DNA of 32,000 nucleotides from Candidatus Saccharimonadota bacterium (GTDB lineage Bacteria; Patescibacteriota; Gracilibacteria; UBA1369; 2-02-FULL-48-14). This document shows positions 1-32,000 of the stretch, one piece after another. The notes under the pieces are model-generated. The model was not told where the DNA came from. It ran no database searches and worked only from the letters and a program-made list of their open reading frames with translations. The DNA lies in contig OZ246396.1 in assembly GCA_965230905.1 (NCBI GenBank), positions 180,001 through 212,000 on the forward strand. The letters run 5' to 3'. Both the position numbers and the translations under genes were made by a program. Within the stretch, counting starts at the first letter, position 1, and every line of letters begins with the position of its first letter.

Positions 1-308
1 TATGTTCTCCGGAACTTCCATTAACAAAGGCCCTTCAATCGATTTCACAAGTACAGGCTACGACTTATGAAGGAAGTGATTATACGGAAACTCATTATAA
101 CTTCTAACCCTTCATTTATGACAGAAAATATACTAGACCAAAAAGACCATTTGCCTGGAGCACCTGACCTGAATGAACTCACCAGACTTCCTGATGAAAC
201 TCCCACCTCAGTAATACCACCAACCGTTACGACTCAAATAGCTGAGGTTCGCCGTGTTTGTGATTGGGTACACATCGACATGGGAAATGCCAATCTTAGC
301 TGAAAAAC

Positions 309-337
309 TTGCCAAATGGCTTATTTCCTTATAGAAT
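309..337 (+). promoter_or_regulatory. Candidate sigma70-type promoter for rplJ-rplL
   Basis: TTGCCA at 309-314, 17-nt spacer, TAGAAT at 332-337, just 5' of the structured leader before rplJ. Motif match by eye only. Confidence 0.5.
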
Positions 338-340
338 CCC

Positions 341-500
341 CCTGCGTTCGAAGACAGTGGGCAGTCCCGAAAGGGACAGAAGACCTACCGAGATCCGCAG
401 GCTGATCTGTTAAAACAGAGAGGTCCTACGTTCGTCTCAACGCAAGTTGAGAGATTTTGGTCGACCTCAACCTACAAAATCAGGCCTTCGGGCCAAACTA
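341..500 (+). promoter_or_regulatory. Structured 5' leader RNA upstream of rplJ (candidate L10/L12 autoregulatory leader)
   Basis: Three tetraloop-capped hairpins are visible. GTCCC-GAAA-GGGAC (364-377) is enclosed by CCTGCG/CGCAGG (341-346 / 396-401). TCTCAAC-GCAA-GTTGAGA (435-452) is enclosed by GAGGTC/GACCTC (420-425 / 463-468). GGCC-TTCG-GGCC lies at 483-494. The position directly 5' of rplJ matches where L10 leaders are found in other bacteria. Confidence 0.55.
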
Positions 501-513
501 ATGTTTTGTCACT

Positions 514-1038
514 ATGCCTACAACTAGACAACAGAAAGAAGTCACTCTGACCGAGCTTAAGGACAAGTTTGGACGCGCAAAAAGCGTGGCATTCGGGCAG
601 TACGCCGGAATGAGCATGGAACAGCTCTCAAAAATGCGAAAGCAAATGCGAGAAGCTGGAGTTGAATTCAAAGTCGCTAAAAAGACTTTATTCAAGATTG
701 CCGCTAAAGAACAAGGCTTTGAACTTTCAGATGACCTGTTACCGGGAACCATTGGTGCCGCTTTCTCTTACGAGGACGGAATCGCTGGACCCCGCATCAT
801 CAAGAAGATGGGTAAGGATATTGAAGTCCTTAAACTCATGGGAGGAATTATGGAAGGACAAGTCCTTTCTATTGCTCAAATGAAAGAAATCGCAGATCTG
901 CCAAGCAAACAAGAACTTCTTGGAAAATTGGTTGGACTCATGCGAGCTCCTCTTCAGAATTTCTACGGCGCTATTCAAACGCCTCTCTCTTCTTTCGCTC
1001 GTGGGCTTCAAGCTTACGCGGAGAAGAAACCTGCTTAA
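514..1038 (+). CDS. rplJ: 50S ribosomal protein L10
   Basis: 174-aa ORF with typical L10 sequence (KEVTLTELKDKFGRAKSVAFGQYAGMSMEQLSKMRKQMREAGVEFKVAKKTL) and length, immediately followed by rplL. Confidence 0.95.
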   Translation: MPTTRQQKEVTLTELKDKFGRAKSVAFGQYAGMSMEQLSKMRKQMREAGVEFKVAKKTLFKIAAKEQGFELSDDLLPGTIGAAFSYEDGIAGPRIIKKMGKDIEVLKLMGGIMEGQVLSIAQMKEIADLPSKQELLGKLVGLMRAPLQNFYGAIQTPLSSFARGLQAYAEKKPA

Positions 1039-1059
1039 ATTAATTAACTCACTATAATT

Positions 1060-1461
1060 ATGTCAGACGACGTAAAAGTAGAGCTCTCTAAAGAGGGAAA
1101 AACTCTCATCGAAGCTCTCGAAAAACTCAATGTTGTTGAACTCAACAACGTAGTAAAATTCATGGAACAAGAGTACGGAATTTCCGCTGCTCCTGTGGCT
1201 ATGGCTGCTGCTGGTGGTGCCGCTGCTGGCGGAGCTGCTGCAGAAGAAGAAAAATCTTCCTTCAACGTTAAACTCGTTGACTCTGGTGCTCAAAAGATCG
1301 GAGTGATCAAGGTTGTTCGTGAACTCACTGGACTTGGTCTCAAGGAGGCTAAGGACGTAGTAGACGGACTTGGAATGGTTATGGAAAATGCAGACAAGGC
1401 TAAAGCAGACGAAGCTAAAAAGGCTTTGGAAGGTGCTGGAGCTAAGGTTGAATTGCAATAA
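1060..1461 (+). CDS. rplL: 50S ribosomal protein L7/L12
   Basis: 133-aa ORF with an N-terminal dimerisation region, an Ala/Gly/Glu hinge ([17 protein letters not shown]) and the conserved C-terminal domain ([24 protein letters not shown]...[14 protein letters not shown]). Confidence 0.95.
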
Positions 1462-1503
1462 TTACGCGCGAAGCGTGAGCGAAGTGCGCTTACAAAAAGA
1501 GAA

Positions 1504-1532
1504 AAAGGCCCTCGGAAACGAGGGTCTTTTTT
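1504..1532 (+). terminator. Rho-independent terminator after rplL
   Basis: AAAGGCCCTCG (1504-1514), GAAA loop (1515-1518), CGAGGGTCTTT (1519-1529), running into a T-tract that ends at 1532. GC-rich stem with one G-U pair. Confidence 0.8.
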
Positions 1533-1622
1533 ATTGACAAGGTGGTGTTTTTAAATAGAATTGGGGATGAAAGAGCTTTGCGGCCGTGGTTTATATACCA
1601 CACCTGGCGGGGGGCTTTTTCT

Positions 1623-2036
1623 TCATTGTTCAGGAAAGAATGAAATTAAATATTTTTTCCCGGAGATTTTATCTTCTTTTATTTGAACATAGAAAAGTTC
1701 TTTATGAGGGGTAATACCGGCAAAACGATGTAACCATTCTGATCTTTTATTTGGATTTTCCACCGATCTAGGTAAGCATCTACTTTTCTCTATAAGCTCA
1801 ATAGCTGTTTCAAAAAATTGAAGTCTCCTTGTGCGATCTTTCCAATCTTTTTTCTCATAAAGATGATGCAAGAAAATAGTTAAGAAAACTTTCTCTTTAT
1901 TGAAATAAGCTGATCTAACATAAGGTGTTCTTTTGCTTTTTCTTTGGATTTTTTTAAAAAGCTGTAAGGCGGTATGTCTTACTTCGGAGAAATTAGTACC
2001 AGGAATTTTTCTTGATTTAGTTTTATAAACACGCAT
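1623..2036 (-). CDS. Hypothetical small basic protein (137 aa) in an AT-rich islet
   Basis: Intact ORF rich in Lys/Arg. Local GC is clearly lower than the flanks (two sampled 60-nt lines gave 27% and 35%, against about 53% in the pil genes). I recognise no family. The C-terminal segment ELFYVQIKEDKISGKKYLISFFP looks like a beta-hairpin. Confidence 0.6.
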   Translation of the reverse strand: MRVYKTKSRKIPGTNFSEVRHTALQLFKKIQRKSKRTPYVRSAYFNKEKVFLTIFLHHLYEKKDWKDRTRRLQFFETAIELIEKSRCLPRSVENPNKRSEWLHRFAGITPHKELFYVQIKEDKISGKKYLISFFPEQ

Positions 2037-2078
2037 AAAAGAACATTAGCAGGAAATTTCTGACAAATTCCTGAATTC

Positions 2079-2107
2079 TTTGCACAAATAAAATAAGTTT
2101 TGCACAA
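2079..2107. repeat. Direct repeat TTTGCACAA x2, 20 bp apart, in a divergent intergenic region
   Basis: TTTGCACAA at 2079-2087 and 2099-2107, between the minus-strand 137-aa gene and the plus-strand pil operon. The repeat is visible in the sequence; any function is unknown. Confidence 0.5.
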
Positions 2108-2133
2108 GGTATTAAGACGCCGACTCCCCCTCC

Positions 2134-2162
2134 TTGTAAAAACGGCCTTTTTCTGGTATACT
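2134..2162 (+). promoter_or_regulatory. Candidate promoter of the pilus-assembly operon
   Basis: TTGTAA (2134-2139), 17-nt spacer, TATACT (2157-2162), with a TGn extended -10 (TGG at 2154-2156). It lies about 27 nt upstream of the ATG at 2189. Confidence 0.4.
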
Positions 2163-2188
2163 TACTAGATAAAAATAAACATAAAAGT

Positions 2189-3385
2189 ATGGCTGAAGGG
2201 ATGATTCCCGCATCGGGTAGCGAAAAGGGGCCTGCAATGCCAATGGCACAAGCGGCTGCTTTGAACGATGAATCCAAGAACGTTTTCACCGAGTTGTTTG
2301 GAAAAGACGCTTCGCAGAAGAGTGCCGGCATCATGAACACCGTGGCCGCCCAACAGGATAAAAAAACATCTTTTTTCGGGTCAAAGCCAAAGGAGGATGA
2401 GCTGATAAGCCTCAAGAAGCTGCGCGAGCACCCCAGCAGACCTGGAGCCGCCTTGTTTAAAGCTTCGATTTTCATCTTGGTGCTGACCGTGGGTGGATTC
2501 TTGACTCAGAATTCGAGTTATTTCTCATTTTTTGGAGTGAACCCCGCCTTGAAAGTGGACCAAGCCGCCGACCGCGTGGCGGATTTAACGGCTGATGTAC
2601 AGGTTCAGGGCCATTTGGAAGCGGCTTTGCTGCTGGACCAATACATGTCTAGCGCCGACCAGTATTTTTACAATCTCGCGCAGGCTGAATCAGAGTACAG
2701 TTCCGAGAATAAAAAGGCCGGCTACGAAGAAGAACTCACCGAGCTCAAGCCAGAACTCACGACTTTGCTGGGAAAAGTGCAGCAAAATTTCAGCACGGAG
2801 GTGACTCCCGAGGAAATCGTAACCGCGCAAGCGGTGGTGGATGCCTTGATTGCGGAATTGCACGCCCAATCTGGACAAGTGGATGAACACAGCTTGCTCC
2901 AAGACATTCAAGACCTGGAAACTGCAAAAATCTTGCTCAGCCAGCTTGAATTCAAAGCGCTGGTGAATTCCATTGATCTAGCCGAAGTGACCGATGAAAA
3001 TTTTGAAAGTGTTTATGACCGATTCAGCGAAGTGAACTCCAGTGTGACGGCCTTGATCAGCAAGATTAAGAGCGCCCGCCTGACTTGGTCAGTTTACTTG
3101 GATGAAATCGAAAAACTCACCAAGAGTGTGGATCCTTTGTTCAACACCGAATTCCCCGGCAGCCTGAGTTTGAGTGAAGTTCGCTTCACCACCGATGGCA
3201 CCTTGATGGTAACGGGAAGCACCCTCACCGACGACAGCAAAAACTTCACTTTGGTTTCTGATTTGATCGATGCCTACGAAGATTCTGACTACTTCAGCAA
3301 CGTGGAAGACCGTTCCTATAGCAAAAGTGACGAAGCCGAAACCTATACCGGAAGCTTCCGAATCAGTTTAACCCTGGAACCATGA
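2189..3385 (+). CDS. Bitopic membrane protein with PilN-like topology and C-terminal domain (pilus alignment component candidate)
   Basis: 398 aa. About 95 aa are cytoplasmic at the N-terminus, followed by one TM segment (ALFKASIFILVLTVGGFL) and a long helical, coiled-coil-like region. The C-terminal part (SLSEVRFTTDGTLMVTGSTLTDDSKNFTLVSDLIDAYEDSDYFSNVE...GSFRISLTL) resembles the PilN core pattern. ATGA overlap with the next gene. The exact start is uncertain because several in-frame Met lie near the N-terminus. Confidence 0.6.
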   Translation: MAEGMIPASGSEKGPAMPMAQAAALNDESKNVFTELFGKDASQKSAGIMNTVAAQQDKKTSFFGSKPKEDELISLKKLREHPSRPGAALFKASIFILVLTVGGFLTQNSSYFSFFGVNPALKVDQAADRVADLTADVQVQGHLEAALLLDQYMSSADQYFYNLAQAESEYSSENKKAGYEEELTELKPELTTLLGKVQQNFSTEVTPEEIVTAQAVVDALIAELHAQSGQVDEHSLLQDIQDLETAKILLSQLEFKALVNSIDLAEVTDENFESVYDRFSEVNSSVTALISKIKSARLTWSVYLDEIEKLTKSVDPLFNTEFPGSLSLSEVRFTTDGTLMVTGSTLTDDSKNFTLVSDLIDAYEDSDYFSNVEDRSYSKSDEAETYTGSFRISLTLEP

Positions 3386-3954
3386 GTGATAGAAATAAAT
3401 TTATAGCCGGCCTCTTGATCCTTTTAGTGACCATCGGCTATGGCGTGTTCCAATGGTATGAACGCGAAGCCTTGGCGGTACAAGCCACCGTTTTGAGCAC
3501 CGAAGCGGCCAACCTCACTGCCGTGAGCGACAATTTGAGGGAAGATTACGACGCCATTAAAGTGGAAGTGTCTGCTGCCCGTGAAACGGCTGAGCAAGAA
3601 CTTTCGGTGGTATTCCCTACTAAAGAAGATCTCACCACGCTTACGCGTTTCTTTGATGACTTCTCGGTTAAAAACAACTTTGCCAGCAATCCTTTCTTTA
3701 TTAGCAGCTTGTCTTATGATGCGGCCGTAGCGCCCGAGGGCACCAGCTACCGAGTGGTCCCCCTTCGCCTCAGCATTGAAACTTCAAAAAAGAACCTGAG
3801 CAAATTTTTGGAAACCATTGAAACGTCCGGCTCACTGGAAGGCGAGGTTCGCCTGATGAGCGTGGAAGATATTAAGATCCAATACCCGGATGAATTCGGC
3901 GGATCTTACGAAGTTCAAGTCGAAATTTTTGCCTACTTCTCTCAAGAAATTTAA
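3382..3954 (+). CDS. pilO: PilO-like pilus assembly protein
   Basis: 190 aa with a short N-terminus, a TM segment (FIAGLLILLVTIGYGVF) and a coiled coil. The core that follows (FPTKEDLTTLTRFFDDF...YRVVPLRLSIETSKKNLSKFLETIETSGSLEGEVRLMSVEDIKI) is typical of PilO. Coupled by ATGA at 3382-3385 and TAATG at 3952-3956. Confidence 0.65.
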   Translation: MSDRNKFIAGLLILLVTIGYGVFQWYEREALAVQATVLSTEAANLTAVSDNLREDYDAIKVEVSAARETAEQELSVVFPTKEDLTTLTRFFDDFSVKNNFASNPFFISSLSYDAAVAPEGTSYRVVPLRLSIETSKKNLSKFLETIETSGSLEGEVRLMSVEDIKIQYPDEFGGSYEVQVEIFAYFSQEI

Positions 3955-5204
3955 TGGACGCAAAACTACAAGCTCTGCAGGATGCGATTGTAGGGGGAAA
4001 TATCCCTCAGCTTGTTATGAATGCGGTTTCGTACGCGCTTGATCTGCGTTCTTCGGATATTCATATTGAACCGCTGAAGAACACCGTTCAAATCCGTTAC
4101 CGTGTGGACGGGTCGCTTCGCCGTGTGGTGGAGTACCCACCCAACATCCACCCCGCCGTGGTTTCGCGTATTAAAATAATGTCGAACTTGAAGATTGATG
4201 AGCAGCGCATTCCGCAGGACGGACGCGCGCAAGTGACCACCGGTGAAGGCCGCGAGCTTGACCTGCGTGTTTCGAGTTTGCCTACGATTAATGGAGAAAA
4301 GATCGTGATGCGTATTCAGGATCAATCCAAGGAAATTCCTACTTTTGAAAAATTGGGTATCGCCGGGAATGCTTTGAAATATTTACAGCACGCCTTGGAA
4401 TTACCCAACGGAATTATTTTGACTTCCGGACCTACGGGATCCGGTAAAACCACGACCTTGTACGCCGCGATGACCATTTTGAATGAACCCGATGTGAACA
4501 TTTTGACCATTGAAGATCCGGTGGAAATCCAAATGGACGGACTCAATCAGTCGCAAGTGCATCCCGATATTGATTACACCTTTGCTTTTGGACTTCGAAC
4601 CGCTCTCCGTCAGGATCCCGACATCATCATGGTGGGGGAAATCCGTGATAAGGAAACGGTAGATGTGGCCATTGAAGCATCGCTGACTGGACACTTGGTG
4701 CTGTCCACTATCCATACGAATTCTGCGGTGGAAACGCTGACTCGTATTATTAATATGGGTGTGCCTTCCTTCCTTATGACGGCGACCATCAATGCGATTA
4801 TTGCGCAGCGTCTGGTGCGAAGACTGTGTGACAAATGCCGCAAGCCGCTGGTGGTGGATGAGTACACGCTGACCATGGTGAAATCCGCCATGAGCAAGCT
4901 GCATCCCGATGAACCGCACGACCCTGCTAAAATTGCCGCGCTCCAATTTTTTGGACCGGGTGAAGTGGACTGTGAACAATGCAGCGGCGTTGGGTACTAC
5001 GGACGAGTGGGACTCTTTGAAGTTTTGAAAATGAACAGTGAAATCCGCGACATGGTTTTGAAGCAAGCCTCCACACAAGACATTCAAGAAGCCGGAATGC
5101 GCACCGGAATGGTGACGCTGGAACAAGCCGGAATTTTGAAGGCACTGGATGGAATCACCTCGCTGGAAGAAGTTTATTCCGTAGCTCGACCTGAATCTGC
5201 ATGA
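3954..5204 (+). CDS. pilB: Type IV pilus / T2SS-family assembly ATPase (PilB/GspE/ComGA family), short form
   Basis: 416 aa. Walker A GPTGSGKTT at 4428-4454, Walker B/Asp box DPDIIMVGEIRD, His box GHLVLSTIHTN. Tetracysteine motif CDKC...CEQC followed by GYYGR. It lacks the long N-terminal domains of full-length PilB. Confidence 0.92.
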   Translation: MDAKLQALQDAIVGGNIPQLVMNAVSYALDLRSSDIHIEPLKNTVQIRYRVDGSLRRVVEYPPNIHPAVVSRIKIMSNLKIDEQRIPQDGRAQVTTGEGRELDLRVSSLPTINGEKIVMRIQDQSKEIPTFEKLGIAGNALKYLQHALELPNGIILTSGPTGSGKTTTLYAAMTILNEPDVNILTIEDPVEIQMDGLNQSQVHPDIDYTFAFGLRTALRQDPDIIMVGEIRDKETVDVAIEASLTGHLVLSTIHTNSAVETLTRIINMGVPSFLMTATINAIIAQRLVRRLCDKCRKPLVVDEYTLTMVKSAMSKLHPDEPHDPAKIAALQFFGPGEVDCEQCSGVGYYGRVGLFEVLKMNSEIRDMVLKQASTQDIQEAGMRTGMVTLEQAGILKALDGITSLEEVYSVARPESA

Positions 5205-6403
5205 CCGTACCCAACTTAACAGCAACGCATCTCGACATCGGACTCTCCCGTGAGGATCAGTCCCGCATCGACGAGCTCCGCAGCAGCGCCAAACCCACAA
5301 CGCAGAAAAAAACAGCTACGTTTACCAGCATCAATGAATGGGTGACCCTCACCTTCACCAAGATCACACTGCGTGAAAAAGTGATGTTTTTTCAATTGCT
5401 TTCTGTGATGATCAACGCCGGCGTGCCCATTATTCGCTCTTTATATGTACTGTCGGAACAAGTGAGTAATTTGAAACTCAAGAAAGTGATTCATTCGCTT
5501 GCGCTTGAGATGGAAGAAGGAAAAACTTTGTCTAGTTCCATGGAAAAATTTGGCTCCACGTTCAGTGAAGCGGAGCGCGGTATGATCGCCAGTGGAGAAG
5601 CCTCTGGAAATTTGAATCAAATTTTAAAAGACATCGCCAAGCAGGCGGAAAAAAGCGCCATGATCATTGCAAAAGTAAAAGGCGCCATGATTTATCCGGT
5701 TTCCATTTTGCTCGTGATGGCCGTGTGTTTGTTTTTGATCCTCACCATGGTGGTGCCCAAGCTCACGGACCTCTTCACACAAGGAGGAACGGAGCTGCCA
5801 CTGAGCACACAAATTTTGATGAAGATGTCGACCATTGCCCAGGAATATTGGATCTTGGTGATTATTGCTATGCTGGCCGCAGGACTGGGCTTCACCTTGT
5901 TTAAAAAAAGTAAGCGCGGACGTTACAGCCTGGACCTAGTTTTGCTCTACACGCCTGTGTTTGGAAAGCTGGTACGTGAGCTTATGGTTTCACGCTTTGC
6001 CCGCATGATGGCCAGCTTGATCAACGCCGGAGTGCCCATTGTGAAAGCCTTGGAAATCAACGCGAACGCCGTGGGGAATGAAGTGTACAAACGCCGCATT
6101 CAATACGCGGCTCAGGACGTATCGCAAGGTATGCCTTTGGGAGAAAATTTGACGGACAGCAGCTTCCTCTTCCCCCCTACCGTGGCGTCCATGGTTTTGG
6201 TGGGAGAACAAACCGCTAACCTAAATGAAGTGGCCAGCAAAATTGCCGACTTTTACGAGGGTGAAGTGGACAACGCGGTGGCGTCTTTGTCTAAACTAAT
6301 GGAACCGATGATTCTGGTGATCATGGGAAGCATGGTGGGATTCATTGTGGCCGCTATTATGCAGCCGATTATGTCTTTGAGTGATATTTCTACGAGTGTT
6401 TAA
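5201..6403 (+). CDS. pilC: Type IV pilus platform protein (PilC/GspF/ComGB family)
   Basis: 400 aa with two GspF-type repeats (FFQLLSVMINAGVPIIRSL and FARMMASLINAGVPIVKAL), three hydrophobic TM segments, and an ATGA overlap with the ATPase gene. Confidence 0.92.
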   Translation: MTVPNLTATHLDIGLSREDQSRIDELRSSAKPTTQKKTATFTSINEWVTLTFTKITLREKVMFFQLLSVMINAGVPIIRSLYVLSEQVSNLKLKKVIHSLALEMEEGKTLSSSMEKFGSTFSEAERGMIASGEASGNLNQILKDIAKQAEKSAMIIAKVKGAMIYPVSILLVMAVCLFLILTMVVPKLTDLFTQGGTELPLSTQILMKMSTIAQEYWILVIIAMLAAGLGFTLFKKSKRGRYSLDLVLLYTPVFGKLVRELMVSRFARMMASLINAGVPIVKALEINANAVGNEVYKRRIQYAAQDVSQGMPLGENLTDSSFLFPPTVASMVLVGEQTANLNEVASKIADFYEGEVDNAVASLSKLMEPMILVIMGSMVGFIVAAIMQPIMSLSDISTSV

Positions 6404-6414
6404 ATAGCTTTAAT

Positions 6415-6442
6415 TTGCCTTTTGAAAGGCGTGGTGTAGAAT
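6415..6442 (+). promoter_or_regulatory. Candidate promoter of the pilin gene
   Basis: TTGCCT (6415-6420), 16-nt spacer, TAGAAT (6437-6442). This is the same -10 hexamer as the rplJ candidate promoter. ATG at 6472. Confidence 0.45.
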
Positions 6443-6471
6443 TTGCGTATTCAATTTAACCATACCACGCC

Positions 6472-7020
6472 ATGGTAACCCTTTCTCCGCGCAAACGCGC
6501 TTTCACCCTTATAGAACTTTTGATCGTGATTACGATCATTGGTATTTTGGCCGTTGCCCTTGTACCCCGACTCACCGGAGGACCTGGACGTGCCCGTGAC
6601 GCTCAACGTAAAGCCGATCTTCAACAGATTGCAACCGCGCTTGAGTTCTATGCGAACGACAACTCCGGAGACTACCCCCTTGCAACCACCGGCAACTGTG
6701 CCTCTGGCTTGGCTTTAACCAGCTATTTAACCGTAATGCCTGTGGATCCTGGCAACGATGGTTGGTCTACGACTTATTGTTCAGGTGGATATGCATATAT
6801 CCCGCTCAATACCAATGGCGGTACAGATATTGAAGGCTACTTACTCGTAGCGGATCTTGAGACGGAAACGGAGAAAGGAACGGGTATTTATAACACCAAC
6901 TTTACCGTTACCTCTACATCCACTGCCGCTGCCAACTTCTCAAGTACCAGCCCAGGTAATGCTGCTAAGCTCTGCAGCGCAATGACTTGTACTGACGCCA
7001 TTGTGGTGATTGGACGATAA
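6472..7020 (+). CDS. Type IV prepilin / pseudopilin (GspG/ComGC-like N-terminus)
   Basis: 182 aa with a class III signal MVTLSPRKRA|FTLIELLIVITIIGILAVALVP and Glu at +5. A GspG-like helix follows (RDAQRKADLQQIATALEFY). Four Cys lie in the C-terminal globular part. A strong terminator follows the gene. Confidence 0.9.
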   Translation: MVTLSPRKRAFTLIELLIVITIIGILAVALVPRLTGGPGRARDAQRKADLQQIATALEFYANDNSGDYPLATTGNCASGLALTSYLTVMPVDPGNDGWSTTYCSGGYAYIPLNTNGGTDIEGYLLVADLETETEKGTGIYNTNFTVTSTSTAAANFSSTSPGNAAKLCSAMTCTDAIVVIGR

Positions 7021-7035
7021 TTCTATCGACTTAGG

Positions 7036-7067
7036 AAAGGCCCTCGGAAACGAGGGCCTTTTTGTTT
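7036..7067 (+). terminator. Rho-independent terminator after the pilin gene
   Basis: AAAGGCCCTCG (7036-7046), GAAA loop, CGAGGGCCTTT (7051-7061), then TTGTTT. Nearly identical in sequence to the rplL terminator at 1504-1532. Confidence 0.8.
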
Positions 7068-7123
7068 ACCGCAACACAAAAAAATAAACGGCAAGTTGAA
7101 AGTGGATTTGCAGATTAAATGGG

Positions 7124-7145
7124 GGCGCGAAATTCGCGTCTTTTT
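7124..7145 (+). terminator. Possible second small hairpin plus T-tract between the pilin and giant genes
   Basis: GGCGCG (7124-7129) pairs with CGCGTC (7135-7140), including one G-U pair, around a 5-nt loop, followed by TTTTT (7141-7145). The stem is short and the call is weak. Confidence 0.3.
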
Positions 7146-7153
7146 GCTAGAAT
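7145..7153 (+). promoter_or_regulatory. Extended -10 element (TGcTAGAAT) 7 nt upstream of the giant-gene ATG
   Basis: TGCTAGAAT at 7145-7153 with no good -35. The A of the ATG at 7160 sits where a transcription start would be expected, which suggests a leaderless or near-leaderless mRNA. Confidence 0.3.
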
Positions 7154-7159
7154 TCCTGC

Positions 7160-10100
7160 ATGCGTCCACACCACTCTACGCATCGAATAAAACGACTTGT
7201 AATTAAGGGCTTTCTGCTCACGTTTTTGTCGTCACTGCTGCCCATGGGGCAAGTGGCTTCGGCGCTAAGCATCATTGACCAGGCTAGGCCTTCGGTCATT
7301 CAACCGGGCGGAAGTTTGCCGGAAATACGCAGTGTGGGCAGTGTGGAAACCCGTTACGGGCTGGTGGCGATTTTGGTGGACGACGAACTTCTGGGATCCA
7401 GCACCAGTGGAGGCGGATTCTTTTCGTTTTTGGGAACCGCTGGCTTGAAGGAAAAAATTCAGACCTATGCCCAGGATGTGCAGGCCACCCTGCCCTGGAC
7501 CAAAACGGTGATTGTGGAAGTGGCCGATACGGATACGCCGGTGGAGATTCAGCGCATGCTCGAGCGTTTTTACTTTGAAGGCAACCCAGAAGACTCCGAC
7601 CCGACCAAACTGAGTGGAGTGGTGATTGTGGGCGACGTGCCCCTGCCCGTGGTGAATAAATTGGGCAACCGCTTTATTTCTCTGCTGCCTTATACTGATT
7701 TTGAAGAGCCGGCGTATTTGCTCGATTCCGAAACGCAGGATTTTCTTCCCAACGCGGCGGCGCAAAATTTACAAAACGAAATTTGGCATGGAGTCATTGT
7801 GCCGCCACTCGATGGACAAGAGGGAATCGACTTGCTCGCGACTTATTTCGATAAAAATCATGCCTTCCATACCGGCGACGAGGATGCCACAAGCTTTAAT
7901 CAAAAAGTTTTCATTGGGGATTTGATAACCGAAGCTTCTGCGCTCAACCCCACGGCCTTTGCCAGCTATGAACGCTTCACCAATCTGTGGGAGGAGATTG
8001 CGTACTACCGCTACACCAACGATTTGGTGGAAGACTTGTACACGCAGATGCAGACCTCGGTGGAAGAAGGAGACTTTTTGGACAACGATAGCGATGGATT
8101 TTATGACGAGGAAGCGTCCAATGGAATCGATGACGACAACGACGGCTTAGTGGATGAAGATTTGGGAGATGGATTTTTTGGAATCGACAACGACGGCGAC
8201 GGCGTGGTGGATGAAGACAGTTTTGAAGACAACAACAACGATGAAGGTTGGATTTACTCCGGCTATGAAGGCAGCGAAGCCGAGTCGATATTTTCGGATC
8301 ACATGCTCGATGAAGATCCTCCCGGAGACACCACCGGAGGCGAAGACCAGGATGGAGATGGGTATTTGGATGGAGACGGTTGTCCCGGGCTCTGTGGACA
8401 GGACGACAACGGCGATGGCGTAGATTCCGACTTGGACGGATATCCCACCGGAATTGAAGTGCTGTACCATTGGGATTGGGCTGACGAACGGATACCTTGG
8501 GGCAACGTGAAGGATTGGACCAATGCGGAATTTGCTCAAAGTTTTTCTAGCGACGAAGCGGCAACGGCGTATTTGTCTGAAATGTTTGTGGATCAATTTT
8601 TCGGAGACGCCTATAAGAGCCCCACGTGTTATTTTGACGGAGTGTACCACCCTGAGTACGACGACGATGAAGATGGTTTTTGTGATGAAGACGGAAAAGA
8701 AGAGATGCAAATTTGGGCCAATGAAAATGGAACCCGCGCCAGCGGGACCTGCGCCTACAACGACGGGGATTGTGATGGGGTGATTGATGAAGATCCCATT
8801 GGACTTAAGAGCGAGGGAATGTTTGATAATTTGCCGGACATTCAAGCTAAACGTGTGGTGGAGAGCCTGACCAGTCGCTACGCCAGTATGTTTGATGAGC
8901 CACAGGGGGTGTGGAACCGAATCGTGGGGCAAACGGGCCGCTATGAAACCCGCAGCAGTGATGGAGAAACCGTGAGCAATGACTACGACAGCACCGTTTC
9001 TTTGATCGCCAAAAAAGATGAATTGGTTTTGCAGTACCTCACCGAATTGAATGCCAGCATGGAAGCAAAAGTGGACGCCATTGTGGAAGACCACCTGGCG
9101 CAGGACATTCCTTTGATTGCGGGGGTACAAATTACCGGAAAAATCACCACGGAAAATGAGGATGGCGACGAAGAAGGCACCGACGAGATTTGTGATGACG
9201 AGGGTGAGGTGGATTTGGGAAGCGACAAGTGTCTGCAGTTTGTAAATCAGTCGGGTTTTGACCCGCTTGCCTTTGGTATTCTTGATGAGGAAAGCAGTTT
9301 TCTAGATATTTTTAAATTGGGCGCAGAGCACTTTTATATTGCCGGCGAACATTTGTGGGACGTCACTTCACCTGCTCAATGCACCACCTTTGCCGGAACG
9401 GATGAAGTGGGCGGACAGTTGGCGCAATTCAATAGTTTGTATAGCAGAGAATTTAGCGTGGCGCACAACAATATGAGCATCGAGGAATTGCAAGACTACC
9501 GCAATTGTGTGCCGGAATTTGCCTCCTACTTAAAAGACATTCCACAAGTGTGCAACGTGGCCACCACGGTGAAATCCGTCCGCACTTTGGATGGCGCGAA
9601 GGCGCCGGATGAAGACACCGATACGAGTAAATGGGACGTGGGGGCTGAAGCGTGTTTTGAATTCAGAGAATTGGAGACCTTCAACGATTACACCCAGTCC
9701 CAAGCGGAATTCAACAACTGGCTTTCGTTGAGGATTCGGGTCTTTAGAGAGAGCGGGGCTACCGACACCGGGGAAACTTATCAGGAATTTTTAGGCCTGG
9801 TGGAGGAACAAATGGACACCTACACGCCCCGCCCCGACGAGGCCACGCTCCGAAAACAATTCCGCGAACTCGACTTGCTCCGTGCCGATGACGAACGCAG
9901 CTACACCATGATCGATTTGCTCGAAGAATTGGGCTACAAAAATGTGAGCGACGACGATGTGGATACCTTCATCGCCATGCTGGACGATGAATCGGACTTT
10001 GTGACGGTAGATCTGGATGTGGACGATCTGCGGGATCTTGTGGACGAACTGGATGAAATTGTGCAGCTGCAAGACAACGACCGACTTATTATTAATCATC

Positions 10101-13100
10101 CCAAACAAGGAAGCGGGATGGACGACGTACAAAGCTTGGAACTCATTTTCAATCGTTTGTATTTGATTGGAGGTGACGTGGTGGGCGAAGCGGGAGTTTA
10201 CGGACTCAGCGACACGCGTCTGGCTATGAACACGATTACGTCCGTGCACAAACACGTGGAGCCCACTTCAGAAACCTTGAATGCTCAGGTGACCAACGCC
10301 GGTTCCCCCAATATGCCCATCGACGCGACGCGGCGCATTTCTTTTATCGACAATGGGGACGACGCGCGGGAACTCGTGTACGTGAACGTGTTTGAAGCGG
10401 AAACTGTGGAGGATGTGCAGGATCAAATCACCGCGCTCGCGGATGAAATGGCCATAGTGGCGGGTGGTGGCAGTTTTGTGAACGATGTTAAGAATTTTTA
10501 CGACAACAAGAAAGACGGAATCAATGAGTATCAACTCAAGGACGCCTTGGCGTGGCGATACATGAGCATCGACGAAAAACACCGCTACGTGCTCAGCCAT
10601 TATTTGGGCGAGCAAGAGGCTATTGTGAGCAAGGCGCGCAAGGGATATGAAATGGTTTCTATTATTGCGGATGGAAGTGCCACCGAGATTTCGTATTCCA
10701 TGAACGGCGGCAAGCCCGGCACCGAAGAAGATCCCGAATACAATTACCGTGATGACGCCGGCATTGCAGCGGCTTTGGCGGCATCCCAAGACACGGCCGA
10801 GGAACTTGAGCCCATCAGCCCCGTGAGCAACACCACCCCGGTGCTGCTGAGCGAATGGATTGAGGCCATGGACGATTGGATGGCTGAAGTGGAGGATTCT
10901 TTATCCAGCGGCGGAACCGCGAACTATTGTGGCGAAGATTATATTTACCCAAGTGACATCAATACGGACAGCGACGCAAGCGGCATACCCGATGGCGCGG
11001 ACGCCACCACTTCCCTGCTGCTCTCCAGCGACGACATCAATGTTTTGCTGGCGGAAGGCGAGGGCAATGACAGCTACGTGGTTTCCGTGGGAGCCAAACA
11101 AGCCGACGGCACCATCAACACGCTGGACAACTACACTCAAGTGAAGCTGCAAATACTCAGTGGCGACACGGTGGTGGAGGTTCAGGGCACCGACACGCTG
11201 ACCCTCACCGGCGGAGTGGCCGTGTTTGAGCTGAAAGGTGAATTGCCCGGAAGCTTCGCGCTGCGAGCCGAGGCGGCCAACCGGGATGATGTGAGCAGCA
11301 GCAACTCCTTGAACGGAACCGTGGTGAGCAAGTATGTGAATATTATGACGCTGATAAAAGAGATGACGGGAACCGACGGCGAAAGCACCGTGGTGCAGGG
11401 CAATCGTATTGAAGTCACGGACGCCGAGGGTGAAGTGCGAGCGGTTTTGGATCCGGAAACGGGAGGAATTGAGCTCAGGGGTGCGGAGGCCGAGCTGCGC
11501 GAGGCCGAAAGCTCTGCGCCTACGCGCATCGCGATTTTGGGAGAGGATGGAACGGTGTATGGAAGTTTTTTCCTCATTCCTTCCACGGAACGGGTTGCGA
11601 TTGGAAACGGTCCGTCTGGGGTCTTTGTGCAAGTGGTTGGCGGCGCGGCCAGCGCGGCGATGGATGAAAATGGCGTGGCCCTGGAAGTCACTTTGGAAGA
11701 CACTGCCGTGCAAATGGGACTGGTGACCGGACTGGGACAAATCGCCGTTGCGGACGGCTACTCTTTGGAATTCGACAACCCGAGTGAAATCAATTTGTAC
11801 GACCCCGTTCATGTTTTGAGCGGCGACGGAGAAACTTTATTCACCGTGACCATCAATCATTCTTTCACCGAGGGAAACATTGAGGAAGCAATCGTGGAGG
11901 GTGTGCCCGAAGATTTCTCTAGCTTGGGCAGTTTTGATCATGAGCCCGGTGTTTATGCGGCTTCTAAAACGGCGGCCTATGAACGCATCGCGGTGAGCAG
12001 CGGGGACAGCGTGGCCAGCACCAATATTTTCACCAACGACATCCCCGCCGATGGAAAATCTGAGATTTACGTGCGTGCGGAGATCCGTGACCAAGCCGAC
12101 AAAGTCTACGGCGACGACAACACCAGCGTGATTGAATTCGTGCTATCTACCGAGGATCATGGAGAAATCGAGACTAAGCGTGTGCAAGTGAGCGGCGGTG
12201 TGGCCGAAGCCAAATTCGTCACCACCAAAGTGGCTGGAGACGTGACTGTGGAGGGCCGCATAACGGATGGATCGCTTCCCTCCCTAGACGCGCAAATTCA
12301 TGTGTACCCCGGCGAGCCCGTGCGCCTCGAGCTGCAAGGCGAATCGAGGGTGCTGCCGGCCGGTGCGGAAGCCGCCACGGATATGACAGTCTACTTGTAC
12401 GACCAATTTGGAAACCTGGCTTCCAACGGATTCTACCCAGTCACCTTCACCACGGAAGGCGGCGTGACTTTGCTCGATTTGAATGACGAGGATTCCACCG
12501 CAGACGGCGTGCAAGTGACCACGGCGGACGGCAGCATAGCATTCCGCGTACTGGCGAGCCCTGAGGTGGAATCGGCCAGCGTGCAAGTGTCCCTTCCTCA
12601 AATTCCCGACGGTGGAGACAGTTTCAATATTGAGCACAAAGAAAGTTTGGCGCTCAAAGTGAGCACCACCAAACCTTACCTCTTTGCCGGCGGAAGCAAC
12701 GGACAAACCCTCACGGTGAGCGTGGTGGATGAGTTGGGAATTCCTGTGAGTGGATTCAATGGCGATGTGCTGATGAGCGTGAGCGACCCCGGCTACGGAA
12801 GTTTTGAAAGCGATACCTTGACCCTGGACAACGGCAAGGCTTCCACCACCCTGCTGCCGGGAACCTTGGCGGGCAGCGGATCCATTATTGCGGAAAGCGC
12901 CGGCATACAAGGCGGCAGCTCGACCGTGGTGCTAAAACCCGCCGACATTTATGAACTGCGCATACGAAAAGAAGACGGTACCTTCAATATGGCAGCCGGA
13001 GAAAAGGAGAAATTTTATATCGAAGGTTTTGACGTGTATGGAAACTTGGTGGACACCGACAGCAGCACCAGCGGAACCCTGCGCCTCACGGACGCGACGG

Positions 13101-16100
13101 CGGAGTATGGAACTTTGTCGTCTGAAACTTTTGCTTTGAATCAAGGGGTGGCGACCGTGAGAGTGACCACGGGTGAGGTGAGCGGAAAAATCAGCTTAGT
13201 GGCCAGCGCGACCGGCCTTTTGGCCGGGGTTTGGGGCGGCGACGTGAGCTACCGCATCAGCGGAGAAGAGTTTGCGGACATGGATTTGCAAATGCTTTAT
13301 GGGTCTGTGCTCGGGGCGCCGTTCGGAGACGTGACGCAAGAAAACTACGTGGCCGGGTGGATGACCTTCAATGGAAAAACCCAGGCCGTGACCAGTTTGA
13401 TTTCTGAGCCCATACCCAAGAAACGCATCGCAAGCGTGGACGCCAACGGAGCCGTGAGTCTGCCCGAAGACGGAATGGTGAGCCAAGTGGTGAATGGGGC
13501 TGGAAGCGAACTGCCCACGCACATTCAGTGGCGCTCCTTCCCCGACGACATTTTGATTGGGGAACTCTTTTACGTGCTGTCCGAGGACATGGAAATTAGT
13601 GCGGAACTCATCACTTCTAAAGACACCTTCACGCTGGAGGCAAGCGACGGAACTTGGGTGCTGCGTGAGGACAACGCGGCCGTGGTGAAAGTGCGCACGG
13701 ATGGCCAAGTGGTGCTGGTGGATCCCACGTATTCTTTGGTGGTGAACGGGGCCGCGCAGGGTCTGGGCTTTGGAGTTTTGAAGAACACGGAACAAATCAT
13801 GAGCATTGATTTCAGCGGCGAATTTGGCACCGATGTGAGCGCCGTGGACACCAATTTTGACTTGGAAGACTGGGCCAGCCAAACAGCCGGCGTCTATCTT
13901 AAACCCACCGGCGCGAGTGTGAACCGCATAGTGCGCATACCCACGGGAAACAGTTCCCAAAATCCTATGGGTCTGGCCATTATCGATCCTGAAACCGACT
14001 TGGCTAAAGAAATGCAGCCTTCGCTGGGCTACCAAAGTTTGGAGGCCGCGGAAGACAATGGAAACATTGGATGGGAAGATGAGAACAAACATCTGCTGCT
14101 CTTTGCAGCGGGAAACACCGTGGGGCAATCCAACCTCTACTACCCTTCTGAAGTGGGCGTGGTGCTGGGAGATCCAACCATTAAACTGCCCACCTTGGGA
14201 GAGCTGGGGACCTTGGGTTACACGAGTGATGTGGGGACGCTGGTTTCTACATCCAACGAAGAAGTGCTGACGCTGATGGACCTGGATTACAACGGCGATG
14301 ACTTGCCCGATGTGCTCACCGCTTATAAAGACGGCCGCATTGAAGTGCTGCAAAACGCCAAGGCCGCGACGCGTCTGCACAACCGCGGTGAACTGCTTTA
14401 CATTGAAAACGGCATCTCCTCCATCGACAAAGGCGATTTCAATAACGACGGCCTGGAAGACCTGCTGATTGTGACGGAAGAAGCCTGTTACGAAGGCGAA
14501 ATGTGCTTGTACTTATACGAAAATATTGGCGGAGGATTTGTGGCCAAGAACTTGGCGCTCACCGGCATTTCCGGCACGCCCACCCAAGTGGAAGTCGGCG
14601 ATTTGAACGACGATGACTACGACGACTTGGTGATTGTGGATGAGAACATGGTGATGTACACCGTGTGGAATTCGGAAGGCGTTTTGGAAACCGTGGACGA
14701 GGTGAAAGATTTTGGGCTGAACGCGGATCCCGAAGAAGAGCTGGGCGCCGATGTGGCCGTGCGCACGGATGACTTGGCAAAAGGTTCCGTTTCTTTGGGG
14801 ATTTTAACGGATGATTTCAGTGAAGAAAATGGAGCGGAGGACTTTTTGGCGGCGCTGGGCGTGGACGACGATTACACCGCGGCTTCTACCGAAGGCTTGC
14901 AGCGAAAAGAAAATCAGGCCTTTGAATACGCCGACAGCCGGGCGATGGAAGACTTGGTGGCGGTGAGCAAAACCGTGGCGGACCCCAGTAGCGGCAGTGT
15001 GGAAGTGGGCGATGTGCTCACCTACACCGTGACCGTGGAAAATATTTCCGGCGCGGCGTACTCTGCGCTTTACCTTTCCGACAGCGTGGGCAATTATTTC
15101 CAATTCGATGAAGACAGCTTTGCTTGCAGCGATTGTTCCCCTGCCAATACAGGCGTGACGATTCAAGAAGGCGACAACAACCGACCCTTTATTTATGGAC
15201 CGCTCAGCCTCAGCAACGGGGAAAGCCTGACCTTCACCTACGACGTTTCCGTGGAATCCTTGCCCAAACTTTCTGTGATGCTTTCGCAGGATTTGTACAC
15301 GGATTACAAAGACGACAACTATATGGACATTGGGGTTTCGCCCGAGGGCAACACCAGCGGGGAATTGATCGTTTTCTATTCAGATGGATACGTGACCCAT
15401 GTGCTTGAGGAAGGTTTCTTGGGTCTGGGTGGAAACAGCTTCAAGCAGGTGAACTACCAAGAAAAGGCCTATTCCCCCGCCACCTACGCCGAAGAGGACA
15501 ACACCATACCAAACCCCTTTGGAGACGAAGACGGCGACGGCGTGCCGGATTTCTTGGCCAAGATGGATCAGGAAAAAGGAATTCCCGTGGCCAAGAATGG
15601 AGACTTCGATGCCGTGGGAGAAGTGCTGGGAGCCGTGGACGAAGATGAGGATGGTTACTACTCCACCGATGAAATGTTCGACAACACCGAGGACGCGGAC
15701 GGCGACGGCATCAACGACATTATAGATATTTGGGTGAGCGGAAATGATTTGCTGCTGGATCCCACTTTGAATTTGGAAGCAGCGGACGACGACGTGGAAC
15801 TGAGCGATGAAGAACTGGAAATCGACCTGGAAGCCGACATTGCTTTGCTGGATAAGGAAGTGGAAGGCCTGACCGATAAAATTGAAGAAATCGTGTCCAT
15901 GTTCACCTGCAACGGAGGGTGTATTGCCTTCCCGGGAAGCGTGGCCTTTTTAGCGCCGGGAAATTACCACGAGCCACTTACCGGGACGACCCTGTTTTTG
16001 GATCCCGGGACGCCGATCTTTGGAATTATCAATGTGTTGCCAGTGGCTTGTACGGCACAGATGTGTTACGCCCCGGGCGCCCTGCGCCTGTACTTAGCGC

Positions 16101-19100
16101 CCACCACCACGCTGGGGCTGGGGCTGGGAATTTGTCTGGGGCCCTACCCCGTGGGCCAGTGTTTCGCCTTCAGCATTCCTTTGCTGCAATTGCTGAGCCT
16201 TTGTGATGTGATCAATGGATACATTTCTGACGGGCTTTCGTCCGCCAGCGCCTTTGTGACGGGCGAGGCTGACACCGCTTACAATGTGGTTGAAAACCTT
16301 TCCAGCGACAATGGAAGCACGGGACTCGAAAGTACGGTGTTTGCCTCATACGAACCGCCTGTTTCGGCGAACTTGAATGTCCAAGTGCCCGGCTTCCCCA
16401 GCATCTTCACGGAGTGGTGGAAGGCACAAAAAGAGGAATTCTTTAAAGTGCTGGACCTGCCCGATATCACGTTCATTTATCCCGACCCCAAGAGTCTGAC
16501 CACGGAATTCACCGGCATCAGCGAGCGCATTGATAAGAGCCGTGAAGAAGACGCGGTGGACGCCGACGGAACCAGGAAAATCGACGAACTCACCAGCGGC
16601 ATTTTGGGGCTTGAGAAATGGCTGAACACGGCCCACGCCCTGCCGCTGATTGATATTGAGCCGGAACCCGTGACCATCCGTTACCCCATGCTCACGCCTG
16701 AGGAAATTGAAATCTTTAAGCGAGATATGCAGGCCTGGGTGGACGACGCTAAGTTGGAGTTGGAAGCGCTCCGAGAGCAAATTGAAATCATGGAGGATTT
16801 AACGGAAATACAAAAAGCTGCCATCGAAGAATTGGAGACCACCGTGACCGAAGCCATCACCGCCATTGAAACCAATTTGGCGATATTGGAAAGTTATACG
16901 GAAATTCCTGAAAAAATTCTGCTCATACGGGACATTGAAGCCTACTACGCCAAGACCATCATTTGTTATGTGGACGCCATTTTAAGCAACACGGCGGGCT
17001 ACCTGACCGAGAACGTGGAACGAATAGAAGCCTGGGGACAGTGGGTTGTGGCTCTGCAGGAAATTGTGGACGGCTGGCAGGTTCTCATAGACCTTTCGGC
17101 GGATCTTATGGATTCCTGTGACAAATGCACCAACCAACGTTACAGCGGCTTGCAATTGCTCTTCAGCTTGTTCGTGTTCATCCCTGATTTTCCTGTGGTG
17201 GAACTGCCCAAGCTACCGGACATTGTGATCGACGTTTCCAATATTCAGGCTGGAATGGACATCGTGTGGCCGGATATAAAGTTTGTGCCGGAGCGTATCA
17301 ATATTCCGGAGTTGCCGCGTCTGGTTATTCCCGACTTGGATATTAAACTGGATGCGGACTTTGATTTAGAACTGGAAATTCCCCTGCTGCCCACTTTTGA
17401 TTTTAACTTTGAACCGCCGGCCCTGCCGCCCCTCACCCTGCCCAATTTACCGAGCCTACCGCCTCCCCCTGCCTTGCCCGAGTTGGATCCAAGCCTGCAG
17501 GCGGCCCTGAACATTGCCAGCAATATTTTGAAGATCGTGTGCATCATCCGCCAAGGGTTCATTCCCACGCCCGAGCTCACCCTCAAGTCGAAAATTGAGG
17601 AAATCACGGAACGTCCGGGGGGAATTGTGCTGCCCTCTGACCTTTCCCAAACGGTGGAATGGCCTGAGTTTAATTTCGACTACTGGAAAGAAATCCGCGT
17701 GAACACCACGCTGAATCTTAATTTGGATTTCTCGGCGCTTTATAACGAAATTTCCGACCTGGGAGAAAAGAGCAACGCAGAGATTACGAAGTTTGTACAA
17801 GAAGCGATCAACGACAATTTGAATGATTTGCAGGATGAAATTAAGTCGATCTTTGACTTGATTGGAGATCAGGAATTGGAAGTGGGCGTAGACGTGGACA
17901 TAGAGGGATCTGCGGACTTCAGCGGAGACGACGCGGGGTTGGATGGAGACGCGGACGCGGAGGGAGAGGCAGAGGGTGATTTCAATACGGAACTGGAGTC
18001 TTATGAAGAAGCCATGAACACCGCTCTGTCTTACAGCGACAACCCCTTGGTGCTGCAAAACCTCGGGGCTTTGAAGCAAGTGATGGGCGGCCTGCAAACT
18101 AAAGTGGATGCGTGGAGCGCTGAGCTGCCTGACGAAGTGCTGCTGAAAGGCGAAGAGGAAATGCTGGCTTTGGACGATCCACGGCTGCACCGCTACAACG
18201 AGATTGTTCAGAACCCTTCTTTCGATAAAGATTTCTTGGCGAGCATTGAAGGCACGCCCCTCGCCTCTTTGGTCACTTTGCGAGATTCCATGATTGCCTA
18301 CACGGAGGAGCTGGATCAAGGCACCATCGCCCTGCGTGGAATGGATGGGGAGTCTTTCCAACGTTACTTGGCTTCCGAAAATATGAGCTCTCCATTCATG
18401 TTGGCGAGTGAAGAAGGCGGCTTCATGGACGCAGCCGCGAACTGGAATCCAGAAAAGTGGGCAACCCCAGCCGAAGATGACGAAGCGGTGGAATTGGCGT
18501 CTGAGTCCACGGATGGACTCGAGCTCGGCACCCAAGCCAGAACCTACGACGAAGGATTGTTCCTCTACAACGCAGAACTGGGCGTGAACGAACGGCTCTC
18601 CGACTACACGCAAGAAGCCAAGGAAGCCAGCAGCATTTTGATGATTGATTTGGACGGCGACGGCGATGAAGACGTGGTTTATTCCATGGGAGGCGACATC
18701 TACTTAAAAGAGAATCACACCGAAGCGCCCACGCTCAGCTACGTGAGCAGTGACCCCGAAGAAAGCACGGTGCCCGACATGGACCCCGGTTACGGCAGCG
18801 TGCAAAATCTGAAACGTGGAAAGAACGATTATGAAGAAGCGAGCTTCTCCTTCTCCCCTTCCGATTCCATTGGATACGACGTGCGTTTCTACGATTCTTT
18901 GGACGCGCAGGAATCTGAACCGGATGAAAATATCAAACGTTTGCTGCTCTTGGTGGACAGTGAAAATGAGAGCAGCACCTTCGCCGATTCAACTGGCAAG
19001 TCCGCCGGGCAATTGCGCAGCAGCCGTCTGTGGGCGGATAACGTGAGCGGAAGCGTGACGGTGAAGAACGGATACAAACGCACGATTATAAACGCGAATG

Positions 19101-21607
19101 GAGAAATCACCGTGAGTGAAGCGGTGGTCTTCCAAACCATTGAGGACAGCGTGATTGAATTTGAAGCGGATGAGGGCGCCACGTCCATTGATGTGCCCGC
19201 GCACACCGTGGTTTCCTTTGCCCAGGGTACGGAAAAAAACATCCGCGTGGAAAACGGTTCGGTGTACTGGGTGGACATGGGTGAAACCGTGGAGGAACAA
19301 GATTTGGCGGAGGGCATGGAACTCTTTGCGGAGGAATTGGTGGCACTGGAAAGCAAGGGGGCCGATGCAGTGCTGGTCACCACCGAGGGCACGGAACTGC
19401 GACTCGATAAACAAGAAGCCTTTGTGATGGATAAACTCATCAGCCAAAGCAGTCCATCGGCCAATATTGAGTTAGAAAATGGGGCTTACTACACGGTGAG
19501 CCGCAGCGTGCAAGCCGACGGAAGTTTTGGAACCCTTTCCGACACCATTCTGCTCAATCCGCAGGTCTGTGCGGACGACAGCGAACCCTACACCCTGATT
19601 GATGATGGCGGCGCCGATACCGATGGCGACGGGGCCATTGAAGTGGCGATTTTCTCCACCAAAGAACTTTCTGCCGAAGGTTCCTTCGACAGCGATAGCG
19701 AGATTGTGGACGCGTACTGGGATCTCGACAGCGGCGTGGACAGCGACGGCGACGGCGTGAGCAACAACGATGAACAAGTGATTGGTCTCACCGCTGAAGT
19801 GGGCCCTTATGAAGATTTGAATACGCGCACCGTTACGCTCTACGTAACCGATGCCGCCGGCAATGTGGGTGAAACGGAAGTCGCGGTGGAAATTTATGTT
19901 CCCGACATTACTTTGGCGGACGCGAGCATCGATGCGGTGAGTGGATTCACCACGCCGAGCAGTCCCCTCTTCCCCTTCGATTTGGTGCGTGACCGCAGCG
20001 GCGCTATCAACGAAATCGGCACGGGTTACTCCACCGATGAAGCGGGAGATTTCAACGAAGACATGATTCCTTCAGACCTGCTCTCCGTTTACGACGGCGC
20101 GGGCGAAACCATTGCTCAGTTCAATCCCACTACTAAGCAAGTCGTGGTCTACGACCCGGCTTACGACGCCATGGTCCTTTCTTCCGATGCGGACTGGCCT
20201 TCCCGCTTGGCCGTGTACGAAAAGAGTCTGGGCATGGTGATGGGCAGCTTCCTATTTGTGGCAGACGGCGAACACCCCATTCAAAAGATGACCCAGCCCT
20301 TGGCTGACTTGGATCTTTCTATATACCAAGGGCTTACGGTGTATCCGGTGGCGGGTGAAGACGGTTACGAATTCACGGATAATTCCTTGGTGGCGCGCGA
20401 CGACTTGGGCTCGCTCGACTTCATTGTGAGCGAAACGGGAAACATCACTATTTTTGACGAGCGCTACACGCTGGTGAAACGGGAGGCCGCGTCTTTGGAT
20501 GAGTACTTGGTGATTGAAGTTTACGACAACGGCACCTTGGAATTGGAGATTTGGCCTGGCACGCCTAAAGCAAGGTATTTGGTCAGCGCCGTGGATTTGG
20601 ATCTGCCTCCGTCCACTTTGATTGGAGCGGGCGATTCCCTGAGCGCGGACTACCGCCTCAACTTTGAGGACATTGAAAACGATGACGAGCTCTACCAAGA
20701 CATTGCCGAGCTCGTGGAACGCGACGTGCTGGAGGGCTACACCATTGAAGGCCAAGCGTACTTCAAGCCCGATCAGTCCATCACTCGTGCTGAATTCACC
20801 AAGATTATTTTGGGCATACTCTGTATCACGCCAAGCGACGAAGCGTACCTGCTTCCCTCTGTGTTCAACGACATTTTGGACAGTGGCGCGTGGTACTATT
20901 CCTTCACCAAAGAATCCTTCCTCCGCGACCTGATTACGGGTTATTTGGGCGAAGTGAATTCCAGTGGTGTGGCTCCGTTCAAACCCAATGCCACCATCAC
21001 CCGTGCCGAGGCCACTAAGATTGTACTCGAGGCCCTGAACCAGGAAGGCATCATTGAATTGCCTGCCGATTTAACCGGCGAGCCTTGGTATGAACCGTAC
21101 ATGGAAATCGCGCAAGATCTAACGCCTTACCTCACCGGTGACGCCACCGCGGGTGAAAGCAATTTCATTGTGACGGAAGCAGAAGCCGCCGATCCTTCTC
21201 ACAAAATGACGCGTTACGAATTTGTAGAAATGTCCGTGCGGGTGCTCAAGGCTTACAATTGTTTCGACCTCGATAGCGACGGCGACGGACTAATCAACTA
21301 CGACGAAGAAAGCAAATACGGCACCGATCCCTACAACCCCGATACCGACAGCGGAGGCGTGGACGACGGCAGTGAAGTGGGCCGCAGCAGCGATCCTTTG
21401 GACGAAAGCGATGACTTTGGAGACGGTTCGCTCGAAGGAGTGGAACCCGGAATTTATGCGGTGCGTGAAGCCTGTATGGCTTGCCCCTGCAATTCCACCA
21501 TCGATTACGACGCTGACCTTAGACCGGGTGATGAAGTCTTTGCTATAATCCGCAATGACGCCGGCGAAATCTTTGGAGTGAGCAACACCTTAACCATTCA
21601 AGAATAG
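7160..21607 (+). CDS. Giant secreted, SLH-anchored mosaic surface protein (4,815 aa), putative adhesin/fibre
   Basis: Uninterrupted 14,448-nt ORF with a signal-peptide-like N-terminus (MRPHHSTHRIKRLVIKGFLLTFLSSLLPMGQVASA). Many extracellular modules can be recognised by eye and are listed as separate 'other' features below. The reading frame is consistent and rich in GAC/GGC/GTG codons throughout. Confidence 0.9.
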   Translation: MRPHHSTHRIKRLVIKGFLLTFLSSLLPMGQVASALSIIDQARPSVIQPGGSLPEIRSVGSVETRYGLVAILVDDELLGSSTSGGGFFSFLGTAGLKEKIQTYAQDVQATLPWTKTVIVEVADTDTPVEIQRMLERFYFEGNPEDSDPTKLSGVVIVGDVPLPVVNKLGNRFISLLPYTDFEEPAYLLDSETQDFLPNAAAQNLQNEIWHGVIVPPLDGQEGIDLLATYFDKNHAFHTGDEDATSFNQKVFIGDLITEASALNPTAFASYERFTNLWEEIAYYRYTNDLVEDLYTQMQTSVEEGDFLDNDSDGFYDEEASNGIDDDNDGLVDEDLGDGFFGIDNDGDGVVDEDSFEDNNNDEGWIYSGYEGSEAESIFSDHMLDEDPPGDTTGGEDQDGDGYLDGDGCPGLCGQDDNGDGVDSDLDGYPTGIEVLYHWDWADERIPWGNVKDWTNAEFAQSFSSDEAATAYLSEMFVDQFFGDAYKSPTCYFDGVYHPEYDDDEDGFCDEDGKEEMQIWANENGTRASGTCAYNDGDCDGVIDEDPIGLKSEGMFDNLPDIQAKRVVESLTSRYASMFDEPQGVWNRIVGQTGRYETRSSDGETVSNDYDSTVSLIAKKDELVLQYLTELNASMEAKVDAIVEDHLAQDIPLIAGVQITGKITTENEDGDEEGTDEICDDEGEVDLGSDKCLQFVNQSGFDPLAFGILDEESSFLDIFKLGAEHFYIAGEHLWDVTSPAQCTTFAGTDEVGGQLAQFNSLYSREFSVAHNNMSIEELQDYRNCVPEFASYLKDIPQVCNVATTVKSVRTLDGAKAPDEDTDTSKWDVGAEACFEFRELETFNDYTQSQAEFNNWLSLRIRVFRESGATDTGETYQEFLGLVEEQMDTYTPRPDEATLRKQFRELDLLRADDERSYTMIDLLEELGYKNVSDDDVDTFIAMLDDESDFVTVDLDVDDLRDLVDELDEIVQLQDNDRLIINHPKQGSGMDDVQSLELIFNRLYLIGGDVVGEAGVYGLSDTRLAMNTITSVHKHVEPTSETLNAQVTNAGSPNMPIDATRRISFIDNGDDARELVYVNVFEAETVEDVQDQITALADEMAIVAGGGSFVNDVKNFYDNKKDGINEYQLKDALAWRYMSIDEKHRYVLSHYLGEQEAIVSKARKGYEMVSIIADGSATEISYSMNGGKPGTEEDPEYNYRDDAGIAAALAASQDTAEELEPISPVSNTTPVLLSEWIEAMDDWMAEVEDSLSSGGTANYCGEDYIYPSDINTDSDASGIPDGADATTSLLLSSDDINVLLAEGEGNDSYVVSVGAKQADGTINTLDNYTQVKLQILSGDTVVEVQGTDTLTLTGGVAVFELKGELPGSFALRAEAANRDDVSSSNSLNGTVVSKYVNIMTLIKEMTGTDGESTVVQGNRIEVTDAEGEVRAVLDPETGGIELRGAEAELREAESSAPTRIAILGEDGTVYGSFFLIPSTERVAIGNGPSGVFVQVVGGAASAAMDENGVALEVTLEDTAVQMGLVTGLGQIAVADGYSLEFDNPSEINLYDPVHVLSGDGETLFTVTINHSFTEGNIEEAIVEGVPEDFSSLGSFDHEPGVYAASKTAAYERIAVSSGDSVASTNIFTNDIPADGKSEIYVRAEIRDQADKVYGDDNTSVIEFVLSTEDHGEIETKRVQVSGGVAEAKFVTTKVAGDVTVEGRITDGSLPSLDAQIHVYPGEPVRLELQGESRVLPAGAEAATDMTVYLYDQFGNLASNGFYPVTFTTEGGVTLLDLNDEDSTADGVQVTTADGSIAFRVLASPEVESASVQVSLPQIPDGGDSFNIEHKESLALKVSTTKPYLFAGGSNGQTLTVSVVDELGIPVSGFNGDVLMSVSDPGYGSFESDTLTLDNGKASTTLLPGTLAGSGSIIAESAGIQGGSSTVVLKPADIYELRIRKEDGTFNMAAGEKEKFYIEGFDVYGNLVDTDSSTSGTLRLTDATAEYGTLSSETFALNQGVATVRVTTGEVSGKISLVASATGLLAGVWGGDVSYRISGEEFADMDLQMLYGSVLGAPFGDVTQENYVAGWMTFNGKTQAVTSLISEPIPKKRIASVDANGAVSLPEDGMVSQVVNGAGSELPTHIQWRSFPDDILIGELFYVLSEDMEISAELITSKDTFTLEASDGTWVLREDNAAVVKVRTDGQVVLVDPTYSLVVNGAAQGLGFGVLKNTEQIMSIDFSGEFGTDVSAVDTNFDLEDWASQTAGVYLKPTGASVNRIVRIPTGNSSQNPMGLAIIDPETDLAKEMQPSLGYQSLEAAEDNGNIGWEDENKHLLLFAAGNTVGQSNLYYPSEVGVVLGDPTIKLPTLGELGTLGYTSDVGTLVSTSNEEVLTLMDLDYNGDDLPDVLTAYKDGRIEVLQNAKAATRLHNRGELLYIENGISSIDKGDFNNDGLEDLLIVTEEACYEGEMCLYLYENIGGGFVAKNLALTGISGTPTQVEVGDLNDDDYDDLVIVDENMVMYTVWNSEGVLETVDEVKDFGLNADPEEELGADVAVRTDDLAKGSVSLGILTDDFSEENGAEDFLAALGVDDDYTAASTEGLQRKENQAFEYADSRAMEDLVAVSKTVADPSSGSVEVGDVLTYTVTVENISGAAYSALYLSDSVGNYFQFDEDSFACSDCSPANTGVTIQEGDNNRPFIYGPLSLSNGESLTFTYDVSVESLPKLSVMLSQDLYTDYKDDNYMDIGVSPEGNTSGELIVFYSDGYVTHVLEEGFLGLGGNSFKQVNYQEKAYSPATYAEEDNTIPNPFGDEDGDGVPDFLAKMDQEKGIPVAKNGDFDAVGEVLGAVDEDEDGYYSTDEMFDNTEDADGDGINDIIDIWVSGNDLLLDPTLNLEAADDDVELSDEELEIDLEADIALLDKEVEGLTDKIEEIVSMFTCNGGCIAFPGSVAFLAPGNYHEPLTGTTLFLDPGTPIFGIINVLPVACTAQMCYAPGALRLYLAPTTTLGLGLGICLGPYPVGQCFAFSIPLLQLLSLCDVINGYISDGLSSASAFVTGEADTAYNVVENLSSDNGSTGLESTVFASYEPPVSANLNVQVPGFPSIFTEWWKAQKEEFFKVLDLPDITFIYPDPKSLTTEFTGISERIDKSREEDAVDADGTRKIDELTSGILGLEKWLNTAHALPLIDIEPEPVTIRYPMLTPEEIEIFKRDMQAWVDDAKLELEALREQIEIMEDLTEIQKAAIEELETTVTEAITAIETNLAILESYTEIPEKILLIRDIEAYYAKTIICYVDAILSNTAGYLTENVERIEAWGQWVVALQEIVDGWQVLIDLSADLMDSCDKCTNQRYSGLQLLFSLFVFIPDFPVVELPKLPDIVIDVSNIQAGMDIVWPDIKFVPERINIPELPRLVIPDLDIKLDADFDLELEIPLLPTFDFNFEPPALPPLTLPNLPSLPPPPALPELDPSLQAALNIASNILKIVCIIRQGFIPTPELTLKSKIEEITERPGGIVLPSDLSQTVEWPEFNFDYWKEIRVNTTLNLNLDFSALYNEISDLGEKSNAEITKFVQEAINDNLNDLQDEIKSIFDLIGDQELEVGVDVDIEGSADFSGDDAGLDGDADAEGEAEGDFNTELESYEEAMNTALSYSDNPLVLQNLGALKQVMGGLQTKVDAWSAELPDEVLLKGEEEMLALDDPRLHRYNEIVQNPSFDKDFLASIEGTPLASLVTLRDSMIAYTEELDQGTIALRGMDGESFQRYLASENMSSPFMLASEEGGFMDAAANWNPEKWATPAEDDEAVELASESTDGLELGTQARTYDEGLFLYNAELGVNERLSDYTQEAKEASSILMIDLDGDGDEDVVYSMGGDIYLKENHTEAPTLSYVSSDPEESTVPDMDPGYGSVQNLKRGKNDYEEASFSFSPSDSIGYDVRFYDSLDAQESEPDENIKRLLLLVDSENESSTFADSTGKSAGQLRSSRLWADNVSGSVTVKNGYKRTIINANGEITVSEAVVFQTIEDSVIEFEADEGATSIDVPAHTVVSFAQGTEKNIRVENGSVYWVDMGETVEEQDLAEGMELFAEELVALESKGADAVLVTTEGTELRLDKQEAFVMDKLISQSSPSANIELENGAYYTVSRSVQADGSFGTLSDTILLNPQVCADDSEPYTLIDDGGADTDGDGAIEVAIFSTKELSAEGSFDSDSEIVDAYWDLDSGVDSDGDGVSNNDEQVIGLTAEVGPYEDLNTRTVTLYVTDAAGNVGETEVAVEIYVPDITLADASIDAVSGFTTPSSPLFPFDLVRDRSGAINEIGTGYSTDEAGDFNEDMIPSDLLSVYDGAGETIAQFNPTTKQVVVYDPAYDAMVLSSDADWPSRLAVYEKSLGMVMGSFLFVADGEHPIQKMTQPLADLDLSIYQGLTVYPVAGEDGYEFTDNSLVARDDLGSLDFIVSETGNITIFDERYTLVKREAASLDEYLVIEVYDNGTLELEIWPGTPKARYLVSAVDLDLPPSTLIGAGDSLSADYRLNFEDIENDDELYQDIAELVERDVLEGYTIEGQAYFKPDQSITRAEFTKIILGILCITPSDEAYLLPSVFNDILDSGAWYYSFTKESFLRDLITGYLGEVNSSGVAPFKPNATITRAEATKIVLEALNQEGIIELPADLTGEPWYEPYMEIAQDLTPYLTGDATAGESNFIVTEAEAADPSHKMTRYEFVEMSVRVLKAYNCFDLDSDGDGLINYDEESKYGTDPYNPDTDSGGVDDGSEVGRSSDPLDESDDFGDGSLEGVEPGIYAVREACMACPCNSTIDYDADLRPGDEVFAIIRNDAGEIFGVSNTLTIQE
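8081..8803 (+). other. Acidic DxDxDG-type calcium-binding loop cluster (domain of giant protein)
   Basis: Examples: DNDSDGFYDEE, IDDDNDGLVDED, IDNDGDGVVDED, EDQDGDGYLDGDG, DDNGDGVDSDLDG, DDDEDGFCDED, NDGDCDGVIDED. Further copies lie at 15512-15733, about 19600-19775 and 21266-21420. Confidence 0.7.
11009..11340 (+). other. Ig-like beta-sandwich domain (Big-type) of giant protein
   Basis: About 110 aa: LLLSSDDINVLLAEGEGNDSYVVSVGAKQADGT...TLTLTGGVAVFELKGELPGSFALRAEA. The pattern of alternating beta-strands is typical of bacterial Ig-like domains. Confidence 0.5.
12029..13228 (+). other. Four tandem Ig-like (invasin/Big_1-style) repeats of giant protein
   Basis: Four units of about 100 aa. Each contains 'ADG/AGxxxxxx(V/L)xVxxxDxxGNxV' and a later 'G(V/K)Axxx(F/L/V)xxxxxxG' motif. 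Examples: IPADGKSEIYVRAEIRDQADKVY...GGVAEAKFVTTKVAGDVTV; TDMTVYLYDQFGNLAS; QTLTVSVVDELGIPVS...NGKASTTLLPGTLAGSGSI; EKFYIEGFDVYGNLVD...QGVATVRVTTGEVSGKISL. Confidence 0.6.
14278..14680 (+). other. FG-GAP/VCBS-type repeats (integrin-alpha-like) of giant protein
   Basis: DLDYNGDDLPDVLTAYKDGRIEVL, GDFNNDGLEDLLIVTEE and GDLNDDDYDDLVIVDENMVMYTVW. One more copy, DLDGDGDEDVVYSMGGDIYL, lies at 18647-18715. Confidence 0.65.
14963..15257 (+). other. DUF11-style conserved repeat domain of giant protein
   Basis: VSKTVADPSSGSVEVGDVLTYTVTVENISGAAYSALYLSDSV...GESLTFTYDVSVES matches the usual pattern (K.v......v..Gd.ltYtitv.N.G...a..v.l.D.lp...g.s.t.ty.v.v). Confidence 0.5.
15908..16230 (+). other. Hydrophobic Cys/Pro/Gly-rich core segment of giant protein
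   Basis: CNGGCIAFPGSVAFLAPGNYHEPLTGTTLFLDPGTPIFGIINVLPVACTAQMCYAPGALRLYLAPTTTLGLGLGICLGPYPVGQCFAFSIPLLQLLSLCDVINGY. It has seven Cys and is almost free of charged residues, in contrast to the highly acidic flanks. I recognise no family. Confidence 0.6.
19634..19905 (+). other. PKD-like domain of giant protein
   Basis: AIEVAIFSTKELSAEGSFDSDSEIVDAYWDLDSGVD...RTVTLYVTDAAGNVGETEVAVEIYV follows the PKD pattern (FDaSgS.D.dG.I..Y.WDfGDG...h.Y...G.Y.VtLtVtD..G......v.i.V). Confidence 0.55.
20663..21255 (+). other. Three S-layer homology (SLH) motifs of giant protein
   Basis: FEDIENDDELYQDIAELVERDVLEGYTIEGQAYFKPDQSITRAEFTKIILGIL; FNDILDSGAWYYSFTKESFLRDLITGYLGEVNSSGVAPFKPNATITRAEATKIVLEAL; EPWYEPYMEIAQDLTPYLTG...PSHKMTRYEFVEMSVRVL. 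The F.P...iTRAE signature is present in the first two copies and degenerate in the third. Confidence 0.75.
21266..21420 (+). other. Thrombospondin type 3-like repeat of giant protein
   Basis: DLDSDGDGLINYDEESKYGTDPYNPDTDSGGVDDGSEV matches the bacterial TSP3 motif DxDxDGxxDxxE..GTDPxxxDTDxxGxxDGxE. Confidence 0.7.
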
Positions 21608-21616
21608 TTCCACGCT

Positions 21617-22204
21617 ATGCTTAAAAAATTTGAAAATAAATTCTTTCTGGTTTGCGCCGCACTGGTGCTGGTCTTCAATGGCCTGCTCTATGCTTTTGCA
21701 GCAGAAACTGAGCTGGTGACGGATGTGCCCAAGCCGGTGGATGGAACGGATTTTCAATGTGGTTACGACGTGATGCAAGAAGCCCAAGTACTGGTGGATT
21801 CGTATCAAGTTTTTTTGGACGATTACTTTAAACAAGTCACGCCTTCGAGTGAACAAGTGGACGGCGCCATGAAGTACTACCGCCTGATGGAATTCTCCAT
21901 TCAAAAAATCTACCAAAGCAACTTAAGGCAAGACACCAACTTCAATTTAAACAGCAGCATTCAAGCCAACTCTTATTGTGCTTACGTGCGTGACCTTTAT
22001 TTGGACATCGCCAGCGCCATGCTGCAAAAACAAGTCATTGCTTCTTCCAGCAGCAAACGCACCTTCCTTATGGTGGACGGACTCAAAGCGACCAACGAGC
22101 ACATGGAAATTTTTGCAGATGAGTTCAGTGCCGTTTTCCCTGGCTTCTTTACTAAATTCAACAACGCTTTACCTTGTTACGCGCACCAATGTATAAACAA
22201 ATGA
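21617..22204 (+). CDS. Secreted hypothetical protein 1 of the post-giant cassette (195 aa)
   Basis: Starts 9 nt after the giant-gene stop. Signal peptide MLKKFENKFFLVCAALVLVFNGLLYAFA|AE. Four Cys in the mature part. Ends ...FPGFFTKFNNALPCYAHQCINK. Confidence 0.8.
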   Translation: MLKKFENKFFLVCAALVLVFNGLLYAFAAETELVTDVPKPVDGTDFQCGYDVMQEAQVLVDSYQVFLDDYFKQVTPSSEQVDGAMKYYRLMEFSIQKIYQSNLRQDTNFNLNSSIQANSYCAYVRDLYLDIASAMLQKQVIASSSSKRTFLMVDGLKATNEHMEIFADEFSAVFPGFFTKFNNALPCYAHQCINK

Positions 22205-22830
22205 CTTGGGTCAAATGGTTCGCGCTCGCCTTTGTGGCGGGATTCCTGCTCCCCCGCACGTACGGGCCGAGCCTAAGTGCGAGCCTACTCGGCCCCACTA
22301 GCAGCACCTTTGACGGCATGGACATGACCGATGCCATCACCGAATACCATTTGCGTGCCAACCAAACCGTGGATCAGTTCCTGGATGTTTTGCTGGACCC
22401 GGACCTTTCTGAGTTGGTGGTGAGCTACCCTCCCGACGACAGTGAGTGCACCGGGAATGTTTCCACGTATTGTTTGGCCGTTTCGCTCAACAACAACCTC
22501 GAAGACTTTGCAATTTACCTCCAAAAAAATCAAACGAGTTTTAGCGACAGTCTTTTTGAAGACGATGCAGCGCTGAGTCTGCAGGACGCTCTGGACACGG
22601 CGGCACATCAACGCAGCACCGTGGACGAACAAGTGGCCTTGGCTGAAGACAGCATCGATCTGACCCTGGCCGTGTACAACCAAGTGCAATTGGTTTACCC
22701 CGTGCACAAAGAGATGCTCGCTTTGATCCAAAACCTGGACGATTACCGGGGCAATCTTTCAAAAATTCGCGACGTACTTGAGGAATATCCTTCTAAATTC
22801 AACGGCGCCAGTACCGCCCAATGTAAATGA
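22201..22830 (+). CDS. Secreted/membrane-anchored hypothetical protein 2 of the cassette (209 aa from ATG 22201)
   Basis: The ORF track starts this gene at 22174, but the ATG at 22201 forms an ATGA overlap with the upstream stop and gives a clean hydrophobic N-terminus (MTWVKWFALAFVAGFLLP). Three Cys. Ends ...YPSKFNGASTAQCK. Confidence 0.75.
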   Translation: MTWVKWFALAFVAGFLLPRTYGPSLSASLLGPTSSTFDGMDMTDAITEYHLRANQTVDQFLDVLLDPDLSELVVSYPPDDSECTGNVSTYCLAVSLNNNLEDFAIYLQKNQTSFSDSLFEDDAALSLQDALDTAAHQRSTVDEQVALAEDSIDLTLAVYNQVQLVYPVHKEMLALIQNLDDYRGNLSKIRDVLEEYPSKFNGASTAQCK

Positions 22831-24650
22831 AAAAATTCCTTCTTTTCAGCATCGGGATGGTCCTGAGTCTTACCGCCGGTATGACGGTGAGCCAAGCGCT
22901 CATGAGCGACGACGATTTGCTCGCTCATATTTTTGAAGAAGCCGGGGTGGACATGAGCGACAGTCACGACGCCAAGGAACTATCCAATTTAGCGTCGGGC
23001 GAAGTTCCCTTTGAAGGGCTTTATTTATTCATGCTTCAAAACATTAAGAACGGCCCTCAAGATGCCGCGATTGAAGAAATCGCCAAACGCTACCAATACA
23101 CCGAGGAAGAAATTGAAGCCATTGTGCTCACCGGAGACAGCCAAGGAATCATCAATAAAAAACAGGAAGAAGTCTTGGCGGCACAAGCGGCGGGCGCCGC
23201 CGAACAGATGGAAGCTGCCCAAGCCCAGGCAGACGCCGACCTCGAAACGTTTATTGCCGACAACAGCTTTGGAGCAAACACCGAAACCTTCGTCCGCGAG
23301 TACTACGCTACGTATGAGCGACCTCCCCTGGCCACGGATTTGGATGATCCGTTGACCTCGGATTTCCTTTTGGACCGCATGGCGGAAATTGGCGGTGCCT
23401 ACGACAAGGAACTCGAATTCCAACAATCCAACCGCCGCTTGGCCTACGAGGCTTTGGCGAGTGAAATGTTCATGAACAATAAGCTCGGGGACTCCGCCAA
23501 CATCGACTTGCTCTACGACTTGGATTTGATTCATTATTTGCTGTTTGGCGAGCTGATCACCTACCCGGACCGCAGCGACGAGGATGTGAATTTGGCGTCG
23601 GAAGTGCTGGAGGAAGAAGCGCCCATTGTCATGTTTAAGCAGCCGGAACCCCGTGAAGAAGTTATTTTGGCCGAAGAAGAAATCGATCCTTATGTTTGTT
23701 ACGGTGATGAAGCTTTGGCCGGAGCTCTGAGTAGCTATGAAAGCAATCCGCCCGACACCGGCGACGCCTTACCGGAAAGCGTGAGTCGCATCGATTACAG
23801 CCTGGGAAGCTCGGGTGGTTCAGGCGAGTCTGGTGGTTCAGGTGGGTCCGCTGAAGAAGATAATCCTTTCCTCACCGATATTGGTGCGGCTTTCCAAGCC
23901 TTGGACGATGTACTGAGTAACTTGGAAGCGCCCAAAGGAAACTGGAATCGCAACTACACTTGTAACCAAACTTTCTGTGTTGAAGTCTTGGTGATTGCGG
24001 AAAATGAGGATGCCGAAGTGGAACACGAAAGCATGGAAGCAGCTGACTTTGAAGAGAATGAAAACTGCATCGCCTGCCACACGGCCTTCATTGAAAAACG
24101 GCTCGAAGAAACCATGAGCAAAAGTTTGGTGCCCAGTAAAATCACCATGAATTGGTTTGAAGATGCCACGTGTAAAGAAGCGGGTAGCTTTGTGAATTTG
24201 GATCTGAATGTCTACGCCATCAAGCGTCCCATCGATCTGGACCCTGGGGATGATTTGGATGAGAAAGCCAATGAAGACATTGAAGTTTTCAAAACCACGC
24301 TCGGTCCTTTGATTGGCATCAACGATAATTTTGGAAAGACCAAGAGCGAGGCTGAATGCGAAAGCATCCTCAACCTTGGAAAAGCCGCCGACGCCGAACG
24401 CGGCATCGATAAATTATTGGAACAATGCCAAGACGCAGCGACTGAAAACGTCGCTCAAATTCAAGAAGCCTTCGATGAATTCAACTTCAAGACCTACTCC
24501 CAAACAAGCAGTGATCTCTACGGTCAAGTTTCTACTGAACTCTACACCATGCTGCTCTACTTCCGAACTTTCCAGGAAGGCGTTAAAGACACCTATGTAA
24601 ACGGCCAAGCTCCTCTGGCTTCCCTACTCACTAAAGGTTATTGCAAATGA
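22827..24650 (+). CDS. Secreted hypothetical protein 3 of the cassette (607 aa)
   Basis: ATGA overlap at 22827-22830. Signal peptide MKKFLLFSIGMVLSLTAGMTVSQA|LM. A central Gly/Ser linker (GSSGGSGESGGSGGS) sits near 23805-23860. All nine Cys lie in the C-terminal half. Ends ...LLTKGYCK. Confidence 0.8.
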   Translation: MKKFLLFSIGMVLSLTAGMTVSQALMSDDDLLAHIFEEAGVDMSDSHDAKELSNLASGEVPFEGLYLFMLQNIKNGPQDAAIEEIAKRYQYTEEEIEAIVLTGDSQGIINKKQEEVLAAQAAGAAEQMEAAQAQADADLETFIADNSFGANTETFVREYYATYERPPLATDLDDPLTSDFLLDRMAEIGGAYDKELEFQQSNRRLAYEALASEMFMNNKLGDSANIDLLYDLDLIHYLLFGELITYPDRSDEDVNLASEVLEEEAPIVMFKQPEPREEVILAEEEIDPYVCYGDEALAGALSSYESNPPDTGDALPESVSRIDYSLGSSGGSGESGGSGGSAEEDNPFLTDIGAAFQALDDVLSNLEAPKGNWNRNYTCNQTFCVEVLVIAENEDAEVEHESMEAADFEENENCIACHTAFIEKRLEETMSKSLVPSKITMNWFEDATCKEAGSFVNLDLNVYAIKRPIDLDPGDDLDEKANEDIEVFKTTLGPLIGINDNFGKTKSEAECESILNLGKAADAERGIDKLLEQCQDAATENVAQIQEAFDEFNFKTYSQTSSDLYGQVSTELYTMLLYFRTFQEGVKDTYVNGQAPLASLLTKGYCK

Positions 24651-25702
24651 AACTCTCCCACACCTTTTTCACCGGATTTCTTTTCCTAACGGGCGTCGCC
24701 TTGCCGGGTCTTGTCACCGACGCTTCGGTAGTGGATGGGCTCAACTGCGGCAGCCAATATTACGATTTTATTTTGAGTGTGCGCAGTGAAAACACTCGAG
24801 AACAGTTCATTCAAGACTTCCGACGAGGCTACTGCCAGTTGAACGACCTTATGGAACTGGACGACGAGCTCGACACCCTGCGTGAAAATTTCCGTACGGC
24901 GGCCTTTGATTGCGCCGACACGAGTCCGTATCAGGAAGAATACCACCGCATTTTGATGGAGCAGTATTTTATCCGCAACGTTCAACAAAGCCCTTCGGAT
25001 GTGATTCGTGAAAAGGAAGCCCTTGAGCTCGAAGCCGCTAAGGAGGCGATTTTAACGGGCCTTAAAGCAGATATGATCGCCGTGTTTGTGGTGGAAGAAG
25101 GCCGGGTTTCTGAGCCGGTGCTCAATGACTATTTTGACAGCTGGACGCTCAAATACGAAGACCGCATCGGCAATTATTACCGATGTGAAGAAGGTGGATT
25201 CGCTGAAATCAAAGAGAGTTGGGATGACTTTGTGGAGACCATTGAAACCCTGAGCGTGGACATTGAACCGCACGAAAAAATTTCTTTCAAAGACAATATT
25301 AAATTCGACAACGATTTGGATGAAGAAACGGAACAACTCCAAGACATCGGGCAGAACACAATCGACGGCTGGAGCTATTATAAAAATTTAATGGGCATTG
25401 GTAAGAATACAGTGGAAGCGCCCGCTAAGGTGAGTGACTTTGACGGTACGGGCGAAGTGTTTACCTTTGGCAGTGCTTTGGATATTTTACAAAGCGACAC
25501 CACCCGCGCCACTATTCAGGCCGAAAGCGCCGAGCGCATGGCCAAGTACAAACTCTTGTATGGTGAAGGCGGCGCGGTGGCGGCCACCGACATGCAGGGC
25601 GTTTTGCAATACATGAACCAAATCATCGCCGAAACCAACGCCAAAGACTTCCCCGGGGTTTTGACCGGCGTGACGAAGGTGTATGAACGCCAATGTAACT
25701 GA
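24647..25702 (+). CDS. Secreted hypothetical protein 4 of the cassette (351 aa from ATG 24647)
   Basis: The ORF track uses TTG at 24641. The ATG at 24647 gives an ATGA overlap with the upstream stop (24648-24650). Hydrophobic N-terminus MKLSHTFFTGFLFLTGVALPGLVTDA|S. Five Cys. Ends ...FPGVLTGVTKVYERQCN. Confidence 0.8.
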   Translation: MKLSHTFFTGFLFLTGVALPGLVTDASVVDGLNCGSQYYDFILSVRSENTREQFIQDFRRGYCQLNDLMELDDELDTLRENFRTAAFDCADTSPYQEEYHRILMEQYFIRNVQQSPSDVIREKEALELEAAKEAILTGLKADMIAVFVVEEGRVSEPVLNDYFDSWTLKYEDRIGNYYRCEEGGFAEIKESWDDFVETIETLSVDIEPHEKISFKDNIKFDNDLDEETEQLQDIGQNTIDGWSYYKNLMGIGKNTVEAPAKVSDFDGTGEVFTFGSALDILQSDTTRATIQAESAERMAKYKLLYGEGGAVAATDMQGVLQYMNQIIAETNAKDFPGVLTGVTKVYERQCN

Positions 25703-25979
25703 AGAAAAGAGTGCTTTCGTCTTAGCTGAAGAAGCCGGAGGAAAAAGGCCAAAGGGACTATTGGGTTTCTTAACGAGACAATAAGGAGAAAAAGGTGTGT
25801 TTTTTGCGGGCCATGACGGGTTTTTTCTTGTGTTCAAGTTCCACGCTTTCACGAGCGTTGTTGAGGTCTACCATGCAGTACGGACAAAGGTCCTTTCGAA
25901 GGGAAATCAATCTACCGCAGGAGAAGCAATTAAATAACATGAGGCGTGGGTGGGAGGGGAATCAAGAGGACGGAAACCT

Positions 25980-26150
25980 TTAGTTAACCTGTTTTTGTAG
26001 GAATTCATTCAGGTCGTCTTCGCTGATGCGATAGACTCGTCCGAATTTCACGCTTTTGAGGCGTTTACTCCTAATAAACTTTAGTACGGTTAAGTGGTGG
26101 AGCTGCAGGGCGTCCGCGACTTCTTCGGGCGTGAGGAGCCGCTTAATCAT
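25980..26150 (-). CDS. Excisionase-family helix-turn-helix DNA-binding protein (56 aa; absent from the ORF track)
   Basis: Manual translation of the minus strand gives MIKRLLTPEEVADALQLHHLTVLKFIRSKRLKSVKFGRVYRISEDDLNEFLQKQVN. This is the classic HTH_17/excisionase pattern (LLT..EvA..L.v...Tv...i..g.l....iGr.yrI...dl.efl). ATG complement at 26148-26150, stop complement at 25980-25982. Confidence 0.8.
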   Translation of the reverse strand: MIKRLLTPEEVADALQLHHLTVLKFIRSKRLKSVKFGRVYRISEDDLNEFLQKQVN

Positions 26151-26159
26151 TCGATTAAA

Positions 26160-26322
26160 TTAAACTTAACTTGGCCATACTTTATGCTCTCCTATTTAGC
26201 TTTGCAATGCTTTTCAGTGTTTTTGAGAAATAAGGGTTGATAAGTTATAAATAATGATGGTTTATACTATTTTAAGATTACCTGTTAAGTTTCATTAAAC
26301 TTCATTAAATCTAGTTAAACTT
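26160..26322. repeat. Short AT-rich direct repeats (TTAAACTT x3; tandem TTCATTAAA x2) in the intergenic region next to the HTH gene
   Basis: TTAAACTT at 26160-26167, 26295-26302 and 26315-26322. TTCATTAAA at 26291-26299 and 26301-26309. The repeats are seen directly in the sequence, but their significance in an AT-rich spacer is uncertain. Confidence 0.45.
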
Positions 26323-26380
26323 TGCTGGAGTTTACTTTATTTAAAAAACTGAGTAAATTGAACTCACTTAATCTTCCACT

Positions 26381-26776
26381 ATGAAAAAAGTCTCCCCCCT
26401 TTTAATCACTTTTGTTCTTTTACTGACGGCGTGTGGCGGACCCATGACCCTCACCTATGGTTCCAGCACCCTGACTTACGATTCCGGCACCTGGGAAGAG
26501 TTTGAAAACGACTCTGCTAACGGTTTGGGCGTGAAAGGCTCAGACGGCTGTTGGGCGGATTTGGAGGGAACTTTAACCACACCCTTGCCTTCTGAAATGG
26601 ATACTTTGCTTTCAGGTACTTTGGATAGCCTCACTGCCTACACCTACCCTGGTGACGCTCAACCCAGCTACGTGGCACTTCCACTTGAAAACGACACCCT
26701 CTTCATCCGTGTGGGCTACGACCAAGAAGCCGCTGCCTGCTTAGAGGCTATTCAGGAGTTGGCGACTATGAACTAG
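26381..26776 (+). CDS. Small lipoprotein (131 aa), function unknown
   Basis: Signal peptide with a lipobox, MKKVSPLLITFVLLLTAC|GG (L-T-A-C). Four Cys including the lipid-modified one. I recognise no family. Confidence 0.8.
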   Translation: MKKVSPLLITFVLLLTACGGPMTLTYGSSTLTYDSGTWEEFENDSANGLGVKGSDGCWADLEGTLTTPLPSEMDTLLSGTLDSLTAYTYPGDAQPSYVALPLENDTLFIRVGYDQEAAACLEAIQELATMN

Positions 26777-27978
26777 AGCCGACGAGCATTCCAATACACC
26801 CCAAAGTAACTCAGAATAATGGCCACCAGCCCTATCTGGAGAGTTTGGGCTTCGGTGGTAAAAAGAAGCAGTAGGCCCAGCAGTCCGAGGGAGATGCTCC
26901 TTCCCACCCAAATGAGCGCATCGCGGTAAAGCAAACCTGGATAAAAGGAGTGCTGACCGGTGAGCTGTTCCATGGCCTTGAGGTCGAGCACATGTTCAGA
27001 AACGCGGTAAATGGGCGAAAGCAGGGTGAGACCGAGTGAAAAGAGTATATAAAACCACGGCGAGAGTTCCCAGAAAAAAAGCAGGGCGAACGCTGCCATG
27101 ATCCCCAGCACGGAATAGAGAAGAATTCTCACTCTATTGCCCTCGTGACGCCGGTGCGACAAAACGACCAAGGCTAAGATGGAAAGCGCGCCCATTAAGG
27201 TTTGGAGCAAACCGATGTTGATCACCGTTTTAAGGGATAACAAAGACAGGGCAGGGTAGAGCGTGCTGCGAAATCCCCAGGGCATGCCGCCAGCTAAAAT
27301 ATAACGACGGACTTTTTTGAGTTTGGGATCAAAGACCAAGCGTTTCCATTCACTGTGCGGTATGGGTTTGGGCGTGTAATCGGGCAGTTTGAATAAAAAG
27401 GGCAGGGAGCAGAGATACACAAAGGGCAGAATCCAAAATAGGATTTCAAAGGTTTCCAAGTGAAAGATTTGCTCGGAGAGGTAAAAGCTCAGCGTGGCCA
27501 CCAGTGGCGAAACCGTGGAAAAAATTTGCGTGCCGAGGCTGACCATGGACGAATAAAAATCGCGGTTCTCCTCGGTGGTGGTGAGCATTTCGTAACTGTG
27601 CACACCCACCCAAAACATGCCGAGTCCCAAGCCGTTGAAAGCCGCAAACAGCAGCAGGTAGCCAAAATCGCGCGGCAAAAAAATCAGCGATAGAAAGGAA
27701 AGAATGTAAATGGTGAAAGCACGGAGGTAATTGTATTTGAGCGAGATTTGTTTCTGCGCCACCACATAACCCCACCCCGAAAAGCCCAGTGCCACAAAGA
27801 AAAAGAAAACTAAATTGTAGATGACCAGGCAGAGCAATGATCCGGTGGTTTCATACACAAAAACGTTGAGGAAAAGCCCCACGATCATCTGGGAGAATTC
27901 GTAGACCCAATAGAGGAAAACCATTGCACGGGCGGAGTCGGGCAGGGCACGGAAGCGACGGAGGGTTTTGGTGAACAT
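26773..27978 (-). CDS. Polytopic membrane transporter, MFS-like (401 aa)
   Basis: About 10-12 hydrophobic segments spread evenly through the protein, with length and architecture like major facilitator proteins. The canonical TM2-TM3 loop motif is not clearly visible, so the family assignment is tentative. Confidence 0.6.
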   Translation of the reverse strand: MFTKTLRRFRALPDSARAMVFLYWVYEFSQMIVGLFLNVFVYETTGSLLCLVIYNLVFFFFVALGFSGWGYVVAQKQISLKYNYLRAFTIYILSFLSLIFLPRDFGYLLLFAAFNGLGLGMFWVGVHSYEMLTTTEENRDFYSSMVSLGTQIFSTVSPLVATLSFYLSEQIFHLETFEILFWILPFVYLCSLPFLFKLPDYTPKPIPHSEWKRLVFDPKLKKVRRYILAGGMPWGFRSTLYPALSLLSLKTVINIGLLQTLMGALSILALVVLSHRRHEGNRVRILLYSVLGIMAAFALLFFWELSPWFYILFSLGLTLLSPIYRVSEHVLDLKAMEQLTGQHSFYPGLLYRDALIWVGRSISLGLLGLLLLFTTEAQTLQIGLVAIILSYFGVYWNARRL

Positions 27979-28002
27979 ACGTTTTATACATAGTACCTTA
28001 GG

Positions 28003-28030
28003 TTGACTAAATATAAAATTAATTTAAAAT
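28003..28030 (+). promoter_or_regulatory. Candidate promoter of the 345-aa orphan gene
   Basis: TTGACT (28003-28008), 16-nt spacer, TAAAAT (28025-28030), 22 nt before the ATG at 28053. The context is AT-rich, so a chance match is quite possible. Confidence 0.3.
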
Positions 28031-28052
28031 ATAGATCTTAATTTGAAGCAAA

Positions 28053-29090
28053 ATGAGTCTCTCACCAGATGTGGCAGCAGAAAAGTACTTTGATAAATTT
28101 GGGCTGAGTGCACACCCCATAGTCCCTTATGAAAGATTACATGAAGTCGAGAAGTTGGAATGGCCACATGGTTTTGGACTCGAAGTGAAGGGCGTTAAAG
28201 AACAAATAGATGACGTGCTCATCTCTGGTGCAAGCGACTCTGATCCAGACCGTGAACTTCCAAGTGCCGATTATTTCAAGGCTCTACAGCATTGGGGATG
28301 CATAAATCTTAAGGGCAGTTGGGGCGAAGATTTTTTTATAAGAAAATCTTGCTTAAAAGCAAGAGATGATAGGTATGCGATTCGAGAATATAGGCCTGAA
28401 GAACATGCGTCTGCTTTTCGTTTTCACAAAGATCCCTCCGCAATCCTTGCTAGCAATTTTTATGAAGGAGACAACCGTAGTCTATTAGGCCGTCTTTCGG
28501 CGAATGAGAGATCAGAAACCTTAACTCTCATAGGGGCATTGCTTGTACATCCTGCATGGGCCAGCGGCACTAATTTCTGGTCTCCTATGCAAGAAAGGCG
28601 GCAGGCAAATACGCTCCTAGTGCCAGAACAAAGTTTTAAAAGAGCTTTGAACAAATATTTGCCAGAACATGTCCAAGAAATAATTGACGAACGAAGTGGA
28701 TTGATATTTTCAATATTAGAAAACGAAGCGCTTCACAGAGCGATGGTTGATTCGCTCCACCAATTTAAAATCCTTGACCAAAAGACCACTCATCTATCTA
28801 TCGATGAGGATGAACTTAAAAGAAGACTATTGATTGATTACTATTCAAATTTTATGACTACGGATAGAAGTAAAGCACTTGTCAGGAACCCTCGCACTCC
28901 TCAAGGAAAATTGGATAGTAAAATTACAAAAGACTGTAGCACTAGAGTAGTCATTGATTACTCCGAACCCAGCATCGCTACTTGGTGGGAAGGTTTGGTG
29001 ATGCACAAAGGAAGTCCAACTGGAGTAAAAGCTCCACCGCTTGCTACTACAGGGTTAACTTATGATTATAAAACTGGCTTTTACATTTAA
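28053..29090 (+). CDS. Hypothetical cytoplasmic protein (345 aa), orphan
   Basis: Intact ORF with no signal peptide or TM segment. GC is lower than in neighbouring genes (two sampled lines gave 27% and 43%). I recognise no motif. Confidence 0.65.
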
Positions 29091-31975
29091 ATCCCCATCT
29101 TTTTGAGCCACTTCCCGGTGTAGGAGACTTTGTGTTTCGCTACTTCTTCGGGAGTTCCGGTGGCAACCACTTGGCCTCCCCCATTTCCTCCGTCGGGCCC
29201 CATATCAATAATATGGTCGGCGCATTTGATGAGGTCGAGGTTGTGCTCGATTACGATGATGGTGTTGCCCGTGTCCACGAGTTGTTGCAGCACTTCCACG
29301 AGTTTTTTTACGTCGTCGAAGTGGAGACCCGTGGTGGGCTCGTCCAAAATGTAGAGGGTTTTCCCGGTGGAGCGCTTGGAAAGTTCGGTGGAAAGTTTGA
29401 TACGCTGCGCCTCTCCTCCCGAAAGCGTGGTAGCGGATTGTCCGAGGTGAATGTAACCCAGACCCACTTTTGAAAGCGTTTCGAGTTTGGTTTTCACAGA
29501 TGGAATGGCGTCGAAGAATTCCAGACATTCGTCCACGGTCATGTCGAGCACGTCGGCAATGGTTTTGCCGCGGTAAGTGATTTCGAGTGCTTCCCGATTG
29601 TAGCGGCGGCCCTTACACGATTCACACGGCACATAAATGTCCGCCAAAAAGTGCATTTCGATTTTTCGGAGCCCGTCCCCTTCACAGACTTCACAGCGTC
29701 CTCCCTTCACGTTGAAAGAGAAACGTCCGGCCTTGTATCCACGCAAACGCGCTTCGGAAGTTTGTGCAAAAAGTTCACGCATGTCGGTGAAAACTCCGGT
29801 GTAGGTAGCGGGATTGGAACGGGGCGTTCGTCCGATTGGCGACTGGTCGATGTTGATGATTTTATCCAAAAGTTCGATTCCACGGATTTCACGGTGCGCG
29901 CCGGCGAGTGCCTTGTTTCGGTTGATGACGGCGGCCACTTTTTTAACAAGAATTTCGTTGATGAGAGTGGATTTTCCGGACCCAGACACACCTGTTATGG
30001 CGATGAAGGTTCCCAGCGGGAATTTCACATCCACGTTTTGCAAATTGTGTTCGGTGGCTCCCAAAATTTCCAGCGATTTTCCGTTTCCTTTGCGGCGTTT
30101 TTTTGGCGTTGGAATTTCTTTTTTACCGGAAAGGTATTGCCCGGTGATGGAGTTTTTGTCCTTCATGATTTCCGCAGGCGTACCGGCGGCGATCACGTTT
30201 CCTCCATGCTTCCCGGCGCCCGGTCCGATGTCCAAAATATAATCGGCAGCGAGCATGGTATCCACGTCGTGTTCCACCACAATCACGGTGTTGCCGATGT
30301 CGCGCAAAGTTGTGAGGGTTTGAATGAGTTTTTCGTTGTCGTTTTGGTGAAGTCCAATGGAGGGTTCATCGAGCACATAGAGCACGCCCACCAGGTGGGA
30401 TCCGATTTGCGTCGCGAGACGAATACGCTGCGCCTCTCCGCCAGAAAGGGTGTTGGCGGCGCGGTCGAGCGTGAGGTAAGAAACTCCCACGTGATTCAAA
30501 AATCCGAGGCGAGAATAGACTTCACGCAAAATGGGCTCAGAAATCATTTTGTTCATCGCGGTGAGCTTGAGCCCTTTGAAAAATTCTTCGGCTTCGGCGA
30601 TGGAAAGTGAGGTAACATCGGAGATGGAGCGCTCGTTAATAGTGACCGCAAGCATCTCGGGTTTGAGACGTTTTCCTTCACACACCGGGCAGAGTAAAAC
30701 TCGCATGAATTGTTCGATTTTTCCGCGCACGTATTCGGAGTCGGTTTCTAGGAAGCGGCGTTCCAAGTTGGGGATCACTCCTTCAAATTTGGTTTGGAAT
30801 TCGCCTTTGGAAAACCCGTCGCCGGAGGTCATTTTTACGGAGTATTTTTCTTCACCCGTTCCGTACATCACTTTTTGCATCTGGGCGTCGGTGAGTTTTT
30901 CTACCGGCGCGTCCGCAGAGAATTTGAAACGCTTCGCCACTTCTTCCAAAATATTGTTGTACCAAGTGAGGTGCGAGCTGGTCGCGGACCAAGGCAAAAT
31001 CGCGCCTTCGGAAAGGCTGAGTTTTTTGTTGGGGATCACGAGCTCGGGGTCGATTTCAAGTTTGGTTCCAAGTCCATGACATTCTTCACACGCGCCGTGT
31101 GGGCTGTTGAACGAAAAATTCCGTGGCTCGATCTCCGTGATGCTCACTTCCGGATGGTCGTCACACGCAAAGGTCTCGGAAAATTTCTGGATTTCGCCGG
31201 TTTCATTGTCCATCACCATCATCACTCCTTCCCCATGACGCAGCGTCATTTCCACCGAGTCCGCGAGCCGCGTGAGGTCAGGATTTGGGATTTCCACTTT
31301 TTCACCGGTGGACAATTCCTTGTACATTTTTTCAAACTTTTTCACGGCCAAACGGTCCACCACGATTTCAATGTCGTGTGATTTATTTTTATCGATTTCG
31401 GGCAGTTCCACCACGGAATAAACCTCGCCGTCCACACGCACACGCACAAATCCTTCCTTCTTAATTTTTTCAAACACGGCGGTGTGTTCGCCTTTTCGTC
31501 CGTGCATCATGGGCGCGAGCAAAAGCACACGGCGTCCCTCACCCATGGCCATAATATGGTCCACAATTTGCGTCGCAGTTTGGCGCACGATGGGTTTTTT
31601 ACATTTAGGACAGTGCGGAATTCCCACACGAGCAAAGAGCAAACGCAGATGGTCGTAAATTTCCGTCACGGTTCCCACGGTTGAACGTGGATTGCGCGGC
31701 GCGGTCTTTTGATCGATAGAAATCGCTGGCGAAAGTCCTTCAATAGACTCCACATCCGGCTTTTCCATCACTCCCAAAAACTGACGAGCATAGGTCGAGA
31801 GCGATTCCACATAACGTCGTTGTCCTTCGGCGTAAATCGTGTCAAAAGCGAGGGTGGATTTTCCGGAACCCGAGAGTCCCGTGATCACCGTGAGCTTATC
31901 GCGCGGAATCTCCACATCGATGTTCTTCAAATTGTGCATCTTGGCTCCTTTGACCTTTATGCTCGTTGCTTGCAT
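29087..31975 (-). CDS. uvrA: Excinuclease ABC subunit A
   Basis: 962 aa. Two Walker A motifs ([18 protein letters not shown]), two ABC signatures (LSGGEAQR) and zinc-finger Cys clusters (CPKC..., [20 protein letters not shown]...CESCKGRR). The N-terminus [54 protein letters not shown] is canonical UvrA. Confidence 0.97.
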
Positions 31976-32000
31976 GCGAAAAAAGCTAATTAATATAATT

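What the first reader, a model, noticed from the sequence alone, without database searches (positions are those of the whole stretch)
2134..25702. Locus-level hypothesis: a pilus machine, a wall-anchored giant fibre and an accessory cassette as one surface-attachment system
Ten consecutive same-strand genes run in this order: PilN-like, PilO-like, ATPase, platform, pilin, giant SLH-anchored protein, then four secreted proteins. The only long intergenic gap, 139 nt, lies between pilin and giant gene, and it holds a terminator plus a possible internal promoter. Established knowledge: in T4aP systems the large calcium-binding beta-propeller adhesin PilY1 is encoded with minor pilins and acts at the pilus tip. 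Type IV pili also mediate host attachment in episymbiotic small-genome bacteria. Here a much larger protein with FG-GAP and DxDxDG modules sits next to the pilin. Its partner proteins lack prepilin leaders, and it carries its own SLH wall anchor. This therefore looks like a different, undescribed arrangement. It could pair a retractable or assembling filament with a wall-anchored multi-domain fibre for cell-cell or substrate attachment. This is inference from gene order and domain content only.
Basis: inference. Interest (0 to 1): 0.75.

Follow-up and report, generated by a model that had tools for sequence, protein, structure and literature searches.

The report
Pilus operon beside giant wall-anchored protein
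In a small-genome groundwater bacterium (Peribacteria/Peregrinibacteria), a type IV pilus gene set, a 4815-residue wall-anchored calcium-binding surface protein and four unknown secreted proteins sit together, and the same layout recurs in nearly every relative examined, so they probably form one lineage-specific surface apparatus, though that function is untested.

Summary
Ten same-strand genes run PilN-like, PilO-like, PilB-type ATPase, PilC, prepilin, a 4815-aa secreted giant and four exported proteins with no known family. The giant carries Ig-like, FG-GAP and DUF11 domains, 15 DxDxDG loops and C-terminal SLH repeats.

- A same-strand prepilin gene lies upstream of the giant in 69 of 70 relatives (median gap 192 nt).
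- PilB and PilC lie upstream in 43 of 47 relatives.
- Giant followed by the four-gene cassette occurs in 17 of 17 relatives.
- The pilin-giant pair stays together where PilB/PilC are absent or inverted.

The locus is not one operon. A strong terminator follows the pilin gene and is conserved in 48 of 62 relatives. The giant has its own conserved extended -10 promoter, here 6 nt before its ATG, so its mRNA is probably leaderless. The giant and cassette are translationally coupled.

The giant is not a PilY1 homologue. Its N-terminal domain, its central Cys/Pro-rich module and all four cassette proteins match nothing in Pfam or PDB. Two conserved small convergent genes (Zn-ribbon, HTH_17) close the block and were missed.

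Verdict: a real, conserved and apparently undescribed locus. The "single attachment system" reading is plausible but inferred.

The parts
2134..2162 (+). Promoter-like site (TTGTAA-17-TATACT with TG) upstream of the pilus-assembly genes
   Evidence: Consensus scan. A consensus match only; the count does not exceed shuffles.
2189..3385 (+). g1, 398 aa. Bitopic PilN-like protein with a transmembrane segment at aa 85-107, a long coiled-coil and a PilN-like C-terminal domain.
   Evidence: Pfam PilN E=0.01 for the window protein; 15 of 26 orthologues hit PilN, best 3e-5; hydropathy.
3382..3954 (+). g2, 190 aa. Bitopic PilO-like protein with a transmembrane segment at aa 5-26. ATGA overlap with g1.
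   Evidence: No Pfam hit for the window protein; 7 of 29 orthologues hit Pfam PilO, best 1.9e-5. The PDB profile search found only coiled-coil noise.
3954..5204 (+). PilB/GspE-type assembly ATPase, 416 aa, with four Cys (292, 295, 340, 343). It lacks about 180 N-terminal residues of canonical PilB.
   Evidence: Pfam T2SSE 5.7e-126. NCBIfam PilB 3e-146 and GspE 3e-143, both matching only from model position about 105-180 onward and below their cut-offs. Cys positions.
5201..6403 (+). PilC/GspF platform protein, 400 aa
   Evidence: Pfam T2SSF 8e-53, two stretches; NCBIfam GspF and PilC.
6415..6442 (+). Promoter-like site (TTGCCT-16-TAGAAT) 30 nt upstream of the pilin gene
   Evidence: Consensus scan.
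6472..7020 (+). Type IV prepilin, 182 aa. Leader MVTLSPRKRA|FTLIELL, Glu+5, four Cys.
   Evidence: Pfam N_methyl 7e-9; NCBIfam IV_pilin_GFxxxE. A same-strand prepilin-motif gene lies upstream of the giant in 69 of 70 relatives.
7036..7067 (+). Intrinsic terminator after the pilin gene (11-bp stem, GAAA loop, T-run)
   Evidence: Fold of the gap. A terminator-like hairpin is present in the same gap in 48 of 62 relatives, with different sequences.
7090..7120 (+). Two conserved intergenic blocks, GGCAAGTTGAAA and CAGATTAAAT. Function unknown; possibly a regulator site.
   Evidence: Alignment of 15 intergenic regions.
7145..7153 (+). Extended -10 element TGCTAGAAT ending 6 nt before the giant's ATG. 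This is the giant's own promoter; a leaderless mRNA is inferred.
   Evidence: TAnAAT lies at exactly 6 nt in the window and 11 relatives (12 of 78 sequences, window included). TGnTAnAAT lies 27-53 nt upstream in distant relatives.
7160..21607 (+). Giant secreted protein, 4815 aa, 19% Asp+Glu, 34 Cys
   Evidence: ORF; called as one gene in the source contig; family of 3.5-6 k aa proteins.
7337..8059 (+). Giant aa ~60-300: the best-conserved domain (GVVIVGDVPLPVVNK..PYTDF..WHGVI..FDKNH). The model shows a mixed alpha/beta core followed by helices. No known family.
   Evidence: Alignments A1 and A2. No Pfam hit. AF2 pLDDT 62; Foldseek best E=0.02. No PDB profile hit.
8057..8839 (+). Giant aa ~300-560: Asp-rich region with 7 DxDxDG loops and Cys pairs (Ca2+-binding type)
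   Evidence: Motif count against shuffles.
12017..12934 (+). Giant aa ~1620-1925: three Big_1/Invasin_D3-type Ig-like domains
   Evidence: Pfam on segments, E=1e-9 to 1e-11, three stretches.
14237..14659 (+). Giant aa ~2360-2500: FG-GAP/VCBS repeats (beta-propeller blades)
   Evidence: Pfam FG-GAP_3 4.7e-14, two stretches.
14957..15256 (+). Giant aa 2600-2699: DUF11 Ig-like domain
   Evidence: Pfam DUF11 2e-5, just above its cut-off.
15797..17719 (+). Giant aa 2880-3520: conserved central Cys/Pro-rich module with a coiled-coil. Hallmark of the giant family; no known family.
   Evidence: Alignment A9 with invariant Cys and Pro. No Pfam or PDB match. Found in 390 clusters at 50% identity, mostly 3.5-6 k aa proteins. 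Not consistently transmembrane-like.
20657..21259 (+). Giant aa ~4500-4700: S-layer homology (SLH) repeats, the cell-wall anchor, followed by a TSP3_bac repeat
   Evidence: Pfam SLH 1.9e-10, two stretches, and TSP3_bac. This is the best-conserved C-terminal segment, median 63% identity.
21617..22204 (+). g7, 195 aa. Exported protein with 4 invariant Cys; ends ..PCYAxQCxxK.
   Evidence: Alignment A6. No family in Pfam, NCBIfam or PHROGs. Starts 9 nt after the giant's stop.
22201..22830 (+). g8, about 209 aa (ORF opens at TTG 22174; ATG 22201 overlaps the g7 stop as ATGA). N-terminal hydrophobic segment, 3 invariant Cys; ends ..STAQCK.
   Evidence: Alignment A8. No known family.
22827..24650 (+). 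g9, 607 aa. Exported, mostly helical protein with invariant Cys including the penultimate residue. Motifs NWFEDATCKEAG and DSANIDLLYDLD.
   Evidence: 59 full-length homologues; alignment A3. AF2 pLDDT 60; no Foldseek or PDB match.
24647..25702 (+). g10, about 351 aa (ORF opens at TTG 24641). Exported protein; ends ..KQCN.
   Evidence: Alignment A7. No Pfam or PDB match.
25770..25940 (-). Conserved 56-aa zinc-ribbon protein, convergent on g10
   Evidence: Weak zinc-ribbon Pfam hits. Present directly after g10 in 12 loci at 64-91% identity.
25980..26150 (-). Conserved 56-aa HTH_17 DNA-binding protein; candidate regulator
   Evidence: Pfam HTH_17 2.7e-13. Present after the cassette in 11 loci by tblastn at 67-89% identity, and called in L003, L004 and L106.

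Best explanation
This is a lineage-specific, vertically conserved surface locus of Peribacteria/Peregrinibacteria. It consists of two or three separately transcribed but evolutionarily locked modules.

Module 1 is a minimal type IV pilus assembly set: PilN-like, PilO-like, a short PilB-type ATPase and PilC. It is followed by the major prepilin, whose mRNA ends at a strong terminator.

Module 2 starts at its own extended -10 promoter, here placed to give a leaderless mRNA. It encodes a 4815-aa Sec-exported, highly acidic, Ca2+-loop-rich protein, translationally coupled to four exported Cys-bearing helical proteins.

The giant is held on the cell wall by its C-terminal SLH repeats; most relatives also have a second, internal SLH block. 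It displays Ig-like, FG-GAP propeller and DUF11 domains plus a fast-evolving region (aa ~400-1600) towards the outside. The four small proteins are most likely stoichiometric partners or assembly factors of the giant, possibly disulfide-linked through their invariant C-terminal cysteines.

I infer that pilus and giant act in the same surface process, namely contact with other cells or particles, because selection keeps the pilin gene next to the giant gene even when the rest of the pilus genes move away.

Shown: gene content, domain content, transcription signals, translational coupling and conservation of order. Inferred: wall anchoring, outward display, complex formation, adhesion, and any pilus-giant cooperation.
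For: - Pilus components.
- Source and lineage: a 1.3-Mb contig from Hainich groundwater; relatives are all Peribacteria, Peregrinibacteria or NCBI-named 'Gracilibacteria' MAGs.
- Pilin-giant adjacency: 69 of 70, median gap 192 nt. PilB plus PilC upstream: 43 of 47. rplL upstream: only 33 of 47.
- The pilin-giant pair is kept while PilB/PilC are absent (L036, L049, L054) or inverted (L042).
- Giant followed by g7-g8-g9-g10, colinear, in every locus that reaches that far.
- Coupling: a 9-nt gap and ATGA overlaps.
- Conserved terminator, 48 of 62, and conserved -10 element.
- Giant domains and Ca loops.
- SLH is the best-conserved C-terminal part; aa 800-1200 is the least conserved (median 40%, against 82% for PilB).
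- Invariant C-terminal Cys in all four cassette families.
- Literature: type IV pili drive host attachment in cultivated CPR bacteria (PMC9894109, PMC11623550). Peribacteria genomes are noted for large exported Cys-rich proteins, including FG-GAP proteins, and for sequence variation localised in them (PMC4736985). CPR bacteria are enriched in extracytoplasmic disulfide-forming enzymes (PMC6744442).
Against: - There is no expression, localisation or interaction data.
- Pilin and giant are separated by a conserved terminator and have separate promoters, so co-regulation is not implied.
- The wider neighbourhood (recJ, miaA, rplJ-rplL upstream; uvrA downstream) is also syntenic in many relatives, so some of the adjacency is inherited order in small, slowly rearranging genomes.
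- The pilus set here lacks PilM, PilD, PilT and minor pilins, so it cannot work alone.
- No adhesive ligand can be named.
- The cassette proteins and two large conserved parts of the giant have no detectable relatives of known function.
- I could not test whether pilus clusters of this type occur without a giant.
Confidence: 0.45

Rival explanations
1. Two unrelated systems lie side by side. An ordinary CPR type IV pilus (DNA uptake, motility) happens to sit next to a giant envelope protein operon, and adjacency reflects only inherited gene order in a streamlined genome.
For: There is a conserved terminator plus a separate promoter between pilin and giant. rplJ-rplL, recJ, miaA and uvrA are also conserved neighbours. 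No interaction evidence exists.
Against: Pilin-giant adjacency (69 of 70) is clearly tighter than rplL-pilus (33 of 47) or PilBC-giant (43 of 47). It survives local rearrangements and insertions of toxin-antitoxin modules. Sequence identity has fallen to 25-35% over the same set, so there was ample time for reshuffling.
Confidence: 0.3
2. The giant is the S-layer or envelope scaffold protein of these cells, and the cassette holds its assembly factors. The pilin gene is kept adjacent because pili must pass through, or be docked in, that layer.
For: SLH repeats are present, twice in most relatives. The protein has the extreme acidity and Ca2+ loops typical of S-layer proteins. S-layers and pili are both reported for ultra-small groundwater bacteria and Peribacteria (PMC4736985, citing Luef 2015).
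Against: At 4815 aa with many different adhesin-type domains and a hypervariable third, it is unlike known lattice-forming S-layer subunits. No lattice-forming domain was recognised. Abundance is unknown.
Confidence: 0.2
3. The pilus-like machine is a type II-secretion-like pseudopilus that pushes the Sec-exported giant and the cassette proteins through the wall. In this reading the adjacent genes are its cargo.
For: The ATPase scores equally as GspE and PilB, and the pilin's best NCBIfam match is the GspG N-terminus. There is no PilT in the window. T2SS substrates are often encoded beside their machines (established knowledge). The giant and cassette all carry Sec-type N-termini.
Against: The GspG match covers only the generic N-terminal helix (residues 9-74). 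No GspD, K, I, J, L or M homologues are present. The pilin is terminated separately as an abundant product. Pilins evolve fast, like exposed filament subunits (median 53% identity). No T2SS is known in wall-bounded monoderm-like cells.
Confidence: 0.08
4. The giant is a PilY1/PilC-type pilus-tip adhesin, much enlarged.
For: It is a Ca2+-binding, propeller-containing, Sec-exported protein encoded next to a pilin, as PilY1 is (established knowledge).
Against: No Neisseria_PilC/PilY1 (PF05567) hit appeared at E<=1 in any segment. There is no minor-pilin set. SLH repeats tie it to the wall rather than to a filament tip. The propeller repeats are FG-GAP type.
Confidence: 0.04

Closest known systems
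Type IVa pilus systems with PilY1/PilC and minor pilins (Pseudomonas, Neisseria, Myxococcus)
   Same: PilB-type ATPase, PilC platform, PilN/PilO-like alignment proteins and a class III signal prepilin. A large Sec-exported Ca2+-binding protein with beta-propeller repeats is encoded beside a pilin gene.
   Different: No PilY1 domain, no minor pilins, and no PilM, PilQ or PilT in the locus. The large protein is about four times bigger, carries SLH wall anchors, and comes with four unknown secreted partners. It has a separate promoter.
Type IV pili of monoderm and CPR bacteria (e.g. Saccharibacteria TM7x/TM7i pili used for episymbiosis; PMC9894109, PMC11623550, PMC6744442)
   Same: Secretin-less T4P gene set in a small-genome Patescibacteria lineage, with presumed roles in cell-cell contact.
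   Different: The searched literature does not report a conserved giant SLH protein and cassette locked to the pilin gene. That linkage is the new element here.
Giant surface proteins of Absconditabacteria (Vampirococcus, Absconditicoccus, S. methylophilicida; PMC8080830, PMC13059738)
   Same: Sister-lineage CPR bacteria with multi-thousand-residue exported proteins carrying integrin/FG-GAP, DUF11 and Ig-like domains, many SLH proteins and T4P. They are proposed to mediate host attachment.
   Different: Those papers list the proteins by domain content only. No conserved operon structure, cassette or pilin linkage is described. Homology to this giant family was not tested.
SLH-anchored multidomain surface proteins of Firmicutes (S-layer proteins; cellulosome anchoring scaffoldins such as OlpB/SdbA)
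   Same: Sec export and a triplet of SLH repeats at one end that binds wall polymer, with a long modular extracellular part.
   Different: There the modules are cohesins or lattice domains. Here they are Ig-like, FG-GAP, DUF11 and Ca-loop modules plus two novel conserved modules. Most relatives have a second, internal SLH block.
Giant Ca2+-dependent RTX adhesins (LapA, MpIBP, SiiE)
   Same: Very large, acidic, Ca2+-stiffened proteins with Ig-like repeats and a variable ligand-binding region.
   Different: Those are T1SS substrates with C-terminal RTX signals and highly repetitive extender domains. This giant has a Sec signal and no internal repeats detectable by BLAST, and it is SLH-anchored.

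Membership tests
Type IV filament (T4P) assembly system | PilB/GspE-family hexameric assembly ATPase | tested here: met
   Pfam T2SSE 5.7e-126; NCBIfam PilB 3e-146, below the equivalog cut-off because the N-terminal ~180 residues are missing.
Type IV filament (T4P) assembly system | PilC/GspF polytopic platform protein | tested here: met
   Pfam T2SSF 8e-53, two repeats.
Type IV filament (T4P) assembly system | Prepilin with class III signal (short leader, G/A|F, Glu+5, hydrophobic helix) | tested here: met
   N_methyl 7e-9; leader KRA|FTLIELLIV. The -1 residue is Ala in the window clade and Gly in 49 of 69 relatives.
Type IV filament (T4P) assembly system | PilN/PilO bitopic alignment proteins | tested here: inconclusive
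   The window proteins are below Pfam cut-offs (PilN E=0.01; PilO none). At family level, 15 of 26 members hit PilN and 7 of 29 hit PilO. Topology fits. PDB profile searches were negative.
Type IV filament (T4P) assembly system | Prepilin peptidase (PilD), PilM, and a retraction ATPase (PilT) for a retractile pilus | tested here: not met
   None is among the ORFs of the 32-kb window. The rest of the 1.3-Mb genome could not be read. Peribacteria genomes are reported to hold twitching-motility genes elsewhere (PMC4736985).
PilY1/PilC pilus-associated adhesin | C-terminal PilY1/Neisseria_PilC beta-propeller domain (PF05567) | tested here: not met
   No hit at E<=1 in the whole protein or in ten overlapping segments.
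PilY1/PilC pilus-associated adhesin | Co-encoded with a set of minor pilins that prime assembly | tested here: not met
   The window has a single prepilin gene. A few relatives have 2-3 tandem paralogous pilins, not a minor-pilin set.
SLH-anchored cell-wall / S-layer-associated protein | Sec signal plus tandem SLH domains | tested here: met
   SLH 1.9e-10, two stretches scored and a third visible by eye at aa ~4680-4700. N-terminal signal-like segment.
SLH-anchored cell-wall / S-layer-associated protein | Binding to pyruvylated secondary cell-wall polymer (CsaB present), or lattice formation | not testable with these tools
Type II secretion system | GspD secretin, GspL/M, and minor pseudopilins GspH-K | tested here: not met
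   None in the window. The GspG match is limited to the generic N-terminal helix.
Peptidase C25 (gingipain)-like N-terminal domain (my own lead from memory) | Sequence or fold similarity to C25/caspase-like domains | tested here: not met
   No Pfam hit and no PDB profile hit. Foldseek best E=0.02 to unrelated flavodoxin-like folds; caspase-11 ranks 28th with probability 0.15. The model is only pLDDT 62.

The most novel reading that the evidence does not exclude
Pilin, giant and cassette build one composite organelle peculiar to Peribacteria. In it the type IV filament is physically coupled to a wall-anchored, roughly 0.5-MDa Ca2+-stiffened protein complex. That complex could be a docking collar or conduit that lets the pilus cross the wall and S-layer in a cell without a secretin, or a capture fibre that the pilus reels prey or host cells onto. 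The four C-terminal-Cys proteins would be disulfide-linked subunits of it. This would be a new class of pilus accessory structure defined by at least six protein families with no known relatives.
Probability: 0.2. Interest if true: 0.8.

Novelty: new variant of a known kind. Interest (0 to 1): 0.55.

Why it matters
Patescibacteria (CPR) make up a large share of bacterial diversity. They are thought to live attached to other cells, yet outside Saccharibacteria the attachment machinery is essentially unknown.

This locus offers a concrete, conserved candidate for a whole class (Peribacteria/Peregrinibacteria). The same pilin-giant-cassette block is present in at least 163 species-level genomes. 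The central module of the giant defines about 390 protein clusters, almost all of them 3.5-6 k aa proteins. The locus gives a defined target list for metatranscriptomics, proteomics and cryo-ET:
- pilin;
- giant N-terminal domain;
- giant central module;
- four cassette families;
- an HTH_17/Zn-ribbon pair.

It also provides a clean comparative example of conserved promoter and terminator architecture, including a probable leaderless giant mRNA, in an uncultivated lineage.

If pilus and giant prove to be physically coupled, it would show how secretin-less, wall-bounded cells integrate pili with their envelope.

Tried and rejected
1. The whole 4815-aa giant as a homology query timed out. The central 820 aa found only one partial hit in the word-indexed database, which seems to lack full-length giants. 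The exhaustive representative search later found 390 clusters.
2. Peptidase C25/gingipain-like N-terminal domain (a pattern recalled from memory): no support from Pfam, a PDB profile search or Foldseek.
3. Hedgehog/Hint-like autoprocessing site at "NGGCIAFPGS" (aa 2918-2927): no Hint-family hit in Pfam for the window or for 26 homologues. The Gly-Cys is conserved but the rest is not Hint-like. Dropped.
4. A transmembrane hairpin in the giant (hydrophobic peaks at aa 3000-3019 and 3329-3349): across 26 homologues the mean 19-residue hydropathy is 1.3-1.4, with charged residues inside the segments. Judged not to be membrane-spanning.
5. The four cassette proteins as paralogues: BLAST and hhalign give nothing significant (probability <=5%). 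They share only export signals, helical character and a C-terminal Cys.
6. Structure-based annotation of g9 and of the giant N-terminus: models of pLDDT 60-62, no Foldseek hit with E<0.01.
7. PDB profile searches for the g1, g2, g9, g10 and central-module families: only coiled-coil noise.
8. PHROGs gave only a coiled-coil spanin-like match for g2, judged non-specific.
9. tRNA and Rfam scans of the window found nothing.

Full report
**Source and setting.** The window is part of a 1.307-Mb contig from Hainich groundwater (ENA ERZ1292638 NODE_1). The closest relatives found later are all MAGs labelled Candidatus Peribacteria, Peregrinibacteria or (NCBI naming) Gracilibacteria. Upstream lie rplJ and rplL; downstream lie an MFS transporter and uvrA. 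No gene of the locus has a Shine-Dalgarno-like sequence.

**Check of the observation.** Ten + strand ORFs occupy 2189-25702 in the stated order.
- The ATPase is an unambiguous T2SSE family member (5.7e-126). It scores equally as PilB and GspE but lacks about 180 N-terminal residues of both models.
- The platform protein is T2SSF/PilC (8e-53).
- The 182-aa protein is a prepilin (N_methyl 7e-9).
- The "PilN-like" and "PilO-like" labels are weak for the window proteins alone (PilN E=0.01; no PilO hit). They hold at family level: 15 of 26 orthologues hit Pfam PilN and 7 of 29 hit PilO. Both proteins are bitopic with coiled-coils.
- The giant (4815 aa, 19% acidic) has a signal-like N-terminus, three Big_1/Invasin Ig-like domains, FG-GAP_3 repeats, DUF11, SLH repeats and a TSP3 repeat. 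It carries 15 DxDxDG-type loops against 0.2 expected.
- The four downstream proteins have no match in Pfam, NCBIfam or PHROGs. They have conserved N-terminal hydrophobic export segments.

The 139-nt pilin-giant gap is the longest in the locus. It contains a textbook terminator at 7036-7067. Small corrections: g8 and g10 most likely start at ATG 22201 and ATG 24647, giving ATGA overlaps. The giant-g7 gap is 9 nt, and g1/g2, g3/g4 and g8/g9 overlap by ATGA.

**Comparative test.**
- The g9 protein has 59 full-length homologues down to 31% identity.
- The giant's first 300 residues have 15 partial homologues.
- Their contigs show recJ-miaA-rplJ-rplL-g1-g2-PilB-PilC-pilin-giant in four of four cases.
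- Their contigs show giant-g7-g8-g9-g10 in four of four cases.
- A scan of one genome per GTDB species with the conserved N-terminal core found relatives in 163 species. I analysed 80 of those loci.
- A metagenome scan with the g9 profile gave 16 more loci.

From tblastn and ORF analysis:
- 69 of 70 loci with at least 1.5 kb upstream have a same-strand prepilin gene before the giant (median gap 192 nt; 57 of 70 within 1 kb).
- 43 of 47 loci with at least 9 kb upstream have PilB and PilC.
- 33 of 47 have rplL.
- Every locus that reaches the giant's end has the four cassette genes in the same order.

Where order is broken, pilin stays with the giant. L036, L049 and L054 have no PilB/PilC within about 9.5 kb, and L042 has them inverted. 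The single exception without a pilin (L085) has an Abi/TA-like insertion at the junction and only 3.4 kb of upstream sequence. So the "would refute" outcome from the giant's side did not occur.

**Transcription architecture.**
- A GC-rich hairpin plus T-run lies between pilin and giant in 48 of 62 relatives. The stem sequences differ, so it is the feature that is conserved, not the sequence.
- Downstream of it, the window's clade shares two unexplained blocks, GGCAAGTTGAAA and CAGATTAAAT.
- It also shares an extended -10, TTTTGCTAGAAT, ending exactly 6 nt before the ATG. This occurs in the window and 11 relatives.
- Distant relatives have TGnTAnAAT 27-53 nt upstream.

In this clade its position predicts a leaderless giant mRNA; that step is inference. 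The locus is thus two or three transcription units: the assembly genes, the pilin, and the giant with its cassette.

**Anatomy of the giant family.** Conservation is highest in the N-terminal domain (median 58%), the central module and the SLH end (63%). It is lowest at aa 800-1200 (40%). PilB is 82% and pilin 53% over the same genomes.
- The N-terminal domain (GVVIVGDVPLPVVNK...PYTDF...WHGVI) models as a mixed alpha/beta core followed by helices. It matches nothing.
- The central module (aa 2880-3520) has invariant Cys and many invariant Pro. It also matches nothing.
- That module occurs in 390 clusters at 50% identity, nearly all 3.5-6 k aa proteins, at a similar relative position.
- Its hydrophobic peaks are not conserved as transmembrane helices.
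- Relatives carry an extra SLH-containing insert of about 320 aa near aa 1500 that the window's giant lacks. Most family members therefore have two wall-binding regions.

**Cassette.** Each of the four families is well conserved and predicted to be exported. Each ends with an invariant Cys one to four residues from the C-terminus..QCxxK..AQCK..YC[KEQ] and ..KQCN. g8, g9 and g10 have odd numbers of conserved Cys. They are not detectable paralogues. The g9 model is all-helical with low confidence and has no structural neighbour. Tight translational coupling to the giant argues that they are its partners or assembly factors. Disulfide linking is a hypothesis.

**Extension of the block.** Directly after g10, on the other strand, lie a 56-aa Zn-ribbon gene and a 56-aa HTH_17 gene. 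Both are present in 11-12 of the metagenome loci at 64-91% identity, which is better conserved than the cassette. They may regulate the locus; this is untested.

**Interpretation.** The evidence supports a conserved, lineage-specific surface locus in which a pilin gene and a giant SLH-anchored protein operon are evolutionarily locked. It does not show that they work as one machine. I rank the explanations as follows:
- functional linkage in a common surface or attachment process: 0.45;
- mere inherited adjacency: 0.30;
- an S-layer or scaffold role for the giant, which partly overlaps the first: 0.20;
- a T2SS-like export role for the pilus machine: 0.08;
- a PilY1-type tip adhesin: 0.04.

Membership in the PilY1 family is rejected: there is no PF05567 domain and no minor pilins, and an SLH anchor is present.

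**Novelty.** The literature searched describes CPR type IV pili (PMC6744442, PMC9894109, PMC11623550). It also describes, generically, giant surface and SLH proteins in Peribacteria and Absconditabacteria (PMC4736985, PMC8080830, PMC13059738). It does not describe this locus, its cassette or the pilin linkage. The library is limited to open-access papers.

I rate it a new variant of a known kind, namely a type IV pilus locus with an associated large adhesin-like protein. It contains at least six protein families or modules without known relatives.

Noticed in passing
window 25770-26150 (- strand): Two small convergent genes, a 56-aa Zn-ribbon and a 56-aa HTH_17, lie directly after the cassette. 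They are conserved in 11-12 related loci at 64-91% identity, higher than the cassette proteins.
   Followed up: partly
window 7145-7162: The extended -10 TGCTAGAAT ends 6 nt before the giant's ATG. The same spacing occurs in 11 relatives. This predicts a leaderless mRNA for a 14.4-kb gene.
   Followed up: partly
window 7090-7120: Conserved intergenic blocks GGCAAGTTGAAA and CAGATTAAAT lie between the terminator and the -10 element. The spacing does not fit a sigma-70 -35/-10 pair. Function unexplained.
   Followed up: partly
window 21617-25702 (C-termini at 22190-22204, 22822-22830, 24642-24650, 25694-25702): All four cassette protein families end with an invariant cysteine 1-4 residues from the C-terminus. 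g8, g9 and g10 have odd numbers of conserved Cys, suggesting intermolecular disulfides.
   Followed up: partly
window ~11300-11960 (giant aa ~1400-1600), compared with L009 10691-12857 and 14 other loci: The window's giant lacks an internal SLH-like insert of about 320 aa that its relatives carry, so most family members have two wall-binding regions and this one has only one.
   Followed up: partly
L004 (CP064962.1) 1-8812: In a complete Peregrinibacteria genome the giant is annotated as two overlapping ORFs (2351 aa and 2665 aa). This is a frameshift, a sequencing error or a genuine split.
   Followed up: no
L036 5218-9518; L085 1-3392; L031 7310-9503; L042 6997-8370: The pilin-giant gap is an insertion hot spot in relatives. 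It holds PIN-type toxin-antitoxin modules, an AbiEii-like gene, a 506-aa gene and a reverse-strand 209-aa gene.
   Followed up: no
window 6472-6510: The prepilin cleavage site has Ala instead of Gly at -1 (KRA|FTLIELL). This holds throughout the window's clade (19 of 69 pilins); the other relatives have Gly.
   Followed up: no
window 2164-25702 (upstream of every gene start): None of the ten genes has a recognisable Shine-Dalgarno sequence. Several are coupled by ATGA overlaps.
   Followed up: no
window 1623-2036 (- strand): A 137-aa basic ORF of unknown function lies between rplL and the pilus genes. It is called as a gene in the source contig. Relatives L005 and L006 have a PIN-domain gene and a small upstream ORF at the same place.
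   Followed up: no
L027, L032, L037 (about 4250-8450 in each): In one subclade three secreted proteins (about 490, 340 and 445 aa) are inserted between PilC and the pilin. They were not characterised.
   Followed up: no

Follow-up and report, generated by a model that had tools for sequence, protein, structure and literature searches.

The 32,000-nucleotide stretch of DNA analyzed here (hereafter the window) carries a real 14.4-kb gene whose 4,815-residue product belongs to a large and collinear protein family, with pilus-assembly genes upstream and four small secreted partner genes directly downstream. Judging from its sequence, there is about an even chance that this giant protein is a Sec-exported, SLH-anchored and calcium-stiffened surface structure that works with the four partners, probably in cell-cell contact beside type IV pili. 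What appears to be new is the recognition of a single orthologous giant family with a 670-residue core, a fixed domain order and partner genes, as our literature search found no paper describing this core family.

The integrity of the reading frame was evaluated in several ways. As stop codons occur at a frequency of approximately 4% per random codon, an open frame of 4,815 codons cannot have arisen by chance, and the longest competing frame within the same interval reaches at most 394 aa. Moreover, orthologues were found in five independent Peribacteria/Peregrinibacteria MAG assemblies, where they are 5,047-5,246 aa long, collinear and 50-71% identical, which speaks strongly against chimeric assembly or a concealed frameshift and agrees with the single uninterrupted frame reported by the initial annotation. 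The sole structural oddity that might suggest a chimeric or frameshift-masked ORF is an internal SLH/TSP3 module of approximately 380 residues, carried by the four closest orthologues and missing from the window protein. Nevertheless, this is a clean in-frame difference, a single SLH module is also found in 70 of the 103 full-length relatives, and the five assemblies with collinear orthologues come from different studies, to which some 100 full-length relatives can be added; the chance of an assembly artefact is hence negligible. The protein has a mass of approximately 520 kDa and is acidic, with 19% Asp+Glu, 5% Lys+Arg and 34 Cys. Its features, and those of the flanking genes, are collected in Table 1; Rfam and tRNA scans across the 32-kb window gave no matches.

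Table 1. Features of the giant gene and its surroundings (window positions).
Feature	Position	Strand	Basis or remark
Pilus-assembly unit upstream of the giant gene	2189-7020	+	U1, U2, PilB/GspE, PilC/GspF, pilin
U1 (398 aa), bitopic		+	within pilus-assembly unit
U2 (190 aa), faintly PilO/Amuc_1100-like		+	within pilus-assembly unit
PilB/GspE-type ATPase	3954-5204	+	
PilC/GspF-type platform	5201-6403	+	
Prepilin-type pilin, directly upstream of the giant gene	6472-7020	+	N_methyl 7.4e-9
Intrinsic terminator after the pilin gene, GGCCCTCG-GAAA-CGAGGGCC + T run	7036-7066	+	reading, alignment, folding
Conserved extended -10-like element, TGcTAGAAT	7145-7153	+	ends 7 nt before the giant ATG
Giant gene	7160-21607	+	ATG start; 4,815 codons without stop; orthologues full-length
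Signal-peptide-like N-terminus, aa 1-36	7160-7267	+	direct reading: basic n-region, hydrophobic 18-36, VASA/L
Family-specific N-terminal domain, aa ~60-300	7337-8059	+	beta-alpha-beta core, then helices (AF2)
Acidic DxDxDG loop cluster 1	8081-8779	+	8 motifs, paired Cys; no Pfam family
Big_1/invasin-type Ig-like domains, at least 3	12017-13249	+	Pfam, hhalign
FG-GAP/VCBS repeats (integrin-alpha-type propeller blades, Ca loops)	14249-14719	+	Pfam
DUF11 domain	14957-15259	+	Pfam tile 29.2 bits, cut-off 24.6
Acidic DxDxDG loop cluster 2	15524-15709	+	motif scan
Conserved central core, aa 2890-3560 (~650-670 residues), family signature	15827-17839	+	HMMER, alignment, AF2
Hydrophobic Cys-rich beta module of core, nearly uncharged, aa 2917-3020	15908-16219	+	alignment, AF2
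Three long core helices (31 + 31 + 73 residues)	16697-17122	+	AF2 pLDDT 82-94
Conserved proline-rich stretch (LPxLP...PPPP)	17177-17494	+	alignment; AF2 non-regular
Single FG-GAP-like Ca loop, DLDGDGDED	18647-18715	+	17 bits, under Pfam cut-off
Acidic loop cluster 3	19616-19756	+	motif scan
C-terminal SLH module, three units, predicted cell-wall anchor	20663-21256	+	Pfam, motif reading, PDB
TSP3-like acidic repeats, 3' of the SLH module	21266-21421	+	TSP3_bac 22.8 bits, just under cut-off 25
Small conserved C-terminal domain with C4772-x2-C4775-x-C4777	21437-21604	+	orthologue comparison
Four small secreted partner genes D1-D4, directly 3' of the giant gene	21617-25702	+	
D1	21617-22204	+	
D2	22174/22189-22830	+	
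D3	22827-24650	+	
D4	24641-25702	+	

An exhaustive HMMER search with the central core retrieved 395 protein clusters (50% identity) at E<=1e-3, and 220 at E<=1e-30. Nearly all are 3,000-6,000 aa long (the longest among the 150 core matches listed has 6,066 aa), and the spacing between their N-terminus and the core is constant, at about 2,200-3,400 residues. A search of the core against an index of 5.8 billion proteins gave no match, as its word index missed what exhaustive HMMER later found. Those members that carry a name belong to Ca. Peregrinibacteria or Gracilibacteria, and relatives carry the IMG label 'TIGR01451 family'. The initial annotation described the protein as a mosaic, which the comparison does not bear out: even at identities as low as about 30%, the whole domain order is common to approximately 150 representatives of the family, indicating one old collinear family and not a shuffled adhesin. 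In addition, conservation is fairly even over the full length of the protein. In two comparisons, the giant protein shows 71% and 52% identity, the pilin 59% and 51%, and PilC 76% and 61%; by this measure, its evolutionary rate resembles that of other envelope-machine parts.

Both ends of the protein point to the cell surface. The Sec-type signal-like start that had been proposed is borne out by the basic n-region, the hydrophobic residues 18-36 and the VASA/L site, which we infer to direct Sec export; a class III (prepilin, N_methyl) motif was absent in a Pfam-type scan and by reading, and no transmembrane segments were found beyond the signal. At the other end, SLH (PF00395) scores 31.2 bits in the whole protein and 41.8 bits over two stretches in a tile (cut-off 20.8). 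Pfam calls two SLH stretches, and a third SLH-like unit was identified by direct reading, giving the TRAE-type motifs ITRAEF (aa 4541-4546), ITRAEA (4613-4618) and MTRYEF (4683-4688); the three SLH motifs previously placed at 20663-21255 are thus confirmed. SLH domains bind pyruvylated secondary cell-wall polymer, with which CsaB is associated. The C-terminal module is present in 96 of the 103 full-length relatives, 26 of which carry a second, internal one. Altogether, the signal-like N-terminus and the SLH module support a predicted exported and wall-anchored protein. Absence of the SLH module from a code-25 Gracilibacteria member that has the N-terminal domain and the core indicates that wall attachment is not the family's conserved essence.

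We then focused our attention on the recognizable modules between these ends, where Big_1/Invasin_D3, FG-GAP and DUF11 score, as SLH does, above curated cut-offs. DxDxDG-type motifs occur 18 times against 0.8 expected (shuffle maximum, 4), exactly at the acidic clusters named earlier. Residues 1601-2040 match, in a tile, Big_1 (41.8 bits, cut-off 34.9), Invasin_D3 (40.4 bits, cut-off 33) and Glyco_hydro2_C5 (45.2 bits), in three stretches, with Big_1 and Invasin_D3 being sub-threshold when scored within the whole protein. At least five Ig repeats had been proposed, four of them in tandem. The Big_1/Invasin_D3 region and its three Pfam stretches sustain part of this count, while the copy placed at 11009-11340 has no match, hhalign joins only two of the four blocks (at 95%), and self-BLAST of the protein revealed no tandem Ig repeats. 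Likewise, one of two suggested FG-GAP/VCBS sites (14278-14680) holds, with FG-GAP_3 at 57.1 bits (cut-off 26.9, three stretches) and FG-GAP at 33.5 bits (cut-off 22.1) over aa 2280-2560, whereas the site at 18647-18715 is sub-threshold; Pfam detects three propeller blades, and a complete propeller has seven. The DUF11-like repeat (14963-15257) was recovered as PF01345, and the PKD-like domain suggested at 19634-19905 was not (PKD_4, E 0.72, 10.4 bits against a cut-off of 27). As had been noted, big parts of the protein match nothing recognized. Ig, FG-GAP and DUF11 domains are generic scaffolds and no proof of adhesion.

Two large blocks are specific to the family. The first is the N-terminal domain, the best-conserved block among close orthologues, for which AF2 secondary structure agrees with the alpha/beta module described before at 7342-7885. 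The second is the central core. Its beta module, first noticed as a hydrophobic Cys-rich segment (15908-16230), has six predicted strands (pLDDT 74-88) and cysteines C2917, C2921, C2992, C3001 and C3015, at least 90% conserved. The long helices end at the conserved C3320-x2-C3323, and these seven cysteines, C3461 and the proline-rich motif define the family. A proline-rich spacer had been placed at 17408-17497; the stretch is there, but with many prolines at least 90% conserved family-wide it is among the most conserved parts of the protein, and consequently not a spacer. Host-specific adhesins often have a hypervariable tip. The giant protein lacks one and has the N-terminal domain as its best-conserved block instead, which counts against a role in cell contact.

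The invariant polar residues of the N-terminal domain include D159, K167, D180, H210, H234 and H237. With H210, H234-x2-H237 and D180 in the best-conserved block, and with a core that combines an unusually uncharged 100-residue module with long helices, it could be proposed that one of the two domains is catalytic or membrane-active and that the remainder is a stalk reaching toward a prey or host cell, a layout already suggested for giant proteins of predatory Omnitrophota. Moreover, giant proteins of Omnitrophota have been implicated in cell-wall degradation (bioRxiv 10.1101/2023.11.21.568195). Against this, Pfam, NCBIfam and PDB searches detected no catalytic domain anywhere in the protein, no catalytic family was found for the N-terminal domain or the core by these or by fold search, and Glyco_hydro2_C5 is a non-catalytic, Ig-like accessory domain. 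A gingipain (peptidase C25)-like N-terminal domain, suggested by the motif pattern, found no Pfam, PDB sequence or fold support, and the first 400 residues contain no Cys, which counts against a C25 caspase-like catalytic His/Cys pair; this idea was rejected. We also asked whether the core might be a membrane-active element of the viral-fusogen or ClyA type, for which Foldseek gave no support (best E 0.8 in the PDB and 0.26 among viral models). Overall, structure prediction recovered the alpha/beta N-terminus but Foldseek gave no fold match for either domain: the N-terminal domain (pLDDT 65) matched no Pfam or PDB sequence and reached at best E 0.03 with TM <=0.26, to unrelated folds, and the core likewise gave no match to Pfam, to PDB sequences or to any known fold. 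The key activities are therefore not readable from homology. The models being of moderate confidence, a missing fold match is weak evidence either way. Delivery of an enzyme or toxin is, in our view, very improbable, and the earlier assignment as a surface protein rather than an enzyme is in agreement with the signal-like N-terminus, the SLH module, the adhesion- and calcium-binding-type modules and the lack of a detected catalytic domain.

The tightest association of the giant gene, tighter than that with the pilus genes, is with D1-D4, whose starts and stops overlap or nearly abut and whose products each have a conserved Cys 2-6 residues from the C-terminus. The four genes are conserved in nine loci (the window and eight others), including one (L010) with no adjacent pilus genes, and are absent from the code-25 Gracilibacteria locus (L012). 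They are not mutual paralogues (hhalign probabilities <2%), and neither they nor the giant protein are pilin-like, as none has a class III signal. The initial annotation, made from sequence only, overlooked this association.

On the upstream side, the neighbor was correctly identified as a pilin, and PilB/GspE-type, PilC/GspF-type and pilin genes directly precede the giant gene in 11 of 13 loci that span approximately 30-70% identity. The pilin-giant adjacency is thus recurrent, but the two genes are separated by a terminator and a promoter-like element, and in two relatives (L010 and L012) no pilus genes adjoin the giant gene. The terminator hairpin, missed by a consensus terminator scan, is preserved through compensatory changes in six loci (z = -3.6). 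No Shine-Dalgarno sequence precedes the giant ATG, and the arrangement suggests that transcription of the gene starts at a promoter of its own and yields a leaderless or near-leaderless mRNA. Taken together, the terminator, the separate -10-like element and the two relatives lacking pilus genes upstream make the tie to the pilus one of neighborhood.

These data bear on whether the giant protein is itself a component or a cargo of the adjoining machine. As a component, it would form a passage or collar for the pilus through the wall and S-layer of a cell without an outer-membrane secretin; as a cargo, it would be exported by Sec and then driven through the wall by a pseudopilus resembling that of type II secretion. 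Besides the recurrent neighborhood, the ATPase, platform and pilin score nearly equally as T4P or T2SS parts and fit either, no secretin gene was found in the cluster, and in 26 relatives the hydrophobic core is flanked by a wall anchor on either side, making an envelope-spanning layout possible. The giant genes of Omnitrophota are likewise preceded by a T2SS/T4P-like locus (10.1101/2023.11.21.568195). The conserved terminator and separate promoter-like element, the two loci without adjacent pilus genes (L010 nevertheless retaining D1-D4), the lack of any detected ring-forming or secretin-like domain and the absence of transmembrane helices beyond the signal all speak against this explanation, which we consider doubtful.

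Another explanation, unlikely in our assessment, is that the giant protein and its four partners are a building block of an S-layer or outer sheath, with no specific cell-binding role. SLH modules are typical of S-layer proteins, and the best, albeit weak, PDB sequence match of the module is the SLH domain of Bacillus anthracis Sap (3pyw, E 0.03). Moreover, pinning to the wall by both an internal and a C-terminal module, as in 26 of 103 relatives, fits a flat layer better than a protruding fiber. Even conservation, a single architecture, phylum-wide occurrence and acidic composition also fit, as does the strong-looking promoter element, consistent with high expression, and S-layer genes have been reported in Peribacteria (PMC4736985). 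Nevertheless, the protein is far larger than most S-layer subunits, its FG-GAP, Big_1 and DUF11 modules and distal conserved domain are more typical of binding proteins, and the code-25 member has the N-terminal domain and core but no SLH module. Sap (3pyw/6bt4) shares the triple SLH module with TRAE-type motifs, but carries it N-terminally, is about six times smaller, and contrasts with those giant relatives that have two SLH modules.

Comparison with other known systems was also informative. Very large, acidic, calcium-loop-rich proteins with Ig-like domains are found among RTX adhesins such as LapA, SiiE and MpIBP, which are type I-secreted and thought to be extended stalks with a distal binding region. 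In contrast, the giant protein has a signal peptide-like N-terminus, an SLH anchor and pilus neighbors in place of T1SS genes, lacks long arrays of near-identical repeats (none by self-BLAST), and gave no Pfam match to RTX repeats or a C-terminal T1SS signal. The likeness to intimin and invasin is confined to the stalk-type Big_1/Invasin_D3 domains, as no Pfam match to an outer-membrane beta-barrel, LysM or a C-type lectin tip was found. Closer parallels come from other Patescibacteria/CPR with type IV pilus-rich genomes and predicted surface proteins of several thousand residues. In the CPR predator Vampirococcus lugosii, giant surface proteins that carry integrin, DUF11 and PKD domains are thought to fasten the cell to its prey (PMC8080830). 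Large exported proteins rich in Cys are numerous in the genomes of Peribacteria, which also encode S-layer proteins and pili (PMC4736985). Modules of the integrin/FG-GAP, DUF11 and PKD types and a proposed role in host attachment recur in these proteins. They were described as heterogeneous in domain content, whereas here there is one family with a fixed order, four partners and synteny. In the Omnitrophota, also ultra-small and probably host-dependent, the giant gene directly follows GspE/GspF-type genes and small class III signal-peptide genes (10.1101/2023.11.21.568195). That locus differs in having a secretin (gspD), more than 10 subunits and much larger giant proteins, while here a conserved terminator separates the pilus unit from the giant gene and lengths reach at most 6,066 aa among the 150 matches listed.

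Based on these observations, we return to the reading of a wall-pinned contact structure. The Sec pathway would export the giant protein, the triple C-terminal SLH module would pin it non-covalently to the cell wall, and calcium bound by the acidic loops would probably keep it extended and stiff. Moving outward from the wall, the predicted order is beta-rich domains, then the core (disulfide-rich hydrophobic beta module, long-helix bundle and conserved proline-rich stretch), DUF11, the FG-GAP propeller and the Big_1 Ig domains, with the conserved family-specific alpha/beta domain at the far tip. The giant gene and D1-D4 would be made as one unit, and their products most likely build a fixed Peregrinibacteria surface structure contacting another cell or surface, which would operate alongside the type IV pilus machinery, whose genes usually lie directly before the giant gene. 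An adhesin function is plausible. A bolder version, to which we give a low probability, is a hitherto undescribed Peregrinibacteria/Gracilibacteria contact organelle, in which the giant protein, pinned to the wall by one or two SLH modules, and D1-D4 are coupled to the type IV pilus, and the uncharged disulfide-rich beta module, modelled helix bundle and proline-rich stretch of the core act at the cell's own or the host's membrane. If true, it would represent a novel class of surface machine and not simply another adhesin, with the adjacent pilus machine helping the cell to attach to a host or to make exchanges with it.

To our knowledge, how ultra-small CPR bacteria recognize and hold other cells is largely obscure outside the Saccharibacteria, and no Peregrinibacteria culture or host was found in the literature searched. 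An anonymous 14-kb ORF can now be placed in a defined family that comprises no fewer than 395 clusters (50% identity), with fixed architecture, two large conserved domains without a known fold, four dedicated partners and a recurrent place beside pilus-assembly genes. The family probably explains the enrichment of unassigned proteins of more than 5,000 residues reported in Peregrinibacteria, which rank among the phyla richest in such uncharacterized proteins (PMC11573180). Moreover, metaproteomics, cryo-electron tomography and structure determination can now be aimed at defined targets, namely the four partners and, within the giant protein, its N-terminal domain, core and SLH module, and the giant gene is usable as a marker for tracking the surface apparatus of this lineage. 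Altogether, the giant protein is a promising candidate for the means by which these minute, uncultured bacteria may make contact with other cells.

The giant open reading frame runs through 4,815 stop-free codons from its ATG, and no other frame overlapping it exceeds 394 aa. The initial annotation described a single uninterrupted 14.4-kb frame, and this description is borne out by full-length orthologues. When every species was represented by a single genome, scanning returned six loci in Peribacteria/Peregrinibacteria MAGs (one labelled Gracilibacteria), four of which hold uninterrupted full-length genes (5,047-5,246 aa, 51-71% identity); the fifth has a copy that is split, on a contig containing Ns, and the sixth a fragment. 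As full-length orthologues exist elsewhere and sequence conservation is fairly even from end to end, mis-assembly or a hidden frameshift appears very unlikely. Acidic residues far outnumber basic ones (D 10.1%, E 9.1%; K 2.8%, R 2.6%), making the protein extremely acidic, and its cysteines number 34. Its sole convincing membrane-spanning-type hydrophobic segment, residues 18-36, is preceded by a basic n-region and followed by VASA|L, so that direct reading agrees with the Sec-type signal-like N-terminus proposed earlier; a prepilin motif was sought in the protein and is absent.

The 671-residue core (aa 2890-3560), which is the family signature, was searched exhaustively against 1.84 billion representative proteins; 395 clusters passed E≤1e-3, of which 220 reached ≤1e-30. 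Core-bearing proteins are almost all 3,000-6,000 aa long, with the core lying 2,200-3,400 residues from the N-terminus. When the whole window protein was compared with the best 150 matches of this search, a common order emerged: N-terminal domain, then Ig, FG-GAP and DUF11 modules, then the core, then a C-terminal third including the SLH module. Judged by this shared order, the giant proteins form one family, and the earlier reading of a mosaic protein is wrong. Variable stretches fall at about aa 300-500, 700-1000 and 1400-1600 in the first half, and at about aa 2800-2900, 3600-3700 and 3900-4100 in the second. Databases name the members 'S-layer homology domain-containing', 'VCBS repeat-containing', 'TIGR01451 family' or hypothetical, and all those with a named source are Ca. 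Peregrinibacteria or Gracilibacteria. A distant member occupies 10001-22675 of L012, a locus from a UGA-recoded Gracilibacteria genome (GC 32%); its 248 in-frame TGA codons are readable through under code 25, and it retains the N-terminal motif and the core. No SLH match, pilus genes, four partner genes or synteny were detected at that locus.

Eight core cysteines (C2917, C2921, C2992, C3001, C3015, C3320, C3323 and C3461) are at least 90% conserved among 121 aligned cores, as are many prolines. In an AlphaFold2 model of the core, built from 35 sequences (mean pLDDT 70), the nearly uncharged aa 2934-3006 form a six-stranded beta module (pLDDT 74-88), and three of the helices are long (31, 31 and 73 residues; pLDDT 82-94). 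The model also has a hairpin, further helices and a proline-rich stretch that is highly conserved though non-regular; Foldseek comparison with the PDB and viral models gave nothing significant. For the N-terminal domain (aa ~60-300), the indexed database gave just 14 relatives, each a giant-family fragment, and neither Pfam nor PDB sequences gave a match. A beta-alpha-beta core plus helices is seen in its model, which is of moderate confidence (pLDDT 65) and matches no fold significantly. The domain has invariant Asp, Lys and His residues that may mark a binding or active site, which is a lead only; a role of the giant protein as an enzyme or toxin carrier is a rival, and unlikely, explanation.

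Recognised modules scored above curated Pfam thresholds when the protein was scored in tiles, scores being weaker on the whole protein. Big_1, Invasin_D3 and Glyco_hydro2_C5 Ig-like domains occupy three stretches of aa 1601-2040, which upholds the Ig-like repeats in part: the one proposed at 11009-11340 is unsupported as Ig, and the 'four tandem copies' do not hold, as hhalign joins only two of the four blocks at 95%. Similarly, aa 2280-2560 match FG-GAP as well as FG-GAP_3, the latter over three stretches at 57.1 bits; an isolated FG-GAP at 18647 (17 bits) is unsupported. The expected DUF11-like repeat was recovered at 29.2 bits, and the suggested PKD-like domain was not supported (E 0.72). 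DxDxDG-type motifs number 18 versus 0.8 expected from shuffles (shuffle maximum 4), clustering exactly where the initial annotation had placed its acidic loops. Three SLH motifs had also been claimed: two stretches score 41.8 bits, and the third unit is visible from MTRYEF, beside ITRAEF and ITRAEA. Among PDB sequences, the closest to this module, though only weakly so (E 0.03), is the SLH domain of Sap, an S-layer protein of B. anthracis. An S-layer or sheath scaffold is a rival, less likely role for the protein. A second, internal SLH and TSP3-like module of ~380 residues sits close to residue 1,600 in the four closest orthologues and in 26 of the 103 full-length relatives (aa 1669-1918 in L001, a related locus, and equivalents); it duplicates the module at the C-terminus. 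From the window protein it is missing as a clean, in-frame difference (after aa ~1573-1583), and 70 of the 103 are likewise without an internal SLH module.

Upstream of the giant gene, rplJ, rplL, a 398-aa bitopic protein, a faintly PilO/Amuc_1100-like 190-aa protein, a short PilB/GspE-type ATPase, a PilC/GspF-type platform protein and the pilin follow one another on the same strand. Type IV pilus and type II secretion scores are about equal for the last three. The ATPase (416 aa) is alignable only to the C-terminal ~380 residues of PilB/GspE models, is without their N-terminal region and falls under both equivalog cut-offs. Of 13 loci examined, 11 keep these genes in front of the giant gene, even where core identity has fallen to about 30%; in L010 and L012 the pilus genes are missing upstream. 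This neighbourhood speaks for a rival, less likely reading in which the giant protein is a part or cargo of the pilus or secretion machine.

The gap between pilin and giant gene carries a hairpin and T run whose stem is maintained through compensatory changes in six loci, and a conserved TGnTAGAAT ending 7 nt 5' of the giant ATG, which no Shine-Dalgarno sequence precedes; in more distant loci, -10-like elements are sited farther upstream. A second hairpin and T run lies in the same gap. From the terminator hairpin, the TGnTAGAAT element and the missing Shine-Dalgarno sequence, we infer that the giant gene opens a separate transcription unit, whose mRNA may be leaderless. Most related loci keep rplJ-rplL and uvrA in their flanking positions, so that the neighbourhood as a whole (~30 kb) reads as syntenic across the lineage. 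Gene content between rplL and the first pilus-unit gene differs in the related loci L001 and L002, marking a variable insertion point. Two ORFs in lower-GC stretches have no Pfam match.

Coordinates of features in the window, and identity to the related loci L001 and L005
Feature	Position	Strand	Identity to L001	Identity to L005
rplJ-rplL	514-1461	+
ORF, GC 0.40-0.41	1623-2475	-
PilB (ATPase)	3954-5204	+	97%	77%
PilC		+	76%	61%
Pilin		+	59%	51%
Pilin-giant gap	7021-7159
Second hairpin and T run	7122-7145
Giant gene/protein	7160-21607	+	71%	52%
Site without internal module	~11880
D1-D4	21617-25702		56-63%	31-40%
Two 56-aa genes	25770-26150	-
ORF, GC 0.40-0.41	28053-29090	+
uvrA	29087-31975	-	92%

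Directly 3' of the giant gene, with starts and stops abutting or overlapping, lie the four small secreted genes D1-D4 (195, 218, 607 and 353 aa). At its N-terminus every product carries a signal peptide or an anchor, and a conserved cysteine stands 2-6 residues from its C-terminus (…CYAHQCINK, …AQCK, …GYCK and …RQCN); none has a family match, and a paralogous relationship among the four was rejected. Nine loci have them after the giant gene, including L010, which has no upstream pilus genes and where D2 and D3 homologues are still recognisable; by this comparison, the giant gene and its four partners are the most constant unit. Two 56-aa genes converge on D4: one encodes a DNA-binding protein of the HTH_17 type (2.6e-13), the other a zinc-ribbon-like protein with a CxxC…CxxC pattern. 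The HTH_17 gene recurs at the equivalent spot in four other loci (L009, L010, L011 and L013), and may thus regulate the giant module.

In evolutionary pace, the giant gene resembles other parts of the envelope machine and not housekeeping genes. Sec would export the giant protein, the SLH module would attach it to the wall, and calcium would stiffen what would be an extended multi-domain body, judging from well-known properties of such modules. The conserved partners suggest that, together with them, it makes a multi-protein surface structure.

Large surface proteins are already known in general from CPR bacteria (PMC8080830, PMC4736985), an enrichment of uncharacterised proteins >5,000 aa is reported for Peregrinibacteria (PMC11573180), and giant genes likewise lie 3' of T2SS/T4P-like loci in Omnitrophota (bioRxiv 10.1101/2023.11.21.568195). 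Our literature search found no description of the giant family, nor of the core, the four partner genes or the synteny that go with it. Since giant surface proteins and type IV pili have been proposed as attachment tools in other CPR bacteria (PMC8080830, PMC9894109), cell-cell or cell-surface contact is the most likely role by analogy. Altogether, the giant family is well defined and testable, with a contact role proposed from sequence data.

Follow-up and report, generated by a model that had tools for sequence, protein, structure and literature searches.

The window analysed here, a stretch of 32,000 nucleotides, holds a giant open reading frame that lies between type IV pilus genes and a set of genes for small secreted proteins. 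The giant gene was delimited from its reading frame and domain matches, and the pilus genes from domain matches, a transmembrane (TM) scan and synteny:

2189-3385 and 3382-3954: two single-TM proteins ahead of the type IV pilus genes
3954..7020, + strand: type IV pilus genes directly upstream of the giant gene
3954-5204, + strand: T2SSE ATPase
5201-6403, + strand: T2SSF platform
6472-7020, + strand: pilin with an N-methylation motif
7160..21607, + strand: giant open reading frame, 4815 aa
20663..20797, + strand: SLH (S-layer homology) domain, aa 4502-4546 of the giant protein (profile matches, E 2e-7 and E 3e-9)
21617..25702, + strand: small secreted proteins of 195, 218, 607 and 353 aa, encoded by four overlapping genes in the same orientation

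The synteny of the pilus genes with the giant gene is kept in two loci of relatives (L025 and L026), and the downstream secreted-protein genes are syntenic with it in all relatives examined. Residues of the giant protein are numbered as (nt-7160)/3+1. The initial annotation had described the protein as acidic and extracellular, and this description holds: D, E, K and R make up 24.6% of its residues (D+E 19.2% vs K+R 5.4%), and an extracellular location is indicated by the signal-like hydrophobic segment at the N-terminus (aa 18-36) together with the SLH domain, a probable cell-wall anchor by sequence, after which (beyond aa 4546) more SLH copies are likely. Big-like, FG-GAP/VCBS, DUF11 and TSP3-like regions, the C-terminal SLH and a terminal CxxCPC cluster were recognised along the chain, and according to the family consensus this domain order is conserved family-wide. 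A literature search on the giant protein found no experimental or published evidence.

In the middle of this protein, sequence comparison delineates a previously unannotated module of ~630 aa (aa ~2915-3540), within which lies a charge-poor core. AlphaFold2 models of the module are of moderate quality overall (mean pLDDT 66-70, pTM 0.42-0.45). The parts, with the acidic helix leading into them, are:

15812..15904, + strand: acidic amphipathic helix leading into the module, aa ~2885-2915 (sequence, orthologue alignment, predicted helix at model residues 2-16)
15908..16204, + strand: charge-poor Cys/Pro/Gly-rich core, aa 2917-3015 (composition, Cys conservation, AlphaFold2 pLDDT 67-90)
16205..16264 (most of it), + strand: predicted helix after the core, CDVINGYISDGLSSASAFVTGE, aa 3014-3035, beginning one codon inside the core part (AlphaFold2)
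16265..16384, + strand: linker 1, Ser/Gly/Asn-rich and variable, aa 3036-3075 (pLDDT 29-50)
16385..16489, + strand: conserved segment N.(Q/R)(V/I)PGFPSIFTEWWKAQKEEFFK.LDLPDITFIYPD, aa 3076-3110 (alignment, AlphaFold2)
16490..16603, + strand: linker 2, acidic and variable, aa 3111-3148 (pLDDT 43-45)
16604..16696, + strand: conserved short helix and beta-hairpin, LEKWLN..LPLIDIEPEPVTIRYP, aa 3149-3179 (alignment, AlphaFold2)
16697..17122, + strand: three long predicted helices, aa 3180-3210, 3216-3246 and 3249-3321 (AlphaFold2 pLDDT 82-94)
17111..17140, + strand: DSCDKCTNQR motif, aa 3318-3327 (orthologue and family alignment)
17144..17206, + strand: hydrophobic segment SGLQLLFSLFVFIPDFPVVEL, aa 3329-3349 (low-confidence short helix, pLDDT ~50)
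17219..17296, + strand: predicted strand stretch IVIDVSNIQAGMDIVWPDIKFVPERI, aa 3354-3379 (pLDDT 73-92)
17297..17488, + strand: Pro-rich (I/L)P-repeat segment including PPPP, aa 3380-3443 (pLDDT 65-86)
17489..17569, + strand: amphipathic helix SLQAALNIASNILKIVCIIRQ with Cys3461; helix aa 3444-3464, part to aa 3470 (alignment, AlphaFold2)
17570..17779, + strand: C-terminal part of the module, helix-strand-helix, aa 3471-3540 (alignment, AlphaFold2)

Three stretches singled out earlier, GLQLLFSLFVFIPDFPVV, PPALPPLTLPNLPSLPPPPALP and ALNIASNILKIVCIIRQGFIP, were located at aa 3330-3347, 3419-3440 and 3449-3469, a few codons at most from where they had been placed, and DSCDKC is present at aa 3318-3323 (nt 17111-17128), its CxxC placed where the third long helix ends. 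The long helical segments expected after the core are indeed predicted over aa 3180-3321, and we read them in the models as packing into a three-helix bundle. The strand stretch aa 3354-3379 is read likewise as a beta-hairpin; it is free of indels across the family, and the whole of aa 3318-3470 is essentially so. Ahead of the core, where a coiled coil had been proposed, the acidic helix shows heptad-like 3/4 hydrophobic spacing over ~25-30 residues and is amphipathic and helical where modelled; these features do not by themselves show a coiled coil in the sense of an oligomer. The region upstream of this helix is variable, with indels among orthologues.

The Pro-rich segment had been taken for a spacer, a view that we do not share. 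Its length is nearly constant (median 63 aa, IQR 60-69), many of its Pro positions are invariant, and it is modelled with moderate confidence and with no regular secondary structure, which in our reading of the models makes it a structured strap. The true variable linkers are aa 3036-3075, little conserved and 19-59 aa long in the family, and aa 3111-3148, with family lengths of 10-174 aa and a conservation of 0.13. The segment aa 3076-3110, predicted as a helix and a short strand, has a mean top-residue frequency of 0.66; the helix following the core keeps a constant length of 21 aa, and the C-terminal part carries the conserved motif PE..LK..IE.(I/L)T(E/Q)RP.

The composition of the core is anomalous far beyond chance. 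Its 99 residues include three charged ones (E, D and R) where ~24 are expected (binomial P 4e-9), and seven Cys vs 0.7 expected (P 7e-6). The next-lowest 99-aa window of the real protein has 12 charged residues, and none of 500 residue shuffles of the protein contained any such window with fewer than seven. The nearly uncharged, Cys-, Pro- and Gly-rich block of the initial annotation, which was drawn slightly wider (15908-16230, 108 aa, with 5 charged residues, 14 Gly and 11 Pro), is therefore real. Moreover, the core is charge-poor in every one of 123 family members (median 4% charged, 27% Pro+Gly, ~98 aa); aromatic residues and Gly/Pro abound in it, and invariant Cys flank it and break it up. 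AlphaFold2 predicts strands at aa 2934-2937, 2944-2948, 2954-2956, 2975-2982, 2987-2993 and 3000-3006, and two independent runs gave the same pattern (pLDDT 67-86 and 79-90), with a poor prediction of the CNGGC motif (pLDDT <50 in one of the two). In these models the core looks like a folded small beta-rich domain of ~100 residues rather than a set of membrane-spanning segments.

The membrane-spanning possibility had been raised explicitly: the hydrophobic segments would cross the cell's own cytoplasmic membrane or dip into it, rendering the protein bitopic or polytopic with two huge ectodomains. Four segments do reach Kyte-Doolittle 19-mer maxima of 1.57-1.73, near the classical threshold of 1.6, but these lie below the 2.2-3.1 reached by the pilin helix and by the top five TM helices of PilC and an MFS transporter. 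On a crude sum of the published Hessa scale, used in place of a trained topology predictor, the best 19-mers of the segments score +4.8 to +6.1 kcal/mol; the range for genuine TM helices encoded elsewhere in the window (PilC, the MFS transporter, the pilin) is -4.7 to +2.8. The family-wide medians of the best 19-mer on this crude scale are +5.8 (core) and +9.1 (segment after CxxC), and the segment aa 3329-3349 is not TM-like on it (15-mer dG +3.6). A Pro or Gly stands every few residues in the core, and the invariant Cys pattern suits an oxidising extracellular location. We rejected the TM reading of the core on its insertion scores, its Pro+Gly content and the strands predicted instead of helices in both AlphaFold2 runs, and we consider an anchor in the cell's own membrane very improbable.

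Conservation of the Cys was assessed in those 123 diverse sequences, taken from among representatives of clusters at 50% identity. An invariance of at least 99% was found for eight Cys (2917, 2921, 2992, 3001, 3015, 3320, 3323 and 3461): five from the core, which has seven in all, both Cys of the CxxC in DSCDKC, and Cys3461. The remaining two in the core, 2964 and 2969, are variable. These two are gained and lost together (22 of 23/24) as a lineage-specific pair, the behaviour expected of a disulfide pair. A second variable pair, near aa 3210/3222, occurs in most family members and is absent from the window's lineage, and 72% of members have Cys3269. The disulfide-knotted core of the initial annotation is thus supported, if not proven, and the module is probably disulfide-bonded, judging by its Cys pattern. 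Given that the Cys count is odd (11) in 69 of the 123 modules, intra-module disulfides cannot take in every Cys.

An exhaustive sequence search recovered 397 cluster representatives with the module at E<=1e-3, 219 of them at E<=1e-30. Among the 150 matches listed, the full-length proteins are 3.5-6 kaa in size with the module in mid-protein position, and the remaining, shorter ones are fragment-like. All named members belong to Candidatus Peregrinibacteria / "Gracilibacteria", and they are annotated solely as SLH, DUF11, VCBS or hypothetical. Among the source names given to relatives is 'S-layer homology domain-containing protein'. No match to the module was found in Pfam, NCBIfam or PDB sequences, and Foldseek of the predicted models against PDB and viral structures gave no fold match (best E-values 0.028 for viral structures, 0.73 and 0.22 for PDB; TM-scores at most 0.19 normalised to the query), which upholds the earlier impression that the module belongs to no known family.

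We favour, with a probability of about 55%, the explanation that the module is an extracellular folded hub, probably stapled by disulfides, within a giant SLH-anchored surface protein of Candidatus Peregrinibacteria, which are very small bacteria of probably symbiotic habit. The protein would be Sec-exported and SLH-anchored across this group. The conserved Cys would hold the core of the module together as a compact domain of ~100 residues rich in beta structure, and two variable linkers would lead from this domain to a rigid assembly, in which the three-helix bundle ending in CxxC is followed by the short hydrophobic segment, the beta-hairpin, the fixed-length Pro-rich strap and the amphipathic helix with Cys3461. 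Most likely, the module would act as a disulfide-locked joint or docking hub mid-fibre, between a distal half of adhesin type, with Big-like, FG-GAP and DUF11 as well as Ca-binding TSP3-like repeats, and a proximal half ending in SLH. Given that an almost uncharged domain in a ~25% charged protein is unlikely to be exposed to water, the hydrophobic surface of the core is most likely covered; candidate covers are the strap and amphipathic helix of the module, further copies of the module, or the secreted proteins with a conserved C-terminal Cys that are encoded downstream. Both this role and any connection with the function of the pilus are inferred.

Alternatively, partner binding could be the primary function, a reading that overlaps with the hub and that we hold to be possible, though unlikely. 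The module would then be a dedicated docking or oligomerisation site that joins several chains or covalently binds the co-encoded secreted proteins, with disulfide exchange via CxxC or an unpaired Cys building a surface fibre or collar of several proteins, connected to the pilus apparatus. All four small proteins carry a conserved Cys close to the C-terminus (2-4 residues away), and the giant gene and this downstream set (3-4 genes, kept even in relatives ~30% identical) persist together even without adjacent pilus genes. The odd Cys count of most modules points the same way. Three of the four small proteins in the window also have an odd count, the fourth being even once the Cys of its signal-like segment is discounted, but this parity is inconsistent among orthologues. 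A CxxC at a helix end, as predicted here, is a typical redox-active arrangement. Against docking, the small proteins match no known family or fold, and they diverge faster than the module (33-61% identity in the loci compared, vs 54-77% for the module in closer relatives and 40% in the most distant loci).

Finally, the core might stay folded or masked until contact and then insert into the membrane of a host or prey cell, where it would serve as an anchor, as a pore or in a fusion-like manner, possibly aided by the amphipathic helix and by the hydrophobic segment that follows CxxC; the helical bundle and Cys would act as trigger or scaffold. The source organism belongs to the CPR, whose members are believed to lead a life of attachment to host cells (PMC4736985, PMC8080830), a role of pili in contact with the host has been proposed for CPR bacteria (PMC8080830), and in the window and closer relatives the giant gene lies within a type IV pilus operon. 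A domain so hydrophobic, with an extreme and strictly conserved charge depletion, would also fit a membrane-active element. Nonetheless, no segment shows insertion propensity on the crude scale, and the core is predicted with good confidence as a stable small beta domain, not as loops or amphipathic hairpins. Moreover, ~1300 residues separate the module from the SLH anchor and ~2900 lie between it and the free N-terminus, a mid-protein position that is not obviously at the distal tip. With no relatives found in viral contigs and no fold likeness to PDB or viral structures in Foldseek, we judge this reading quite unlikely. The order of the parts, from a hydrophobic Cys-bounded region through long helices and CxxC to a second hydrophobic segment, does recall class I viral fusion proteins, in which heptad repeats come after internal fusion loops, and also large clostridial toxins with their central hydrophobic stretch, in both cases as a likeness of arrangement.

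Judging from sequence comparison, the central stretch of the giant protein (residues ~2915-3540, about 630 residues, hereafter the module) is a conserved module and not the oddity of one gene. Orthologues were recovered from ten Candidatus Peribacteria or Peregrinibacteria MAGs in a genome scan (59-77% identity across the full 591-residue query), a metagenome scan added 13 more loci with identities down to 40%, and HMMER, run exhaustively against 1.84 billion representatives, returned 397 matches at E ≤ 1e-3, 219 of them at E ≤ 1e-30. All matches with a source name belong to the Peregrinibacteria (or 'Gracilibacteria' in NCBI usage). Among the 150 matches listed, the full-length ones measure ~3500-6000 residues and carry the module mid-protein, while the shorter ones look like fragments. 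The names given to these relatives are limited to 'S-layer homology domain-containing', 'DUF11 domain-containing', 'VCBS repeat-containing', 'uncharacterized repeat protein' and 'hypothetical'. Conservation extends beyond the module to the whole architecture of the giant protein, of which the module is among the more conserved parts (58-81% identity in 100-residue windows vs 40-81% elsewhere); residues 3301-3500, with an identity of 0.73-0.81 among close orthologues, form one of the most conserved stretches. Strict regular expressions, which under-count, found a core-like cysteine motif in at least 126 of the 150 proteins listed. In an alignment of 123 module sequences taken from clusters that share no more than 50% identity, the motifs R.Y..PT.T..LG, PGFPS(V/I).T.W, LDLPD, SCDKC...R and PK(L/W)PDI..D.S.IQAG are invariant, as are many single prolines of a proline-rich segment (residues 3380-3443, hereafter the strap). 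The module is real, strongly conserved and so far unannotated, and it belongs with the giant surface proteins of CPR bacteria. The reading frame is broken near the module in two of the orthologous loci, by a stop ~200 residues past it in L002 and ~90 residues ahead of it in L006; these stops could stem from errors of assembly or frame on short contigs, or mark pseudogenes.

The protein that carries the module has the following features:

window 7160-21607, + strand: open reading frame of the giant protein, 4815 residues, numbered as (nt-7160)/3+1
residues 1723-1922: weak Big-like or invasin-like regions (Pfam)
residues 2426-2492: FG-GAP (Pfam)
residues 2600-2699: DUF11 (Pfam)
residues 4502-4546: SLH domain (Pfam, 31.2 and 37.0 bits vs a cut-off of 20.8)
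near the C-terminus: TSP3-like repeat

The giant protein is strongly acidic (D+E 19.2%, K+R 5.4%) and was found unaltered on a 1.307-Mb ENA metagenome contig. As in SLH-anchored surface proteins (PF00395), an SLH domain above the gathering score is combined with a signal-like hydrophobic segment at the N-terminus (residues 18-36), and since the C-terminal SLH domain exceeds the Pfam cut-off, anchoring to the wall through it is likely. Residues 2700-4500 have no Pfam match. Outside the module, residues ~40-300 (window 7160-8100) also rank with the best-conserved parts of the protein (identity between orthologues 0.7-0.8). The N-terminal ~260 residues bear the family-wide motifs G..PLP.V, PYTDF, E.WHG and FDKNH and look like another unannotated domain; Pfam and NCBIfam gave nothing credible for the N-terminal 800 residues. 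At the other end, the family consensus shows a conserved CxxCPC cluster (CMACPC, residues 4772-4777, window 21473-21490), located downstream of the SLH and TSP3-like repeats and ~40 residues before the C-terminus. At the nucleotide level, the GC content of window 7000-20000, over the giant gene, is 0.50-0.57 vs ~0.43-0.49 in the flanks, and GC and AT skews are strongly positive; this purine-rich coding strand fits the heavy use of Asp, Glu and Gly codons.

The initial annotation had described a charge-free, cysteine-rich stretch from window position 15908 onwards, and the charge and cysteine statistics bear this out. Within the core of the module (residues 2917-3015, nucleotides 15908-16204) 3 of 99 residues are charged, where 24 would be expected (binomial P 4e-9). 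None of 500 residue shuffles produced a 99-residue window with fewer than 7 charged residues, and the next-lowest real window has 12. The core also contains 7 of the 34 cysteines of the giant protein, vs 0.7 expected; overall the protein is 0.7% cysteine, gathered in few conserved clusters. Scarcity of charge in the core is a family trait (medians of 4% charged residues and 27% Pro+Gly over ~98 residues). The DSCDKC motif (residues 3318-3323), the hydrophobic stretch after it, the PPPP-bearing proline-rich segment and the amphipathic helix likewise lie where they had been placed, within a few codons.

Conservation of the core cysteines among orthologues was upheld for five of the seven, which are at least 99% invariant, together with the invariant CxxC of DSCDKC; the remaining two are lineage-specific. 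The positions at least 99% invariant in the 123 sequences are Cys 2917, 2921, 2992, 3001, 3015, 3320, 3323 and 3461. The lineage-specific Cys 2964 and 2969 (CTAQMC in the window) occur together in 22 of the 23 and 24 sequences that have one or the other, and a further pair near residues 3210 and 3222, common in the family and absent from the lineage of the window, occurs together in 86 of 104 and 86. Since both pairs come and go pairwise, they behave as disulfide partners, and the combination of positions conserved in divergent homologues with variable cysteines gained or lost in pairs is that of a disulfide-stabilised domain. The odd number of cysteines in 69 of the 123 modules, which hold 11, implies that at least one is unpaired or bonded outside the module. 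Two other ideas were rejected: a Cys4 metal site at the CxxC, because Cys3269 is conserved in only 72% of the 123 sequences and the setting is extracellular, and a thioester or isopeptide adhesin domain, because a CGQ-type motif is absent and the weak TIGR04226 match sits in the DUF11 region, outside the module.

A charge-poor stretch of this length could also span a membrane, as had been suggested initially. We compared it with membrane proteins coded in the same window (PilC, MFS and pilin). On a Hessa-scale sum over 19 residues, a crude measure that ignores position effects, the best 19-mers of the central segments score +4.8 to +6.1 kcal/mol, vs -4.7 to +2.8 for PilC, MFS and pilin helices and +4.2 for the signal-like segment at the N-terminus of the giant protein. 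Family-wide, the best 19-mer has a median score of +5.8 in the core and of +9.1 in the segment that follows the CxxC. Kyte-Doolittle maxima over 19 residues point the same way (1.57-1.73 in the central segments vs 2.2-3.1 in the five best PilC/MFS helices and the pilin helix). AlphaFold2 places no helix across the hydrophobic core, giving short beta-strands between residues 2934 and 3006 in two runs (pLDDT 67-90); the sole short helix in the hydrophobic segments lies at residues 3329-3338 (pLDDT ~50). On these sequence-derived measures, the membrane-spanning reading is rejected: the test is rough, yet the gap to the controls is large.

The predicted structure is made up of several parts. The first AlphaFold2 run covered residues 2900-3540 (37 alignment rows; mean pLDDT 69.7, pTM 0.45) and placed core strands at residues 2934-2937, 2944-2948, 2954-2956, 2975-2982, 2987-2993 and 3000-3006 (pLDDT 67-86); the second, of residues 2908-3112 with 46 rows, gave the same strand pattern at pLDDT 79-90. 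A helix is predicted directly after the core (residues 3014-3035), and the low-confidence stretches at residues 3036-3075 and 3111-3148 are poorly conserved linkers of variable length. Three long helices follow (residues 3180-3210, 3216-3246 and 3249-3321; pLDDT 82-94), the third ending in the CxxC; they are contiguous in one chain and are read from the model as a probable single-chain bundle. Residues 3354-3379, predicted as strand, are similarly read as a putative beta-hairpin. The strap has no regular secondary structure (pLDDT 65-86) and leads into the amphipathic helix, residues 3444-3464, which bears Cys3461. This proline-rich segment had been taken for a spacer. However, its length is nearly constant (median 63, IQR 60-69), and residues 3318-3470, from the CxxC to the amphipathic helix, are almost free of indels across the 123 diverse sequences, which argues for a structured element instead.

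The initial impression that the block belongs to no known family held in Pfam, NCBIfam, PDB sequences and Foldseek comparisons with PDB and BFVD. Pfam gave nothing credible for the module, whether in the whole protein or in 46 separate core sequences, nor did NCBIfam, and PDB sequence and profile searches yielded no match with the module and the core (best E 0.085) or with two of the proteins encoded downstream. Structure prediction supplied models with a beta-strand core, for which Foldseek returned no significant counterpart in PDB (best E 0.73 for the module, 0.22 for the core) or among the viral models of BFVD, where the best match to the module, a tape-measure protein with E 0.028 and an rmsd of 49, is not credible. 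A recurring top match to the Hsp70 substrate-binding domain was treated as noise (prob 0.07-0.21, TMq 0.06-0.14). A scan of viral contigs found no relatives of the module, and literature searches returned generic statements on large CPR surface proteins and nothing on the giant protein.

The genes around the giant gene are arranged as follows, with the corresponding regions in more distant relatives (L025 to L028):

514-7020, + strand: ribosomal L10, L7/L12, two single-TM proteins, T2SSE ATPase, T2SSF platform and pilin with an N-methylation motif, in this order
2189-3385, + strand: first single-TM protein, no family match
3382-3954, + strand: second single-TM protein, no family match
21617-22204, + strand: first small secreted protein, 195 residues
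22174-22830, + strand: second small secreted protein, 218 residues
22827-24650, + strand: third small secreted protein, 607 residues
24641-25702, + strand: fourth small secreted protein, 353 residues
L025, 2065-9706: counterpart of window 514-7020
L025, 25290-29545: small secreted proteins
L026, 19662-24272: small secreted proteins
L027, 20193-23343: small secreted proteins
L028, 22916-29580: small secreted proteins

The genes directly upstream constitute a type IV pilus cluster (T2SSE, E 6e-126; T2SSF, E 8e-53; N_methyl, E 7e-9), in which the two single-TM proteins may be pilus alignment proteins (PilN/PilO-like). The four overlapping genes downstream all encode proteins with signal-like N-termini, without a match in Pfam, NCBIfam or PDB. 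Each has a conserved cysteine 1-4 residues from its C-terminus (for example ...HQCINK, ...TAQCK, ...KGYCK, ...ERQCN), and three of the four in the window have an odd cysteine count. The possibility that they are minor pilins was rejected, as they lack an N-methylation motif. Most close relatives examined share the gene order (pilin, then the giant gene, then the four small genes), as does L026, where a pilin gene lies directly upstream of the giant gene. In L025, whose giant protein is ~30% identical, the whole stretch from L10/L12 to UvrA is kept: L10, L7/L12, two single-TM proteins, T2SSE, T2SSF, pilin(s), giant gene and four small genes, followed further downstream, on the opposite strand, by an HTH gene and UvrA, an order shared with the contig of the window (L001). 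The distant members L027 and L028 have no pilus genes adjoining the giant gene, and retain three or four downstream secreted proteins, most with a cysteine-containing C-terminal tail. Linkage to the pilus is therefore a property of a large subset of the family, whereas small secreted proteins follow the giant gene in every relative examined, whether pilus genes are adjacent or not, and this persistence identifies the giant protein and the small secreted proteins as the constant partnership. Further along the window, a 131-residue open reading frame (26381-26776, + strand) has a lipoprotein-like N-terminus (LLLTACGG) and one of 345 residues (28053-29090, + strand) has no family match; neither gave a tblastn match in the ten orthologous loci L002-L011.

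Taken as a whole, the module best fits an extracellular folded unit stabilised by conserved cysteines. A nearly charge-free beta domain would most likely be covered by other protein surface, candidates being the strap and the amphipathic helix of the module, further copies of itself, or the co-encoded small proteins. The module probably works as a docking hub or rigid joint, with the adhesin-type half lying distal to it and the SLH-anchored half proximal, and a structural role is its most likely function. Composition, conservation, the behaviour of the cysteines, the want of TM propensity, predicted secondary structure, synteny and the lack of homologues are what the analysis shows; the functional roles are inferred. 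Less likely, the module may act on the membrane of a host cell. Its extreme hydrophobicity, which is conserved, and the arrangement of its elements would suit such a role, and the presumed lifestyle of the organism supplies a motive; however, the fold comparison lends it no positive support and the module has no obvious place at the tip of the fibre. In its most specific form, which we consider quite improbable, the module would be a contact-triggered device for insertion into the host membrane, mounted on a giant fibre that a CPR bacterium, living as an episymbiont, associates with its pilus. The pilus would draw the host close, the CxxC and the Cys-stapled core would be reduced or rearranged so that the charge-free domain is unmasked, and this domain would enter the host envelope; the epibiont could thereby be anchored, or a conduit opened for uptake of host metabolites or DNA. 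Such a device would parallel fusion or translocation machines while being bacterial and non-viral, and would lack a homologue in any database.

Like other CPR bacteria, Peregrinibacteria have very small genomes and are thought to rely on hosts; little has been established about their means of attachment and feeding. A genome of ~1.3 Mb (judged by its 1.307-Mb contig) spends 14.4 kb on the giant gene, which is conserved across the phylum and in the window, in close relatives and in one ~30%-identical relative sits in a type IV pilus operon. Conserved, extreme in composition and without a known match, the ~630-residue module offers a concrete, expressible target for structural and biochemical study of CPR surface biology, and its invariant cysteines and motifs such as PGFPS(V/I)xTxW and SCDKC are a family-defining signature with which such genes can be found and annotated. 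Should the hydrophobic domain engage host membranes, it would represent a new class of devices for interaction between cells; should the module serve purely as a structural joint, it would amount to a new domain family whose wider interest is limited.

Several known systems invite comparison. The large clostridial toxins TcdA and TcdB have a central hydrophobic translocation region, and class I viral fusion proteins combine internal fusion loops with heptad repeats. By analogy, the giant protein resembles the toxins in being a very large secreted protein with an extended hydrophobic region, poor in charge, at its centre, and the fusion proteins in the succession of its elements: a hydrophobic region bounded by cysteines, then long helices, a short Cys motif and another hydrophobic segment. 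In contrast to both, the core of the module is predicted to be beta-rich and Cys-stapled, and no likeness to either was found in Pfam, PDB sequences or Foldseek comparisons with PDB and BFVD. The module model had no Foldseek match at E ≤ 0.001 in PDB or BFVD, to a fusion subunit (post-fusion trimeric hairpin of heptad repeats) or otherwise, the sole envelope glycoprotein among the matches listed having E 1.5, prob 0.01 and an rmsd of 50, and no TM-like segment that could serve as the C-terminal anchor of a class I fusion protein occurs anywhere downstream. Fungal hydrophobins have eight cysteines in the pattern C-CC-C-C-CC-C. The core resembles them, again by analogy, in size (~100 residues), in its scarcity of charges, in the beta core and in a number of conserved cysteines, which in hydrophobins form disulfides, but it lacks their cysteine pattern and a Pfam match, has five invariant cysteines and is embedded in a protein of 4815 residues. 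Pfam and PDB likewise gave no family match to the translocation domain of large clostridial toxins, to hydrophobins or to other known hydrophobic secreted domains.

In genomic setting, a comparison can be made with adhesins of the PilY1/PilC type, with which the giant gene shares a position right after the pilin in a pilus operon, a large secreted non-pilin product and small accessory proteins. It differs in being ~4 times larger, in carrying an SLH domain and in that, among its more distant relatives, pilus genes are not adjacent; the C-terminal beta-propeller domain of PilY1/PilC is absent among Pfam or NCBIfam matches at E ≤ 0.01. The giant protein has a C-terminal SLH domain like the surface proteins of monoderm bacteria (PF00395), but SLH covers only ~45-180 residues near the C-terminus and does not account for the central module. 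The closest comparison is with the giant surface proteins of other CPR bacteria. For Candidatus Peribacter riflensis, large Cys-rich extracellular proteins have been described (PMC4736985), and for Vampirococcus lugosii giant proteins of the membrane or surface (PMC8080830), in both cases only in general terms; the two papers mention type IV pili no more specifically. The orthologue group, its central module and its fixed position beside pilus genes were not found described in the literature, and unlike the Peribacter riflensis proteins, the giant protein is not Cys-rich overall (0.7%). It shares with the giant surface proteins of CPR bacteria the phylum-level group, a length of several thousand residues, a signal peptide and FG-GAP/integrin-like, DUF11 and Big-like repeats; for those proteins a role in attachment to other cells has been proposed, and the genomes that encode them also contain type IV pilus genes.

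Follow-up and report, generated by a model that had tools for sequence, protein, structure and literature searches.

Organization of the locus

The window, i.e. the whole stretch of 32,000 nucleotides that was analysed, covers 32 kb of a 1.3-Mb Peregrinibacteria genome of an uncultured bacterium from Hainich groundwater. It carries, all on the forward (+) strand, a type IV pilus-like gene set (2189..7020), directly downstream of this set a gene encoding a giant exported protein (7160..21607), and then a cassette of four genes, here called p1 to p4. The pilus-like set comprises a 398-aa ORF (2189-3385) with a weak PilN match (E 0.01), a 190-aa ORF (3382-3954) with a weak T2SSM match (T2SSM_b, E 0.14), a PilB-type ATPase (3954-5204), a PilC-type platform protein (5201-6403) and a prepilin (6472-7020) with a clear N-methylation match (PF07963 / TIGR02532). 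The giant protein (4,815 aa) shows FG-GAP, SLH and Ig-like/DUF11 matches and contains an even total of 34 Cys residues, with a Cys-rich region at 2917-3461. Its last ~55 residues, which include a C-x2-C-P-C motif (21473-21490), are conserved in all lineages examined.

The giant ORF (7160-21607) ends 9 nt ahead of the start of p1, and p1 (21617-22204, 195 aa), p2 (22201-22830, 209 aa counted from the ATG at 22201), p3 (22827-24650, 607 aa) and p4 (24647-25702, 351 aa) are chained by ATGA overlaps at 22201, 22827 and 24647. This confirms the arrangement given in the initial annotation, and the same four genes were obtained with an independent gene caller run on the source contig. The start of p2 is ambiguous (TTG 22174, ATG 22189 or ATG 22201). 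The Cys positions first assigned to the four proteins were likewise right, the terminal Cys lying 2-4 residues from each end.

Conservation of the four-gene cassette

In about 110 loci the order giant gene, p1, p2, p3, p4 is kept and all four cassette genes are present wherever the contig has room for them. Junction overlaps are mostly 1-16 nt, varying with the start chosen, and the p3/p4 overlap amounts to 4 nt in nearly all loci; the tight coupling of p1-p4 seen in the window is thus conserved. A giant gene of the SLH/FG-GAP kind lies directly 5' of p1 in related loci, and the expected co-occurrence of cassette homologues with such a gene was found in nearly every locus with sufficient upstream sequence, the exceptions being three loci that have over 5 kb of upstream sequence and yet no long ORF whose end falls within 250 nt of p1. 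The pilus set and giant gene occur in the same arrangement in two other genomes (three in all). With a p3 family of 331 clusters at 50% identity, the cassette, its giant partner and the pilus genes rank among the most conserved lineage-specific blocks of Peregrinibacteria, and this block is devoid of any annotation.

Orthologues retain the terminal Cys: across 24-25 non-redundant Peribacteria loci it does not vary in any of the four families. The aromatic-Pro dipeptide ahead of it is also conserved, F174/P175 of p1 and P197 of p2 being invariant and P336 of p4 being kept in at least 90%, so that the likeness of the four C-termini goes beyond chance. Of the 'VDG...CG' context that had been taken as common to p1 and p4, orthologues conserve only the Cys.

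Properties of the encoded proteins

The signal-peptide-like N-termini noticed at first sight (p1 MLKKFENKFF..., p2 MTWVKWFALAF..., p3 MKKFLLFSIG..., p4 MKLSHTFFTG...) proved to be a family trait, a basic N-terminal stretch followed by a single hydrophobic segment being present in 109 of 111 sequences across all four families. A second TM-like segment was found in none of the 111, nor was any hydrophobic segment beyond residue 45, and the proteins stop 1-3 residues past the terminal Cys. Known C-terminal sorting signals (LPXTG, PEP-CTERM, GlyGly-CTERM, MYXO-CTERM) were considered and rejected, as the tails lack the signature, hydrophobic helix and basic cluster of such signals.

Apart from Cys13 inside its signal segment, p1 contains Cys48, 121, 187 and 192; the conserved C48 and C121 probably form an intrachain pair, and the tail reads P-C187-Y-x3-C192 (codons 22175-22177 and 22190-22192). 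In p2 (Cys83, 91 and 208), C83 and C91 probably close a local loop and the conserved tail is [FY]P-x-K-F-x-[DG]-A-[ST]-T-x-x-C208-x (Cys codon 22822-22824). The exported protein p4 has Cys34, 63, 89, 180 and 350 (terminal codon 25694-25696); judging from joint losses, C34 presumably pairs with C89 and C63 with C180. AlphaFold2 monomer models of p3 and p4 are all-alpha, though poor (mean pLDDT 60 and 65), and fall below pLDDT 50 in both tails, which is consistent with tails that may become ordered only inside a complex.

In p3, the largest and most conserved subunit, a helical N-terminal domain is followed by a Gly/Ser-rich linker and by a C-terminal half that is conserved. The nine Cys of p3 include C379 (23961-23963), C414-x-x-C417-H418 (24066-24080), C449 (24171-24173), the C511/C534 pair and the terminal C606 (24642-24644); by parity one is left over, probably C379. 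The CxxCH motif (N-C414-I-A-C417-H418 in the window) occurs in 159 of 177 full-length members of the family, H418 is replaced by Glu in one whole clade (CxxCE), and C379 and H418 are lost together. An exported protein with a conserved CxxCH and a distant Cys that disappears along with the His resembles mono-haem c-type cytochromes with His/Cys ligation. It differs from these in having no consistent cytochrome family match among 71 family members scanned (the only Pfam signal, Cytochrome_C554 at E 0.11, is non-significant), in its CxxCE clade and in the poor modelling of the region. [quoted passage not shown] Peribacteria are reported to lack most respiratory components (PMC4736985).

In line with the initial impression that no characterised family is involved, p1-p4 have no match in Pfam, NCBIfam, PHROGs, PADLOC or PDB sequences, and the p3 and p4 models gave no Foldseek/PDB match. 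Two specific candidates were rejected: type IV minor pilins or pseudopilins, since p1-p4 show no N_methyl match (PF07963 / TIGR02532) even at E<=1, and alignment-complex proteins of the PilN/PilO/GspL/GspM type, which p1-p4 do not match and from which the all-alpha p3 and p4 models depart. The divergent paralogy that had been suggested for the four proteins found no support either: the best BLASTP hit among them has E 0.04, family HMMs iterated over about 110 loci gave no cross-hits between p1, p2, p3 and p4, and hhalign probabilities between families reach at most 43% with and 16% without signal peptides. The explanation that we think probable as a whole treats p1-p4 as four orphan bacterial families that are mutually unrelated.

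Covariation of cysteines between the proteins

After removal of duplicate loci, the presence of Cys was compared between proteins (counts given as both, discordant, discordant, neither). C187 of p1 and C606 of p3 covary perfectly (49, 0, 0, 31; at least four independent changes), as do C192 of p1 and C350 of p4 (72, 0, 0, 2; two independent joint losses). A third pair, position 597 of p3 and position 341 of p4, both non-Cys in this window, gave 44, 0, 1, 33 with hmmalign and 52, 0, 0, 36 with a tail alignment, with at least three changes. These three inter-protein pairs have phi values of 0.97-1.0 and at least nine joint events in total. On a neighbour-joining tree, an approximate one built from p3 itself for metagenome loci that carry no taxonomy, the changes are always joint (at least four, three and two for 187/606, 597/341 and 192/350). 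When independent traits with equal numbers of changes were simulated, perfect concordance arose with P <1e-5 (187/606), ~1e-5 (597/341) and 1.5e-4 (192/350). C208 of p2 and C449 of p3 (81, 0, 0, 1) constitute a tentative fourth pair, since they were lost jointly in a single locus, L090; its P of ~0.011 fails correction for the number of column pairs.

Cross-combinations (p1-187 with p4-341, p3-597 with p3-606) fill all four cells, which indicates that the pairs vary independently of each other and that the two p3 tail Cys are not an intrachain pair. Pairs of the intrachain type behave like the inter-protein ones (C511/C534 of p3: 16, 0, 0, 75; also C63/C180 of p4), and every variable Cys of the cassette has its partner within the cassette. 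An intermolecular disulfide between cassette members, as originally envisaged, thus gains backing from strict covariation. The argument then put forward, that odd Cys counts would fit an intermolecular disulfide of the terminal Cys, was only partly right; it does not hold for p1, whose count is even and both of whose tail Cys nevertheless appear to be inter-chain.

A proposed disulfide-linked complex

We infer inter-chain disulfides, a 1:1:1:1 stoichiometry and a role in attachment. The model that we favour, and consider somewhat better than even, is a helical heterotetramer that would be obligately partnered with the giant SLH protein in a surface attachment module. The four proteins, mainly alpha-helical, would be Sec-exported, with N-terminal segments either cleaved or retained as anchors, and would be produced in fixed proportion from their overlapping genes and come together as one heterotetramer outside the cytoplasm. 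There the C-terminal tails would meet and be stapled by the disulfides p1-C187/p3-C606, p1-C192/p4-C350 and, tentatively, p2-C208/p3-C449. The first two make the p1 tail (PCYxxxC) the proposed hub that bridges the ends of p3 and p4, and an extra p3-p4 tail disulfide in relatives would close the triangle. Tied obligately to the giant, wall-anchored SLH/FG-GAP protein and to the upstream type IV pilus genes, an association that we infer from synteny only, the complex would most likely be a structural module of the surface attachment apparatus of presumed episymbiotic bacteria.

Covariation alone shows functional coupling and nothing more, and the tail Cys might instead bind a metal or cofactor at the subunit interfaces without any disulfides, perhaps with the CxxCH/C379 centre of p3 taking part, in the manner of the Rad50 zinc hook or of an inter-subunit Fe-S or Zn site. 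The anaerobic nature of the organisms, the conserved CxxCH, the joint loss of C379 and H418 and the spare p3 Cys all fit such a site, and a largely anoxic groundwater habitat counts against disulfides, which outside the cytoplasm need a dedicated oxidase. We still regard this as unlikely, as the coupling is strictly pairwise with pairs gained and lost independently, which is the signature of disulfide partners and not of a site with 4-6 ligands, and as the intrachain pairs of these proteins follow the same pattern. Moreover, CPR bacteria typically possess a disulfide-forming system, MdbA-like oxidoreductase plus VKOR being enriched in them (PMC6744442), and the proteins encoded by Peribacteria include a disulfide-forming one and many that are Cys-rich and exported (PMC4736985).

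Quite unlikely, in our opinion, is a covalent link between the cassette and the giant protein through one or more of the terminal Cys, of which p2-C208 is the most plausible, with a partner in C-x2-C-P-C or in region 2917-3461. The giant gene is adjacent in nearly every adequate locus, its conserved C-terminal motif has an odd number of Cys (three) and the partner assigned to p2-C208 depends on one locus; however, that locus loses p2-C208 and p3-C449 together, the other variable Cys are all paired inside the cassette and the Cys total of the giant protein is even. We would give still less credence to p1-p4 as parts of the pilus machine, for instance as a non-canonical tip or priming complex that takes the place of the four minor pilins, with the giant gene a mere operon neighbour. 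The synteny of pilus genes, giant gene and cassette in three genomes, the presence of only 1-3 pilin genes in the cluster and the resemblance of four fixed-ratio subunits to GspHIJK or ComGDEFG agree with this; against it, p1-p4 lack the prepilin G|FxxxE motif and any PF07963 match, the p3/p4 models show no pilin fold, the weak PilN and T2SSM signals already fall on upstream ORFs and the cassette adjoins the giant gene instead of the pilin gene. That p1-p4 are divergent paralogues with separate functions, whose aromatic-Pro...Cys tail directs sorting or processing by a common enzyme, is highly improbable, for despite the similar tail architecture and the weak hhalign alignments that run end to end between p1 and either p2 or the C-terminal part of p3 (P 3e-4 to 7e-4, probability 10-16%), profile similarity between the families is not significant, the tails lack the helix and basic cluster of known sorting signals, and partner-specific covariation is not expected from a sorting signal.

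Significance and comparison with known systems

CPR bacteria account for a large part of bacterial diversity and presumably live in attachment to host cells, and to our knowledge their host-attachment apparatus is almost unknown outside Saccharibacteria. Under the heterotetramer model, covariation turns four 'hypothetical proteins' into a testable scheme of which chain bonds which and via which residue, and offers a defined target to expression work, structure determination, antibodies and cryo-ET labelling. More generally, disulfide topology in uncultured organisms can be mapped from the covariation of Cys between proteins in metagenomes. There is also a modest chance that the locus encodes an unrecognised, lineage-wide Peregrinibacteria surface machine by which these episymbionts attach to or exploit their hosts, a single syntenic block combining a type IV pilus motor, a wall-anchored protein of ~5,000 aa and a covalently knotted helical tetramer, with a redox or metal centre in the core subunit p3 (CxxCH and Cys379, perhaps a haem with His/Cys ligation).

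Some extracellular helical hetero-oligomers are locked by inter-chain 'disulfide knots', as at the C-terminal end of laminin alpha/beta/gamma and in the N-terminal knot of fibrinogen. The cassette as proposed shares with these the separately exported helical chains, the fixed stoichiometry and the clustering of disulfides at one chain end, whereas laminin and fibrinogen are eukaryotic and have no sequence or fold relationship to p1-p4, for which a coiled coil would be conjectural. With the minor (pseudo)pilin tips (GspH-I-J-K, FimU-PilV-W-X, ComGD-E-F-G) it has in common four tandem genes for small proteins in a pilus/T2SS cluster and a presumed stoichiometric complex. Unlike those tips, p1-p4 lack the prepilin leader, N-methylation motif and pilin fold, possess ordinary Sec-type N-termini and are encoded directly behind a giant gene and not behind pilin genes. 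Among CPR episymbionts and predators, Vampirococcus lugosii (PMC8080830) and Peribacteria (PMC4736985) have type IV pili and giant exported proteins rich in Cys, with a presumed function in host attachment, and term searches of these two papers retrieved no four-gene cassette, inter-subunit disulfide network or fixed pilus-giant-cassette operon. The locus described here belongs to the same clade (Absconditabacteria, Gracilibacteria, Peregrinibacteria) and follows the same theme of giant proteins combined with pili.

Results

The four open reading frames (ORFs) of the cassette lie on the forward strand as p1 (21617-22204, 195 aa), p2 (22201-22830, 209 aa counted from the ATG at 22201, with alternative starts at 22189 and 22174), p3 (22827-24650, 607 aa) and p4 (24647-25702, 351 aa). 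p1 starts 9 nt past the stop of the 4,815-aa ORF (7160-21607) encoding the giant protein, and ATGA overlaps chain p1 to p4 in the window sequence. A Shine-Dalgarno-like motif precedes none of the four starts in the window (0/4), consistent with translational coupling. The ORFs match the initial annotation exactly, and its ATGA chain and list of Cys positions were confirmed. The exact p4 sequence also occurs, with identical gene calls, in assembly ERZ1292638 of the Hainich groundwater 0.2-µm fraction.

By the database names of its homologues, the window belongs to Candidatus Peregrinibacteria/Peribacteria. For p3, 59 close homologues were found, and 331 clusters, including 282 with E≤1e-10, came from a profile search against 1.84 billion representatives. 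Cassette loci (numbered L001 onwards) were collected by exact protein look-up, from GTDB species genomes (21 loci) and from JGI metagenomes (80 loci), the latter scanned with 32 distant p3 members. Iterated family HMMs detected p1 in 93 segments, p2 in 98, p3 in 114 and p4 in 99, and the order p1-p2-p3-p4 was kept in every locus with room for it. At most junctions the genes overlap, by 1-16 nt according to the start chosen, and p3 shares 4 nt with p4 in almost all loci. Where more than about 2.3 kb is available upstream, nearly every locus has a long ORF that extends past the upstream boundary and whose 3' end is no more than 250 nt from p1; by this test it was not found in L051, L068 and L096, despite more than 5 kb upstream in each. 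Where gene calls exist, the encoded protein is 4,352 to 6,159 aa long and matches SLH and FG-GAP. The giant gene consists of two overlapping ORFs (2,351 and 2,665 aa) in L006 (locus positions 1-8812; complete genome CP064962) and is interrupted upstream of 8767 in L019, with a 681-aa ORF directly before p1; these breaks may reflect a frameshift, a genuine split or misassembly.

Export of the four proteins, as initially proposed, agrees with the basic N-terminus followed by a single hydrophobic segment in 109 of 111 sequences from the four families, none of these 111 sequences having further transmembrane-like segments. In p1 (A28) and p4 (A26), the residue at the likely -1 site is an Ala with a conservation of at least 90%. 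In the hydrophobic segments of p2 (F11 and G14) and p3 (G10, S14 and G18), small-xxx-small residues are kept, so that these two segments may be retained as membrane anchors.

Among Peribacteria, the invariant or nearly invariant Cys (window numbering throughout) are C48, C121, C187 and C192 in p1, C83, C91 and C208 in p2, C291, C379, C384, C414, C417, C449 and C606 in p3, and C34, C63, C89, C180 and C350 in p4; p3 C511 and C534 occur together in 16/24. In the wider family some cassette Cys vary, and they do so as pairs between proteins. p1-C187 and p3-C606 are both present in 49 loci and both absent in 31, without a single locus having only one. The tail Cys of p3 (at window L597) and of p4 (at window G341) are both present in 44 and both absent in 33, the second occurring alone once, and a dedicated tail alignment gave 52/0/0/36 (both, first only, second only, neither). 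For p1-C192 and p4-C350 the counts are 72/0/0/2, the two joint losses being in L042 and L067, and for p2-C208 and p3-C449 they are 81/0/0/1, the sole joint loss, in L090, consisting of clean substitutions (C to V and C to Y). Cys taken from different pairs show no association and fill all four cells (p1-187 versus p4-341, 24/24/20/9; p3-597 versus p3-606, 32/30/26/13), which indicates that the pairs are independent of one another and that the two tail Cys of p3 do not form a pair.

On an approximate neighbour-joining tree of p3 from 75 loci, the minimum number of changes was 4 for p1-187/p3-606, 3 for the p3/p4 tail pair and 2 for p1-192/p4-350, and these changes were always joint. Perfect concordance of simulated independent traits with equal change numbers had P < 1e-5, ~1e-5 and 1.5e-4, respectively, and one event alone P ~0.011. 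Once some 300 column pairs are allowed for, significance is retained by the first two pairs, p1-192/p4-350 is borderline and p2-C208/p3-C449 is only a lead. Intrachain pairs behave likewise (p3 C511/C534, p4 C63/C180, and p4 C34/C89 with joint loss in L011, L068 and L096), which validates the approach. In the clade of L034, L041-L056 and L072, three additional Cys arise together, one in p2 (window K109) and two in p3 (window L492 and ~501); they may form a further inter-chain link, but they reflect a single evolutionary event.

Intrachain bonding of the tail Cys was considered as an alternative. Pairing of the p3 tail Cys Ca and Cb was rejected, all four presence/absence combinations being common, as was pairing of p1 C187 with C192, since C192 is nearly invariant whereas C187 varies.

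Divergent paralogy of p1-p4, which the initial annotation suggested, is not supported. The best BLASTP match among the four had E 0.04, iterated HMM cross-searches of the families gave no cross-matches, no segment being matched by two of the family HMMs, hhalign probabilities were ≤43% with and ≤16% without signal peptides, and comparison of the last 70 residues alone likewise gave no convincing signal. hhalign also aligned p1 weakly, end to end, with p2 and with the C-terminal region of p3 (P ~3-7e-4), which gives hints of paralogy at best. The resemblance of the tails may reflect convergence on a shared interface.

p3 contains C414-I-A-C417-H418 (24066-24080), an N-C-[IV]-x-C-H motif that 159 of the 177 full-length family members share; fewer have the terminal Cys (140/177). 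One large clade has Glu for H418 and has lost C379 (23961-23963) as well, and this joint change points to a functional pair: C379, which is probably the Cys left over by parity once the inter-chain pairs are assigned, and H418 look like metal or haem ligands, or a dyad. Pfam scans of p3 and of 71 family members gave no consistent cytochrome family match, which makes the haem reading speculative. Between the N-terminal helical domain and the conserved C-terminal half of p3 lies a Gly/Ser-rich low-complexity linker (residues ~325-345, 23800-23860, GSSGGSGESGGSGGS), a region whose length differs widely among homologues.

Scans of p1-p4 against Pfam, NCBIfam, PHROGs and PADLOC gave no match, nor did searches of PDB sequences with a profile of each of the four families, and the Pfam scans of the 71 p3 members gave no consistent family. 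AF2 models of p3 (mean pLDDT 60) and p4 (mean pLDDT 65, built on an alignment of database homologues) are all-alpha, with confident N-terminal helical domains and disordered tails; the models are weak, and their best Foldseek matches in the PDB (E 1.2 for p3, 0.75 for p4) are meaningless. Readings of p1-p4 as minor pilins or as PilN/O proteins, and of their tails as C-terminal sorting signals, were tested and rejected. Our literature searches found no description of the cassette.

On the upstream side of the giant gene lie two ORFs of 398 and 190 aa, with weak matches to PilN and T2SSM, respectively, and genes for a PilB-type ATPase, a PilC-type platform protein and a prepilin. Three divergent genomes (window 514-7020, L116 and L117) share, in synteny, the series rplJ, rplL, 398-aa ORF, 190-aa ORF, PilB, PilC, one to three prepilins and giant gene, and the pilus genes and giant gene look like one conserved block. 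The last ~55 aa of the giant protein (21437-21604), directly before p1, are kept with their three Cys across all lineages examined, in the pattern GIYAV-x-E-x-C-x2-C-P-C...GD-x-VFAII (C-x2-C-P-C at 21473-21490).

Just 3' of p4, in antisense, lies a gene for a 56-aa HTH_17 (MerR/excisionase-type) protein (25980-26150, reverse strand), and such a gene follows p4 in most loci with gene calls (L001, L003-L008, L011, L012 and L034). UvrA, PrsW protease, an SMC-like ATPase and ThrRS recur farther 3'. A 131-aa ORF (26381-26776, forward strand) with a lipobox-like N-terminus (LLLTACGG) and weak lipoprotein signal-peptide matches is not conserved beside the cassette in other loci.

Discussion

Joint gain and loss of Cys specific to the partners is the classical signature of disulfide partners. 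Because Cys of different cassette proteins are gained and lost jointly and partner-specifically, the earlier interpretation is partly supported: this holds for disulfides between subunits but not for paralogy. In the window, p1-C187 would bond to p3-C606, p1-C192 to p4-C350 and, tentatively, p2-C208 to p3-C449. The short p1 tail (P-C-Y-x3-C) would thus tie the C-termini of p3 and p4, and p3 would be the hub of a covalent heterotetramer, which agrees with the fixed stoichiometry that the overlapping genes suggest. The p3-p4 tail bond would be ancestral and gone in the Peribacteria clade. Such inter-chain bonds are chemically feasible, since an MdbA-like oxidoreductase and VKOR are enriched in CPR bacteria (PMC6744442) and Peribacteria encode a disulfide-forming protein together with numerous exported proteins rich in Cys (PMC4736985).

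A candidate site for docking of the cassette complex is the C-terminal domain of the giant protein, and we infer from synteny only that p1-p4 may be linked to this protein and to the pilus genes. The cassette is without a known counterpart and gives a specific, testable structural model. For its function, we propose a possible role in surface attachment, following the proposal of surface attachment made for the giant proteins and pili of the sister lineage (PMC8080830).
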